A DNA stretch of 64,000 bases from Mytilus edulis (taxonomy: Eukaryota), in NCBI RefSeq assembly GCF_963676685.1, contig NC_092354.1, positions 77,500,001-77,564,000 of the forward strand. Reading direction: 5' to 3'. The notes beneath the pieces were generated by a model. It searched no databases. It saw nothing but the letters and a program-made list of their open reading frames with translations, and was not told the DNA's origin. The first letter of the stretch is position 1. Each line of letters begins with the position of its first letter. Both the position numbers and the translations under genes were made by a program. Below, one piece after another: positions 1-64,000 of this stretch.

Positions 1-489
1 ATTGTTACCGACAAACGTTCACCTAATCTGTCCCAGTCAATGGGATAATTTAGGTCGTCAATCAATGGCCAGGACCACACTGTTTTGAATATGATTCTAT
101 ATTGAAATGCTATTATTGATTTTTTTTTTTTTTTTTTTGAAATTCTATTATTGTTTTTTTTTTTTTTTGTTTTTTTTTTTGTTTTTTTTTTTTTAGTCTG
201 TATCTTGGGGGAGCGGATCCTTTTTCCTAATTTGTTTCAAATAGTGTAGGCGAATTGTACGCATTGAGTCATCCTCTAAAACGATCTCTAGTATATATGG
301 AAATCTTTCTATGGTCTTTTGATAGTCTCGTGTGGTACATTTGAAATGAAAGAGTTCCAGAATGACACAAATATAGATATAAGAAGATGCGGTATGAGTG
401 CCAATGAGACAAATCTCCATCCAAGTCACAATTTTAAAAAGAAAAACCAATATGTATGTATATGTGGTATGCAAACAAACTTATAAATA

Positions 490-685
490 AGGCCGTATTT
501 TTCTCGTTTAAATTGTTTAAATACATTTGTCATTTCGGGGCCTTTTATAGCTGATTATGCAGTTTTGGCTTTTCTCATTGTTGAAGGCCGTACGGTGACC
601 TATAGTTGTTAATTTCTGTGTCATGTGGTCTCTAGTGGAGAGTTAGTTGTCTCATTGGAAATTATACCACATCTTCTTTTTTTAT
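490..685 (+). mobile_element. SINE/LINE 3'-tail repeat (tail of the Nin-domain SINE family), representative copy
   Basis: The block ...ttgctcattgttgaaggccgtacggtgacctatagttgttaat...gtctcattggcaatcataccacatcttcttttt recurs at about 1282, 2790, 4070, 9020 and 28040 (+), at about 44610, 45870, 52355 and 59425 (-), and in degenerate form at 36300 and 39180. Confidence 0.8.
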
Positions 686-708
686 ATCTGATTGTGTTTT
701 CCATGTAG

Positions 709-2667
709 ACTGAATGCAGGCAACAGACAGAAAACGTACTCAGCAGAAATGCAAACAAGATACACGGAACAAGAAACGAATCTCGAAAATCAACCGTAAG
801 AGTTGTTATATAATATATAATAATTATAATTTGTGTTCTTATATATATAATTATTATAATTTGTCCTTATATATATAATTATTATAATTTGTCCATTTAG
901 CCATCCTTTCAAATTTTCTACATTTCATGTTGTTTTAAGATATGACATACAAATATAATAATAGAATTAACAACGGGAACTTTTTTTTACTGACGTGAAT
1001 GGAAATGTATGCCGGAAAATTAACAGAAAGACCAAGAATTCCAAGACAAACAATAAACAGTATGGGTATAATGAAAAACAGCAAAACGACAAGAAAACTA
1101 ATAACAAAACTCTACACAGAAACTGAAGACTGCAGGTGCGGTCATGTGATCCAGAAGGTTGATCAGTTTCTGTTCCATTTCATGTAGTCAGAGAATACTC
1201 TGACGTCCAATGGCTGTTTTGAAAGACACCAGTCGTGTTAAAATACATAACCTAACCCTAACCCTTCATTTTTGTACACGAATAAGGCCGTTAGTTTTCT
1301 TTTTTGAATTGTTTTACATCATTTCGGGGCCTTTAATAGCTGACTATGAGGTTTTGGCTTAGCTCATTGTTGAAGGCCGTAAGGTGACCTATAGTTGTTA
1401 ATTTCTGTGTCATTTTAGTCTCTCGTAGAGAGTGGTCTCATTGGCAATCATACCACATCTTCTTTTTTATATACAGCAAAATGGATAAATGAAAAAATAA
1501 AAAAAACTAGAATGTGTCTATAGTACACGGATGCCCCACTCGAACTATTATTTTCTATGTTCAGTGGACCGTGAAGTTGGGATGAAATCTCTACTTTGGC
1601 ATTAAAAATTAGAAAGATCATATCAAAGGGAACATGTGTACTACGTTTCAAGTTGATTGGACTTCAACTTCATCAAAGACTACCTTGATCAAAACGTGTT
1701 TAACCTGAACAGGACAGACGGACAAACGAACGAACAGACTCACAGATCAGAAATCCTTGATAATGCCTCTCTACTATCGTAGGTGGGGCATAAAAATAAC
1801 ACAAAATCATACACAGAAACTGAAGAATGGAGGTGTGCTCATGAGCTCCGGAAAGTTAATCATGTTAATTTGTTCCAATCCATGTAAAACCAGTCGCGTT
1901 AACGTTAGAAAACGTATTATAACACACACATTATATATATATAACTATTGTATTGTATTCTTTTGATTGTATTTGCAGACATGTTTATAAAGTATGGTCA
2001 CAAGATAGATCGTTGAGAAAGTTTATAACTGCATTCGATTTGATCGACTTAAAACAAAAAGGTAATTAATTATGATGTTATTGAATCTATTTTGTATTTT
2101 TCCCTCACAAAACTCACACTTTTATTTTATCTAATGTACAGAGGATAGGACACTTGGCCCTCTGAATTATTTTATCCTTTATCTTTATCTAAGTTCTTCA
2201 ATCTTTATAACGTTTATCCAAGGCGTGTATTAGGTTCATTTTCAAAAAATTTGAATGTGATTACATCAATGAAGCGAAACTAATATTATGGGGACAATGT
2301 CAGAACGGGGCCGGTCAGAACCACAACCAACAAAGGCTGAAAGAATATCAAATATGAATGTGTTTCAGAAATTTCATGATAAACACTAATTCAAATATGC
2401 ATGAAAATACAAATTTTTGAATTCAGAAAAAAAGTACCCATGATTATAAACGAATTTACCAAGTTTTGTAAACTATTTAACCAATTTCGTGTTTTATTTG
2501 CAGCTAGTAAAGTGTTTGATGTAACACATGCCTACATAGTTCTAGAGGATGACGGGACAGAGATAGATGATACTACAGCATTAGAGGCCTGTAAAGACAA
2601 AACACTACAGGTCCTGTCAAAACACCAGTCATGGACGCGAAACTCTTACTCCTCAAATGGAAGCGAG
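709..2667 (+). CDS. CIDE-N (CAD/DFF-type) domain protein, 3' exons of a gene starting upstream of the window
   Basis: Exons 709-795 (tag|...CC|gtaag), 1979-2061 (cag|...G|gtaat) and 2504-about 2667 (cag|...GAG|gttatg) splice in phase to ...ENQPHVYKVWSQDRSLRKFITAFDLIDLKQKASKVFDVTHAYIVLEDDGTEIDDTTALEACKDKTLQVLSKHQSW. This matches the CIDE-N pattern (DRSxRK...LVLEEDGTEVDD...W). The last exon and stop are uncertain. Confidence 0.75.
1505..1796 (-). mobile_element. Short pearl/CvA-like HINE (Helentron-associated non-autonomous element)
   Basis: Core agtacacggatgcccca...ttttctatgttcagtggacc, (GACG/GAAC)n microsatellite, terminal hairpin ataatgcc...ggggcataaaaa, A/T-run flanks. Related copies at 11863-12168, 44048-44175 (partial) and inside both Helitrons. 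Confidence 0.65.
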
Positions 2668-3404
2668 GTTATGCTCGATTTAAGAGGTGGTGACAATTCA
2701 AGTACTTGTGGAACAATTAAAAGCTTTCGTTTATAAAATATCATCAATCATGAAAATGAAAATTAATTTCACAGTAAGCATTCACTTTTCGGTTTGAATG
2801 GTTTTACACTAGTCCTTTTTGGAACCCTTTATAACTTGTTATTCGTTGTGACGCCAGGCTCCGTGTTGAAGGCCGAACATTGAACTATAATGGTGACTTG
2901 GATGGAGAGTTCTCTCATTGGCACTCATACCACATCTTCTTTTATCTTTAGAGTAGACAACAACGACAAATGTTCATTGCGATTGGCTCTTTCTTATGTT
3001 TATGTTTACTGTATGAACCTAGCAATAACTGACAGATATCATCAGGAGAAGCATTATTTGTCTATTTATCTCATATGTTATAGTAGTCTCAGATCTAATA
3101 TGTTGATTAGTTGATGTTTTCAAATTGTTATATATCAGCTGGTCTGAATATATGCGTTGTAATCACACATTATTATGTATGCAAGCAATTCATTGTAAAA
3201 AAATCTCATAATTTTATGTATTTGTTCATATTTTTAAATAAATATAAATATCATCTACCTTTTCTATTTGTTATAATTATACATGTACATGTATGTGTAA
3301 GAGAGAGTGTTGCTGGTAGATCTTTGACAGTTTACTTTTAATTTATTCAAAACTGATTTTAACAATATACTGCTGTATGCTATCAAAATATACACCATTG
3401 TCCA

Positions 3405-3640
3405 AAGCTAGGTGAGCATTTAGCACTCACAGGTTGCTTTGGGGACCTCGGTTGGTCAAAGTTGTCCCCCACTTTGACCTGGAGATCAATCTTCTGATAT
3501 CTCTCTGGTTTGTCTGTTTCCACCGAGTGGCCCGGTGGTTCTCTCCGAGTACTTCGGCTTCCACCACCATAATAACAGACTGACCGGTGTCCTAGCACTC
3601 CCTTTCAGTATTGGGTGGGGATTGATTGTCCTTGTAAAAA
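3405..3640 (+). mobile_element. Degenerate SINE with a V/Meta-type core
   Basis: ccggtggttctctccgagtacttcggcttccaccacc resembles the conserved cggtggttttctccgggtactccggtttcc SINE core. Hairpin ggtcaaagt...actttgacc in the head. Confidence 0.4.
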
Positions 3641-3813
3641 ATAATTGTATAAATATATATACGTTAGGGACACATCTCCATTAATCCCGATTGGGAGTGT
3701 ACATGGATGCCACTGTACCCTCGCAGCTTTCGAGGGGTTCTTCGGATATCGGAGGCATTTACCAGTACATACATACTCACAAACATGTTTGAATCCATTA
3801 CATTCTGTTCATT

Positions 3814-3934
3814 CTTTCCAAACCAGGAGACGGTATTTCATTGGTGGTTATTGCTTTCCAAACCAGGAGACGATATTTCATTGGTGGTTATTGCTTTCCA
3901 AACCAGGAGACGATATTTCATTGGTGGTTATTGC
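3814..3934. repeat. 40-bp tandem repeat, 3 copies
   Basis: Unit ttccaaaccaggagacgatatttcattggtggttattgct. Confidence 0.9.
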
Positions 3935-5274
3935 TGTCAGCCTATTGATAATTGTTTTCCATTTAATGATGTCAACCTAATTCAAGTCCTGACGTTTGAC
4001 TTTTGAAGTTGTACACATTTTGACAACCTGAAATCTTTTACTGTTGTACTTTTACTATTACTTATGAACTTTATAGCTGACTATGTGGTATGGGCTTTGC
4101 TCATTGTTGAAGGCCGTATGGTGACCTATAGTTGTTAATGTCTGTATCATTTTGGTCTCTTGTGGACAGTTGTCTCATTGGCAATCATACCACATCTTCT
4201 TTTTTATATGTCTTAAATTGTCTTCGTTAAAACTTATTTTTTAAATAATTGACATGATAAATTAGGTGACCGAGCTTCTAGTTTATACATTAAGTAAGTG
4301 AACTGAAACTATGGCTTCAATTCAAACAAACAACATTAATGTAGACTGGTAGTTTGGGATGTTTCTTTATTGATAGGACTGTCCTTCTGGTATCTTTCGC
4401 CCCTCTTTTGTTGAAAGGTTCTTTTGATTTTCTCTTTATTGTGGAGTCGAATACACTTGTCCTAAATTTAATGCTTTTGTGTATTGTGTTGTTTTCCGTA
4501 TTCTAATCTTGGTCTCAAGTATATCTGATCAAAGTTATTAACGAAAAAAAGGGGCATGAAGACAGTTAAATTTTGTAACATTGAAACAGGATGCATATAG
4601 ACAACATTCAATTCTGTTGCATTTCCGTCAAAAACTTTGTGGACATCATTTGTGTGGTTAGTGGCATTGTAATTCTGTTACTTTGTTTAGCGAATGGTTA
4701 AACAAATATAATGCTGTATTGAACGATTTATTTGACAATTTAATTCTAATACAGCACTACTGTTATAAAGGAATTGTGACTACGTACCTTTGGAACAAAC
4801 ATTATTTCTAGTTTATCCTGCATAATAACGACTATGAAGACGCTTGATGAACTTTAATAGTGCAGGGAAACAGGCGAGACCCTCTATATAAAAAAATGAT
4901 GTCATCAAGGTCACACATATTTAAAGAACTTTTCCAGTGAAGCACATATAAACTGGAAAGTGGTCTACTCATTGTACATTTTTATTTTATCTAGACATGT
5001 ATTTAGAAATTGTCTAATAATCATCACCATGATTAAATAAACACCCTTTGCATCCCCATCTGAATTCGCCACAGGTTAATTGGATCACAACATTTGAGTC
5101 ACAATTACATCGTTGACTTCTGGATATCTTCAACAACTTTCCATGGTTCAAGGCTGATTTGAATGGTCAATTCAGTACACAAGATATTATAGCTTTTCAT
5201 CATACAAGTAATGTCCAATATGTTCACAACAGTCTATAATTTTGATTTAAAATCATAGAGCTGTCCTGTACTAA

Positions 5275-5378
5275 TCACAACAGTTCATTTACAATTACAT
5301 CAACAGCTTCCTGGAAATTGTCAACAACTTTATATGGTGGAGGGCTGATTTTGTCTTCATCTCCAATTCTATACTTTC
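5275..5378 (-). CDS. HDHD2: HDHD2 exon 7 (stop)
   Basis: [33 protein letters not shown]; acceptor TTTTAATTCAG. Confidence 0.9.
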
Positions 5379-8300
5379 CTGAATTAAAAAAAAAACAGGT
5401 GCTCCGCAGGGCGCAGCTTTATACGACCGCAGAGGTCGAACCCTGAACAGTTGGGGCAAGTATGGACAAAACATTCAAGTGTGATACAGCTCTGAATTTG
5501 GATTGTGATCAAATTTTTGACATTACATGGGTTTTTCTTACACAAAACAAATGTCAAGATTTTACAAATCAATTAAAGATTTCTTCTTCAAACTTTTTAA
5601 ATCTAAAATTAAATAGTTGACACAGCATAGGTTTCTGACACAGAATGAATGTGGTCTAATGAACTTAAAAGTTTTTTTTGCCTTTGAGCAATTCACTATG
5701 CTGTTGAATATTAATCCTCTCAAAAAAATGTTTGAAGAAATTTTCTTTTTATTTATGAAATCTGAAATGAGAAAAATTTAACCCCCCCTTTTTTTTCACA
5801 TCCCCGTTTCCCTTTTTCCAAAACTGATATCAATTTAAATTTCTAATGGAGTTTGCAACAATAACTACTCTTTTAAATACATCATAAAATATTAAAATGT
5901 AAAATAAAGTGCTTGTTATCACTGAATGGTAAAGATTGGTTGGTAGTAAAAGTGAATATACATTGTTTATTGTATAAAACAATAAAAAAAACTTTATCAG
6001 CAACATTTTATATTGGCAAATTTCCAATGAAGTTATTTACATAAAGTTATTGGCAAATAAAAATAGAAAATGACATCATAGTCATGTCTGGCAAATGTCT
6101 AACATACATTATCTAAAAACATTTTAGATAAGATAGGGAAAAAAAGCTTCATCAGCAACATTTTATATTGGCAAATTTCCAATGAATTTATTTACATAAA
6201 GTTATTGGCAAATAAACATAGAAAATGACATCATAGTCATGTCTGGCAAATTTCCAACATATATTATCAACTACTATTCTTTAAGTTTAATTTTGGACCC
6301 TTTGGACCTTAATGTAGACCAATTTGAAAACTGGACCAAAATTTAAGAATCTACATACATAGTTAGATTCGGCATATCAAAGAACCCCAATTATTCAATT
6401 TTTGATGAAATCACACAAAGTTCAATTTTGGACCCTTTGGGCCCCTTAGTCCTAAACTGTTAGGACCAAAACTCCCAAAATCAAACCCAACCTTCCTTAT
6501 ATGGTCATAAACCTTGTGTTTAAATTTCATAGATTTCTATATACTTATACTAAAGATATGGTGCAAAAACCAAGAATAATGCTTATTTGGGCCCTTTTTT
6601 GGCCCTTAATATCTAAACTGTTGGAAAAAAAACTCCCAAAATCAATCACAAACTTCCTTTTGTGGTCATAAACCTTGTGTCAAAATTTCATAGATTTCTA
6701 TTCACTTAAACTAAAGTTATAACTAGTGCGAAAACCAAGAAAATGCTTATTTGGGCCCTTTTTGGCCCCTAATTCCTAAAATGTTGGGACCAAAACTCCC
6801 AAAATCAATCCCAACTTTCCTTTTGTGGTCATAAACATTGTGTTAAAATTTCATTGATTTCTATTCACTTTTACTAAAGTTAGAGTGCGAAAACTAAAAG
6901 TATTTGGACAACGACGACGACGCAGGACGACGACGCCAACGTGATAGCAATGTGTGGTCATAAACCTTGTGTTAAAATTTCATTGATTTCTATTTAATTA
7001 TACTAAAGTTATTGTGTGAAAACCAAGAATAATGCTTATTTGGGCCCTTTTTTGGCCCTTAATTCCTAAACTGTTGGAACCAAAACTCCCAAAATCAATC
7101 ACAACCTTCCTTTTGTGGTCATAAACCTTGTGTCAAAACTTCATTCATTTCTATTAACTTATACTAAAGTTATTGTGCGAAAACCAAGAAAAATGCTTAT
7201 TTGGGCCCTTTTTTGGCCCTTAATTCCTAAACTGTTGGAACCAAAACTCCCAAAATCTATCACAAAAGAGGGACGAAAGATACCAAAGGGACAGTCAAAC
7301 TCATAAATCTAAAACAAACTGACAACGCCATGGTTAAAAATAAAAAAGACAAACAGAAAAACAATAGTACACACGACACAACATAGAAAACTAAAGAATA
7401 AACAACACGAACCCCACCAAAAACTAGGGGTGATCTCAGGTGCTCCGGAAGGGTAAGCAGATCCTGCTCCACATGTGGCACCCGTCGTGTTGCTTAAGTG
7501 ATTACAAATCCGGTAAATAGTCTAATTCGGTAGGTCATATTCATGAAAGGGAAGGGGATTGTAGTTACGACGTAAGGAACATATCCGATATCATTTGTGA
7601 AACGGTTATTCCATAACGGTCAACCAACTCGTGATGGCGTCCGTAAAATTTACGAAGGGATGATTTCAACTTCACCATTTGGAACTCTTGGTTTAATAGC
7701 TTCCTTGTGAGCAGCAAACCTCTATCAAGAAAACCATGATAGGAAATGCAAGCACAACCTTCCTTTTGTGGTCATAAACCTTGTGTCAAAATTTCATAGA
7801 TTTCTATTCACTTAAACTAAAGTTATAACTAGTGCGAAAACCAAGAAAATGCTTATTTGGGCCCTTTTTGGCCCCTAATTCCTAAAATGTTGGGACCAAA
7901 ACTCCCAAAATCAATCCCAACTTTCCTTTTGTGGTCATAAACCTTGTGTTGAAATTTCATTGATTTCTATTCACTTTTACTAAACATTTCTAAAGTTAGA
8001 GTGTGAAAACTAAAAGTATTTGGACAACGACGACGACGCAGGACAACAACGCCAACGTGATAGCAATATGTGGTCATAAACCTTGTGTTAAAATTTCATT
8101 GATTTCTATTTACTTATACTAAAGTTATTGTGCGAAAACCAAGAATAATGCTTATTTGGGCCCTTTTTTGGCCCTTAATTCCTAAACTGTTGGAACCAAA
8201 ACTTCCAAAATCAATCCCAACCTTCCTTTTGTGGTCATAAACCTTGTGTCAAAATTTCATAGATTTCTATTCACTTAAACTAAAGTTATAGTGCGAAAAC

Positions 8301-11300
8301 CAAGAAAATGCTTATTTGGGCCCTTTTTGGCCCCTAATTCCTAAAATGTTGGGACCAAAACTCCCAAAATCAATCCCAACTTTCCTTTTGTGGTCATAAA
8401 CCTTGTGTTAAAATTTCATTGATTTCTATTCTCTTTTACTAAAGTTAGAGTGCGAAAACTAAAAGTATTCGGAAAACGACGACGACGCAGGACGACGACG
8501 CCAACGTAATAGCAATATACGACCAAAAAATTAAAATTTTTGCGGTCGTATAAAAATAATACATGTAAAACAACAGTTAATCGTTTCTCTTTATACGTAG
8601 ATATCTTATACTGTTTTTTTAAACAAATTACCAAAAGGAAAATTTGGTTTCAATTGGGCCAGTAATGTCAATTGATGACAGAAAATGAACAACAAAAACA
8701 ATATTAGAAACAGCAGAAAAGCAGCAGAACAGCACTTTTAATGTTGGTCTTCATCTTGTGATGTCCGAGGCAATGAAAATGGATAAAACACAGTTAAACA
8801 CACACTGCTCACAAAATAATGTAATATTGACAATAGCACCAGTTTAGACATAATTACTAGCAAACTACATATTATATTTCAGCATCGAGGAACAAAGAGA
8901 ACACCAGTGATTAGTATAACCTGCTCTTACAATAATACCTAGCCTACAACCTGTTCCAAGCAGAATTCCAAGCATATCACACTTGAATTTTACCTGTTGT
9001 AATAAGAATTCATAGCATATCAGACTATGCGCTATGGGCTTTGCTCATTGTTGAAGACCGTACAGTTACCTTTAGTGTTAGCTTCTGTGTCATTTTGGTC
9101 TCTTGTAGAGAGTTGTCTCATTGGCAATCATACCACATCTTCTCTTTTATATATTCCCTGTTTAAACAGAAATCTCTAGCACTCAAATAATCAGTTTTAC
9201 CTGTTCTAACTAGTATTCCTAGCAAACCAGTGTATTGTACAACCTGTTTTAACCCAATTTCCTAGCAACCCCATAACTTTTCAAAATGCCCATGGGAGTT
9301 TTGCATCCAAGTTGGCTGTCATAGTCCTTAAAAACCTTCAAGGGGGCCTTCAAATACATTTTAATGTTGTTTTTTTTTGGCTTCTCCATACTTTTAAATG
9401 CTTTAAGTTATTGTAAAACTAATGTTTTTGTTGAAATTGTGGACAAAATTGCTCTTTCAAAATTTCAATTTGGGAGCCACCATGGGGGAAATCCCCTGCA
9501 AATAGTGAAAGTTGGCAGATATGCATCCCAGGCTTGTATGACTTCAGTATTACCTGTTCTAACTAGAATTCCCAACATACCAGTCTTTTGAGCACCACCA
9601 ATGTCATCTCTCACATCCTGAAATTTCAAAATGTATAAATTATGTTTCTTTAATCATTTTTTCAAAATAATAATGTAATTTATTTTTTTTAGTTTTCTTC
9701 AGCAAAACAATGTTGATATTGATTCACTGTAATAAAGGGCAGGATTAACATTGATTCACTGTAATAAAGGGCAGGAGTAACATTGTATCACTGTAATAAA
9801 GGGCAGGATTAACATTGATTCACTGTAATAAAGGGCAGGATTAACATTGATTCACTGTTATAAAGGGCAGGATTAACATTGATCCACTGTAATAAAGGGC
9901 AGGATTAACATTGATTCACTGTAATAAAGGGCAGGATTAACATTGATTCACTGTAACATAGGGCAGGATTAACATTGATTCACTGTTATAAAGGGCAGGA
10001 TTAACATTGATTCACTGTAATAAAGGGCAGGATTAACATTGTATCACTGTAATAAAGGGCAGGATTAACATTGATTCACTGTAATAAAGGGCAGGATTAA
10101 CATTGATTCACTGTAATAAAGGGCAGGATTAACATTGATTCACTGTAATAAAGGGGCAGGATTAACATTGATTCACTGTAATAAAGGGCAGGATTAACAT
10201 TGATTCACTGTTATAAAGGGCAATATTAACATTGATTCACTGTAATAAAGGGCAGGAGTAACATTGTATCACTGTAATAAAGGGCAGGATTAACATTGAT
10301 TCACTGTAATAAAGGGCAGGATTAACATTGATTCACTGTAATAAAGGGCAGGATTAACATTGATTCACTGTAATAAAGGGGCAGGATTAACATTGATTCA
10401 CTGTAATAAAGGGCAGGATTAACATTGATTCACTGTAATAAAGGGCAGGATTAACATTGATTCACTGTAATAAAGTGGCAGGATTAACATTGATTCACTG
10501 TAATAAAGGGCAGGATTAACATTGATTCACTGTAATAAAGGGCAGGATTAACATTGATTCGCTGTAATAAAGGGCAGGAGTAACATCACTGTTATAAAGG
10601 GCAGGAGTAACATTGATTCACTCTAATAAAGGGCAGGAGTAACATTGATTCACTGTAATAAAGGGCAGGAGTAACATTGATTCACTGTAATAAAGGGCAG
10701 GAGTAACATTGATTCACTGTAATAAAGGGCAGGAGTAACATTGATTCACTGTTATAAAGGGCAGGAGTAACATTGATTCACTGTTATAAAGGGCAGGATT
10801 AACATTGATTCACTGTAATAAAGGGCAGGATTAACATTGTATCACTGTTATAAAGGGCAGGATTAACATTGATTCACTGTAATAAAGGGCAGGATTAACA
10901 TTGATTCACTGTAATCAAGGGCAGGATTAACATTGATTTATACAAAATTCATACAAAGTTTGTCTTAATTTCAAATAAGAAAAAATGTTGAAAGTATCAA
11001 TTTAACTTAAAAGTAACAAGGCAACATCATTGGTGGTATTACCTCTACTAGAAAACAAAAAAACAAAGAAACACAACTGTTGTAAAATATGAAATAATGT
11101 TTGGAAATCATGCTGATATGATTTTTGTCTTGTGTTTTCTGTTGACACCCTTTTTACCTCGCCAAAAAACAATAATTAAACAAAAAAGGAAACAAACCAC
11201 ACAGTTCTTTCTTTAACCAATGAATTTAAAACAGACATTTCATTGTGTAAATGCTATTAATTCTATTCCATGTATCCATTACTATGGTACCCTGTACACC

Positions 11301-14300
11301 TACATCTTGTTTCTGTTAATCCGTTTTTACTTACATCTCCAATCATAACACATTCTTCTGGTTGACAGTTGAATTCTCCCACCGATGACAGAAAGAAGCT
11401 GGCTTCAGGTTTACCTACAATGTGTGAGGTTGTATCCGTAGCATACTCTAAAGCTGTTACAAACGGACCTGTTAATATATAAAAAAGAGTATTAAAGTAA
11501 AAATTAGGTTTATTACAATGATAGTAAGCTAAGTAAGTTACAGTATCTATAAAATATCACAGTTTGCATGCAGAGGTGAACCTATGGTTTCTAGGAAAAG
11601 GGTAGATTGTCGTTCTCTTGGTTAAAACACTGATTTTGTTCATGACTTATGCCTACAAATGTTGTTATTTTTTCTGATCTAAAAAAACCTCTAAGTTTAT
11701 CTAAATCTGCACTGGCCTATGATTTAATACAGCACTTAAGTTTCACTGCTTGTCAATGATGAAAAATAGACGATAGTGTTGTGATTTATTTAGAACTTTC
11801 TGTGTAAAATATATTAATTACAAGAGGCTCTAAAGAGCCTGTGCCACTCACATATATATGTTAAACAAGAATATGTCCCAAGTACACGGATGCCCCATCT
11901 GCACTATCATTTTCTATGTTCAGTGGACCATGAAAATGGGATAAAATCTCTTATTTGGCATTAAAATTAGAAAGATCATATCATAGGGAACATGTTTGCT
12001 ATGTTCATGATGTTTCAAATTGATTGGACTTCAACTTCATCAAAAACTACCTTGACCAAAAACTTTAACCTGAAGCGGGTCGAACAGACGGACAGACAAT
12101 AGTACAGATGAACGAACGGAGGGATGCAAAGACCAGAAAACATAATGTCCATAAATGGGGCATAAAAACTACTGTGTGGTAAAATAAACATTAAAGGGTG
12201 ATAACTCAAATAAGAAGTTAACTGATGATTCGTAGATCTTGTCTTGCTGTTTATTAAATTTTAAAGTTTCTCCTTATTTTTTTTCCTTCAGACTTTTATT
12301 TGTATGTGAGTGATCGAGTTGCTCAAGTTTATTTACCAATAAATTCCTTTAAAAAGGCGTTTAATCCTATAATAATATCTTAATAAATCATATGAATAGG
12401 ATTCAACAATCAGTAGTTTGAAAACATGTTGTTGTTACACTATTGTATCCTTTAAATTTGAATAGAAAATATTTAAAAAGATAAAATAAAAAAATAAGAT
12501 GTAGTATGATCACCCACAAGACAAGAGGGGTATCAGGACCAATTGTATCCATTTTCATGCCCTTACTTTATCATTTCTCTGATTTTTGACTATGTTAAAT
12601 ACCTGGTCCTAGAGCTAGTTCGTCTGTCTTTTTATAATATCTGGCTTTATGGATAGCTATCAAAGGGCATCCATTTTGAATTAATCTGTAAAAAATGTAA
12701 ACTCAATTTAATTGTTAAGCTCATGAATGATATAAATAATATTTACAGCACTAGACTAGTGACTAGAGGGAATCTTAAGTTGAACTTTCTTTCTGATACT
12801 AAAATTTTTACATACATATATATATATAATTATATAAAATTGCTAATTCTATAAGTTCTTTTAAAAAAGTCACAACTATATTATTGAGGAACCAATACCA
12901 TTTAGAGCCTGGCATATTACATAAACTCTGTAATTGTAGACCCTCAGTCATGTCAGTATGTCTTGGATGTTTTGTGATGTTGGTGTGCTGCCTCTTTGAC
13001 ACATATACCCAGTATCTTTTTTCCATGTTTTGCGTTTATTAACACTTAAGTAATTTGAAATGCGCACTGAACAGGATTTTTTTATTAGTTACTATTTTTT
13101 CAGAAGACTGTACTAAATTTAACCTATAGTTATTCAAATTATTCTTCTTTGAAACTGTACAGAACCATGTTAAAAAATGTTAAATATATAGTATTTTTCT
13201 GCTACCTACCTAAAGGCTGTATTCATTGTCTTGTAGTTAAACTTATCAGGTGCCAGTCCAATTAACACAGCATTAGGATTGTCTGTTTGTATTCCTAAAA
13301 TAAATCATGTCTATTTGATGTAAGGGAGATAACTCAACTTTCTATAATAAAGTTTTAGCATTAGTAACAGCCTTAGAATTATTTTTTTAAGGGTGGTCTG
13401 AAGTCCATTTCTATTTTTTGCACTACCATAAAACACAATGTATGTGTATAATGTTTTCCGTACAAGGAATTCTGTGCAGAACTGCATTGTAAAAACATTT
13501 CTTCAACTTCTGTTGGTGAACTTTTTACTTTCAAATATACAGTCCCCCTAAGTTTATTGTTTTCTCATGGGCATATGAATTATCTGGCATTTTGACATAC
13601 TTTTGTATTCATGGATTTATAATTTATATAGTGGTTGCCCTGAGCCTGTATACTCACAGAATCAACTAAAGTTGATACCACACAAATAATTATGAATCCC
13701 TAGTACCGTAAACTCAGAAATGATTGTGAGGCTAGTTTTGCGGAAGATGCGACTGGGTGATAATCACAATAATAAAAACTTGCATTCAATATTTAATGCA
13801 CATCAAATTATGCAGATTTACCTGAAATAGTAATAAAGGAGTAGGTCCAGTAAGACCTCTTTTTGGCCCCAAAATATAGCAGTTTTACAAAATTGTGAAA
13901 ATGTAATCCTTTAGCTATTAAGTTATTAACTGGAAAGTAGAATGCTTCTGCGACATAAACATTGGCTGTTTTTGACAATACAATCCACATATATCTCGTA
14001 CTAGCATCAGCTAAGTCATGCTAAATTACTGAAATCTTCACAATTTTAGCATTTTAGTTAAATTTTAGACGGTTTCCATCTTAAATGAACATGATGAAAG
14101 TGGCCGCATTCGTGTTCATTCATAATATTGAAATGTAAGTTGTATTTGTTGATAATACATAATATATATATACATATAGGTTGAAGATGAACATGGATGT
14201 AGCCACTTTCGTTTTTGACAAAACCATCTGAAAAGTAAGGTTAATCTTTCACATAAACTAATTGAATTCAGTTAAAACAGACACTTAGGTGTTTAAAAAG

Positions 14301-17300
14301 TGTCCAAAATCTTTCGTTAGATGAACCTGAAATTTGAGGCCAAAATCGGCCCTTACTGGACCTACTCCTTTGCATTATTGTACTTTCTTCAAAACCGCAA
14401 TTATTATAATAATTGCATGCAATAATTTCAAAATTTACAGCATCCCTTTTTTATGTATAAATTTAACATAAGGGAATTTTCTTGATCTAATCACTGCTAT
14501 TGCTATAATCACTGATATTGCTAATAGGAATAGCAGTGATACATTGTATTATAAACAATTAACTACATTTACCTTTAAAATCTTCCAATGCTCGATCATC
14601 CACTATCATTAATGGTCTCAAATCTCTCTTCTCTATCAGTTCTCGTGCTGCTGTCAGTGAGGTAAATATCTCACTTGGTTTGATGTCAAACCCTATACCA
14701 TTCAGTCTATTCAGTAAACATTTCTTTGATTCTTTGGTTGTATTTGTTACAAATTTGACATTCACATTCTGGCTTCTTAATCTGTAACAAAGAAACATTT
14801 TATGTTACTAATGGCGCTTTTTTAATATCACATCCTCATATCAACATGAGACAGATTTTATCCATTAGATCACCAGTGATGGTGATACAAGTGTCACCAA
14901 GAGCCAATGCACTTCGAGTTTAAGGGGGACTATCGAACATGCACAGCCCAAGGTACAGAGGGTCAGTCTTTCGCAAGACTTAAGCAATGGCAGGCAAAAC
15001 TATAAAGCAAGCAGCAAGTTGTAACAGTTTTATATAGTAACAGGTCCAAATAATAATAATGATGCCAAAACAATTTACAAACAAATAAAGTCCAAATGTT
15101 CCAAATAATAAAGTCACTAATTTCACTAATCCAATTCACAGTTTAAAGTTAAAGTCCAAAATGTTCCAAATATTCTAAGTTGATGTTGTCTGGTTGAACG
15201 ATTACAGTTGTGTTGAGCTGTCTTTTGAGTACGGGTTTCTCCTGAGTAGCTGAGCCTGGTTGGCTTTTGAAGCACTCCTATCTGGATCACACCGACGAGA
15301 CTACACTGACGAATAACTGTTCGACTCCGATATTTAAGGCGAATCCTGAAAACTACTCATAAAATGACAGCCATTGCTAATTTTGATAATTGAGATAATT
15401 TGAGTATTAATAATATTGTTTACAATGTCCAAAGGTGAAATATGAATAATGTCAATTAGAGAGATACAAGTTAATTACATTTATAATCCTAATTAAAACA
15501 TAATATTGCTCAGATTAATTAATGACAATTGACAAGATACCAAAGTGTTGCTCAGAGCAATTATTAAGAAGCGACATGTTTCACAAAATTTACCTGAGTA
15601 ATTAAATTAAAAATTTGTCAAACAATTATTTCATAATTTCATATTTTCTAAAATAATATATTTTCTCAATAAAATTCATTTTAAAAACTTTTACCTAAAA
15701 GAACACCTATGACAAATTCCCCCCTTCTCCAATATGTTTGTCCTCAAACATGAGAAAATATACAAAAACAGTAAACGATAAACATAATAAATATATACAA
15801 TAATCATGAAGAATAAACTTATATACACAAGAAAATGCCGAGATAAAGATAACATATTTTTCAAGATAAGATGAAAAATTCAAGATTAGACAAAATTGCT
15901 AGATTAAGAAAATTGCCAGATAAGATATGAAAAGCAAGACTGATGAAAATGAAAAATAAGACAAGACATATACGCAAAGAAAAATTCTAGACTGAAAATT
16001 ACATAAAATTTTGGCTGTATGCTCCTTGTATAAGGTGGTCGGCCCTATACAAGTGCAGGGTGTGGAGTTGAATGACCAGTCCAACTCCAAAGGGTTTAAA
16101 TCATTGATCATAAATATCCTTTTTAAAACAAAATGTTACATAAAAATAAAACAAAACATACTAGCTAGTATTACAATAAAAATACAAGACACACTATATT
16201 TACAATACCGGTATCTATCTTTTTACAATTCTATAACTCCTTATTTGCCAATCTATGTGGCTATACTCTATAATATTCTCATTTATACCAATCTATGTGG
16301 TTATACTCTATAATATTTTCAGTTATACCAATCTATGTGGTTTTACTCTATAATCTATTCATTTCTTTGCCCATCTTTGTGGCTTTATAAAAATAGTAGC
16401 TACAATTCATTATTTCATTCTATAAAACACTATCATATTAAACAGTTGTACATGTACTATTCACAAATTTATCTTCTTCTCATACTTATTTCTATCTTGT
16501 ATTGTTGTTCTAACACATTTATAAAGTTATTTATTGACGCATTTGACAGACTATCAAATGTATCCCACTCTGGTGCAATGACTGGATTCCTGTATCCTGA
16601 TAAATATTCCGTTGTACCATCTATGTTGTATCGAATTTCGTGTATTTTTCCATCAGAGGCTATTTGAAAACTGCAGTCGCGTTGATTTTCCTTTCCTAAT
16701 CTTTTCTCCATAGCATATTGAATGTCTTGTTGTAAAAGAGCTTGTTTGAAACGTTCCTTATGATCTATTAAAACTTGTCGTGCGATATTTGGTGCTGAAG
16801 TCATTGATTCATATTTTGTAGTATTCCCAGATTTAATTAAAAAGTATGGTCGATTGTTAACAATTTTCACAGCCAATAACTGTTGATTTTCATCTTCTTG
16901 ATTTTGTTCATTTATGGTTTCAGTTTGTGTGCTTATATCAGCTTTGACTTTAGTTGAAATATATTGTACACTATTAACAGCTGGATCCGGTTTTGTGAAA
17001 AATTTATGTTTATTCTGCTGTAATGGACGTTTTCTTTTCTTTCCACTCATTGTACGTTGTGCATGAAATTCTCGTACTAATTTTTCTGGGACCTTGCATG
17101 GAAAATACCAATCTGTGTTTCTTGATTTATTAGTAAACTTAAGTTTATAATATAATGTACCATTACCTCTGACTGATGATAAAACTTGTTGAATCTCCTC
17201 TTCTTTGAATGCTTTACACTTATTGTTCTTACAATCCTGACACCATGGCTTGTTGTCTTTGACTGGTGCATTTACGGTTGAATCTCCTGAAGGGCCTACA

Positions 17301-20300
17301 GTTCTCTTATTTGTTTCACTATTTTGTGCTGGTTGTTGATTTTGTTGTTGTCTGTTGATTCTACCGACAGGAAGTTGTTGTTGGTTCTGAGCTGGCCTAT
17401 TGTTGTTAATTATAGGAATAGGTAGTTGTTGTCTATTGATTGCATTGTTAATTGGTGGTACAGGTTGTTGACGATTGTTCGGTAAAAGTTGATCATTATC
17501 ATTGATGTTGTCATCTTGTATTTCTTCTGGATTCAGTTCTTCGTTGTCATTTTGAAATTCATCTGGTAAATTAGTCGGTCTGTCTTTTGGATCATAATAT
17601 GGCTTCATTCGTTGAGCGTTTACCATTGACACAACCTCTTTGTTTGTTGCACAATTCCTAAGTTTGTAAGTATTATTGGGTCCAATGCGGGTAATATAAT
17701 AAGGTCCTGACCATTTTCTATGTAATTTTGGTGCTTTTCCAACAGGAACTTTGGTACAATAAAGCCAGACACGTTGAGCTGGTTGAAATTCAGGTTCTTT
17801 AGATTTTTTGTCATATTGTTGTTTATATCTTTCTTGAGCTTGCTTGATGTTCTTAGCAGCAATTTTTCTTGATGTTTCCAAATTTTGTAGAATTCTGCTT
17901 AGAAATATTTTATGATCTTGTGCCAAACGATCTTTTGGTATTAGTGCGGTGTCAATGGGTAATGTCATTTCTCGTCCATAAAGTAAAAAGAATGGTGAAT
18001 AATCAGTTGATTGAGTTGCTGGCGTAGCACGGTATGCCATTAAAATTCCAGGAAGAACATCATACCAATCATCTTGTTGATCTCTTGTATAGGCTCTTAA
18101 CGCTTGTAAAATTACAGAGTTCATTCTTTCGCATGCGCCATTTGTCTGTGGATGGTATGAGCTTGTAAGATGTCTTTTAATATTGAAGAGTTCAGAAAGA
18201 GCTTTAACTAAATTTGAAACAAAATTACGTCCGCGATCAGATAAAAGTGTTCTCGGAGCACCATAACGGGATATTATTTCTCTATATAAAACATTTGCAA
18301 CTTCACCTGCTTCTTCAGATCTTAACGGAAAAGCTTCACACCATTTTGAATAACTATCAACTACAAGTAGAACATGTTTGTATTTATCTTTGGTTGTTGG
18401 AAGGCCACTTAAAATATCCATATGCCATCGTCCGAAAATATCATTTGTTGGTTGTGGTTGTAAAGGTGGTGGTTTTGAATTGAAAGCGCGTTTGGACTGC
18501 TGGCACACTTCACACGTTTTTACATATTGATTAATGTCTTTATACATCGATGACCAAAAGTATTTGTTTCTGATTGCAGCATATGTTCGTTCAAATCCTT
18601 GATGTCCTCCTCCCAGAATGCAGTCATGATAGGCCTTGAGTATTGAATCACGGAGATTCCTTGGAACTGCAATCTGTTTGACAAGTCGTTCATCTTTAGG
18701 CACTTTCTTACAACGTTTTGAGTAGAAGTGTTTTAAAATTCCATCTTCTAACTCAAAGTTGAATGATTCGGCTACGACTGCCCTTGCAAGTTCTGGATTC
18801 TGTGGTACTTGTCCTGTCTGTTTGTATTTAATGATATGCACAAAGTCTCCACATGTCTCTTGTTCTTTGGCTAAATTGGTTAATTGAACATCATCGATTG
18901 TCGCGGTTTGTAAACTGGAAATAACTGCATCTTCATTTTCACCCTTATAAATAAATGTTACTTCAGTATAATCTTTCGGTATATCTATGGAGCCTAAATG
19001 GTCTGCAAGTTCACTAGAGTCATAAGAAGCACTATTGTTAATTTCTAAATGTTTTTGTCTGGATAAGCAGTCTGCTGGGTTTTTAGATCCTGCACGATGT
19101 TGAATTTTAAAATTATATCCTTGTAATAGCAAACTCCACCTACCAAGTCTTCCCTGACAATCTTTGACTTTCTGAAGGTATTTTACTGAAATATTGTCTG
19201 TATACACTGTGAACTCTTGATTTGCCAAATAATGTTTAAAATGTTGAACTCCTTCTACTAATGCTAAAGCTTCTTTGTCAGTAATATGCCACTTAAGTTC
19301 TGAACCCCTTAATTGTCTACCTCCATAAGCAATCACATGTTCTAATCCATTTTGAATCTGGCTTAAAATATATCCATTTGAAAAATCTGAAGAATCTGTT
19401 GCTAAAATGAAAGGTTTGTCTAAATGAGGAAACGATAAAATTGGAGCTGATGTCAAACGGTCTTTTAAATTTTGAAACGCTATATCACATTCTGAAGTCC
19501 ACTTGAATCTTTGATCTTTCTTTAAAAGCTGTGTTAATGGAGCTGCTATGTGGGCATAGTCCTTCACAAATTTCCTATAGTAGTTTGCCATTCCTAAAAA
19601 ACTTTTAACTTGCTTTGCAGTGGTTGGTCTTGAGAAGTCCTTAACTTTTTCTGTATTTTCAGGATTGACGCGGATGCCATCTTTTGATATAACATGTCCC
19701 AGATACTTGATTGTTCTTGTCGCGAATTTACATTTTTCAGGATTAAGTTTCAGGTTTGCTTCACGTAGGTTTGAAAACACTTGTTGAAGGTGATTAAGGT
19801 GGTCTTCAAAGTTCTTTGAGAAAATCAGAATGTCATCGATGTAAACCAATGCAATTTTGAAATTTAAATCCTTTAGCACTTTTGTCATTAAACATTGAAA
19901 AGTTAATGGAGAGTTCATCATACCAAAAGGAAGTCTATTAAATTCATATACACCTTTATGTGTAATGAATGCACTTTTATGCTTTGTTGTTTGGTCTAGC
20001 GGGACCTGCCAAAATCCTGACGTTAAATCGAGAGATGAAAATAGTTCTGGTTTTGAATCTGCTAAAGTGTCAAATATATCTGTCATAGTTGGAATCACCG
20101 CTGACATGGGTTCTGTTATACGGTTTAAAGCTCTATAATCTACACATACGCGTATACTTCCATTTCTTTTCTTAACAAGTACGACTGGACTATGCCATGG
20201 TGAGGTAGATTCCTCAATAATATTATTTCTTTCCATTTCATCAAGTTGTTTGTCTAGTTCTTTGCGCATTTGTGGAGATTGTCTATATGGAGCAGCACTT

Positions 20301-23300
20301 ATTGGTTTTGCATCACCAGTATAAATTGTGTGGTAATGCAAGTTGGTATGTCCCAGTTCACTTAAATCCTTTGCAAATATGTCCCTATTTTGAATTAGAA
20401 AATTTTGAATTTGTTGCTTTTGTTCCACTGAAAGTTCTAAATTGTCTAAATTAAATCCTAGTTCTGAAAGTTCACTACAAAGTTGATTACCAGTTGTTTC
20501 ACTAAGAGAGTTTATAGGAGCAGATGATCCTTCTGTGAACTTTGTAACACGGTTCGACTGTATAGTTTCGGCTTTCGCAATTTTAGTCCTCCTGGGAATG
20601 TAAACGGTTGAATTTGTAGGATTCATAAGTCTGTATGAAGCTATGCCTCTTAACACTGTAGAAATTGTCTTCCCTCCTGCTACTTGATGTTCAATGGATA
20701 AGTTTCCTTTAGGTTCTAAAATTACTGTTGTTCCATGTTTAAACTTTCCAACATGTACTGGAATTATGATTTCAGATTGCGGTTGTATTTCGACTAAATC
20801 CACTGTGGTTGCCATGGCAATCTGAACGTTGTCATCTATGAATGTTGGAACAGTAACTGTAGACACCATGTTCTCCTTTCCTTTCAGTGTAGCACTATCT
20901 TTTACTGTTACATTAGGCACAGATATTGTCATTTTTCCAAAATCCAAATTAACCTTATGAGTTACCAAGAAGTCCAAACCAAGAAGTATTTTTGAATGAA
21001 GCGTTTCAAAAATGTGAAAGTTTTGTAAAATTTTGTGTTCGCCGAATCTAATTTCCAAAATAGTTTTACCTAGCACTGGGTGTACTTCTCCGCATACTCC
21101 AACTCCACTAAAAATTGATGATCTCTGTATGTCAGCTTGTGGCTTTAGTTGTCTTAAAAGATGTTGACTTATACAACTTATAGTGGCTCCACTATCAATT
21201 AAGCACTTTTGATTTGAATTTTCAATGTTCAGGTACATAAAGTTTCTTTCTAAAGATGATTTAAATTCTATATCTGCTTCTCTTGTTGTAACAGTTGAAA
21301 GACTTGCACATTTTGATCTTTTGCAGCACCATATATTCTTAGTTCTTTTCTTTCCCATGACTTCTACTAAAAGAATTTTGGCTATATTAGATAAAATCTA
21401 TTCACAAAATAAAGGCAATATGCTACAAAAAATGTGTGTAAAACTACAAAATTTCTTGAATTTATTAGTAGTCTCAATAAAATATATATTCACAACTTTT
21501 CTATGAAGAAACGTTTTACTTTAATAACTAGCAATTTAATTTCGAGAATTATCATGAATATTGTTATTTCAAAAGCTACTTATCTTTTAGTCTCTGTAGT
21601 AATTCTATTTTGTTCACACAGTGCAGTTGTCCTTCTTTACAATTACATGTAGCTTGCCAACTTTGGTATAGCAACTTCTAAAGTTGAAAACTGAAACTAA
21701 ACAAGATTATAATTAGACTTCTGTAAATGATAGACTATGAAAACAAAATTCATTTGAATACTACCAATGACTTTTACAGATTTAAAACTAATTATATTTT
21801 TAATCTAGTTAAATTCAATCTTGCACAATATTTGCTGAAACTATAAAAATTTTAATATAACTGTAAAGATAAAATAATAAATAATATTCCAATAAGTTAC
21901 TTAGCTTCAATAGTTGTTTCTCATTCTCTGCTGTTCCTTTAGTTGAATTTTATTTATGAAATTTCTTCACAAATTTTGTAAGTAGATAATTTAAAAGTAA
22001 TTTTGAAAGCTGTTGCTAATAATAATGCCATGCCAAAGCTAATTGGATCGAAATGATGCCAACGGGCCCGCCACCAAATCTGTCACCAAGAGCCAATGCA
22101 CTTCGAGTTTAAGGGGGACTATCGAACATGCACAGCCCAAGGTACAGAGGGTCAGTCTTTCGCAAGACTTAAGCAATGGCAGGCAAAACTATAAAGCAAG
22201 CAGCAAGTTGTAACAGTTTTATATAGTAACAGGTCCAAATAATAATAATGATGCCAAAACAATTTACAAACAAATAAAGTCCAAATGTTCCAAATAATAA
22301 AGTCACTAATTTCACTAATCCAATTCACAGTTTAAAGTTAAAGTCCAAAATGTTCCAAATATTCTAAGTTGATGTTGTCTGGTTGAACGATTACAGTTGT
22401 GTTGAGCTGTCTTTTGAGTACGGGTTTCTCCTGAGTAGCTGAGCCTGGTTGGCTTTTGAAGCACTCCTATCTGGATCACACCGACGAGACTACACTGACG
22501 AATAACTGTTCGACTCCGATATTTAAGGCGAATCCTGAAAACTACTCATAAAATGACAGCCATTGCTAATTTTGATAATTGAGATAATTTGAGTATTAAT
22601 AATATTGTTTACAATGTCCAAAGGTGAAATATGAATAATGTCAATTAGAGAGATACAAGTTAATTACATTTATAATCCTAATTAAAACATAATATTGCTC
22701 AGATTAATTAATGACAATTGACAAGATACCAAAGTGTTGCTCAGAGCAATTATTAAGAAGCGACATGTTTCACAAAATTTACCTGAGTAATTAAATTAAA
22801 AATTTGTCAAACAATTATTTCATAATTTCATATTTTCTAAAATAATATATTTTCTCAATAAAATTCATTTTAAAAACTTTTACCTAAAAGAACACCTATG
22901 ACACAAGGCTGAAATACATTCTGTATATATATAATTTGTCTTAATATCAGCCGAAAGCAAAAATGTTTAATCTGTAAATTTGCTGATGCAAATTTTTGTT
23001 CATGTCCCTGGCCATGCTGGCCGGGATTTGTTTCAACCTTCTTGAATATTTAATTTGACGACGCCTTCATTCTGTTTCTTAATTTAAAATTTTGTTGAAA
23101 CCATATTTAATCCAACTGATTTTGTCAAATTTCTCCAAAATCTCAGACTTTTATTGTGACCTATTTCCGCAAGGTGGATTTAGAGGGTTTTTCAAGCCCC
23201 TCCCCCCCCCTGTTTTGTGGGGAAAAAATTGGTTGATCATATAGGGAATAACTGAAGCAGGCCAGAATATTTCTGGAACCGCCACTGATTTCAGATGTAA

Positions 23301-24435
23301 TTTAAAAATCAACACTTTAGCATGTTTAGAATATCACTTTGATACAAATAGTTCTATTTAACATGTTTCACTTTCTCACATGTCTTTAAAACTCAAACAT
23401 GTTTTTAGTTTTATTTTGTAACATTTAACTTTAAAATTGGGGCCAATTTACTCCCCTCTAGACATTTATCAGTGCCTACACAAATCTCCATTAAAGGTGT
23501 AAAAACTTACATTACTTAGTTGAATAGTCCAAGATTACTCTGATGTCCAAAGGCTGTTTTGCCAATCAAGCTGGGGCCGTGGTTCCAAGGCCGTTAGTTG
23601 GCACCAGAACGGCAGAAGCGACAAAGCAGCGCATCTATTTTGGACTGGCAAATATCCACTTTTTGAAATGGGACGAGCTCTGACGTACCACGGACGCAGC
23701 TTGTTTGGCAAAACAGCCGTTGAACGTCAGAGTAATCTCTGACTATTACTATTAGTAAGGCCGTAGTTTTTTTATTTTTAGTTTTACGAACCCTCCTACC
23801 CTAATTTTTGCCAAATAGGAAAAAAAATAAAATCAAAAATGTTGATTTTTATTTTTTTTTCTCCTCCGACCCAGTGTTTTTCGTGCAAAAAAAAAAATTT
23901 TTAGTTCATAACTGCATGAAAGAATCTAAATTTATGCTCTTGGTGATTTAGTAAGTTGTTGCACATTGATTTTCAATTCAAACCTTGTCAAGAAAAAAAA
24001 AATAGTTGTTACACTAGTAGAAAATCTCCTGGTGAAATAAAAAAAAAAAAAATTTTGATATTGACGGTTGGTATTAAAAAAAAATCAGCAGCAGCAGCTT
24101 TTTTTTTTTTTTTTTCGTCCTCCTACCCATTGGTTTTGTCAAAAAATTTCGTAAAACTAAAAATATAATAACTATGGCCTAAGTTGAAGAAAGAAGGCAG
24201 AAATATTTTTTTTAGCCGATAGATCTATGTAAAGTTTAACCTGTAATAGATGGTGAGTGATTGCATCTAGCAACCTCTAGTATATAAAATGTATAAAACC
24301 TACAGAATTGAAGTAAACCAGAGAATTAAACTTTTACCTCTTGAGAGAATCTTTTGAATTATGAATTTCCTGATCATCGATGTGAATTGTTCCACTAAGA
24401 TCAATCAGAACAGTCTTTATTTTACTTCCTGACAT
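5275..24435 (-). CDS. HDHD2: Haloacid dehalogenase-like hydrolase domain-containing protein 2, 7 coding exons
   Basis: Exons 24338-24435, 14573-14781, 13210-13294, 12603-12685, 11335-11468, 9554-9617 and 5275-5378. All introns are GT-AG and phases are consistent. Protein motifs: [88 protein letters not shown], ending VIVNELL*. Confidence 0.95.
5396..8555 (-). mobile_element. Helentron-type non-autonomous element (HINE) carrying tandem repeats, in HDHD2 intron 6
   Basis: On the minus strand: 5' T-run + subTIR TATACGACCGCA with adjacent IR GGTCGTATA, (GTC)n microsatellite, array of ~155-160-bp units (gtggtcataaaccttgtg...gggcccttttt...aaaactcccaaaatc), 3' subTIR TGCGGTCGTATA, hairpin GCGCCCTGCGGAGCAC and T-run. 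Confidence 0.8.
7266..7752 (-). mobile_element. 5'-truncated Penelope-like retroelement 3' fragment nested in the HINE array
   Basis: The minus strand encodes [47 protein letters not shown] (resembles the C-terminus of PLE-type RT), followed by the high-copy tail (ggagcacctgagatcacccc...tatctttcgtccctctttt). CACAA occurs on both sides. Confidence 0.65.
9554..9617 (-). CDS. HDHD2: HDHD2 exon 6
   Basis: [22 protein letters not shown]; TTTCAG / CAG|GTAATA. Confidence 0.92.
9719..10938. repeat. 32-bp minisatellite, about 38 copies, HDHD2 intron 5
   Basis: Unit ttgattcactgtaataaagggcaggattaaca; nearly homogeneous, with local variants (gagta, gtat, gtta). Confidence 0.97.
11335..11468 (-). CDS. 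HDHD2: HDHD2 exon 5
   Basis: [44 protein letters not shown]; AACAG / GAT|GTAAGT. Confidence 0.93.
11863..12168 (-). mobile_element. Short pearl-like HINE copy
   Basis: Same core, microsatellite and terminal hairpin as 1505-1796. Confidence 0.65.
12603..12685 (-). CDS. HDHD2: HDHD2 exon 4
   Basis: [28 protein letters not shown]; TTACAG / G|GTATTT. Confidence 0.92.
13210..13294 (-). CDS. HDHD2: HDHD2 exon 3
   Basis: [29 protein letters not shown]; TTTTAG / AG|GTAGGT. Confidence 0.92.
13704..14442. mobile_element. Nested MITEs: outer degenerate TACYGTAAA-type MITE, inner AGGAGTAGGTCCAGTAAG-TIR MITE (13835-14371)
   Basis: Inner TIRs aaaggagtaggtccagtaag / cttactggacctactccttt are perfect 20-bp inverted repeats. 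Outer taccgtaaactcagaaatgattg / caataatttcaaaatttacagca is an imperfect inverted pair. Confidence 0.7.
14573..14781 (-). CDS. HDHD2: HDHD2 exon 2
   Basis: [21 protein letters not shown]...[10 protein letters not shown]; acceptor TTACAG, donor G|GTAAAT. Confidence 0.93.
14892..15714 (-). repeat. 3' LTR of the Gypsy element
   Basis: Direct repeat of 22081-22903, preceded on the minus strand by the polypurine tract at 15715-15730. Confidence 0.95.
16248..16390. repeat. ~40-bp tandem repeat (3-4 copies) in the Gypsy 3' UTR
   Basis: Unit ccaatctatgtggytatactctataatattytcakttata. Confidence 0.8.
16469..21358 (-). CDS. pol: Pol polyprotein (aspartic protease-RT-RNase H-integrase plus long C-terminal extension), 1629 aa
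   Basis: [13 protein letters not shown]; RT RLPFGM...VYIDDILI; RH LATDSSD; IN HHCC (YHD...GHQG...CEVC), DDE (WHMDI, LSDRG, ACERMN) and GPY motif. Domain order is Gypsy-type and the frame is uninterrupted. Confidence 0.96.
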   Translation of the reverse strand: MGKKRTKNIWCCKRSKCASLSTVTTREADIEFKSSLERNFMYLNIENSNQKCLIDSGATISCISQHLLRQLKPQADIQRSSIFSGVGVCGEVHPVLGKTILEIRFGEHKILQNFHIFETLHSKILLGLDFLVTHKVNLDFGKMTISVPNVTVKDSATLKGKENMVSTVTVPTFIDDNVQIAMATTVDLVEIQPQSEIIIPVHVGKFKHGTTVILEPKGNLSIEHQVAGGKTISTVLRGIASYRLMNPTNSTVYIPRRTKIAKAETIQSNRVTKFTEGSSAPINSLSETTGNQLCSELSELGFNLDNLELSVEQKQQIQNFLIQNRDIFAKDLSELGHTNLHYHTIYTGDAKPISAAPYRQSPQMRKELDKQLDEMERNNIIEESTSPWHSPVVLVKKRNGSIRVCVDYRALNRITEPMSAVIPTMTDIFDTLADSKPELFSSLDLTSGFWQVPLDQTTKHKSAFITHKGVYEFNRLPFGMMNSPLTFQCLMTKVLKDLNFKIALVYIDDILIFSKNFEDHLNHLQQVFSNLREANLKLNPEKCKFATRTIKYLGHVISKDGIRVNPENTEKVKDFSRPTTAKQVKSFLGMANYYRKFVKDYAHIAAPLTQLLKKDQRFKWTSECDIAFQNLKDRLTSAPILSFPHLDKPFILATDSSDFSNGYILSQIQNGLEHVIAYGGRQLRGSELKWHITDKEALALVEGVQHFKHYLANQEFTVYTDNISVKYLQKVKDCQGRLGRWSLLLQGYNFKIQHRAGSKNPADCLSRQKHLEINNSASYDSSELADHLGSIDIPKDYTEVTFIYKGENEDAVISSLQTATIDDVQLTNLAKEQETCGDFVHIIKYKQTGQVPQNPELARAVVAESFNFELEDGILKHFYSKRCKKVPKDERLVKQIAVPRNLRDSILKAYHDCILGGGHQGFERTYAAIRNKYFWSSMYKDINQYVKTCEVCQQSKRAFNSKPPPLQPQPTNDIFGRWHMDILSGLPTTKDKYKHVLLVVDSYSKWCEAFPLRSEEAGEVANVLYREIISRYGAPRTLLSDRGRNFVSNLVKALSELFNIKRHLTSSYHPQTNGACERMNSVILQALRAYTRDQQDDWYDVLPGILMAYRATPATQSTDYSPFFLLYGREMTLPIDTALIPKDRLAQDHKIFLSRILQNLETSRKIAAKNIKQAQERYKQQYDKKSKEPEFQPAQRVWLYCTKVPVGKAPKLHRKWSGPYYITRIGPNNTYKLRNCATNKEVVSMVNAQRMKPYYDPKDRPTNLPDEFQNDNEELNPEEIQDDNINDNDQLLPNNRQQPVPPINNAINRQQLPIPIINNNRPAQNQQQLPVGRINRQQQNQQPAQNSETNKRTVGPSGDSTVNAPVKDNKPWCQDCKNNKCKAFKEEEIQQVLSSVRGNGTLYYKLKFTNKSRNTDWYFPCKVPEKLVREFHAQRTMSGKKRKRPLQQNKHKFFTKPDPAVNSVQYISTKVKADISTQTETINEQNQEDENQQLLAVKIVNNRPYFLIKSGNTTKYESMTSAPNIARQVLIDHKERFKQALLQQDIQYAMEKRLGKENQRDCSFQIASDGKIHEIRYNIDGTTEYLSGYRNPVIAPEWDTFDSLSNASINNFINVLEQQYKIEISMRRR
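22081..22903 (-). repeat. 5' LTR of the Gypsy element
   Basis: Direct repeat of 14892-15714, followed on the minus strand by GATT-TGGTGGCGGGCCC (PBS-like). Confidence 0.95.
23525..23745. mobile_element. MITE with long TAGTC-initiated imperfect TIRs (Academ-like termini)
   Basis: tagtccaagattactctgatgtccaaaggctgttttgccaatcaagctg / cagcttgtttggcaaaacagccgttgaacgtcagagtaatctctgacta. A solo TIR fragment lies at 1185-1222. Confidence 0.7.
23759..24179. mobile_element. PIF/Harbinger-type MITE
   Basis: TIRs ggccgtagttttttatttttagttttacgaa / ttcgtaaaactaaaaatataataactatggcc; TAA TSD at 23756-23758 and 24180-24182. Confidence 0.75.
24338..24435 (-). CDS. HDHD2: HDHD2 exon 1 (ATG)
   Basis: [32 protein letters not shown]; donor AG|GTAAAA. 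Confidence 0.9.
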
Positions 24436-25347
24436 CGTCCTAATACATTTGTTTGTCTTTATCGAACCAAATTTGATACATTTCTTCAACAAGAACATGT
24501 GAACAGTTCTGTCCTTGTCAAAATGAAAGTGAAAGTAAAAGTATGAAAGATGCCGGAACAACGACGGAGCGACTAAGGAATATCCGTGTATTGAACTCAC
24601 TAACATTGTTCTGAAAACATCCACTCATATAATACACAAATAAAGACACTCACTGACCATCTATCCTGTCTATTATATAGGGGTTCTGGAGTTTATTACA
24701 ATACAAATGAAAAAAGAACTATTAATACGGAGACAAGAAGAAGAAGAAGATTAAGTTTTCATATTCTAACCATTAAAGAAAGAAAACAAGAATAACTTGC
24801 ATATATTTTCAAGAACATGATTATAACAATATTTCTTAAACTTGAATAATCATCCACATTCAGTCAGTCATTTTTTTGTTTATTGTGAATTGTAAATTAT
24901 TCCATACCTTCGTTGCAGGATAATGAAAATATTTGTTTTTAAAATATTTAAACAAAAATGTACTTGGTTTGTATGAATGTAAGAACAGGTCACCGGCGGA
25001 AAAAAGTCATGGATAAAAATGAACATAAACCAAGTCGTCCGAGATTAGATTATTCGCTTTTTGCCATTTCACAATCCATAATTCATAAAATTTTTAAATC
25101 AGATCATAGATACTAAATCTTCAGAAGTGGGCAGACCAGTAATTGACAAACGCAATAAGTACAAAAATGCGAAAAACGCAAAATCGCCCCGAAAACTCAA
25201 AATTGATTCGTTTACCTTCTTACATGTATGAATACTACAGTCGTGAAGTTAGTCGTTATCTAAGTATATATATTACATGTTTAACTTTAAAGTTCGTTGT
25301 ACTAAAAAAAACACCTCATTTTATAGGCAAATAATGAATTGGTGTGT

Positions 25348-25488
25348 CTGTTCCAGACCATATGAGTATTTGGACCGTACGCGTACGATCCGGACCGTGT
25401 ACGTATACTCGTACGGTCCGACCATACGCGTACCGTCGGACCGTATGAGAATACGCGTATACGGTCCAGTACGAGCTTGACCATACAG
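25348..25488. mobile_element. CpG-rich nested-palindrome end of a DNA transposon (one end only)
   Basis: ctgttccagaccatatgagtatttggaccgtacgcgtacg... with repeated gaccgtacgcgtacggtc-type palindromes. No partner TIR seen in the window. Confidence 0.5.
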
Positions 25489-26750
25489 TCATGTGATTGG
25501 ATCATATGGGTAATATAGTTTAACAATTTATCACAATGATCTTTATTTTTAGTTTTACAAATTGTTATTATTACAATCAGATGGATAAACTGTACAAACG
25601 AACAATTGAAATTAAACATTTGTTTAATTGTATATCTGAAACTTATTTTGGTACACTAGCCCAAGGTGACACTTGCTACAACAAGTAACTTAATATTTTT
25701 TACTTTAAAAATGTACATGTTTGCAGTTCATGCATGTTTCTTTGCATTTGCATTTTTTTGTAAAGTTGCTACACATTCCAAAACAACTGTCCTCCTATAT
25801 TATGTTTACTTCAGATATCTTTAATTTCAGTGATCATAATTCAATTAATGTAACTGATCGACATGCAAAATACAAGAGATTTAACAGAGTTGATTAAGCG
25901 TGATTTTTTTTTTTAAATACATGTAGTTAGAATATAAAGTTTTTATTTCAATTACAATTGAACTTTTTTTATATTAATTTGAGAGTTAAGTTATGGTGAT
26001 CTATTATAACAAAAAGTTGATTGATAATCGTGTACTGTATCTTGGTTTGCTAACTGTTCTTTTCCCTTAGCCTCTCGACACACGAACTACATGTGTGAGA
26101 GCTGATGTAGGGATCTTTTCATGTTGTGGGGGAAACTAGCTGTGACAATGCCTATGATGGTACATGGCATTGCTGCCGATATAGAGGCAGGCCGGGATCG
26201 ACTGACACCTAGAATATCAAGAAACTCGCTATTTATTCAATAAACAAAACATCAAAGTAATTACAATATATTAATTTCAAAGTACAATTTCAAAGATAAA
26301 ATAAGTTGAAAACAATAATAAAATACTACTTCAAGTTCAGTACCAAATAATAACAATAATACTTACTGTTAAAATAAACCTCTGAATTAAAATATTAGTT
26401 ACTTATAAACTTCTTTTTTTTCAAAATAAAATTAAAAGAAAAATAATTTTGAATTTAAATTATTTTCAAAACCAAGAGTCTTACCTAGAATATCAAGAAA
26501 CTCGCTATTGATATTATAGCTGCTTGATCAGTTTATATACTAAGTTCTGAATGTCCTAGTAACCCTTAACTGACTGTAACACACAAAAGAATTTATGGTT
26601 TATGAGTTATCGACAAAATGTATAATACACAAATAAAGTTGCTGACGTAGGTTGACCGTTGTCCGAACTTTTAATATGTTTAATTAAACTTTGCTAGACA
26701 TATTCATCGAAGGTCTATTTGGCCACAGGTGAAGTTTTATTGTACAGATA

Positions 26751-29551
26751 CACGGGTGTCATTCGGTTTATCGAGAGAAATGATCGTGAAAGAATATCTA
26801 ACGGCGGTCAAGTATTGAGAGACGATCGTGAAAGTTCTGGTAACGGATCGTGAAAGACATTTAATGTACATTCTAGTTCAGAATTTTTGAAAAAAATCGC
26901 TTAATTTTCAAAACGCGGAACAAATCCGAACAAAAAAATATGTCTGTCAAAATGGTTTAACTTCCTCAACATAACTGTGAAATAAGATAGAGAAAATATG
27001 CAGTACTTTATGAAAAAACAAAAAAGGCGCAATGCATGTCTATGAAATTAATTACAAATAACACGCTTTTTGTACCTATAATGGTCATATTTCAGTTTAT
27101 CGTGATATATTTGAAATTTAATCTTTGGTGTATCTGATAGTACAGTAAAATTAAGGTATGGTCTTCTCTTAAAAGCATAAATGTGTATATGAAAACCTTG
27201 AATTTGTTGAATATCCATCAAACTTGATCGTGAAAGATCAGGCAACGCATTATTTTGATCGTGAAAGATAATGCGTGACCAGACTTATTACTAGTTTACC
27301 ATTTGATAAACCTGCAACTGGTGGAAGCCTGTAACTATTTTGATAAGGATGAACATTAAAGCTATTTTTTTTTATTCAACACTTTTCCTAGAAAGTTAAA
27401 AAAAAAAAACAACTAAAAACGTCTCTAAATAAGTTTGAAAGATTAAGGTCTGAGAATTGGTCAAGTGCAATTCAGGCAGACCGACACTATTTAGCCAATA
27501 ATATGGATATGCAACATTTAAACCAAAATAATATCTATCAAACAAAAAAATACAGCAAAACAGTATCTTTCATGAGTAATTTGAGATTGAACGATAACAA
27601 CATTTTGTGCAACAGTACTTTCTTAAGTTCTGTATATACAACGCAGATGTGGATTGATTTAACTATATACTACAGACTATAGAATACCAGAGCGCAAATG
27701 CTGTAATGTCTCGTCTGCTTTATAACTTATGATAGTTAATTTTTGGAACGTCTATAATATGAAGGGTTTTACTAGAAGTGTAAAATGCGCTTAATGTGCT
27801 TAATATATTTGTGTTCATCTGATGAGTTAAGCCTTTTCAATTGATTTTTATAGTTCGTTCTTATGTTGTACTGTTATACCACGGTCTCAGGTTAGGGAGA
27901 GGGTTGGGATCCCGTTAACATGTCTAACCCCGCCACATTATTTATGCATGTGCCTGTCAAAAGTCAGAAGCCTGCAATTCAGTGGTTGTCGTTTGTTTAT
28001 GTGTTACATATTTGTTTTTCGTTCATTTCTTTTATACAAATAAGGCCGTTAGTTTTCTCGTTTGAATTGTGTTACATTGTCATATCGGGACCTTTTATAG
28101 CTGACTATGCGGTATGGGCTTTGCTCATTGTTGAAGGCCGTACGGTGACCTATAGTTGTTAATGTCTGTGTCATTTTGGTCTCTTTGGCAATCATACCAC
28201 ATCTTCTTTTTTTTTAAATCATAATTGTCAATGGTTCATAAAAGGAGTGCAAGGTCAGATGAACCATGACGTACAGATCTCTACAAACATACTGTAGACC
28301 AAATAAATGTGTTCCGATCCTTACAGTGCCTTAGAAACTGACAAATGTGAAAGTTATGCTTGGCCAATTAATTCGAAACATAAGGTCAAAAGTATATGAA
28401 CCCTGACCGACAGCCAGACATAGACATCTTACTATCATTCAATATATCAAATACAATTGACGTCATCATGTTCATATATGAAACATGCAGACAGACATGT
28501 ACACCATACACGAAATACCATGCCCCTATAGCATACAGGTATATATCCAAAAGGCTAGACAACATAAAACGAGCATTGCCGAATGATGCATGATAATGAG
28601 TTCGATGTTATTTGAAACCTTGCAGAAGTCGAAAATGTACACCTCACAATCATAACAACAGTTATCCTAAAGCTTAACGAATCCGCGGTACGAACTTGAC
28701 CACACAAATGAATCTTCATCCATGAAATAAGGCAAATTCGGGGTCAGGTGATACCTGTCTGACGGACATGTAGTTTATAGGATCCAATATACAAAATGTG
28801 GGTATCCTATAACTCGTGATAAGTGAGTACTTCACAGGACAATAAAAAGCTTCATCCTACAATCATCCAACTATTTTACATTTCATTTTCTGAAATATTA
28901 ATACCTTGAAAAGCTTAAACCTATTGAGGATGTTGACCTATATAGCTTTTCTCAATACCAATAACAAATATTAAGTATGATATAATTGAAGAATAATTTG
29001 AACGTCTTCGTAGCATCAGATCTTTCACGATCCTTTTCACGATCTTCAAAAATGCGGTACGTGATCTTTCACGATCCGAAAAATCATTTTTTGTGTAAAT
29101 AGTTCTTTATTTACCAAGTTTCAGATTATGTTTATACAAAATAACTTTGAGAACCATTTGATTTATTCAAATAGAATGCCCTTATTCGTATTAAAGTAGT
29201 TTTTCTAGTCGAATTTGTGAAAAAATCATGTTTGTTTACATTTTTTATGCCAGTGAAATGTCGAGAAGCAATCTGCCTTTTGTTGTTTTGTAATAACTAT
29301 GTACTTTTAAAACTGGATATTCTCACATACTGATCATAATGTTGAACCATTTTGACAGACAGTTTTATTTTGTCGTAAATTTGTCTGTGTAATTAATTAA
29401 ATTAGAATATGTATTGACCTTTCATATGTCTTCTCGATTAAATATCTTTCACGATCCGTTACCAGAACTTTCACGATCGTCTCTCAATACTTGACCGCCG
29501 TTAGATATTCTTTCACGATCATTTCTCTCGATAAACCGAATGACACCCGTG
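26751..29551. mobile_element. Non-autonomous TIR DNA transposon with CAC...GTG termini and a 5-bp TSD (Transib/RAG-like signature)
   Basis: 107-bp perfect TIRs (about 115 bp with 1 mismatch) starting CACGGGTGTCATTCGG; TSD AGATA at 26746-26750 and 29552-29556; repeated GATCGTGAAAG motifs; no transposase ORF. Confidence 0.9.
27808..28213 (+). mobile_element. Nin/Deu-domain SINE nested in the TIR element
   Basis: gttgggatcccgttaacatgtctaaccccgccacatt...gtgcctgtc..aagtcag.agcctg core plus the common 3' tail. A second copy lies at 52353-52780 (-). Confidence 0.75.
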
Positions 29552-29777
29552 AGATACGTTTAATAGTTTACGAGAGTACTTATTTGAAATATCCTAAGCT
29601 TTGATAATGTATAGAACAGTTTCAATTCTTTTATTACTTTGAGCAAATGATGCTCATCAGTACAAATATAATATATATATGCAAATACAATATATCATAA
29701 ATAAATACACAAAACATACATAACTGATAAATGAATACATCCGAGAAGAGTAATAATCTATATTAAGTATTGGTAAC

Positions 29778-32700
29778 TTATAACATGTCTGTTCTTCGTT
29801 TAAATGCATGGAAAAGATATTTACAAAGGTTACATATGTCTTTTACATTTTCTGTGCCCAACAACTGTATAAGTTTAAATGACGATGGACGCTTATAATA
29901 ATATGGCTTAATATACTGCCTCCTAATTTCATTATAACAATCACACTGTAAAATAAAATGAAACTCGTCTTCTATCGTATTTAAAGTACAGAGAGTGCAT
30001 TTTCTTTCTGATCTATTAACCCCGTGATATCGTCCTGTTTCAACAAATAAGTTATGTGAAGACAATCTTATTCTAGTTAGATACACTCTAAAATTCACAT
30101 GTTTAGTAAGGTAAAATTGTAAACAAACATTATTTACACAGTATTTATATAAAAAACACTTTGGCGAGCCATCCAATAATTGATTCAAATATTGATAAGC
30201 TTGATCAAATATTCTAGTTTTGACAAAATACTTAAGAGTGTCATTTACAACTAAATTATCTTGGTTATACCAGAAGTCATTCAGACCCAAATTAAACAAT
30301 AAATACTTCAGTTGATAAATCCAACTATTTCTGTTATTACATTGATTCCGTACCTGCTCTTTGTAACAATTTTCAAGAATACAATTAGTAGTTGATAAAA
30401 GTTTAAACCAGTATCTTATAATATTATACAATCTATAATATATCAAAGGATATCTACCAAGTTCATAATACACCATTACATTCGTTGTACATTGTTTGAC
30501 ACCTAAAATATTTTTGCAAAAATCTAACTGAACTTTTTCAATATTCGGAGCTTTATGAAAGCCCCATATCTCACTGCCATAGCATAAAATACTACTTATA
30601 TATGTATCAAACAAATTAAGGTACGTGAAAACATTCAAATATAAGGATGACACTTTTGATTTCAAGGCAAATACAGCTTTCCTGCCTTGCTCAGCTAATT
30701 GTTTTTGAGTTTTCAAAAATTTCCGTTATAATTCAACAGAATACCTAAATAACAAAATTCATCAACAATGTCAATAACACTACCATCAAAATACCACTTT
30801 TCTTCAACCCTCACATTACCACCATTTCTAAATACCATAATTTTTGTTTTAGCATTGTTCACAGTTAAACCCCATTTTTGAGTGTACAATAAAAGTGTGT
30901 CCAACATATCTTGTAAACCTTTTACAGAATCAGAAAAAAGTATCATATCATCGGCATACATAAGCAAAAATAGAGACAGTTCTTGTACTTCATACGGTAC
31001 ATTATCGTTATTTAAAAATTCCATTTCAAAATCGTTCACGTACAATGAAAAAAGGATTGGAGAGAGTACTTCCCCTTGCATTAAGCCAACTGTACTCGTG
31101 AACTGCTCTGAATAAAAACCATCAATTCGTACACATGATTTTACATTTGAATACATTGATTTTAGTAATGATAAAAGTTTCCCTGTTATACCAATTTTTG
31201 ACAATTTCAACCATAAATTCAGTCTACATATTGTATCAAACGCCTGTTTGTAGTCTACAAAACAGCAATACAAACGATTCTTACTGGAGAGTGTTTTTTG
31301 AATGACAGTTAATAAACTAAACATCGCATCAACTGTACTGCTGCCCGGACGAAATCCAAACTGTGCATCAGTTATAATGTCATAGGTATCGGACCAAAGT
31401 AATAATCTCATATTCATAATGGAAGTGAACAATTTGGCCAAATTACTAACCAAACTTATGCCGCGATAGTTTACAGGATCAGACGGATCGCCTTTTTTAA
31501 AAACTGGAACAAGTATCGCAACTGTCCATGTTGTCGGAAAGTAACCAGAAGACAATACCCTGTTGAACATTTCCTCTAAGAACGGAATCAGCACATCCTT
31601 ATATTCAATTAACATTTCGTTCAGAATTCCGTCAATTCCATGACTTTTCCCACGTTTCAATTTGGAAATACATTTCAAAATTTCGTCCTGCGTGATAACA
31701 CGGTCAAGTTCTTCGTATGTAGTGTCTTGTATACTCTGTGTGTCATTGACTATTGGAGTGTTACTTGATGATATCTCTTTAAAATGTTCAAAAAATGACG
31801 AAAGAGGCACTTCTGTATTCTTAGCGCGCTTCTTTTGGAACATTCTATAAAACTTTTTAGGGTCGCTTTTACGTAGATGCTCAAGCATGTCCCCTTCTTG
31901 ATGTTTATACTGCCGTTTTAACTTATTTTCGAACACTTTGTATTGTCTCTTCGTAGAGATAAGTCTCTGATGATTTTCTGCTATTTTGTTCTTATTAAAT
32001 ATATTTAACGCACTTAAATAAACATGACGAAGACTTCTACACTCACAATTGAACCATGGCTTATCAGTAGTTTTACATACAAATTTTCGGCTCGTACGTT
32101 GACAGTCAATAGATTTATTACTGGTACTTCTAAAAAATGGAGCAACAATATCCGTTAACCGAGTAGTAAAAGTTTCAATATAATTGTCAATACCATCTTG
32201 CGATTTTTTAGCATCACAAAAAGCTATTTGGCTGAGTAACCCACTATTCAAAATTAAGGATTCGTAACACTGTTCTTTTAAGTCATCGTTCCACCGAAAA
32301 CTGTCAAATGTACTTGAAGATACATTAAGGTTTTGTTGTTCATGTGTATAAGACAGCGCTTTGCATTGTAGACGAATGTGGAGAGGCGCATGATCACTGA
32401 ACGAAGTAAAGTTACTAACTATAAACTGTTCAACAATGTGAAAATAGTCAAACGGTACTATCAGGTAATCAACGACACTCATACCCCGCGAACCACAAAA
32501 AGTAAAATCGTTTGCCGTTCCGTCTTTGTGTCGACCATTCACAATTCGAAGTCCAGTACTTCTACACAAATTTAACAGTTTTGTTCCGTACTCATTAGTA
32601 CCTTGATCAGGGTTCCTTCGAACAGGTAGATTATTGTCACTCATGTAGTTAAAAATGTGATTGAAATCGTCAAAAATTGATCCATACAAACTATCATGTT

Positions 32701-33187
32701 TAATAAAATCATTACCTATTGCAGTTCTAGCATTCATATCACCTAATAAAAATACCTTAGAAGACTCAGTTGAATATTTTTCAACATAATTAATCAGTTC
32801 ATAAAATATATCACATTCATACATTTTATAATAATTTGAGCTAATTGGTGGTAAATAGACACAACCAACATAATAATCTTGACCACAAATTGTCACATCT
32901 TTTGATACTTGTAACCATATAATTGTATCATGGAGAACTTTAACAACTTTCATAAAGTTAGAAAAACAGTTTTTAATCATGTGAAAAATACCTCCTCCCT
33001 GTTTATATTTACTTTTTAATAAAGGAACGGCTTTACATGTAAAACCATCTATAACATTTTCATATGCATTATCAATCCAACACTCAGATAAAATAATTAC
33101 ATCATAAGAAGAAATATAATTTAAAAAGTTAGGCTCAGACAGTTTGTCATGTAGACCCCCATTAATGTTCCAATACAGAAATGACAA
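29778..33187 (-). pseudogene. LINE ORF2 (AP endonuclease-reverse transcriptase-zinc knuckle) with one -1 frameshift
   Basis: EN: WNING, ILSECW, LGDMNAR, VVDY, SDHAPL. RT: NYRGISL, VDYKQAFD, GLMQGEVLSP, YADD. After the frameshift at about 30715: YGSEIWG, ELGRYP, RLSSHNL..ETGRY, CTLC..EDEFHFILQC. Confidence 0.9.
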
Positions 33188-33197
33188 TGATGAAATC

Positions 33198-34446
33198 CTA
33201 ATCAGATTCAGTATGCATATCGGCTAATATTTCAAACCGGGACCCATTTTGAGAACTAGAACTAGCTTTCGGACTACTAATCTTGGAAGGAATTCTGGAC
33301 TTGGTTGCCTTCTTCTTGATTGCCTTCTTCTTGGTATCTAAATATCCTGGAGCTGACTGAGCACCTGTTGTCGAATTATCTGACTTTGAGTGTTTTTTGT
33401 AGACCTACTCGATTTCATATGACTGTTTATGCGTATGGTTTGGTTTATTTGTTCATCTGTATTCACAATTAAATTCCCATCTATATACAATTTATCCCTT
33501 GTAAGAAATGCTGATTTTCCTTTAAGTTTTGCTTTTTTATACATTGGAATCAAAGTTTTACGCTTTTCATGCACAGACTTGGGAAAATGTTCTGAGATTG
33601 AAATGTTTGTATCCTTTAACTTAGGAGAATTTTTTCGTACGTTATCTCTCTGTTGACGTAGCATGAATTTAGCAACGATTGGTCGTGACTTGGTAGTTTG
33701 AGTGTTATCAGAATTTGTTTTACCAATACCTTTTTTCCCATCCTATAAGCAGCAGAAATTTCAACTGGTTCAGAAATAGACAAACTTGTTGAACAAATAT
33801 TTTTAATAATATCAACACATTCTTCACCTTCCCCCTCCTCAACACCAAAAAACAGTAAATTGTCCCTTAAATTTTCACAACGAAGGGTTTCAAGTTGGTC
33901 TGAAATTTCCTTGTTTATAGATCTAAGCTCGACCATTTCAGTAGCAATACTTTCAACATCGGATTTATTTTTCTCAAAACTCTGAGAAATAAATTGCTGA
34001 CTTCCCTCCATGTCACCCACACGCCGAACGAGACAGTCGACATCAGATTTCATTTGCGACAATTTGGAGTCAATGCTATTCACAGAAGATTTTATATCAT
34101 CTACCGAGTTCATTTTTGTGCCTAGGTCGTCTACCTTTTTAATAAGGTCGGTCATCCACGGTGGCGGGCTTGAATATGAATATGACGACGGAGGAGGGGG
34201 GAACATGTTTATACCAGGTGATGTAGACTGCTGAAATTGATAATGGTGAGGTTGCTGTGATACCACACTGAATGGGTTAGGGATTTGCGAAGGTAATGTT
34301 GCTGAAAAATTACACGACCCAGAATTTGAACTTGTTGTTTGGGACATACTCAAAATGACGGACGAATCCAACGCACCTTTGGAACTTTTACTTTGTACTC
34401 GTTTCCTTTTTGCTGGAGGTTTAGTTGGTCTAGTTTTTTGTTCCAT
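33198..34446 (-). pseudogene. LINE ORF1, interrupted by two -1 frameshifts in A-runs
   Basis: ORFs 33616-34446 and 33338-33664 join at atgGGAAAAAAG (about 33735). A second shift at acAAAAAAC (about 33395) restores a C-terminus ...NGSRFEILADMHTESD*. Confidence 0.75.
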
Positions 34447-34881
34447 CCGTACTCAATATAACAATACACTTAAAAGTTCAGAAGTGATACTCATATTTCC
34501 ATCACTTGTAAGTCAACACAACCCAAAATACTCAGGTGGACAAACAGCACGTCCATACAGCCCAGGGGACGTAACTCTAATTCAATAATTTTATATAAAA
34601 TGGTTTACAGAGTAGAACTTACATACATTAACTAATAAACTATATGAAATAAAAGAAACTGCATTTTTCTATTACAATAATCGCTCTCCCTTTGAAAAAG
34701 AGATTGTTCCACCAATCTAAGTATATGAATAGACAATAACACGCAATAAATAAAACAATATTTTTTTCCTTTGTTTAATTATTATTATTTTTTTTTTCTT
34801 TTTGAAACTTCATGTTAAATGTTTGTGTTATTTTTATATTTTATGTTTAAATCTTTTTTTTTAAATGAATTGATGTTTATG

Positions 34882-35250
34882 GTGTTGTTTTATAATTTTA
34901 CATCACTGGGTCGATACCTCTGCTGGTGGACTATCAGTCCCCGAGGGTATCATCAGCTCAGTAGTCAGTGCTTCGGTACTGACATGATTAAACAAACTTT
35001 ACTAAAATTGTCCGTTTATAAATTTTGAAATTATTATGAAACTAAGGTTTCAACTCCCTCAGGTAAAGTTGGCTTTAGATGAATTTGGCTATTTATTTTA
35101 GGTATTTTTAACATATAGCTCTTCAACGATTTTCGGTACTTATACATTTTCGGAATTCAAATGTTTGGCTTTGAGCGTTCCTGATGAAGGTAAATCCAGA
35201 AAAGCGCTTCGGACGCAATAAATTATTAAACGTGTTGTTTTATATTTTTA
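34882..35250 (+). mobile_element. Retrozyme-like / Penelope pLTR-like 350-nt unit
   Basis: Bounded by a near-direct repeat gtgttgttttata.tttta at 34882 and 35232 (350-nt period). Contains a structured 5' domain with a C(UUCG)G hairpin and a hammerhead motif near the 3' end. Confidence 0.7.
35175..35216 (+). ncRNA. Minimal type I hammerhead ribozyme
   Basis: Stem I GCGUUC/GGACGC; core CUGAUGA; short stem II A-GG-UAAAU-CC-A; GAAA; palindromic stem III A-AGCGCU-U; cleavage triplet UUC (after 35210). Confidence 0.75.
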
Positions 35251-35848
35251 TGATGTTTCAATGCTTTGGTATTAATTTTAAATCGTTGTTCTTGATAGAA
35301 ATTGTGTACAATTTTATGTTTACTATAATATTAATTTGAAAATGGATTTATAACTTTTAATTATTAATGTAAGTAAATAATCAATATCCATATTTAAACC
35401 TCAAAACAATATAGAAAACAAGCAATTAAATGATGAAAAATCAATGGATATATAAACGTATAACTTTAGTTTTTCAAATTGATTTTAAGCGATAAAAACA
35501 ACTTGAACTTATAATATTTTTCTCTTTTTTTTTCATTGTTTAGACTTCCTTAAATCATACTAATTAATTGGTGTTTTATTCTTTAAATTGTTGTTTTTAT
35601 TTAATTGATGTTATGATGATAAAATATCATTAAGTCTTAATTATAAATCGTTGTTCTTTAAAGTTTGTTACCCACATGCTTACAAATGAACGTTAATTTT
35701 TACAGTTGATGAAAATTAAAAGAAATATATGCAAAGTGTTTAAACAAAATGTTACAAAAATAAATGAAATATGAAAAACTTGAATAAATCTTAAACAGAA
35801 TTTGATTTTGCTTATTTCAGTCTCTAAGTTACTGTTTTATCATTTTGA

Positions 35849-36030
35849 TTGCGTTCCTGCTCCTGAGGTAACCCATTGTCAATTGTTTGTGGTGTCCCTG
35901 CTCCTGTGGTGACCCATGCGTATATTTTTAATGGCGTTCCTGCTCCTGAGGTAACCCATTCTGTCAATTATTTGTGGCGTCCCTGCTCTTGAGGTGACCC
36001 ATTATCTATCATTTTTGGCGTCCCTGCTAT
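35849..36030. repeat. ~42-bp degenerate tandem repeat, 4.5 copies, alternating A/B variants
   Basis: Conserved gcgtyccTGCTCCTGAGGTRACCCAT plus a 15-17-bp AT-rich variable part. Confidence 0.85.
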
Positions 36031-36477
36031 TCAGTTAGCCTGAGCAATATGCTTGCCTTTATATGTATATTTTAAATTATTATAACTTTATACCGGCATC
36101 CAACAGTAAACGGCAACAAGAATTTGACTATGTAATAGGTAACTTAACCTTAATGAAGTTGAACCTAATCTTAAAGACGACACACTTGCTGTATATTTGT
36201 TTTGATATTTATTTATTGGTTTGTTAATAAAATAGGCCATTATTTGTCTTGATAGAATTTACTGCTGTGACCTTTCTGCCTTTTAAACTCGGCTTGACAT
36301 GTGGTTCCATTTTGATCATTATTAAAGGCCGTACGATGACCTATGGTTGATAACTTCTTCGTTATGTGGTGACTGGTGACCGTGTGTATCTGTCTAATTG
36401 GCAATCAAAACACTTCTGCGCAGTTTTAAATGTACCATTTAAGTTGTACACTCAATTCATACAAGCTAACACATATA

Positions 36478-38004
36478 TACTGAGTGCCATTGAAAACGCA
36501 ACACTTGTAAATTTCAAATATTTTAAAATATATAATTAATTTTTTTTAAATGATTACCTATATCGGTTAGAAAATGAATCGTCAGACTTCTTTCGACAAC
36601 TTTACGCTTGAATGATTTTAGAAAAAAGTTACGTGCTTGGTTACAAAAAAGGGGGATGAGTCGAGTGCACCGCTATTTAACGCACGAGTGATTTTCTCAT
36701 TGTGTGTTTTGGAAAGCCTCGCTTAAGAATTGAACTTTCCCATCCTTTTTTGTTAGCCACTGCAATAAACTAAGCCGTAGATGCCAAGACTTTTAGACAA
36801 CCAGAGACATGAAGTTTGGGGCATGGTGCAAGGAGGCATTTCAAGTCGTGAAATTGCACGCAGAATGCATTGTTCAGCCTCAACAATTACCAGACTTATC
36901 CAAAGATTCAACCAAACTGGGTCTTTGAATGATAGACCACGTCCCGGCAGACAGAGAGCAACTACTGCCCAACAGGACCGATACATTCGTCTTCAGCATC
37001 TGCGAGATCGGTTCCGTACGGCTGTCCAAACACAACGGGAGACTGTCGGCGTCCATAGGAGACAAATTGGAGCAAACACGGTAAGACGCCGTTTGCGCAG
37101 CAGTGGATTGAGGGCACGGAGGCCTTTCCGTTGTCACATGCTGACAGCAGTACGACGCCAAAATCGCTTAAGATGGACACAACAGCGTCAGAGATGGTCA
37201 CACTGGCAATGGACAACTGTCTTATGGACGGACGAATCAAGATTTCATCTTCGCCGTAGTGATGGACGAACTCGTGTGTGGAGACGAAGAGGAGAACGCT
37301 ATGCAAATTCGTGTATCCAAGAGACAGATCGTTGGGGTGGTGGTAGTGTCATGGTATGGGGAGGAATATCATTCAACCATAAAACTCCTCTCATCACTAT
37401 CAATGGCAATTTAAACGCTCAACGCTACATTGATGAAGTTTTACGACCGACCGTTATACCGTTTATGGCTGGACATCAAGATGTTAATCTTTTTCAGCAA
37501 GATAACGCTCGTGCACACTCAGCACGACTCACAGCTGCGTTTATCAACAACAACCATGTTCAGACATTACCATGGCCAGCCTTTTCGCCGGATTTGAGTC
37601 CAATTGAACACTTATGGGATCAAATTGGACAAGCCGTAAGACGACGACAGCCACCACAAGTTACGCTGCGTCAACTCGAAATTGCATTGCGAGAAGAATG
37701 GACAAACATTCCACAACATCGTATCCGACGTCTGGTCAGGTCAATGCCATGCACGTCGTTGTAGAGCTTGTGTTGCAGCACGCGGTGGACACATTCGTTA
37801 TTGAGACTGTGAGTTAGAGAATTGTAGCGTTGTGTTGAATTCATGTATTGCATTCGAATCGTGGTAATTGAACATTTTTGGTTGACTTTTATCTTTAGAT
37901 AAACCCTTTAACTGTCTTTAACAATTACTGTACACAAAATATTATTTTTTATAAAAATGTTATTTCTAAAAAACTTAGTGTTGCGTTTTCATTGGCACTC
38001 AGTA
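36478..38004 (+). mobile_element. Tc1/mariner DNA transposon, full length
   Basis: ~28-bp TIRs TACTGAGTGCCAWTGAAAACGCAACACT (1 mismatch), TA TSD, internal transposase. Confidence 0.95.
36781..37764 (+). CDS. Tc1-family DD34E transposase, C-terminus truncated by a 4-bp insertion
   Basis: HTH, RPGR AT-hook-like motif, WTDES, MVWGGI, QQDNAR-(34 aa)-SPDLSPIEHLW. The native end RRCRACVAARGGHIRY* lies in another frame ending at 37804. Confidence 0.93.
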   Translation: MPRLLDNQRHEVWGMVQGGISSREIARRMHCSASTITRLIQRFNQTGSLNDRPRPGRQRATTAQQDRYIRLQHLRDRFRTAVQTQRETVGVHRRQIGANTVRRRLRSSGLRARRPFRCHMLTAVRRQNRLRWTQQRQRWSHWQWTTVLWTDESRFHLRRSDGRTRVWRRRGERYANSCIQETDRWGGGSVMVWGGISFNHKTPLITINGNLNAQRYIDEVLRPTVIPFMAGHQDVNLFQQDNARAHSARLTAAFINNNHVQTLPWPAFSPDLSPIEHLWDQIGQAVRRRQPPQVTLRQLEIALREEWTNIPQHRIRRLVRSMPCTSL

Positions 38005-40274
38005 TATATTAAAATACATGAATGTGTATTTTTATTGAATCTTAACTGTTCTGTAATTAGAATTACGCCATATTCACATTTTGTCCCAGTTTAGAAAAAA
38101 ATGTAAGGCATCTTTAGTATTAATTGTTGTTTACGTAAATGGATATTTATAATTGGTATGATATTTTGATTTAGATCAGGTAAAGTTGATTCAGATTAAT
38201 ATTTTTATGTAATTTAAAACATGTCAGTTGATTCGTTTGTCGAATGTTTTATAGGTATGAGTACATGTATAACGTTATATTTTATCTATGTAATTTTGCA
38301 CGCAAATATTGTGTATAAATGTTTGTTATTAATTCTATTGTTCTACCAACTTTTGTGAACTTCACATCTGTGACACCCCCTGAGGATGGCCCCGTCAAAC
38401 ATTTCGAACTGTATCATTATTTGCCTGGGTAAAACAAAATGTGCTAAGCCATTCTTTTATGAAAATATAATGGGGGATTTTTTTAATTCTATTTAAATTT
38501 TGTAACCTTGAGTGTATGATGATTACCAAAATATGTGTTACCTGAGTAGCTACCATATTATAAAGTGTTGATAATTATAGCGTACTGTATAAGGAAATAT
38601 GAAGATACTTTAAATAAACGTGTTTTTGTTTGTTTTGGCCTATAACGTAGTGTAGTCAAAAAATGATCATCGTAATATCAATCAATAAACAATCTTAACT
38701 CACTATTTTTACCATCTTTTAAACGTTTATTTAATTTATAACACAAATTATGCAATATACATATAGATCATATATAAAATATCTTATCAGTTTATTGCGT
38801 TGTTTGATTAGGTTAAGAGAGATAGTGTTTTGTACAGTAGTTCGAGTTGCTCATCAACAAACAATTTCCTAAAATAAGAAAAAGTAAAATCACAAAAATA
38901 CTGAAAACTCCGAGGAAAATTCAAAACTGAAAGTCCCTAATCAAATAGCAAAATCAAATGACAAAACACACCTGTACCACAAAATTATGTCAGCTGAATG
39001 TATAACTTATAATAAATGTATTTATTTTTGTAATAAATGACATGATTTTGTACAATTGTTACATCTTCCAAGGTGACATTAAGATTGATTGGTCATTGAA
39101 TACTAGCACATCTGTGTTTTTGTGAAACTATGATAAATGTAATAGTATACATTTTATTTTAAATATTTTGTACATTTTTCTGCCTTTTAAAGCTTGCAAT
39201 GGTACGATTTTTGATCATTGTTTAAGGCCATATGATGACCTATGGTCGGTGAATTCTAGGCTATTTGTTGTCTGGTGGGTATTTGTATAATTGGAAATCA
39301 AAACATTTTTATATGTACCATTTTATTTTAAATATGTACAGTAAATGTACAGACACGATAAACTGAATTGTTGATTTCTGAGAAATGTTTTTTACAAATC
39401 AATCAACTAAAAATGTCAATAACAGTAACTTTACACTAGCCAATGATCTAACGTCTGCGTGCATGTAGGTATATACTGATAATATGTTATAGGTCGCTTT
39501 ACATCAGACAAAGACAAATAGACATTCAAAATTTATGTTTTACTTGAAGGTATACCAATAGTATGTGTAACTTGACATCGGGTTGTGAATAAAACAAACA
39601 AAAGTGGTCTCACGAAGATAATGCATATATTGTTTTTGTCTTATTATTATCATTTTTCGATTTGGCAAAAACCCAAGATTAAGTATTAAATGCAATATCG
39701 TTCTCTTTCTCTAGAATATAAGGTTTGTCTTATATAAACAACACGGCGGGTGCCACATGAAGAGCGGTTTTTCTTATATATCCAGACCGCATGTGGTCAA
39801 CATCGGTTTTTGAACTGGTTCGTTTTGCTCAGTGTTTAGTTTTTTGTATTATGTTTTGTAAACTGTTGTTGTCTTTAATAGAGTGTCCAGAATGATATCC
39901 AGTTGGAAATGCCTCTACCAAGTCAGGAATATGACAGTTGTCCATTCGTTTGATTTGTTAAGCTTTTGATTTTGGGTTTTCAGTAGGGACTTTTCGTTTT
40001 AAATTTTCCTCGGAGTATATTATGTGTGTGGTTTTACTTTTCCAAATGTACATCAGACGAAAAAGGATAACAAATAATAAAATTGTTTTTAAGAAACAAT
40101 TGGTATTCAAATAATATATTTTCAAAATTATTTGTAATAGTTCTGGTTTTGGATGATTTCAGTATTATCAAACAAAAACGAAAGTAAAAAATGTACATAA
40201 ACTAAGAACTTTAATATAAAAGTAATAAACAACATACAGTCGATTGTAAAATTGGAAAGGAGAAACATATTTTA

Positions 40275-40410
40275 TTAATCCTTGAGCAAAAATATATATA
40301 GAAAAACTGAACACAATATAACTGTTGTAAAAGACATCTGTATCAGCTGAGCGGACGATGTTATTGGAGAAAACTGGACAACTCGACTGGTTCGTTTGCC
40401 ATCTGCAGAT
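40275..40410 (-). CDS. Hexosaminidase exon G (stop; hydrophobic tail)
   Basis: SADGKRTSRVVQFSPITSSAQLIQMSFTTVILCSVFLYIFLLKD*; acceptor TTAACAG. Confidence 0.85.
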
Positions 40411-43400
40411 CTGTTAAAAAAACAATGAGGTTAATTTACTTAATAGGTTAATACACTACAATATATGGTAGTAAGGCATTCACCCCCCCTCCAAGTCAGT
40501 AATATCAAAACGTTGGATGTTTCAAGGCTTTACACATTGATTACCCTAGATGCGGAACTGTTAGTTTCTTATGTTATATATTGCCTATTTGCGGACCATA
40601 TATCTATGGTATGCAGATAGTAAAAAAATAACATAAGGACCTAAGAGCTACGGTTCCGCAGCTACGATTACACATGCTAAATTTAAAGATGGAGTACTTT
40701 TTCTCATAATGATGAACTGTTACTTATTTAACCACATTTCCTTTATATATGGACTATTTTCAAAAACAATCTAAGACACAAGCGATGATTGCACCTTTCT
40801 ATTTGTCAACTTTCAATTTCTCAACATTTACAAACCGTGTGCCCATCGTTTGATGTTTTGTTTTAAAGTAATCCTTTTTAAAAAAAATTATGAAAGCCAA
40901 AACAAGTAAGTTGACTTTTATGAAATATATGTTGCACAAATGACGTCGGAAATGTTTCAATTTTCCATACCAAAATCCCGTCCTCTTTTCTATGAATGTT
41001 ACTTACTTAAAAAGACTAATCCCTGGTTTTAAACTTACATTCAGAAAACGATCTACTTTCACTTCTGAAGCATCTGAAGCACATCTAGGTTTTTATGGAG
41101 TTGCTTTGTCTTTAAATCTTATGATATATTTTTTAGACTTGTGTCTGTCTGCTAGTTTTTCGTTTTGTGTCATGGTAGTGCCTGTTCGTTTTTTCTTCTC
41201 TAATAAAGAATAGCAATAACTGATACATATATAATATATATATGAATAATACCTACTTTGTTCTTAGGTACACAGGTGATCCAGTGTATGGTATCGTTCC
41301 ACTCTTCCACGTCTGAGAGTCGGTGCTGTACTCTACACTCAGTCCTGGGAAAGCTGTGTTAGGTTTGATCTCGTCACCGTCAAGACTACAAACAAATTAG
41401 TGACCGAATTAGACTATTTACCGGATTTGTTATCACATAAGCAACACGACGGGTGCCGCATGTGGAGCAGGATCTGCTTACCCTTCCGGAGCACCTGAGA
41501 TCACCCCTAGTTTTTTGGTGGGGTTCGTGTTGTTTATTCTTTAGTTTTCTATGTTGTGTCGTGTGTGCTGTTGTTTGTTTGTCTTTTTCATTTTTAGCCA
41601 TGGCGTTGTCAGTTTGTTTTAGATTTATGAGTTTGACTGTCCCTTTGGTATCTTTCGTCCCTCTTTTAGATTACATGATATTTTATTTCTGTATTACACT
41701 ACTAACGGTTATGCACTCTTGTCTGTCAGTCAATTTTGTTTATTCAAACATTTTGTAAACTGACCTTTTACATGTTGACCTTTTTATGAATGTTTTGTTC
41801 TACTAGAGAACCATGTTATGTACACATAATGAAGTATATCCATACTTTTTTCTTCAACAAAAACATATAAATGGATAACAAATGATTCGTTACTTTATTC
41901 TTTTGAGTAAGCTACATGCCTGATTCATGGGAAAGGATTTGTTACTTTATTCTATTTTGTAAGCTACATATATTTCATCTGGGGAAGGTATTCTTTACTT
42001 TTTTACTTTATTCTATTCAGTAGCTATATGCCTTCCTCTTATGAAAGGGGTGATAAGTTTTCATCTATTTAGTAAGCTAAATAAATGCCTTCCCTGTTGG
42101 AAAGGAGTTCTTTACGTTATTCTTTAGAGCAAGTTGGGATTCTTTACTTTATGCTATTGAGTAAGCATTTACCTGTTTCTTTAGGAAAGGCTTTCTTTAC
42201 TTTAATATAGTGAGTAAGGTACTAATGGGGATCATCTTATAATGTGTATTCTATTATTTGAGTAAGCTGCATGTGTACATACCTCTCTCTTGGGGATGGA
42301 TTTTTTATTTAATTATTGTATATGAAAGCTCCCAAAGAACATTGAGAATGGAAACTTTCCATTATTCTATTATACATATTTTCCTCATGCATAGGAGTTT
42401 TGACTTTGTTGTATTATGTGTGATGGGGCTACATATCTTTCACCGGGGTATTATTTACTATTTTCTATACTTATTTTGAGAGAGATATACTTTCTTCCTA
42501 GGAGGAATAAACAAGTGTGTATGATTAAGCAAAATACATTTCCCCTGGAGGAGAGATTCTGTAATTTATTCCCATGGTCTTCTATAATAATTGAGAAGGA
42601 TATATACCTTCTTCCTTTGAAGGCTATACATATGTGTATGAATAAGCTACATACCTTCCCCCTGGAGGTGGAACTCTATAATTTATTCCCATGCTATCCA
42701 ATCGGTTCAACTCCTTCGTGCCTAATGTTGATGCAAAACTATCCCAATCATTGTTCATCTCCATGGTTCGTTTTGTTTTGGCAGCAACATTCTCCCAGGA
42801 TGCTTTGTGCCAGGCACGTTCTGCCAAGGCCAGTAATCTGGGAAATATCATATAATAAAAGTTGTCCTCACTTAATACCGTCTCCGACCAAAGATGACCT
42901 TGCATTCCTAATAATAAAAGATAATTTTAATTAAAGCTATTAACAGATATTTAAAAAAAAAATGAATACATTTATTTTGGCTAAAATGGATCCTAAAAAT
43001 GTACGGACATAAAGTCATCTGTTGCTAAGACACACGTTTCTGATATGCAAGATTTATCGTGTGTTGAGCGATTAAAAAACGTAATGATGTTTTACTATCA
43101 AGTAGAACTTTACAAGTAGTAAAACAAATTTTAAAACAAAAATTGATGGTAATGATTCTGATTTTTTTTTATATTGATCATTTGTACGTTTTGTATTTTA
43201 AATTGATTAACGAAAGACAAATATTTCATAACATTTTAACAATGTAAAAGAGATACACACCTGCGATGTTTTCTGGTTTTTGTAAAGCAGGACATTTCTT
43301 GTCATTTGCACCGCAAACTTCAGATTTACTGAGTGGAACACCCATTCGAGTTACATCTATGTTTTCATATAATTTATCAGGAAGGAATCTAAATGATTTG

Positions 43401-46400
43401 TACGAGTCCGTAAATCTAGGGGCCCAATACAATCCCCTCTCCTCTGGATCAGGCTCGTAGGGATGATCAAAGTACAGGTGAGTTGCATGTGACATTATCA
43501 CCTACAAAATACAAAAATGTTGTCGTTGTTATACCCATGTTAGAAATAAAAAAAATTTAAGAGGGTCTAAATGCATATTCGCATTCATAAAATAACTGGG
43601 TAAGGTTTAAAGAATAGAGAATAATTGGCAAAATATGCAGAATAACGCGTCAACAATATTTTCGCAGACGTTAGGGACAAAAAAAATATATATATAATAT
43701 ATTAGAGAATAATAAGTTGGTGTCATTTAAGTGAAAGGTTTAACGCTATAAAACCAGGTTCAATCCACCATTTTCTACATTTAAAAATGCCTGTACCTAG
43801 CCAGGAATATGACAGTTGTTGCCCAATCGTTTGATGTGTTTTATCCACAGGCACTTGTCTCTGAAAAAAAATTTCCTATATACCTTATTATATAATAAGG
43901 TATATAGGGAAAAAAAATTCTGAGACAAGTGCCTGTGGTTTTATCCTTTGATTTTGCTATATGCTAATAGGGACTTTTCTGTTTTGAATTTTCCTCGGAG
44001 TTCAGTATTTTTGTGATTTTACTTTTTAAAGAACAGAAAATTTTGAGCAACAAGAATGTGTCCCTATTACACGGATGCCACATCCGCACTATCATTTTCT
44101 ATGTTCAGTAGACCATGAAAATGGGGGGGGGGGGGGGGGGGAATCTCTAATTTGGCATTAAAATTAATAGGATCATAAAAAATCTCGATTACAGAAAAAT
44201 GGTTCAAAAATATATGCAAAGAGAAAGACAATTTAGTGTGAATATAAACCAAAGTGGTTCAATTCTTCGAGATTTTCACTCGGGTAAAGAACTGTATCAA
44301 TATGGAAAAAGGAGGGAAACAAGATATACCTGCACAACAGTACCCTTATATCAAATTTAGGCAGTCTGGATCATAGTTTCTCAATAAGTTTCTAATAATT
44401 ATATGCACGAAGAATTAAGAACAATTATATGTAATAAATCATGTCAGTACCGAATCACTTAAACTTCTTGTGTTCTACAGAGTTTTAGAAATTTTATAAT
44501 ATCTTTCTGATTTACATTTGATGCAATGTTTCAATGAGCTATTATGGCTTTTGACGGAACATCGGACAGCGCTTTCGAAGAAGACATTTATAGTACTTAT
44601 AATGGATATAGGAAGATGTGGAATGGATGCCAATGAGACAACTCTCCATCTAACTCACAATTTATAAATGTAAACCATTATATGGTACTATACGGTCTTA
44701 AACACGGAGCCTAGGCTCACACCAGTCAGCAAGCTATAAAGGGCCTCAAACATTACTAGTGTAAAACCATCCGACTGGGAAAACGAACGGTCTAATCTAA
44801 ATAAAAAACGACGAAAACCTGCAAACGGTAAACACTTATGAACCACATAAACAAACATCAGATTCCTGACTAAGGATAAGTATACGTTACCTTGTAACCA
44901 GCGTTGGCATAGTTATACGCACGTCTGGCTTCTCCCCATTCCCAAACATTATCCCAGGCATTACTGTAGATGTGTTGGTTCTGATACATGCTTATATCAA
45001 ACGGCATACCATCTCCCGCGTTGAACCCATCCTCCCAACCAGCCATGTTAAGTCCATGAGTAAAAGTAATATTAGCTACGCGTTTAGTGAAATAGTTCTT
45101 TAATTCGTTTCTGATTGATGCAGCGTCTCCGGAAAAATTCAAATTAAGTTGGTCGCATTTTGTTGAATTTACCCATGCAGTTTTTGCAACCTCGTCGCCT
45201 CCGAAATGATATATGTTCAACGGATGGCCAGCATCAGTATGCATGGCTTTTAACTCAGAAACTACTTTTTCAATAAAAACGTATGTTGATTCAATGCAAG
45301 GATTAACTGCATTGTCTTTAAAATATTGTACAGATAAGAATTTAGACTCATTATCTGGATCTATCAATCTGTACTTCTCCGCTTCCATGTTATTTGTATT
45401 GCTGAAGTTCCGGTAGCGTGCCTCCATAGCGATGATAGCTGCGCGTGCATGCCCTGGTGTGTCTATTTCTGGAATTACTTCAATATGGCGTTTTTTAGCA
45501 TAGCTTAAAATATCTTTGTATTCTTGAATGGAGTAAAAACCTGAACCGGATGTAGTAGTATCAGGACCAGAGCCTAATTGTGGTATCAAGCAAACATCTT
45601 CAGTGTTACTATGACATCGTTTAGAGCCAACCTGAAAAGACAGAGTAGATAGTAAGGGTATTGAAAGATATGATCTTAGGTACTCGTTGAGTGACTGAGA
45701 GTAAAGCGTAGACATGCTCAGTTCTTTAGAAAAAGTGATATTAGCTATTGAGGACTGATATAAGGGAAATGACTCACAAATTCTGAAAAAAAAAAACATC
45801 ATTATTCCATCATTTGTTTTTAAGTTTTATTTTATTTTCTACTTTCGTCACACATGTCACAGTTGTATATAAAAAGATGTGGTATGATTACCAATGAAAC
45901 AACTCTCCACAACAGACCGATATGATACAGAAATTAACAACTATAGGTCACCGTACGGCCTTCAACAATGAACAAAGCCCATACCGCAAAGTCAGCTATA
46001 AAAGTCCACGAAATCACAATTTAAAACAATTCAAACGAGAAAAATAACGGCATATTTTATATTTATTCATTTCTCTGTACAACCTCACATATTTTAGTTT
46101 TCAATTTCTTTTTATCTTGTCAAACAATACACTGATTTATTTCATTTTAGTTGCATAACTTTTATTTGTCCAACTTATAACAAGAGTGTCATTGAATCTG
46201 CGTAGTTATATCAGACATAATAAATAATTTCATTTTCACAAATAAGTCGGTTAAGTATGATATGGAGGTAGTATTATCAAATTCACATAATTCAAACAGT
46301 AGTGCACCTGAAAACCTGATCTGTAATGTTTGCTATAATATATACTGAGAAGACGAAATGTTGCTTAATAAGGGGATAATTTAGTCATTTGGCGAGAAGG

Positions 46401-49400
46401 AGAAATTGTTTCATTCTCAATAAAGTCTGTCCTTGAAAAGCATGGAGTCAAAATAAATATAAGTGACCAAACTTTATTATAATACCAACCTTATATTAAC
46501 TTAAAATCAAACCAGAGAACACATATAAGCCACAATGCGCTTAAAACTTACAATTCAATGTGACTTTAAAAATTTTAAATCTCGCAGATTCAAATTTAAC
46601 TAAAACGACATCCAGTTACCATACGTTATAAGCACCAAACTAATATGACAAAATAAAACAAAGGGTCAAAATGTGTAAGAAACCCACACCAAAATTCAAA
46701 GGCAAATTCAATTAAATATACATGTTTACCCAAAGGTCACTATATTAAAGACACAAACAGGACACAATAAGCGTCAAACGCCCCATTGAAATAAAATGAC
46801 ACCTAGCTGTCATCAAACGCTTAAAACTTGAAATCTTGCCATCAGTCAAGTATCAATACAATGAAACATATAAAATAGTTCAATTATTGGTTATGTATCT
46901 ATACTATTAAACGAGAAGATCTCATTTTGTGTGTCGCTTCTCTTCCTTCCACAATAAATCAATCACCATGCCTCTTTGTCCTATAGGTAACATGCATAGT
47001 CGCATTTGTCATCCATTCTTATGATTATTCAGATTGAGTTCTTTTGGGAGACAAGAGTGCACACACTGAAATGTCTCGCCTTCTTTACTAATCATTGATA
47101 TTATGTTGATACTCCTAAATATAAAGCTTTATTACGACTGTCAGATAAACTTAACATGAACCATGAAAATGAGGTCAAGGTCAGTTGAACCATATGCCAG
47201 ACAGACATGTACAGCTAACAATGCTTCCATACAATATAGTTGACCTATTGCTTATAGTTTAAGAAAATAGACCAAGACACAAAAACTTAACACTGAGCAA
47301 TGAACTGTGAAAACCAGGTCAAGGTCAAATAAAACCTGCACGACTGACATATAGATCTTAAAATATTTCAATACACCAAATATAGTTGACCTATGACATC
47401 AAGTATTAGATAAAAAGACCAAAACTCAAAAACTTAACTTTGACCACTGAACCATAAAAATGAGGTCAAGGTCAGATGACATCTGCCCGCTAGACATGTA
47501 CACCTTACAATCATTCCATACAACAAATATAGCAAACCTATTGCATAAAGTATGAGAAAAACAGACCAAAACACAAAAACTTAACTATAACCACTGAACC
47601 ATGAAAATGAGGTCAAGGTCAGATGACACCTGCCAGTTGGACATGTACACCTTACAGTCCTTCCATACACCGAATATACTAGACCTATTGCTTATAGTAT
47701 CTGAGATATGGACTTGACCACCAAAACTTAACCTTGTTCACTGATCCATGAAATGAGGTCGAGGTCAAGTGAAAACTATCTGACGGGCATGAGGACCTTG
47801 CAAGGTACGCGCATACTAAATATAGTTATCCTATTACTTACAGTAAGAGAGAATTTAACATTATAAAAAATCTGAACTTTTTTTTCAAGTGGTCACTGAA
47901 CCATGAAAATGAGGTCAATGACAATGGACATGTGAGTGACGGAAACTTCGTAACATGAGGCATCTATATACAAAATATGAAGCATCCAGGTCTTCCACCT
48001 TCTAAAATATATAGCTTTTAAGAAGTGAGCTAACACCGCCGCCGTAGCCGCCGCCGGATCACTATCCCTATGTCGAGCTTTCTGCAACAAAAGTTGCAGG
48101 CTCGACAAAAAACGACAAAAAGGAGTCCGGATATGATTCCGTCATAAGACTGAATTTTAGTCATAGATAAGACTTCCGGTTTGAAACATGCACAAATACA
48201 ACCAATCGTATGATAGATAACAAAAATGAAAAATAGATAAGTCAATCAGAGCGTTCTCCATATCGTGGTGTTTAGATCACAAGAACCACAACTATTATAG
48301 GTATAATAGTTGTTATTTTTGCGATCTAAACACCATGATATGGAGAGCGCTCTACGATTGGTTGTACTTGTGTCACATATTTTACTTATTCTAATATAAA
48401 TGCAACTGGTATGACCCCTTAAATAGTAAACATTTAAAAAAAAACAGTAGACAGAATACAGAGAGTCTCTTTATATTAAAGTAGTAAAATCGTAGTTTAC
48501 ATGTAGATAAACGCGAAAAATAATTGTCCTCTCTAAGGAGGTATAATATTCTGTCTACTGTTTTTTTTTTAAATGTTTACTATTTAAGGGGTCATACCAG
48601 TTGCATTTATATCAAAATAAGTAAAATATGTGACACAAGTACAACCAATCGTAGAGCGCTCTCCATATCATGGTGTTTAGATCGCAAAAATAACAACTAT
48701 TATACCTCCTTAGAGAAGACAAATATTTTTCGCGTTTATCTACATGTAAACTACGATTATACTACTTTAATATACAGACTGAGACTCTCTGTATTCTGTC
48801 AGGGAATTTCTATGTTAGTATAGAAAGTCCCTGATGCTGTTTACTGTTTTCTTTGAAATGTTTACTATTTAAGGGGTCATACCACTTGCATATATATTAA
48901 AATAAGTAAAACATGCTCAACTTCATCTAAAACTACCTCGTCCAAAAACTTTTACCTGAAGTGGGACAGACGGACGAGACGGACGGACGGACGATCGAAC
49001 AAACAAACGCACGGATGCACAGACTAGAAAACATAATGCCCATAATTGGGGCATAAAAATTATTTGTTAAAAGGGAAAATAGTGATTTGGCAAAAATGAA
49101 AGTAAGGTAGAGATTAGAGGGAGGCAGGACCTTTTTTGTGGCGTCGGGATCGGGTGTTTTTAAGCTCGGGATTTGGGGATTGATCCTTACGGGATCCGGG
49201 AATATATTTTTCGATTTCGGGATATGAATTTCTTTAAATTCTGCATCTCGGGATTTCATGGTTTTAAGCCCGGGATTTCGGGATCAGGACCCCTCCGATC
49301 GACAACCCCTCAAATTAGCCTTAGTCGGTATTAGTCATTTATACATGATTCAAATCCTACCATTGGCATGTTAATAAGGCTATAAAAAAAAAAGCACTGA

Positions 49401-51297
49401 TAGATTGTCATAGAAGCATATTTTTTAGACTAATAATGGTCTATATATAAGCAGTTACATTTATTTCATGTTTGACACGGTGCAAATTTTTAATTTGATT
49501 TGACTTTTACCAAAAGAAGCATTGTAGCAAAGAAGAAGAATAATTGTGGTTGTAGGCCAGAAACACGAATATAATTGAATTCAACAGAAAGGAAACAAAT
49601 ATCGGACTTTGGAAAAAGGGAGATACCTTTATGTTATTCTCCATACATAATATCTTTTACAAAAAAACAGTTCACAAGCTGTATATGCCCGCGCGATTTC
49701 GCGGGTGTGTTCTAGTATACATTTAACATTGGAAATGGTTCTATATTTGACTAACCTGAGTTAATTCTGGTAAACCATTAATTTCAATTCTCCAGCCTTC
49801 GTCGTCGGCCAGGTGGAGATGTAATTTGTTCAGTTTATACATTGCCATTGAGTCCATCAGTTTTTCGAGAACGTTCTTTGAAACAAAATTTCTTGCAACA
49901 TCAATAAACATCCCTCTGAATTCAAATCGAGGCTCATCTCGGATCTCAACCTGTGGTATACTGAGGCCATGTGACAAAAGACTAAGTAGAGATTGGACAC
50001 CATATAACACACCAGCATTTGTCTTTCCATATATGGTAACAGTTTTTGCTGATGGATTCACAGTTAAACTATATCCCTCCGCAGAAAGTATGGTGCTGTT
50101 TATAGACAAATATATATTGACTCCATTAGCCGAAGCTGTGGCACTGCTATCAAAGTTATATTTATCTGCAAAGTGATTTTGTAAAACATTATTTAGATAT
50201 TATGAAAGAAAATTATATCATTGTTATTCTAAATAATATTAACATACGTACGCCTTTGTTACGTTTTAATTACTGAAGATTTACAGAAACCACTTTTCAA
50301 GACAAATTGTCATTCGGAAAACATAACACAAAGACTTATATATGAATGTAGATACTTAACATTTCCATACGATTATCATGTTGAAGCATTGAAACATATT
50401 GTATCAGAGCATAATATGTTTTTTTTTCTTTTCATAAAACAATATTTCATTGCAAAATACCCCATACCTTACAGTGCATATTAATGGAAAACATTTTAAT
50501 TCAATTTAGTAAACTAAAAACTTTTAAAAAATAACTGATTTTATGACATCCCCTTTCCCTCCCCCGCTGAAGTTAAATGGTTGCTCCCTTACCTGTAAGA
50601 AATGCTGCTTCATTGTCAAGTCCACTGTGAACTATTGTCACCTTTCCAGTTATATTGAGCAGTTTAGATGTGTCAAGGTTAGTTATTTCTTTTGGAGTCG
50701 GTATGACCATTTTTATCTGGACATCAGTTTTTGTTGTTTTATAACGTTGATAACGTGACATTGGAGAATAAGGGTCATATTTATCTTCTTTCTTTCGCTT
50801 CCATTGTTTTGCGCTGGTAAACTCCCCAACAAATCCTTCCTTAGTACTATCGATAACACGTGCATTTAGTCCGTCTGCTGAGATGTACCAGTTTGGTGGA
50901 ATGTCTGTTTTAGACACAGCCCAATTAGCGGCATAAAATGTTATTTCTCTCGTTCCATTTTGAGGTAACTCTTTGAATCCGGTTGTAGGTGTCATTGAGT
51001 AGAGACAGCCGTTTTCGTGCATTACTTTGAGATTGACATTCGGAAGCGTATATCCTTCGGGCTTAGTATACAGACCATCTTTCGAAAGGATATGCTTAGA
51101 TTCTACAATGAAAAAACTAAAAAAATATATTTTCCAGTTGACACCTGTCAGAGACTTTGGTGCCTTATTGTTGAACGTCACTTTAAAGAGATGTCGACTT
51201 CCATCATCAAGGTTCTCCACCATGTCAACTTTAATGTCCAAACCGGAAGCGATCTGGTCTAAATCGGATTGAGTTGCTATCTGTGAATTTACATAAC
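40275..51297 (-). CDS. GH20 beta-N-acetylhexosaminidase of bacterial chitobiase architecture, probably GPI-anchored; first (signal-peptide) exon not located
   Basis: Exons 50593-51297, 49756-50165, 44891-45631, 43261-43501, 42655-42907, 41257-41385 and 40275-40410 join in phase (about 870 aa). Motifs: DEPRFEFRGMFIDVARNF, KLNKLHLHLADDEGWRIEI, IPEIDTPGHA, catalytic HFGGDE, LYFDHPYEPDPEERGLYWA, QGHLWSE, FPRLLALAERAW, YRVPPPG, FPGLSVEYSTD, SADGKRTSR, then a hydrophobic tail. Confidence 0.93.
41257..41385 (-). CDS. Hexosaminidase exon F (C-terminal Ig-like domain)
   Basis: LDGDEIKPNTAFPGLSVEYSTDSQTWKSGTIPYTGSPVYLRTK; TTGTAG / AA|GTAGGT. Confidence 0.85.
41401..41668 (+). mobile_element. Penelope-like 3'-tail fragment
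   Basis: Near-identical reverse complement of 7266-7535. Confidence 0.75.
41885..42700. repeat. Degenerate ~50-55-bp tandem array derived from the exon E / intron junction
   Basis: Recurrent (g)taagctacat.cct..cc..ggrraagga.ttctttactttattc units; the terminal unit is the true exon end plus donor. Confidence 0.7.
42655..42907 (-). CDS. Hexosaminidase exon E
   Basis: MQGHLWSETV...FPRLLALAERAWH...YRVPPPGG; TATTAG / AG|GTATGT. Confidence 0.92.
43261..43501 (-). CDS. Hexosaminidase exon D
   Basis: VIMSHATHLYFDHPYEPDPEERGLYWAPRF...ENIAG; TTGTAG / G|GTGTGT. Confidence 0.92.
43846..43937. mobile_element. 92-bp foldback MITE with an 8-bp TSD, nested in a SINE
   Basis: CACAGGCACTTGTCTC...GAGACAAGTGCCTGTG, near-palindromic through the centre ccttattatataataagg; TSD GTTTTATC at 43838-43845 and 43938-43945. 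Confidence 0.88.
44891..45631 (-). CDS. Hexosaminidase exon C (catalytic HFGGDE)
   Basis: VGSKRCH...IPEIDTPGHARAAI...HFGGDEV...GWEDG...ANAGYK; TTTCAG / AAG|GTAACG. Confidence 0.93.
46898..49715 (+). mobile_element. Non-autonomous Helitron copy 1 (composite)
   Basis: A|TCTATACT ... subterminal hairpin CCCGCG(CG)ATTTCGCGGG ... CTAG|T; homologous to 60325-61898 in inverted orientation. Confidence 0.88.
47051..48110 (-). mobile_element. HINE with ~130-bp tandem repeats nested in Helitron copy 1
   Basis: Absent from Helitron copy 2 (empty site gggag|aaaaacgac). Terminal hairpin TGTCGAGCCTGCAAC...GTTGCAGAAAGCTCGACA, GCC microsatellite, repeats of aaccatgaaaatgaggtcaaggtca...gacatgtacacc. Confidence 0.8.
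49756..50165 (-). CDS. Hexosaminidase exon B (GH20b and start of the catalytic barrel)
   Basis: ...AEGYSLTV...AGVLYGVQSLLSL...DEPRFEFRG...LPELTQ; TTGCAG / CAG|GTTAGT. Confidence 0.92.
50593..51297 (-). CDS. Hexosaminidase exon A (CHB_HEX-type N-terminal domain)
   Basis: GYVNSQIATQSDLDQIASGLDIKVD...WKIYF...NWAVSKTDIPPNWY...VIPTPKE; TTGCAG / G|GTAAGG. Confidence 0.88.
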
Positions 51298-51342
51298 CTG
51301 CAATAGAAAAAACGTTCCAATATCATGTTGGGGAGCAATTTG

Positions 51343-51379
<37 letters not shown>

Positions 51380-51759
51380 GACTCAAACTCAGAAGCGATT
51401 TGATAATAATCGGGTTGTGTTACTACTAGTATATATTTGTGAATTTACATAACCTACAATAGAAAAAAAAACTTCTTATTTCATGTTAGGGTGCAATTCG
51501 TTTTAAAATCAAACTAAAACTCAGGAGCGATTTGAAGTAAGTCATGTTGCGTCACTATCTGTCAATTTAACATAACCATTCATGAGTTCAGTTTTCTTTT
51601 CTAACAAATAATCAGATATATAGTTATATGGTACAAAGGGTATTACAAATGTAAAGTAATCGTCAAATACACAGCTACATTATAACCAACGGAGATTTAG
51701 AGTATTTCTCATTCAATACAATCATGATAATCTTATTATGAACAGACGGTTTGAAGTCT

Positions 51760-54575
51760 AAAAAAACTTTAGATAAAGCAATTATTGCACATAGAAAGAA
51801 AATGACAAATAAAAATTAACACATTGGAATCCAATAACTCAAAAGATTATTGGAAATTACTTAACAGTAGAAAAAAGAGAGACCAACCTGACATCCCTAT
51901 CAACAAATTATTCGATTTTTTCAAAAATCTGAACGCCGCCCCAGAAATTGAAGAAAATACAGATTTTCCAACTCTAAACCCGAATGATGTCGATAGGCTT
52001 AATGGAAATTTAAACAGAAGAATTTCTAAAGACGAAATTCTTAACGGCTTCAGAAACCTGAAAAATAATAAAGCATTTGGGGATGATCGTATAATTTTAT
52101 TAAAGTGTCTCGTATTGATCTTACAAACGAATATATCAAGTCTACAGCTAGTTTGTTCATTGAATTATACGAAAATTATTTAACGTTATATTTCTCACTG
52201 GTATTATACCTGACAGTTGGCTAATTGGTTACATTAAGCCTGTTTATAAAAATAAAGGTAGCAAGTTGGACCCCAAAAATTGAAGACCAATTACCATTTT
52301 GAGTTAATTTGTATGGGGACACTTTTTACCGCAAGTTTATGCGAGCGACTAATATAAAAAAGAAGATGTGGTATGATTGCTAATGAGAACACTATCCACA
52401 AAAGACCAAAATGACACAGACATTAACAACTATAGGTCACCGTACGGCCTTCAACAATGAGCAAAGCCTATACCGCATAGTCAGCTATAAAAGTCCCCGA
52501 TAAGACAATGTAAAACAATTCAAATGAGAAATCTAACGGCCTTATTTATGTAAAAAAAAATGAACGAAAAACAAATATGTAACACATAAACAAACTACAA
52601 CCACTGAATTACAGGCTCCTGACTTGGGACAGGCACATATATAAATTATGTGGCAGGGTTAAACATGTTAGCGGGATCCCAACTCGCCCCCTAACCTGGG
52701 ACAGTGGTTTAACAGTTCAACATAAGAACGAACTATAAAAATTCAGTTGAAAAAAGCTTAACTCATCAGATGGACAAAAATAAATCTTTTCCCTAAAAAA
52801 ATCATTTTTTAAACGAAAACCAATGTGGTTTTAGAAAGGGTTATTCAAAAACCGATAATTATTTGTGATTCATACATTGTTTGAAATTAAAAAAGAAAAA
52901 AAAAACTGTTTTGTGCATTCGTCGATTTCGAAAAGGCTTTTGACAAGATATAGCGAGATGTACTGTGGTACCAAATGCTTTTAAATAATATGAATGGATG
53001 CATGTATAATGTAATTGTAAAAATGTATCAAGGTACAAAGTCATGTATTTCATATAACAATGCCTTAACTGATTTCTTCCCATGTAGTAACGGGGTTAGA
53101 CAAGGCGAACATTTATCGCCTTTTATTTTTTTTAATTTTTGAATGATCTTGATTCTTTTTTGCAAAACTGTAACCTCGAGGGTCTAAAATCAGTGTCAAA
53201 AAAGATTGAGGAAAAACTTGACATTTTTTTTAAAACTTTTTATCATTCTGTACGCTGATGATACTGTTTTGAGGGCCGAATCAGAAACTGAACTCCAAAA
53301 ACGTTTAGATTGTTTCCAAGATTACACAGATGTACTGTATGGAAGCTAAAAGTTAATGTTGATAAAACAAAGGTCGTGTTTTTTTCAAGGAGACGACCAT
53401 CATGTAATTTTTAATTTTTATTTAATTGCAAAAAACTGGATATTGTTGATGAATTTAACTACTTAGGAATAGTTCTAACAAGAACAGGCAATTTTAATAA
53501 AACAAAACAGTTTAATGTAGAAAAAGCTACCAAGGCTCTTTACGAAGTGTTAAGACTAGGTCGTCTACATAATCTTTCTATATGTAGTCAGCTGGATTTA
53601 TTTGATAAAATGGTAAAGCCAATACTACTGTACGGTTGTGAAGTATGGGGTATTGGCAATAACGACATGATTGAAAGGGTACATCTAAAATTCTGTAAAT
53701 TGTTATTAAGTCTGAAAACATCGACACCCTCTTATATGATTTATGGGGAGCTTGGGAGATATCCTATAGACCTGGACATAAAAACTAGATTGATTTCATT
53801 TTGGGGAAATTTAACTCGGGTAAAGAGACCAAACTATCATATATTTTATATAAATTGTGCTATCACATGTCTAATAATGACAATGTGAATTTTTCATGGT
53901 TAAACAGAATAAAGACTATTCTGAATGAATGTGGTATCCCAAAATGGGAAACGCAATCTTTTATAAATTGCAAGCGGTGTGTTTCATTCATCCAGCTTAG
54001 ACTTAAAGGTCACCATGTACAAGTCGTGCATTCTTTACTTGAAAACTCGCCAAATGCACTAAATTACAAACTTTTTAAAGATTTTTTTGAAAAAGAAGGT
54101 TATTTTGAAATTCTTGGGAACAAACTGTCTATTGATTTGTGTAGATTTAGGACCACAAATCACAAGCTCCCTATTGAACAGGGTAGATGGAACAATATAG
54201 TTAGAAAAAATAGAATTTGTCTTCTATGTAACTAAAATGATATTGGTGATGAATTGCATTATATATTAGAATGTAAATACTTTAAAGAAAACAGGAAACA
54301 ATGTCTGTCACGTTATTATTTAAAAAATGCAATTATTGTCAAATACAAACAGATTATGTCTCCAAAAAACAAATCAGACTTGATTAAACTATGTAAATTC
54401 ATAAATATTATTAACACAGGTGTATATGCTCCTGGCTAACATGGACTTCATACATGTATATTGTCTTAGCAACTATTTTTGTTTGTTCGGTCTTGTTGTA
54501 AATATTGTACACAATTGTCTTTTCTTTCCCTATGTATATGGTTTATTGAGAATAAAGATATATATAAGTCTTTCT
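51760..54575 (+). pseudogene. Degenerate 5'-truncated RTE-X-like LINE ORF2, interrupted by a SINE
   Basis: Frameshifted fragments: LKNNKA.G.D, GVRQGE.LSP, LYADD, LLYGCEVWG, YGELGRYP, FRTTNHKLPIEQGRW, CLLC..GDELHYILEC. Confidence 0.85.
52353..52780 (-). mobile_element. Nin/Deu-domain SINE
   Basis: Reverse complement of the 27808-28213 family (caggctcctgacttgggacaggcac; aaacatgttagcgggatcccaac). Confidence 0.78.
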
Positions 54576-56286
54576 GATATAAATGAACAAACGGATATTT
54601 TAAGATACCGTCAATGTCAATTTAAGACTAATGAACACACGGCGGGCAACTTATTAACAAACACAGATTTGGAGTAAATGTAAATGACAAAAATAACTTG
54701 ATATGAAAAATCGAAGAATTGGAGTATTCACCAATGAAACAACAATTCTATGAACAAAAGAAGATCTGGAAAAATCGTCAACGACGCGGCTATCTTATGA
54801 ACAAACACAGATTTGGAGAACACGTCAATGACACGGATATCTTATGAACAAACACAGATTTGAATAACTTGTCAATGACACGGCTATCTTATGAACACAC
54901 ACAGATTTGGAGGACTCGTCATTGACGCGGTTACCTTCTGAACAAACACAGATTTGGAGAACTTGTCAATGATAATTATGGCTATCTTATGTACAAACAA
55001 AAGATTTGGAGAGCTCGTCAATGACACGGCTATCTCACGAACATACTTTAAGATTTTGGATTACTCGTCATTCACGCAGAAATCATATGAATACATAGAG
55101 ATTTGGAGTAATCGTCAATGCCACATTTATCTTATGAACTAACGGGGATTAAGATTATTACTACTGACAGCTATCTTATGTTCACACAGATCATATGCAA
55201 CTATTCCAGTCATAATTAGGTTCGATAACTCTGTATGTGACTGGTTTAATAATGGTTATGTAAAATGTACTGGTTACCCAAGTAATAATTTCAAAAAATA
55301 TATATATAGATATTGCATCTTTGTTTCAACCCATCCGTGGTTTCCTTTCCTTGATATAAAATATTATCATAAAATGATTTCATAAACAATCGTATAATAC
55401 TAATATATATATTAAGTCGTGTCAAAATTTACATCGTGATTAGGTCAGGTTGCCATGTTTGTTTTGTTTGATCACGTTGATGACTTAATTAATATCTCCA
55501 CAATCTTGCTTTATCCTTAATTATCATACGAGTTACAATAACGTGTCATATTTAATTGCAATACAAACAGTTAAATCTTATTGAATTATTTGCATGTGTA
55601 AACTAAGTGTCGAACATCCTCTACGTTTGAAATTATTTGGTCGCCATTTTGTTATATGTAACTTCGAAATTTTATCAAAACAAATAGCATGTATCCACTT
55701 TCACAGAGGGAAATAGTGTTTAAATATATGCTGCATTAAGGTAAGACAATTATTGAAAAGACATGCATCTAACAATTTTACGATTTTCATCGTACAAATC
55801 TTCAAAAATATATATGTCCATGTTGCCCCACGCTATCAATGTTCTAAACTGCATGGTCGGTGCATGTAAATCTTTATTTTTAGTGTGAGAGACTGTTTCT
55901 AATAAATATATTGAAGAACATGTGAAAAAAGAAATTTCTTAAGTACAAAAAGACACACTTTGATAAATATTTGAAATATTACTTTTTGATTTATAACTAA
56001 ATGAATACCGGCATGTCGTGTCGTTATGAACCTTCAACAGTGTCCGCCATTTTGAAAATATTGCTGAAGACTGCCAAAATATGAACTTTTCAAACAAATT
56101 TCGAAGCAAAAAGTTTAATACCTGAACTGATATGGTTTGCCATTTACTTTAAATAAATATGTTGTCGATCTTTTTAGAGGTTGGAAGGATATAAGTAACA
56201 ATAAATTAATTGAGAAAATTGATTTTACAAAAAGGTCCCATTGCAATTTTGTCGAGTTTTAACGAAGATGTCAACGGAGGCTGTGT

Positions 56287-58201
56287 GAATTACATACTGA
56301 GGCTAAAGAGAATGGGAATCCACTAATTATTGCACTCACTGATGCTAAAAGTGCTTTCGATGTAGTTTGGCATGATGGTCTTCTTCGTGAAATGAATAAA
56401 GCTGGACTTTGTGGTGACAATTGGCTTCTCTTTAAGGACTGGTATAATGGGCTGAACTCTAATATTAAATGGCAAGGACAAACGTCAAGAACATTCCTGG
56501 AATCTCAAGGTGTCCGACAGGGTGGTGTCTGGTCCCCAACCGCTTATAAGATTTTCATAAACTCTCTTCTCACTACACTCGAAACCTATCGTTTAGGTTC
56601 TCATATTGGCTCAATCTACGTAGGAGTTCCGACAGTCGCAGATGATGTCACCTTAGTTTCAAACTGTCCATACGAAATACAGTCTATGTTAGATTTACAA
56701 ACTTTTCATGCTAATAAATTTCGTTATCTTATTAGTAGTCAAAAATCATGTGTATTAAACTATAGATGTGCTGACTCTTTCGACTGGTCTATTAACGGTG
56801 AAATTTTGGATACTCCGGAAAACGCAGTTCATCTCGGTATTAAACGTGATAAACTTTCCCGTTTAGGCACTAAAGAAGTTGTCCCTGGTCGCATTCAACT
56901 AGCCAGACAGACTGTCTACTCACTGATGGGTGCTGGACTTTATGGACTAAATGGAGTCAACCCTAAGGTTTCACTTCATCTTATCCGCTGCTACGTGATT
57001 CCCAGGCTTTTATATGGACTTGAGGTCATACTGCTTTCAAAAACAGACATTAGTAATATTACAATATATTTTGTGAAACTTTTAAAACGTATTCAACATT
57101 TACCGGACCGTACAGCAAATGCTGCAGTTCTACTATTAATTGGACAAATTCCTATTGAAGCAGAAATCCACAAAAGAATCCTTGGTATTTTTAGAAACAT
57201 TATTGATAATGATAACTCTGTCGAACGTGACTTAGCATTCCGTCAACTTGCAATGAAAACCGAGTCATCAAACAGCTGGTTTCGTAAAGTAGTTACAATT
57301 ACAGAATTATATGATCTGCCGTCACCTCATGATCTACTTGTCAACCCTCCTTCAAAGTCAAAATGGAAAAAACTGGTTAACTCCTTAGTAAACTACTACT
57401 GGATAACTAAACTAAAATCTGAAGCGTCAGAAAAATCATCTTTAAACCTTTTAAACTATACTGATGCTGAATTTGGAAGCATTCATTCTATTTGGAATAC
57501 TTGTGGATCTGAACCTTACTCTACCTTACGTGCCTGTATCAAATCTAAGTTAGCATGTAACACTTATACTCTACAATGTGATAAGTCTAAATTTAGTAAA
57601 CGACAAATTAGTGCAATCTGTCCGCTATGTGGAATTGAGGATGAGAATCGGTTACATTTTATCTTGAGATGCAGTAGTTTAGATAATGTGAGAAACAGTT
57701 TTATACAGAGTCTAAAAACTTTTATTAAAGATGTTGTAACTACTAAACTTTATGATGAACTATTTAGTTCCGAAATCAACACTTTACAGTTAATTATCGA
57801 CTGCAGTGTATTTCATTTTCTGTCCAGAGGCGATGTTTTTAAAGTGGAATGTATTACTAGAGGACTATGTTTTAAGTTACATCAGGTACGATCGAATTTA
57901 TTGAGGTAGTACTAATAAATCAATATCAAACAGCTTAATGAATAAGTGTGCAAATGTGACAATTGATAATTTGAAATGGAGCAACGAACTTTTTAGAGTC
58001 CAATGACTTGCGCTCCAGTTTCGGTCATGTATATATTCATGGGATGTATTCATTCTCGTGTGTAAATAGAGGTGGTGGTTAATGTGTATAAACAATCAAT
58101 ACTAGTGCATTGGATTAACTGATAATATATATACGTATGATATTCACACTGAAAAGTGGGTCGTCTGATATAGGCGGAACAGTACAGACTAAAGTAAAGT
58201 A
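56287..58201 (+). mobile_element. 5'-truncated non-LTR retrotransposon (clade uncertain)
   Basis: Open frame with DAKSAFD, GVRQGGVWSP, TVADDV, LYGLE and CPLC..EDENRLHFILRC; (TAAAG)n tail; imperfect TSD AGGCTGTGT / AGGCTATGT. Confidence 0.85.
56392..57909 (+). CDS. LINE ORF2 C-terminal half (RT plus CCHC knuckle), 505 aa
   Basis: Uninterrupted ORF with RT motifs QGG...SP and ADD and a C-terminal zinc knuckle. The N-terminus was lost by 5' truncation. Confidence 0.85.
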   Translation: MNKAGLCGDNWLLFKDWYNGLNSNIKWQGQTSRTFLESQGVRQGGVWSPTAYKIFINSLLTTLETYRLGSHIGSIYVGVPTVADDVTLVSNCPYEIQSMLDLQTFHANKFRYLISSQKSCVLNYRCADSFDWSINGEILDTPENAVHLGIKRDKLSRLGTKEVVPGRIQLARQTVYSLMGAGLYGLNGVNPKVSLHLIRCYVIPRLLYGLEVILLSKTDISNITIYFVKLLKRIQHLPDRTANAAVLLLIGQIPIEAEIHKRILGIFRNIIDNDNSVERDLAFRQLAMKTESSNSWFRKVVTITELYDLPSPHDLLVNPPSKSKWKKLVNSLVNYYWITKLKSEASEKSSLNLLNYTDAEFGSIHSIWNTCGSEPYSTLRACIKSKLACNTYTLQCDKSKFSKRQISAICPLCGIEDENRLHFILRCSSLDNVRNSFIQSLKTFIKDVVTTKLYDELFSSEINTLQLIIDCSVFHFLSRGDVFKVECITRGLCFKLHQVRSNLLR

Positions 58202-59159
58202 AGGCTATGTCACCTCAATTTTTAAACTTATTTCGAAGCACGAAATCATATTTCTGAACTGAAACTTAAAACATATTTAATTGTAAAAATTTATAAACTG
58301 TAAAACGCGGGGTTGGAAGGAAAAATATACTTTATAACAAAAAAGTTATGACCGTTTTATCTATGTACCCCGTTCACTTTCATTGATAATCTATCGGCCA
58401 TTAATGATATACAACAGAAGTGTAAAAGTCACGTGATGACGGAGATAGCTGGATATGTATAAACAGTAATCATAAGTGACACAGCGAGCTTACATGTATG
58501 AACAAAGTTAACGTAGATTTTGGAGTAAACGCTTATGACACAACGATTTTATGAAGAAACATAGATTGAAGTAATCGTCAATGACATTTCGATCATATGA
58601 ACCAATACAGATTGTAAGTATTCATCAATGACACAACAATCTGAGGAATAAATTGAGATTTGGAATACATGTAATTGTCAACTTTTGATCTAACGGAGAT
58701 TTCGAGATTATAACTGACATAGAGATCATGAAATTGGGAGTAATTATTACTGACACACCGATATCTTATGAACATTATTAAACGAAAATAGTGCTTTATA
58801 CGGTAACAGCAATGGATATACCTTGGAGCACTTGAGATCATCTCCGGGTTTTAGTGGGGCTTCGTGTTCCTCGGTCTTTAATTTTCTACGTGTTTTTTAA
58901 ACTTATGTCTTTTTGTTTGGTCGTTTTGTAAACATATCAGAATTTCGAGATCTCCTAACTTGCTATACGAAGAAACCTTGAATATTTACTACATCTTGCC
59001 TGACGAATTTGAAATGATAGCTTGTTACTTGTCATCTCGAAAACAAACTTTTTCAATAAGCCAATTAAAAAAAGATGATGTACAAAAAAAAGAAATATGA
59101 CCGAACATATCGATCAACGGTTAATTAGAGTAATTCTTCCAACTTTCTCCTAAATGTAC

Positions 59160-60212
59160 ATGTACGTGCTAGCTCGGAAGGCGTGTGGTCATGGCTTCGT
59201 TTACAGGCTCGGTAAAATTAATGCCACCAAAATCTACCAGTTCACGTGGGCATGGTGGTAGGAGTTGAAGTAGAGGCAGAGGGAGCAACGTAACGAATCC
59301 TGATCAAGCAGAGATGTCGGACCGACCAATCCAACCTAAATTACAACATATTGCTGGTCCATAAAGCTCAATGACGATATTTTAGTGAACGATAGCAGAG
59401 ATGGCATAGATGTATCAATATATATAGGAAGATGTGGTATGAGTGCCAATGAGACAACTCTCCATCCAAGTAATAATTTATAAAAGTAAACCATTATAGA
59501 CCAAGGTACGGCCTTCAACACGGAGCCTTGGCTCACATCAATCAGCACGTTATAAAGGACCCAAAATATTACTAGTGTTAAACCATTTATACTGGAAAAC
59601 CAACGGTCTAATCTATATAAAAACGAAAAGCATGGTTGAGCCGTTAGAGCAAATGAATAATTACATTAAAAAAAAAAATCTAGGAAGCTTTTTTTATATA
59701 TTTTATGTGAAATGACAATGAGAATGATGGTCGTAGTGTGAACGTAGTCAGGTCGTAAGAAGAGCGTGACGAGGACGGCAAGGGCGTGCTAGAATCGTAC
59801 TATGGTCGTGAACAGCTTGGTATAGTCGTAGTGGAAGCGTAGTTGGGTCGCAGTGAGAACGTGATGGTCGTAGTGAGGTCGTGATAACGTCGCTGTGCGA
59901 TCGTAGCGCAGTCTCTCCGAATAGAATCACGCTTTCGCTACGCTCTCGCTACGATTGTACAGCGACCGTAACGATCTTACTACGATCTCAGTGCGCTCTC
60001 ACTACGCTTCTACTACGACCTGATTTCTCCACGACCGCACCACGATTGTTTTGAACATGTTCAAAGTTGGCCACGCTCTTCACGATCTTGAAGACCTCAC
60101 CACGACCGTGATACGACCTTACTGCGATCTACACGATCGCACTACGATCATCAAAATTTGCATTTTTTTCACAGATCGTAGTGCGATCGTGGCCTAGTGG
60201 GACTAGAGTATT
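59160..60212. mobile_element. Fragment of a CpG-rich DNA transposon (PIF/Harbinger-like), interrupted by a SINE tail
   Basis: Remnant frame MPPKSTSSRGHGGRS*SRGRG; CGTAG/CTACG-rich subterminal region; end ...gatcgtggcctagtgggactagagta|tta. Confidence 0.4.
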
Positions 60213-60324
60213 AAAGTATGACAATATAATCAGATCGGAGAACCACAAAATAGCCCCTTTTATTTATAACAGATTTATTAGGTTTTTTTTCAAAACATCA
60301 TACACATTTCCGATTTAAGTTATA

Positions 60325-61898
60325 CTAGAACACACCCGCGAAATCGCGGGCATATACAGCTTGTGAACGGTTGTAGGATGATTTTTTGTAAAAGATATTA
60401 TGTATGGAAAATTTCATAAAAGGTATTATGAAAAGCTCTCTCCCTTTTTCCCTCTCCCTTTTTACAAAGTCCGATACTAGTATTTGTTTCTTTTCTGTTA
60501 AATTCAATTCGTGTGTCTGGCCTCAGAACACAATTATTCTTCTCCTTTGCTACAATGCTTCTTTTGGTAAAAGTCAAATCAATTTAAAAATTTGCACAAT
60601 TTCAAACATGAAATAAATGTAACTGCTTATATATAGACCATTATTAGTCTAATAAAATAAGCTTCTAGGACAATTCTATCAGTGCTTTTTCTTTTGAGAG
60701 CCTTATTTACTTGCCAATGGTAGGATATCAATCATGTATAACTGACTTAGACCGACGAAGACTTATTTGAGGGGTGATCGGAGGAGTCCTGATCCCGAAA
60801 TCCCAAAATCGAAAAATATATTCCCGGATCCCGTAAGGATCAACCCCCCAAATCCCGAGCTTAAAAACACCGCTCCCGACGCCTCGAAAAAGGTCCTGCC
60901 TGCCTCTAATCTCTACCTTACCTTCATTTTTGCCAAATCACTATTTTCCCTTTCAACAATATTTTTTTGCCCCATTTATGGGCATTATGTTTTCTAATCT
61001 GTGCATCCGTGCGTTCGTTCGTTCGTCCGTCCGTCCGTCCGTCCGTCCGTCTGTCCCGCTTCCGGTTAAAGTTTTTGGTCGAGGTAGTTTTAGATGAAGT
61101 TGAGCATGTTTTACTTATTTTGATATATATGCAAGTGGTATGACCCCTTAAATAGTAAACATTCAAAGAAAGCAGTAGAGAGAATACAGAGAGTCTCAAT
61201 ATATTAAAGTAGTATAATCGTAGTGTACATGTAGATAAACGCGAAAAATAATTGTCCTCTTTAAGGAGGTATAATAGTTGTGACTCTTGCGATCTAAACA
61301 CCATGATATGGAGAACGCTCTGAATGGCTTATTTATTTTTCATTTTTGTTATCCATCATACGATTGGTTGTACTTGTGTCACATGTTTTACTTTTTTTTA
61401 AATATATGCAGCTGGTATGACCCCTTAAATAGTAAACATTCAAAGAAAACAGTAGAAAGAATACAGCGAGTCTCTATATATTCAAGTAGTATAATCGTAG
61501 TTTACATGTAGATAGACGCGAAAAATTATTGTTCTCTATAAGGAGGTATAATAGTTGTGGTTCTTGCGATCTAAACACCATGATATGGAGAACGCTCTGA
61601 TTGGCTTATCTATTTTTCATTTTTGTTATCTATCATACCATTGGTTATATTGGTGCATGTTTCAACCCGGAAGTCTTATCTTTGACTAAAAGTATGTCCG
61701 ATGACGGAATCATATGCGGACTCCTTTTTTGTCGTTTTTCTCCCAAAATAACTCAATCTGAATAATCATAAGAATGGATGACAAATGCGACTATGCATGT
61801 TACCTATAGGACACAGAGGCATGATGATTGATTTACTGTGGAAGGAAGAGAAGCGACACACAAAATGAGGTTTTCTCGTTTAATAGTATAGAAGAAGA
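60325..61898 (-). mobile_element. Non-autonomous Helitron copy 2
   Basis: Minus strand TC(TTC)nTATACTATTAAACGAG ... CCCGCGATTTCGCGGG ... CTAG|T; colinear with copy 1 apart from the nested HINE and the internal inversion. Confidence 0.88.
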
Positions 61899-61905
61899 TA
61901 CGGAC

Positions 61906-62066
61906 ACTGATCTATAATACAAGTAATGCATTATGGGTAGAAATGACTGAACTATAATACAAGTAATGAATTATGGGTAGAAATGACTGATCTATAATAC
62001 AAGTAATGAGTTATGGGTAGAAATGACTGATCTATAATACAAGTAATGAATTATGAGTAGAAATGA
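61906..62066. repeat. 40-bp tandem repeat, 4 copies
   Basis: Unit ctgatctataatacaagtaatgaattatgggtagaaatga, abutting the Helitron 5' end. Confidence 0.92.
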
Positions 62067-64000
62067 TAGGAATACAAACATGTTCAGGGTAAATAGTTTG
62101 ATTTTTTTAAATATATGAATGCGAAATACAACTTTTGACGGTTATGAGTACGCATGTATATAATAATTATATACATATTTAACCATAAAAAAAAATTAAT
62201 AATAATAACATTCGCTTAAACATTATTCACAAAAAAAATGTCTTCATATCAATAACAGTGACACTTTTTATTCACTATAGACATAGTTGTTAATTTAAAA
62301 CAAGATTCAAGATTTGTAACTTTGACATATTATTAATTGTAGTAATATTTCATTAATTGCTTGTATATTGGTAAAACATATCTTAGTTTAAGATTAGGTT
62401 CAGTCATACTTTTCATAAACTTGACTTAAGTACACAAAATCTAGGGATAAACGTCTTTCGTATATAAAAGGAAACAGATAAAAATAAAAGATAGGAAATA
62501 TTTCGGTTAAATCAACAGGACTATTTGTGACGGAAGTATGGGAGGACTAGGATTGTTTGATTGGAGAATGATGCGTAATACCTTAATATCTAAAGCATGT
62601 ACACTAATGTGTAAAAGTTTGACGTAGATACTGGTCAGTCTGGTGTCGTCGTTTGATAAGGAGACACAACCATTTAATGTAATTCAAATTAATAAAGTTC
62701 ACGTCTGCCGACAACAGATAGTTAGAAAATTGTATAAGTAAAAGAAAGAGAAAAAAAAAGGTAAAATGATTATCACATTAATAAGAATTAGGTTAAAACA
62801 CTATGTTGGTTCCTGCTATCCCATTTTATCAGACTTCTTATGACTGCTGACGCTGTATATAAGTTCAACTGTACACGAGTGTCCCTATATAATCCCGGTA
62901 AACTTTTCTTTCACAAATTGTGACTTGGATGAATTATTACAGTTGTCTCATTGGCACTCATACCTAATCTTCTTACATCTAGTAACCCAACATTTCAAAT
63001 TCTGAGTCAGAAAAAGGATCTTTGAATACTTTTTTAATGGTACTAAGATTTAAGTATAAACTATCGTATACATATTTTTTGGATAGTGAAATGTATAAAA
63101 TGTAATATAATTTGTAACATAACGCATTACTTTGGTAAGGTAATAGTCCAAAATACATAAATTATTGTAATATAACATGCTGGTTTTTCCTAAGTAATTG
63201 TAATGTGAAGCATTACATAGCAATGCAATTTGCCCAATAACTGCCTAATGTGTGTTTGTATGGTGATATGTGATGGATTCCACCCCAAATCAAACAGTGG
63301 ATTGAATAAAATGAATGACGATAGAGTATTAAAACAACAAGTGTATGTGTTGGGTTACGCATGCAGAAGAGTTAATGAATCGGCATTTAGAGATAGAAAT
63401 AAGTTCCAAAAAAAATATACTTTCGCAACATAAATGAAACATTAATTGTAGAACTCCAAATAAGTTTTAATTTTTCATAGCAATCGACAGTTTAAACGCG
63501 GACCGTGAAGAGGACTTCAAAATAAACTGTTACAAAAAAATATATCCACATTATCGCTTGCTCGACATGGAAGTAGGAAACATGTAACATGAGACTTTAT
63601 TTGCAAAAGTGTATGCACGTTTACCTGTTACAAATGTATGTGTACAATATGTATAGCTAGCTGTGGTTGCAATATTAAAAATGTTATCGCGTGTTCTAAA
63701 GTAAAATGTTACGGTCGTATTAGCACATACTGATACACTGATAAGATCTGTCTCAGATCTGATGGATGCAGTTTAAATACATGAACATTATATTAGTAGT
63801 AGCACTTACAGATACATGTATAGGGTGCATTGTATGTCTCCGGTATATATGTACAGTGAAACACAAAAATAAAATTCTTAAATATAAATCCAAGGCGAGT
63901 TGATATTCCAAACAGTATTTGGAATTGATTCATCTTAAAAAAAATGTTTCATTGGTTCAAGAAGACGAACAAGAACAACGAACCATAATAGTTGTTAATT

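Follow-up and report, generated by a model that had tools for sequence, protein, structure and literature searches.

Mirage repeats at splice junctions of the mussel Mytilus edulis and their frequency at exon edges

The word "mirage", for a tandem duplication of an exon-intron boundary, was reportedly coined by Canestro et al. in 2002. Amphioxus mirages are described in Adh3, in the globin genes BflGb6 and BflGb9, in troponin C and in PGBD5 (PMC3087553, PMC3902484), and one of the accounts reports them without disturbance of splicing (PMC3087553). Human minisatellites whose first unit lies over an exon-intron boundary are listed for F7 IVS7 (37 bp), CBS IVS13, 6-16, LMNB2 and PDGF; in F7, the most upstream of the identical donors is described as the one used (PMC1557585). 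A preliminary description of a stretch of mussel DNA recorded degenerate tandem copies of splice junctions running into introns, and offered them as a pattern without a named description. As these sources present it, the pattern has both a name and human examples (PMC3087553, PMC3902484, PMC1557585). Three arrays in the mussel stretch are mirages, a known kind of repeat in a new host.

The stretch analysed here (the window) comprises 64,000 nucleotides of contig C11 in a 1.37-Gb genome. Its two genes are the homologues of Mytilus HDHD2 and Mytilus beta-hexosaminidase, with 90–92% identity over the query exons only. Fourteen exons, all on the minus strand, were placed by tblastn and by joining the reading frame; they give two open frames in which every intron is GT-AG. 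The first coding exon of the hexosaminidase gene lies beyond the window edge, 15.8 kb upstream of the acceptor at 51297, and the existence of this exon establishes that the acceptor is real. The 15.8-kb first intron also contains a 548-aa open stretch with a reverse-transcriptase domain (56263–57906, plus strand).

Tandem Repeats Finder at a score of 30 missed all four of the arrays that had been called clear, so local alignment against empirical backgrounds was used instead. Each of the 28 exon edges was compared, with 40 exon bases as the query, with its own 1.5 kb of flank and with 150 background stretches. Four edges beat all 150 backgrounds, and these were exactly the four loci of the preliminary description. 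The stop-codon end of the hexosaminidase gene was a fifth edge above background, narrowly and with a 55-base query only (32 versus a maximum of 30). Inverted controls at the 28 edges stayed at background level. Three of the four loci, the donors at 9554 and 42655 and the acceptor at 51297, stand as junction arrays; the fourth, at 5084–5160, does not.

The first array follows HDHD2 coding exon 6 (9554..9617, minus strand; tblastn and joined open frame). Six decayed copies of the exon end and its donor, with a unit of about 43 bp and 62–85% identity to the real junction, occupy 8913..9275 on the minus strand. Their donors lie at 9244, 9201, 9158, 8994, 8951 and 8921, and the GT is kept in all but the copy at 9158. 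The nearest copy is 62% identical to the junction and the second, at 85%, is the best, so there is no monotonic gradient. Exon 6 is separated from the first copy by a 250-bp dispersed element that is probably MITE-like (9275..9527; 40 scored of 1038 candidates, 88–90% identical), and a repeat of apparently SINE-like character lies within the array (9016..9157; up to 56 overlapping matches in a 1.4-Mb sample). The interruption of arrays by mobile elements, noted earlier, is thus borne out. The array itself had no match elsewhere in a genome search that passes over very frequent words and may fail to find distant copies. Upstream of the exon, a young 32-bp minisatellite of 38 copies (9718..10938; one locus, 94% matches) ends 100 bases before the exon-6 acceptor. 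It had been proposed as a possible echo and was rejected, its best score over the 14 HDHD2 exon edges being 29, equal to the background 99th percentile of 29.

The other two arrays belong to the hexosaminidase gene. Decayed copies of the end of one coding exon (42655..42907, minus strand; tblastn and joined open frame) and of its donor at 42655 extend over 41890..42620 (minus strand). The best copy, at 42538, gives a unit of 117 bp and is 82% identical to the real junction; the distal copies are weak, seven other candidates reaching only 58–63% identity where the 99th percentile of the background is 60%. Beyond the window sequence, the array was covered by no more than short contig pieces, taken from two further runs, and these showed no differences. 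At the second coding exon (50593..51297, minus strand; joined open frame), two copies of the acceptor and exon start lie at 51384..51580 (minus strand), the first at 156 bp and the second a further 123 bp upstream. They are 80% and 76% identical to the real junction, with the AG intact in the first and lost in the second. Both the donor stretch and the acceptor array were single-copy in the genome search, within its same limits of skipped common words and missed distant copies. Just past the window lies a tandem hexosaminidase paralogue (G000:C11:77580167-77592793). It, too, has a decayed echo at the corresponding donor (77586871), and this echo resembles the paralogue's own exon.

All three arrays have the sequence features of mirages. 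The unit spans the real boundary, and direct copies follow head to tail in the adjoining intron. The unit lengths of about 43, 117 and 123–156 bp fall within the range expected of mirages, from tens to about 160 bp. Many units but not all retain GT or AG (five of six in HDHD2 and one of two acceptor copies). In the gene models, the exon-adjacent sites give intact frames that match the homologues. Tandem duplication of a whole exon, as in mutually exclusive exons, was considered and rejected; the window copies hold one edge and about 30–60 exon bases only, not both splice sites and an open frame.

The locus at 5084..5160 (minus strand) is a single copy of the interior of the HDHD2 last coding exon (5275..5378, minus strand; joined open frame) together with its stop codon, and 60 of its 77 bases are identical (78%). 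It sits 3' of the stop, outside any intron and without a splice site, and was rejected as a junction echo. A further possible echo at 35849–36030 is part of a dispersed family that contains a 41-bp repeat (35780..36060; 41 genome matches, the best 84–91% identical) and lies at least 4 kb from the nearest mapped exon. There, a reading of the units as fragments of dispersed mobile elements that resemble exon edges by chance is correct. For the three junction arrays it deserves almost no credence, as they match nothing elsewhere in the genome search and their copies contain coding sequence conserved in homologues. An origin from dispersed elements, which had been named as grounds for abandoning the echo interpretation, therefore applies to this possible locus and not to the junction arrays.

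The window holds other repeats as well. HDHD2 intron 1 carries an LTR retrotransposon (14892–22903) with 823-bp direct repeats (14892–15714 and 22081–22903) around a reverse-transcriptase match; the repeats are 100% identical, which points to a very recent insertion. An uninterrupted 327-aa frame of a Tc1/mariner-type transposase (DDE_3, HTH_Tnp_Tc3_2) occupies 36781–37761 on the plus strand. Dispersed elements with internal 147–163-bp tandem repeats lie at 6282–8558 and 47051–48112, the first with a SINE-like repeat nested at 7264–7531. Two more dispersed repeats, at 41403–41685 and 5381–5601, end within about 20 bases of the real acceptors at 41385 and 5378, and may have contributed part of the pyrimidine tract and of the intron end there.

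The rate of such arrays was estimated in 1.55 Mb holding myosin, ABCC-transporter and hexosaminidase genes, a sample of three families that includes related paralogues and is not one of random genes. Introns were placed by spliced alignment to homologues; the procedure recovered 12 of 12 window introns exactly, and the splice consensus was normal. We kept 601 introns, of which 592 had enough flank and 507 were at least 250 bases long and outside the window. Kinase-family loci were left out, being long single-exon matches without boundaries; among them are tandem arrays of near-identical single-exon matches at 1.8–1.9 kb spacing (G000:C1:44210256-44230434, C3:19693088-19698990). In a first pass, direct copies turned up in the neighbouring intron for 36 of 1162 edges (3.1%), versus 384 of 4500 interior anchors (8.5%); at a score of 34, none of the 1162 edges had an inverted copy. 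This control was dropped because it overstates depletion: an interior anchor may be any unit of an array, and an exon only its end unit. In the replacement, interior anchors were counted only as the first unit for donor matches or the last unit for acceptor matches. A first-pass donor excess (20/343) was likewise set aside since it counted the window's own introns, and the 12 window introns were removed afterwards.

With these corrections, echo arrays start at 33 of 1014 splice sites (3.3%) in the 507 introns, and the corresponding interior rates are 3.4% and 3.3%. Local tandem duplication across exon edges, with units derived from the exon, is thus a recurrent event, as had been proposed. The enrichment at exon edges over random intronic positions that was expected to accompany it, and whose absence was to count against the proposal, is not there: the 507-intron sample shows no net enrichment of echo arrays at splice sites. 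Echoes were detected at 3 of 25 sites in the window itself (versus 3.3%, p about 0.05), which was picked for the echoes. The suggestion that echoes build intron sequence likewise shrinks to a minor part of intron growth; among 347 long introns, 25 had an edge echo and 159 had some local direct repeat.

We conclude that the arrays are tandem repeats with a real splice junction as their end unit, and that they probably arose through the ordinary process of short duplication that has filled the other introns of this genome, and were then left to decay. The breakpoints are consistent with this. Junction overlap was 0–5 bases in the young edge arrays where it could be measured from whole-unit runs (8 of 15). 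Of 68 interior arrays, 8 could be measured in this way, and 7 of these had an overlap of 0–4 bases. As overlap is alike at edges and interiors, one ordinary process fits both. Microhomology was sought for the 60-bp unit of a myosin array and amounted to 0 bases.

In outline, a stretch of 40–300 bp would be duplicated head to tail, probably when a staggered break is closed by end-joining, or else through slippage. Near-blunt joining of ends, once breaks with 3' overhangs have been filled in, is described as a source of small tandem duplications (PMC8355091), and may have acted in the mussel arrays. A duplication over a donor would leave the exon as the first unit and one over an acceptor would leave it as the last, and the reading frame would survive in either case. 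Further units would be added by unequal exchange and then eroded by mutation and by mobile elements; the copies and the insertions are observed, and the process is our reconstruction. The exon had been described as the terminal unit in the clear arrays, and this is true of the junction arrays. Selection for the array polarity that spares the exon had been invoked to account for it, and is unnecessary because geometry alone fixes the exon as the end unit. Selection can act only on whether the exon-adjacent site is still picked. The tendency of copies to become more similar towards the exon, which had also been claimed, is weak: among 20 arrays with at least two copies, the nearest copy is more similar than the farthest in 12, less similar in 5 and equally similar in 3 (12/17, p=0.14).

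The state of the copied splice sites bears on a different reading, in which the copies are kept because they tune expression as decoys or alternative splice sites, for instance by way of nonsense-mediated decay. Five of the six HDHD2 copies do carry CAG|GT-like donors despite flanks of 62–85% identity, and in some human arrays the one or two closest copy sites are described as being used (PMC1557585). The AG was broken in none of 9 acceptor copies (1.7 expected from the flanks) and in none of 17 in a wider count (2.4 expected). The copies were, however, detected by aligning sequence to the junction, which biases the set towards intact sites, and GT loss over the 27 donor arrays was at or above chance: 7 of 27 copies were broken versus 4.7 expected from the flanks, and 23 of 90 versus 17.6 in the wider count. 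There is no sign of targeted inactivation of copy splice sites, and the intact AG in the 17 acceptor copies is no evidence that copy acceptors are selected against. In 35 of 36 arrays (34 outside the window and 2 inside), splicing at the nearest copy site would cause a frameshift or a stop, which makes a reservoir of alternative sites, as first suggested, doubtful. The sole exception, in an ABCC transporter (G000:C2:91518311), has a nearest copy donor that would give an open, in-frame insertion of 42 bp. Mobile elements, moreover, break the arrays. In two RNA runs no read fell over 41817–42509, at a hexosaminidase exon depth of only about 1–5, and the joint table was filled by reads from dispersed repeats. 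We regard maintenance as decoys as very unlikely.

Under the preferred reading of ordinary duplication followed by decay, splicing would probably stay with the site next to the exon, and most readily so at donors, where it is the first site that wins. Donor arrays would then be about neutral and acceptor arrays would probably be removed more often, as the counts at the two kinds of site suggest. Donors acted as first units at 24 of 507 introns (4.7%) versus 3.4% in interiors (ratio 1.38, interval 0.86–2.06), and acceptors as last units at 9 of 507 (1.8%) versus 3.3% (ratio 0.53, interval 0.21–0.96). The split of 24:9 gives a Fisher p of 0.012. A junction-free check from raw protein-match ends gave 24:13 (p=0.10); four of its rows were echo copies scored as exons, and without them it gave 23:10 (p=0.035). 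The most cautious count, which takes three related myosins with a shared breakpoint once, was 21:10 (p=0.07). Repeats generally are scarcer over the last 150 bases of introns. The direction of the donor excess fits the upstream-donor use described for human F7. These data do not separate mutation bias from selection as its cause.

An excess at donors could also mean that donors are mild hot spots of short duplication, for instance through breaks associated with transcription, with splicing or with the edges of nucleosomes, or that the conserved exon is a protected master that re-seeds its array. Among the 347 long introns the donor rate reaches 5.8% (20/347; interior rates over both sets, 3.4–3.6%). 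The donor ratio over the two sets, 1.4–1.6, would amount to a modest hot spot, and its intervals, the second being 0.91–2.41, all include 1. The same myosin-head donor carries echo arrays of 1 to 16 copies in five of seven paralogues (G000:C10:50242474, C10:50288495, C9:18433652, C3:78772623, C10:45596857). Three different unit lengths occur among these, and the three paralogues that share a 60-bp unit have copies carrying their own paralogue's exon variants. Such repeated use of one donor, like the separate echo in the neighbouring hexosaminidase paralogue, is what a hot spot or a master exon would produce. The p value for same-junction clustering nevertheless rises from 0.004 to 0.11 once the three related myosins count once. 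The donor ratio is lowest (1.18, interval 0.53–2.2) among young duplications of more than 95% identity, and a conserved master would stay detectable longer than two drifting copies do, so that a small excess might arise by that alone. We consider hot spots or re-seeding an unlikely explanation of the donor excess.

It is possible, though we put it forward tentatively and would not call it probable, that the spliceosome filters junction duplications asymmetrically. Donor arrays might be tolerated, or even favoured, and reach at most about twice the interior rate; some donors might be struck repeatedly in different paralogues, with the protected exon re-seeding the array, and acceptor arrays might be purged to about half. 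If so, mirages would form a genome-wide natural experiment on the rule that the first donor wins in splice-site choice, and a donor excess that held genome-wide would offer thousands of naturally occurring tests of spliceosomal choice between identical sites. In the part of the literature that our search covered, we found no genome-level count and no donor/acceptor comparison. As objects the arrays offer little that is new, being a named type of repeat that, in this three-family sample, is as common as random local duplication predicts. Their practical consequence is that gene prediction and read mapping can be led astray by such copies at about 3 in 100 mussel splice sites.

The mussel arrays can be set beside three described systems. 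Intron gain by tandem genomic duplication, or internal gene duplication, likewise involves a short intragenic duplication that includes splice signals; as described, it makes a new intron, whereas the mussel duplications span an existing boundary and make none (PMC4974935, PMC3443670). The amphioxus mirages have a cephalochordate host rather than a mollusc, and the mussel arrays are more decayed (58–85% identity versus 81–100% for BflGb6), with mobile elements interrupting them (PMC3087553). The passages on mirages in that account contain no genome-level rate or donor/acceptor comparison (PMC3087553). The human arrays are presented as young, near-identical VNTRs with tested splicing, and the listed cases are donors only; the mussel copies are old and are known from sequence (PMC1557585). 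The human and mussel arrays are alike in that the donor is reiterated in the intron, in the human case as "5' pseudo-sites" of which the most upstream is normally used (PMC1557585).

What the first reader, a model, noticed from the sequence alone, without database searches (positions are those of the whole stretch)
14892..22903. Young, structurally perfect Gypsy element with intact pol but no gag: a possible split (gag-in-trans) LTR retrotransposon
Seen: 823-bp LTRs with no visible difference, intact CAAG TSD, PBS-like site, PPT and an uninterrupted 1629-aa PR-RT-RH-IN ORF. The protease DSG motif is only about 55 aa after the ATG. The ~720 bp between PBS and ATG, and the ~750 bp after the stop, are AT-rich with no gag-sized or gag-like ORF. 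Known: Ty3/Gypsy transposition needs Gag capsid, and non-autonomous LTR elements usually lose pol rather than keep it intact. Inference: this gag-less form itself transposed recently and keeps pol under selection with its own start codon. It may be the Pol half of a two-component family whose partner shares the LTR/PBS and encodes only Gag, or a parasite of another family's capsid.
Basis: partly seen in the sequence, partly recalled or inferred. Interest (0 to 1): 0.82.

Follow-up and report, generated by a model that had tools for sequence, protein, structure and literature searches.

The report
Gag-less mussel Gypsy retrotransposon lineage
This is a freshly inserted, intact mussel (Mytilus) Ty3/Gypsy retrotransposon that encodes only the enzyme polyprotein and no capsid (gag) gene, and the same gag-less layout is shared by a whole lineage of related bivalve elements, so it is not a one-off deletion and must get its capsid from somewhere else.

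Summary
The element is 8,012 bp on the minus strand, with two identical 823-bp LTRs, a CAAG target-site duplication, a PBS and a PPT. It has one 1,629-aa ORF with the protease Asp at residue 55. The leader (722 bp) and trailer (754 bp) are AT-rich and full of stops.

Gag is absent from the whole unit. Pfam, tblastn with gag from relatives, and AlphaFold plus Foldseek found no capsid. The N-terminus is retropepsin plus a dUTPase-like barrel. The C-terminal 340 aa form three chromodomain-like modules.

This copy is not a one-off deletion:
- Sibling gene models in M. edulis, M. galloprovincialis and M. coruscus (92-98% identical) start at the same Met.
- Thirty-nine cluster representatives (42-65% identical) share this start, with invariant M1, C12 and C17, and sit in one well-supported clade.
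- An independent metagenome locus (L002, 52% identical) has the same ORF-free stretch between PBS and pol.

Capsid supplied in trans is therefore the best reading. Whether it comes from a dedicated gag-only partner or from another family could not be tested. The closest known analogue is rice Tos17.

The parts
14888..14891 (.). Target-site duplication CAAG (flank next to the 3' LTR of the element)
14892..15714 (-). 3' LTR, 823 bp, TG..CA, identical to the 5' LTR
15715..15730 (-). Polypurine tract GGAGAAGGGGGGAATT directly upstream of the 3' LTR
15731..16468 (-). Rest of the 754-bp 3' trailer (15715-16468, 28% GC, PPT included). No ORF with any family match. Contains 3 tandem copies of a 40-bp unit at 16248-16367.
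16469..21358 (-). Single pol ORF, 1,629 aa plus stop, with its own ATG at 21358
21245..21358 (-). N-terminal basic peptide (aa 1-38) with a W-x-C-x4-C motif. M1, C12 and C17 are invariant and W10 nearly invariant in 31 clade sequences.
20915..21244 (-). Retropepsin protease (aa 39-148, Asp55)
20564..20866 (-). dUTPase-like beta-barrel between PR and RT (aa 165-265)
   Evidence: Pfam dUTPase E=0.037; Foldseek dUTPases E about 5e-4
19688..20437 (-). Reverse transcriptase (aa 308-557; Pfam RVT_1 395-557)
19115..19501 (-). RNase H (aa 620-748)
17597..18667 (-). Integrase: H2C2 zinc domain (aa 898-957), catalytic core (976-1088) and a weak match to the Tf2-1-like SH3 domain (1197-1254)
17240..17575 (-). 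Q/N/P-rich linker that varies in length across the clade (aa 1262-1373)
   Evidence: pLDDT below 50
16472..17239 (-). Three chromodomain-like modules (aa 1374-1437, 1487-1553, 1563-1629), each three strands plus a helix, pLDDT above 90
21359..22058 (-). Rest of the 722-bp 5' leader (21359-22080, 26% GC, 5 upstream ATGs, 15-24 stops in each sense frame, PBS and spacer included). No gag.
22059..22076 (-). PBS-like site TGGTGGCGGGCCCGTTGG, 4 nt after the 5' LTR. The priming tRNA was not identified.
22081..22903 (-). 5' LTR, 823 bp
22904..22907 (.). Target-site duplication CAAG (flank next to the 5' LTR)

Best explanation
The element is an intact, very young copy of a Mytilus family. That family belongs to a diversified bivalve Ty3/Gypsy lineage whose LTR-bounded unit encodes only Pol. 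The Pol layout is: a short basic Cys-containing N-peptide, retropepsin, a dUTPase-like barrel, RT, RNase H, integrase, then three chromodomain-like modules.

Shown:
- Pol is translated from its own conserved AUG. It is not made as a Gag-Pol fusion, by frameshift or by readthrough, because no upstream ORF exists.
- No gag lies anywhere between the LTRs.
- The same architecture occurs in sibling copies, in related families and in an independent locus from another organism.

Inferred:
- The genomic RNA still carries the cis signals (LTR, PBS, PPT, long leader). It is packaged and reverse-transcribed inside particles built from Gag supplied in trans by a separate element.
- The element contributes its own PR, RT and IN. 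The C-terminal chromodomain-like modules steer integration towards chromatin marks, as in chromoviruses.
- The source of Gag is not determined. It could be a dedicated gag-only partner or an autonomous family.
For: Structure of this copy.

No gag in this copy:
- Leader and trailer pieces have no Pfam match.
- tblastn with the gag parts of six gag-bearing relatives hits gag/NC regions in about 15 other loci, which serves as a positive control. It hits nothing in the window, L002 or L003.
- The first 330 aa fold as retropepsin plus a dUTPase-like barrel.
- The last 340 aa fold as three chromodomain-like modules.
- No sizeable overlapping or antisense ORF exists.

Not a one-off deletion:
- M. edulis siblings P0123, P0131, P0133, P0121, P0132 and P0134 are 92-97% identical and start at the same Met. 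The longest of the 15 members listed (17 in the cluster) is 1,630 aa.
- M. galloprovincialis P0227 (98%) and M. coruscus P0228 (93%) have the same start.
- 39 cluster representatives have the PR Asp at residues 55-58 and an M..K..W.C....C start.
- M1, C12 and C17 are invariant in 31 sequences.
- These sequences lie in a 46-row clade with support 100. Relatives with a gag-length N-terminus fall outside it.

Independent DNA evidence:
- L002 has an LTR-like end GTGACA, a TGGTGG... PBS, and about 790 nt with stops in all frames. A 1,677-aa pol follows, then at least 920 nt of ORF-free trailer.
- An in-frame stop lies 42, 21 and 18 nt upstream of the ATG in the window, L002 and L003.

Selection:
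- Many intact ORFs of 1,600-1,880 aa occur per cluster.
- dN is 0.28 with saturated dS between L002 and L003.

Precedent:
- Tos17 and RN304 lack gag, keep pol, and Tos17 is active (PMC3977881).
Against: - No Gag donor has been identified, so the trans-complementation step is pure inference.
- DNA covering the whole stretch from PBS to pol was available for only two loci, the window and L002. For the other families, gag-lessness rests on the conserved start, on ORF lengths and on short contig lengths (5.6-6.9 kb for ORFs of 4.8-5.3 kb). A separate upstream gag ORF in some of those families is not excluded.
- A lineage that stays dependent on foreign Gag across species and 42-65% protein identity would be unusual for a parasite.
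- The tRNA matching the PBS was not identified.
- Identical LTRs could in principle come from gene conversion, though the intact TSD argues for a simple recent insertion.
Confidence: 0.62

Rival explanations
1. Dedicated two-component (bipartite) retrotransposon. A gag-only element with the same LTR, PBS and packaging leader co-exists in the genome. The two halves complement each other, as the segments of a multipartite virus do. It is a special case of Gag in trans.
For: - The pol-only layout is conserved across a diversified clade with many intact copies. Stable mutual dependence explains this more easily than opportunistic parasitism.
- Long ORF-free leaders are kept in both the window and L002 and could carry packaging signals.
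- Gag-only LTR elements (TR-GAG) exist in plants (cited in PMC13570524).
Against: - No gag-only element was seen. There is none in the 64-kb window.
- No tool could search a Mytilus genome with the LTR.
Confidence: 0.25
2. One-off or family-private deletion derivative of a normal gag-pol Gypsy element, mobilised once by full-length siblings.
For: This is the default expectation for an LTR element without gag. Relatives with gag fused to pol exist at about 38-40% identity (P0073, P0075, P0084, P0104).
Against: - The same start codon and N-peptide occur in siblings from three Mytilus species and in 39 cluster representatives.
- L002, from another organism, is gag-less in the same way.
- No protein in the clade carries gag.
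- The gag-bearing relatives fall outside the clade.
Confidence: 0.03
3. Gag-independent replication. The Pol polyprotein alone suffices. The basic W-x-C-x4-C N-peptide (and possibly the C-x2-C-x4-C stretch before the first chromodomain-like module) would act as a minimal nucleic-acid chaperone, and no capsid shell would be needed.
For: - The N-peptide is strongly conserved (M1, C12 and C17 invariant).
- It sits where the NC zinc knuckle lies in gag-pol relatives.
- This would explain long-term persistence without a partner.
Against: - No LTR retrotransposon or retrovirus is known to reverse-transcribe without a capsid (established knowledge).
- The peptide is under 40 aa and is predicted with low confidence.
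- The motif lacks the His of a CCHC knuckle.
Confidence: 0.07
4. Gag is present but missed. It could be a very divergent small protein, an intron-split gene in the AT-rich leader or trailer, or an antisense gene.
For: - Gag evolves fast and often escapes Pfam. L007's upstream ORFs also gave no Pfam hit.
- L002's leader has a consensus AGG|GTGAGT at the point where GC-rich sequence turns AT-rich.
- Antisense ORFs of 84-93 aa overlap the pol start in all three loci.
Against: - The sense leader has 15-24 stops per frame, and its longest open stretch is 44 codons.
- Translations of the open stretches are hydrophobic and low in complexity.
- Leader and trailer share no sequence between lineages.
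- The antisense ORFs differ in start and end. They are alike only where they mirror conserved pol codons.
- The window leader has no GTRAG donor.
Confidence: 0.03

Closest known systems
Tos17 and RN304 (Ty1/Copia, rice); also BARE-2 (barley)
   Same: These are LTR retrotransposons with intact LTRs, PBS and PPT and an intact pol ORF, but no gag. Tos17 is demonstrably active and is proposed to use the Gag of a related autonomous element, Lullaby (PMC3977881). BARE-2 is described as 'life without GAG' (cited there).
   Different: - They are Copia elements in plants, not Gypsy elements in animals.
- They are one or two low-copy families, not a diversified multi-species clade.
- Tos17's gag loss looks like a clean deletion within a gag-bearing group. 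Here the pol-only ORF has its own conserved N-terminal peptide across the clade.
- Here no candidate Gag donor is known.
TR-GAG elements (terminal-repeat retrotransposons with a GAG domain, plants)
   Same: They are the mirror-image half: LTR elements that keep only gag (cited in PMC13570524). They show that single-gene LTR elements can be maintained.
   Different: They encode gag, not pol. They have not been linked to a pol-only partner. None was found here.
Chromoviruses (chromodomain-bearing Ty3/Gypsy elements)
   Same: The domain order is PR-RT-RH-IN, followed by chromodomain-type modules after the integrase. More distant relatives carry Pfam Chromo PF00385.
   Different: - This element has three tandem chromodomain-like modules behind a long disordered linker, not one.
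- This protein does not reach Pfam Chromo significance.
- Gag is absent.
- Phylogenetic placement among the named chromovirus clades was not tested.
Foamy viruses (Spumaretrovirinae): Pol expressed independently of Gag
   Same: Pol (PR-RT-RH-IN) starts at its own AUG and is not made as a Gag-Pol fusion. The foamy-virus part is established knowledge.
   Different: Foamy viruses still encode Gag on the same genome and make Pol from a spliced mRNA. Here there is no gag, and splicing is untested.
Mollusc Gypsy clades (C-clade/Mag lineage, MolGy1-14; PMC6238403) and Troyka (PMC12440569)
   Same: Same host phylum and same superfamily-level pol.
   Different: - Assignment to a named MolGy clade was not possible because no reference sequences were at hand.
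- The passages of that paper found by a term search say nothing of gag-less structure.
- Troyka is excluded. It has 3-bp TSDs and CG..CG termini. This element has a 4-bp TSD and TG..CA termini.

Membership tests
Ty3/Gypsy (Metaviridae) LTR retrotransposon | Direct LTRs with TG..CA termini and a 4-6 bp target-site duplication | tested here: met
   823-bp identical LTRs, TG..CA, CAAG TSD
Ty3/Gypsy (Metaviridae) LTR retrotransposon | PBS next to the 5' LTR and PPT next to the 3' LTR | tested here: met
   TGGTGGCGGGCCCGTTGG 4 nt after the LTR; GGAGAAGGGGGGAATT before the 3' LTR. The tRNA was not identified.
Ty3/Gypsy (Metaviridae) LTR retrotransposon | Pol domain order PR-RT-RH-IN | tested here: met
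   Pfam domains in that order
Ty3/Gypsy (Metaviridae) LTR retrotransposon | Gag (capsid/nucleocapsid) encoded upstream of pol, as in an autonomous element | tested here: not met
   No ORF, family match, tblastn hit or capsid-like fold. It belongs to the superfamily by pol, but it is not an autonomous member.
Chromovirus | Chromodomain C-terminal to the integrase | tested here: met
   Three strand-strand-strand-helix modules with pLDDT above 90. Foldseek's listed hits are all chromodomain or chromo-shadow proteins. Per-domain TM is 0.7-0.79 and E is 0.013-0.1, none at or below 0.001. Pfam PF00385 is not significant in this protein.
Chromovirus | RT/IN phylogeny inside the chromovirus branch | not tested
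Gag-less, pol-intact non-autonomous LTR retrotransposon (Tos17 type) | Complete cis elements and intact pol, no gag | tested here: met
Gag-less, pol-intact non-autonomous LTR retrotransposon (Tos17 type) | Evidence that the gag-less form itself transposes | tested here: met
   Identical LTRs and an intact TSD around a unit with no gag. Several gag-less sibling copies lie on different contigs.
Gag-less, pol-intact non-autonomous LTR retrotransposon (Tos17 type) | An autonomous or gag-encoding partner in the same genome with matching PBS and packaging signals | not testable with these tools
The metagenome scans found no Mytilus DNA.
Troyka | 3-bp TSD and CG..CG termini | tested here: not met
   4-bp TSD and TG..CA termini, against the definition in PMC12440569
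LARD / TRIM / TR-GAG non-autonomous elements | No pol coding capacity | tested here: not met
   Intact 1,629-aa pol

The most novel reading that the evidence does not exclude
A stable bipartite LTR retrotransposon. Pol-only elements (this lineage) and still unseen gag-only elements would share LTR, PBS and packaging signals and co-evolve as two obligately complementing genomes across bivalves. This would be a cellular counterpart of multipartite viruses.
Probability: 0.22. Interest if true: 0.88.

Novelty: new variant of a known kind. Interest (0 to 1): 0.62.

Why it matters
Textbook LTR retrotransposons carry their own capsid gene. The few known gag-less, pol-intact elements (Tos17, RN304, BARE-2) are isolated plant families, viewed as short-lived parasites of close relatives.

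Here the gag-less, own-start pol layout is conserved across many bivalve families, each with many intact copies, and one copy is essentially brand new. If the lineage really lacks gag everywhere, there are two options. Division of labour between separate gag and pol elements could be evolutionarily stable. Alternatively, these elements replicate in an unexpected way.

It also matters in practice. Annotation pipelines that require gag to call an element 'intact' or 'autonomous' will misclassify an abundant and active bivalve TE group. The triple chromodomain tail also predicts targeted integration.

Tried and rejected
1. Gag hidden in the C-terminal 500 aa of the ORF. Rejected: the AlphaFold model shows three chromodomain-like modules behind a disordered linker, and all listed Foldseek hits are chromodomain or chromo-shadow proteins. 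phmmer against PDB found nothing.
2. Capsid between PR and RT or at the N-terminus. Rejected: the fold is retropepsin plus a dUTPase-like barrel.
3. Relic gag in the leader or trailer. Rejected: Pfam on all open stretches found nothing, and tblastn with relatives' gag found nothing, while other loci gave gag hits as a positive control.
4. Antisense ORFs over the pol start, seen in all three loci. Rejected: they only mirror conserved pol codons and have different ends.
5. Conserved leader or trailer RNA. None found by blastn between lineages. Rfam found nothing in the window.
6. Leader intron. L002 has a good donor at the GC-to-AT transition, but the window leader has no GTRAG donor. Left as an idea only.
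The metagenome scan with the single protein found nothing. The viral-contig scan gave one unrelated locus at 27% identity. The genome-contig scan gave only a 5'-truncated, degraded copy, present as host contamination in a Sedimenticola MAG.
8. L007 as a Pfam positive control for gag. Its upstream ORFs gave no Pfam hit.
9. dN/dS. dS is saturated between the available DNA pairs, so only 'dN well below dS' can be stated.
10. The bacterial promoter/terminator scan of the LTR is not meaningful for a eukaryote.
11. Literature searches turned up no description of a gag-less Gypsy lineage in bivalves.

Full report
**Observation**

The element occupies window 14892-22903 on the minus strand.
- Its two LTRs (14892-15714 and 22081-22903) are 823 bp long and identical at every base. 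The identity ends exactly at both borders.
- The LTRs begin with TG and end with CA, with a 5-bp terminal inverted repeat.
- The unit is flanked by the 4-bp duplication CAAG.
- On the element strand, TGGTGGCGGGCCCGTTGG lies 4 nt after the 5' LTR. This is a PBS-like site that starts with the complement of tRNA CCA.
- GGAGAAGGGGGGAATT abuts the 3' LTR.
- One ORF (21358..16469, 1,629 aa) carries Pfam protease, RVT_1, RNase H, integrase zinc and integrase core domains in that order. The DSG Asp is residue 55.
- The 722-bp leader (26% GC) has 15-24 stop codons in each sense frame and no open stretch above 44 codons.
- The 754-bp trailer (28% GC) is similar.
- An in-frame stop lies 42 nt upstream of the ATG.
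- The window holds no other copy or solo LTR, no N, no tRNA gene and no Rfam family.

**Is gag hidden somewhere?**

I looked in all the places it could be.
- *Leader and trailer.* All open stretches of 40 codons or more on the sense strand, plus the longest antisense ones, gave no family match even at E up to 10.
- *tblastn with relatives' gag.* I used the N-terminal gag parts of the six relatives that have a gag-length N-terminus (P0073, P0075, P0084, P0100, P0104, P0120), plus five relatives with shorter N-terminal extensions. This gave gag or zinc-knuckle hits in about 15 other fetched loci, so the method works. It gave none in the window, L002 or L003.
- *First 330 residues.* AlphaFold2 with a 31-sequence alignment gave mean pLDDT 74. 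The model is a retropepsin (Ddi1 RVP and EIAV or FIV proteases, E down to 2e-7) followed by a dUTPase-like barrel (E about 5e-4; Pfam dUTPase E=0.037).
- *Last 340 residues.* There is a disordered Q/N/P-rich linker, then three modules of three strands plus a helix with pLDDT above 90. All listed Foldseek hits are chromodomain or chromo-shadow proteins (HP1, CHD4 tandem chromodomains, cpSRP43, Rhino, CBX). Per-domain TM is 0.7-0.79. E-values are only 0.013-0.1 because the query has several domains.
- *Overlapping ORFs.* Nothing inside pol exceeds 89 codons.
- *Antisense ORFs.* ORFs of 84-93 aa overlap the pol start in the window, L002 and L003. They are alike only where they mirror conserved pol codons, and they start and end at different places.

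No capsid-like sequence or fold exists in the unit.

**Host and siblings**

The window also holds a LINE, a Tc1/mariner transposase and intron-split exons of a GH20 hexosaminidase-like gene, so it is an animal genome.

The best protein matches are from Mytilus:
- P0227 (M. galloprovincialis): 98% identity over the first 330 aa.
- P0123 and P0131 (M. edulis, 1,630 aa): 96-97%.
- P0228 (M. coruscus): 93%.

All sibling gene models that reach the N-terminus begin MGKKRIKNIWCC, the same Met as here. These are P0121, P0123, P0131, P0132, P0133, P0134, P0227 and P0228. The longest of the 15 members listed for the 90% cluster (17 members in all) is 1,630 aa, and none carries a gag domain.

The 3-8% protein divergence among several still-intact ORFs suggests that the divergence arose in replicating lineages rather than by decay after insertion. 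This is an inference.

**The lineage**
- The word search returned dozens of clusters of 1,500-1,880-aa proteins at 42-65% identity. They come from Mb-scale ENA assemblies, Logan contigs and JGI metagenomes. All have the same Pfam architecture and none has a gag family.
- In 39 representatives the protease Asp sits at residues 55-58 behind a conserved start of the form M..K..W.C....C.
- In a 31-sequence alignment M1, C12 and C17 are invariant and W10 is nearly so.
- A FastTree tree of the RT-IN core (100 rows, local SH-like support only) places all of these in one 46-row clade with support 100. The other rows in that clade are N-terminally truncated gene models.
- The relatives with a gag-length N-terminus (P0073, P0075, P0084, P0104) branch outside that clade.
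- Pinctada imbricata proteins (P0050) are close outgroups and also have a short N-terminus.
- In gag-pol relatives the CCHC knuckle lies 45-60 aa before the protease Asp. This is roughly where the clade's N-peptide sits. The peptide may therefore be a remnant of nucleocapsid, but this is only suggestive.

**Independent DNA evidence**

The alignment-based metagenome scan gave two clade loci.
- *L002* (Ga0209567_10004060, 6,876 bp, 52% identity) starts inside an LTR-like end (...GTGTGACA). TGGTGGAGAATCCGGGTACC follows 3 nt later, the same layout as in the window.
- About 790 nt follow with 17-23 stops per frame. No ORF runs off the contig's 5' end.
- Next come a 1,677-aa pol with an in-frame stop 21 nt before its ATG, and at least 920 nt of ORF-free trailer.
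- *L003* has only 303 nt upstream. That stretch is also closed in all frames.
- Contig lengths of 5.6-6.9 kb for several other clade ORFs leave little room for gag. This is circumstantial.
- Leaders and trailers share no sequence between lineages.
- Between L002 and L003, dN is 0.28 while synonymous sites are saturated. This fits purifying selection on pol.

**Interpretation**

No sibling or relative in the clade has gag upstream of pol, and no capsid homology is found.

The 'one-off deletion' reading is contradicted. The gag-less, own-start pol unit is ancestral to a diversified bivalve lineage and is still transposing.

LTR retroelements are known to reverse-transcribe inside Gag particles (established knowledge). 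The most likely mechanism is therefore packaging of this RNA by Gag made elsewhere, with the element supplying its own PR, RT and IN.

Published precedents:
- Rice Tos17 and its relative RN304 lack gag, keep pol, and Tos17 is active. It is proposed to use Lullaby's Gag (PMC3977881).
- BARE-2 is another case (cited there).
- Gag-only TR-GAG elements are known in plants (cited in PMC13570524).

New here: the superfamily and host (Gypsy, animals), the spread of the layout across a whole lineage, the conserved independent pol start, and the triple chromodomain tail.

The Gag source was not testable with the tools at hand. It could be a dedicated partner with the same LTR, an unrelated autonomous family, or none.

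**Limits**
- Full PBS-to-pol DNA exists for two loci only.
- The tree is FastTree with local supports, and several long branches meet outside the clade.
- The chromodomain call rests on a predicted structure with weak whole-model E-values.
- The PBS tRNA is unidentified.
- The named mollusc Gypsy clades (PMC6238403) could not be matched for lack of reference sequences.
- My literature searches cover open-access text only. Repbase entries could already list such pol-only elements.

One bench step was referred.

Noticed in passing
window 16248-16367: Three tandem copies of a 40-bp unit (93% and 83% identical to the first) lie in the 3' trailer of the element. The longest antisense open stretches of the trailer run through them.
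   Followed up: partly
window 20564-20866 (aa 165-265 of pol): A dUTPase-like beta-barrel sits between protease and RT (Pfam dUTPase E=0.037; Foldseek dUTPases E about 5e-4). It is conserved across the clade. I did not check whether the catalytic motifs are intact.
   Followed up: partly
window 21245-21358 (aa 1-38 of pol): A conserved basic N-terminal peptide carries W-x-C-x4-C (M1, C12 and C17 invariant in 31 sequences). It occupies the position of the NC zinc knuckle in gag-pol relatives. It may be a nucleocapsid remnant or a minimal nucleic-acid-binding peptide.
   Followed up: partly
L002 355-366: A consensus 5' splice site (AGG|GTGAGT) lies exactly where the leader switches from 50-60% GC to 22-31% GC. 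This suggests a leader intron before pol. The window leader has no GTRAG donor, but it has a pyrimidine-rich ...TTCTTTTAG just before the ATG.
   Followed up: partly
window 29778-34446 (-): A LINE-type non-LTR retrotransposon. It has an ORF1-like 276-aa coiled-coil ORF (33616-34446) and an endonuclease-RT ORF (30713-33187), continued by a 312-aa ORF (29778-30716).
   Followed up: no
window 36781-37764 (+): An intact-looking 327-aa Tc1/mariner-type transposase (HTH plus DDE_3) lies in the GC-richest 2-kb block of the window (41% GC).
   Followed up: no
window 44870-45802 and 50573-51241 (-): Two large exon-like ORFs of a glycosyl hydrolase family 20 (hexosaminidase or chitobiase-like) gene: the catalytic domain and the CHB_HEX carbohydrate-binding domain. 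This is probably the host gene of the region.
   Followed up: no
window 56392-57909 (+): A 505-aa ORF with a partial RVT_1 match (E=1.9e-8). This is another retroelement fragment, unrelated to the Gypsy element.
   Followed up: no
cluster of P0001 (M. edulis gene models): Sibling copies are clustered. Four listed gene models lie on one 579-kb contig (accessions CAG2237143 to CAG2237157), three on a 3.5-Mb contig, and two each on two others. This fits chromodomain-guided or nested insertion.
   Followed up: no
L082 (JBEVXT010000508.1, 'MAG: Sedimenticola sp.'): A degraded copy of a related bivalve-type Gypsy pol (48% identity) sits on a contig filed under a bacterial MAG. P0066 and P0120 are similar cases. 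This is most likely host DNA contaminating symbiont bins.
   Followed up: partly
L002 vs L003, last ~180 codons: The second and third chromodomain-like modules diverge much faster than the rest of pol: 22% identity and dN about 1.15, against 65% identity and dN 0.28 overall.
   Followed up: no
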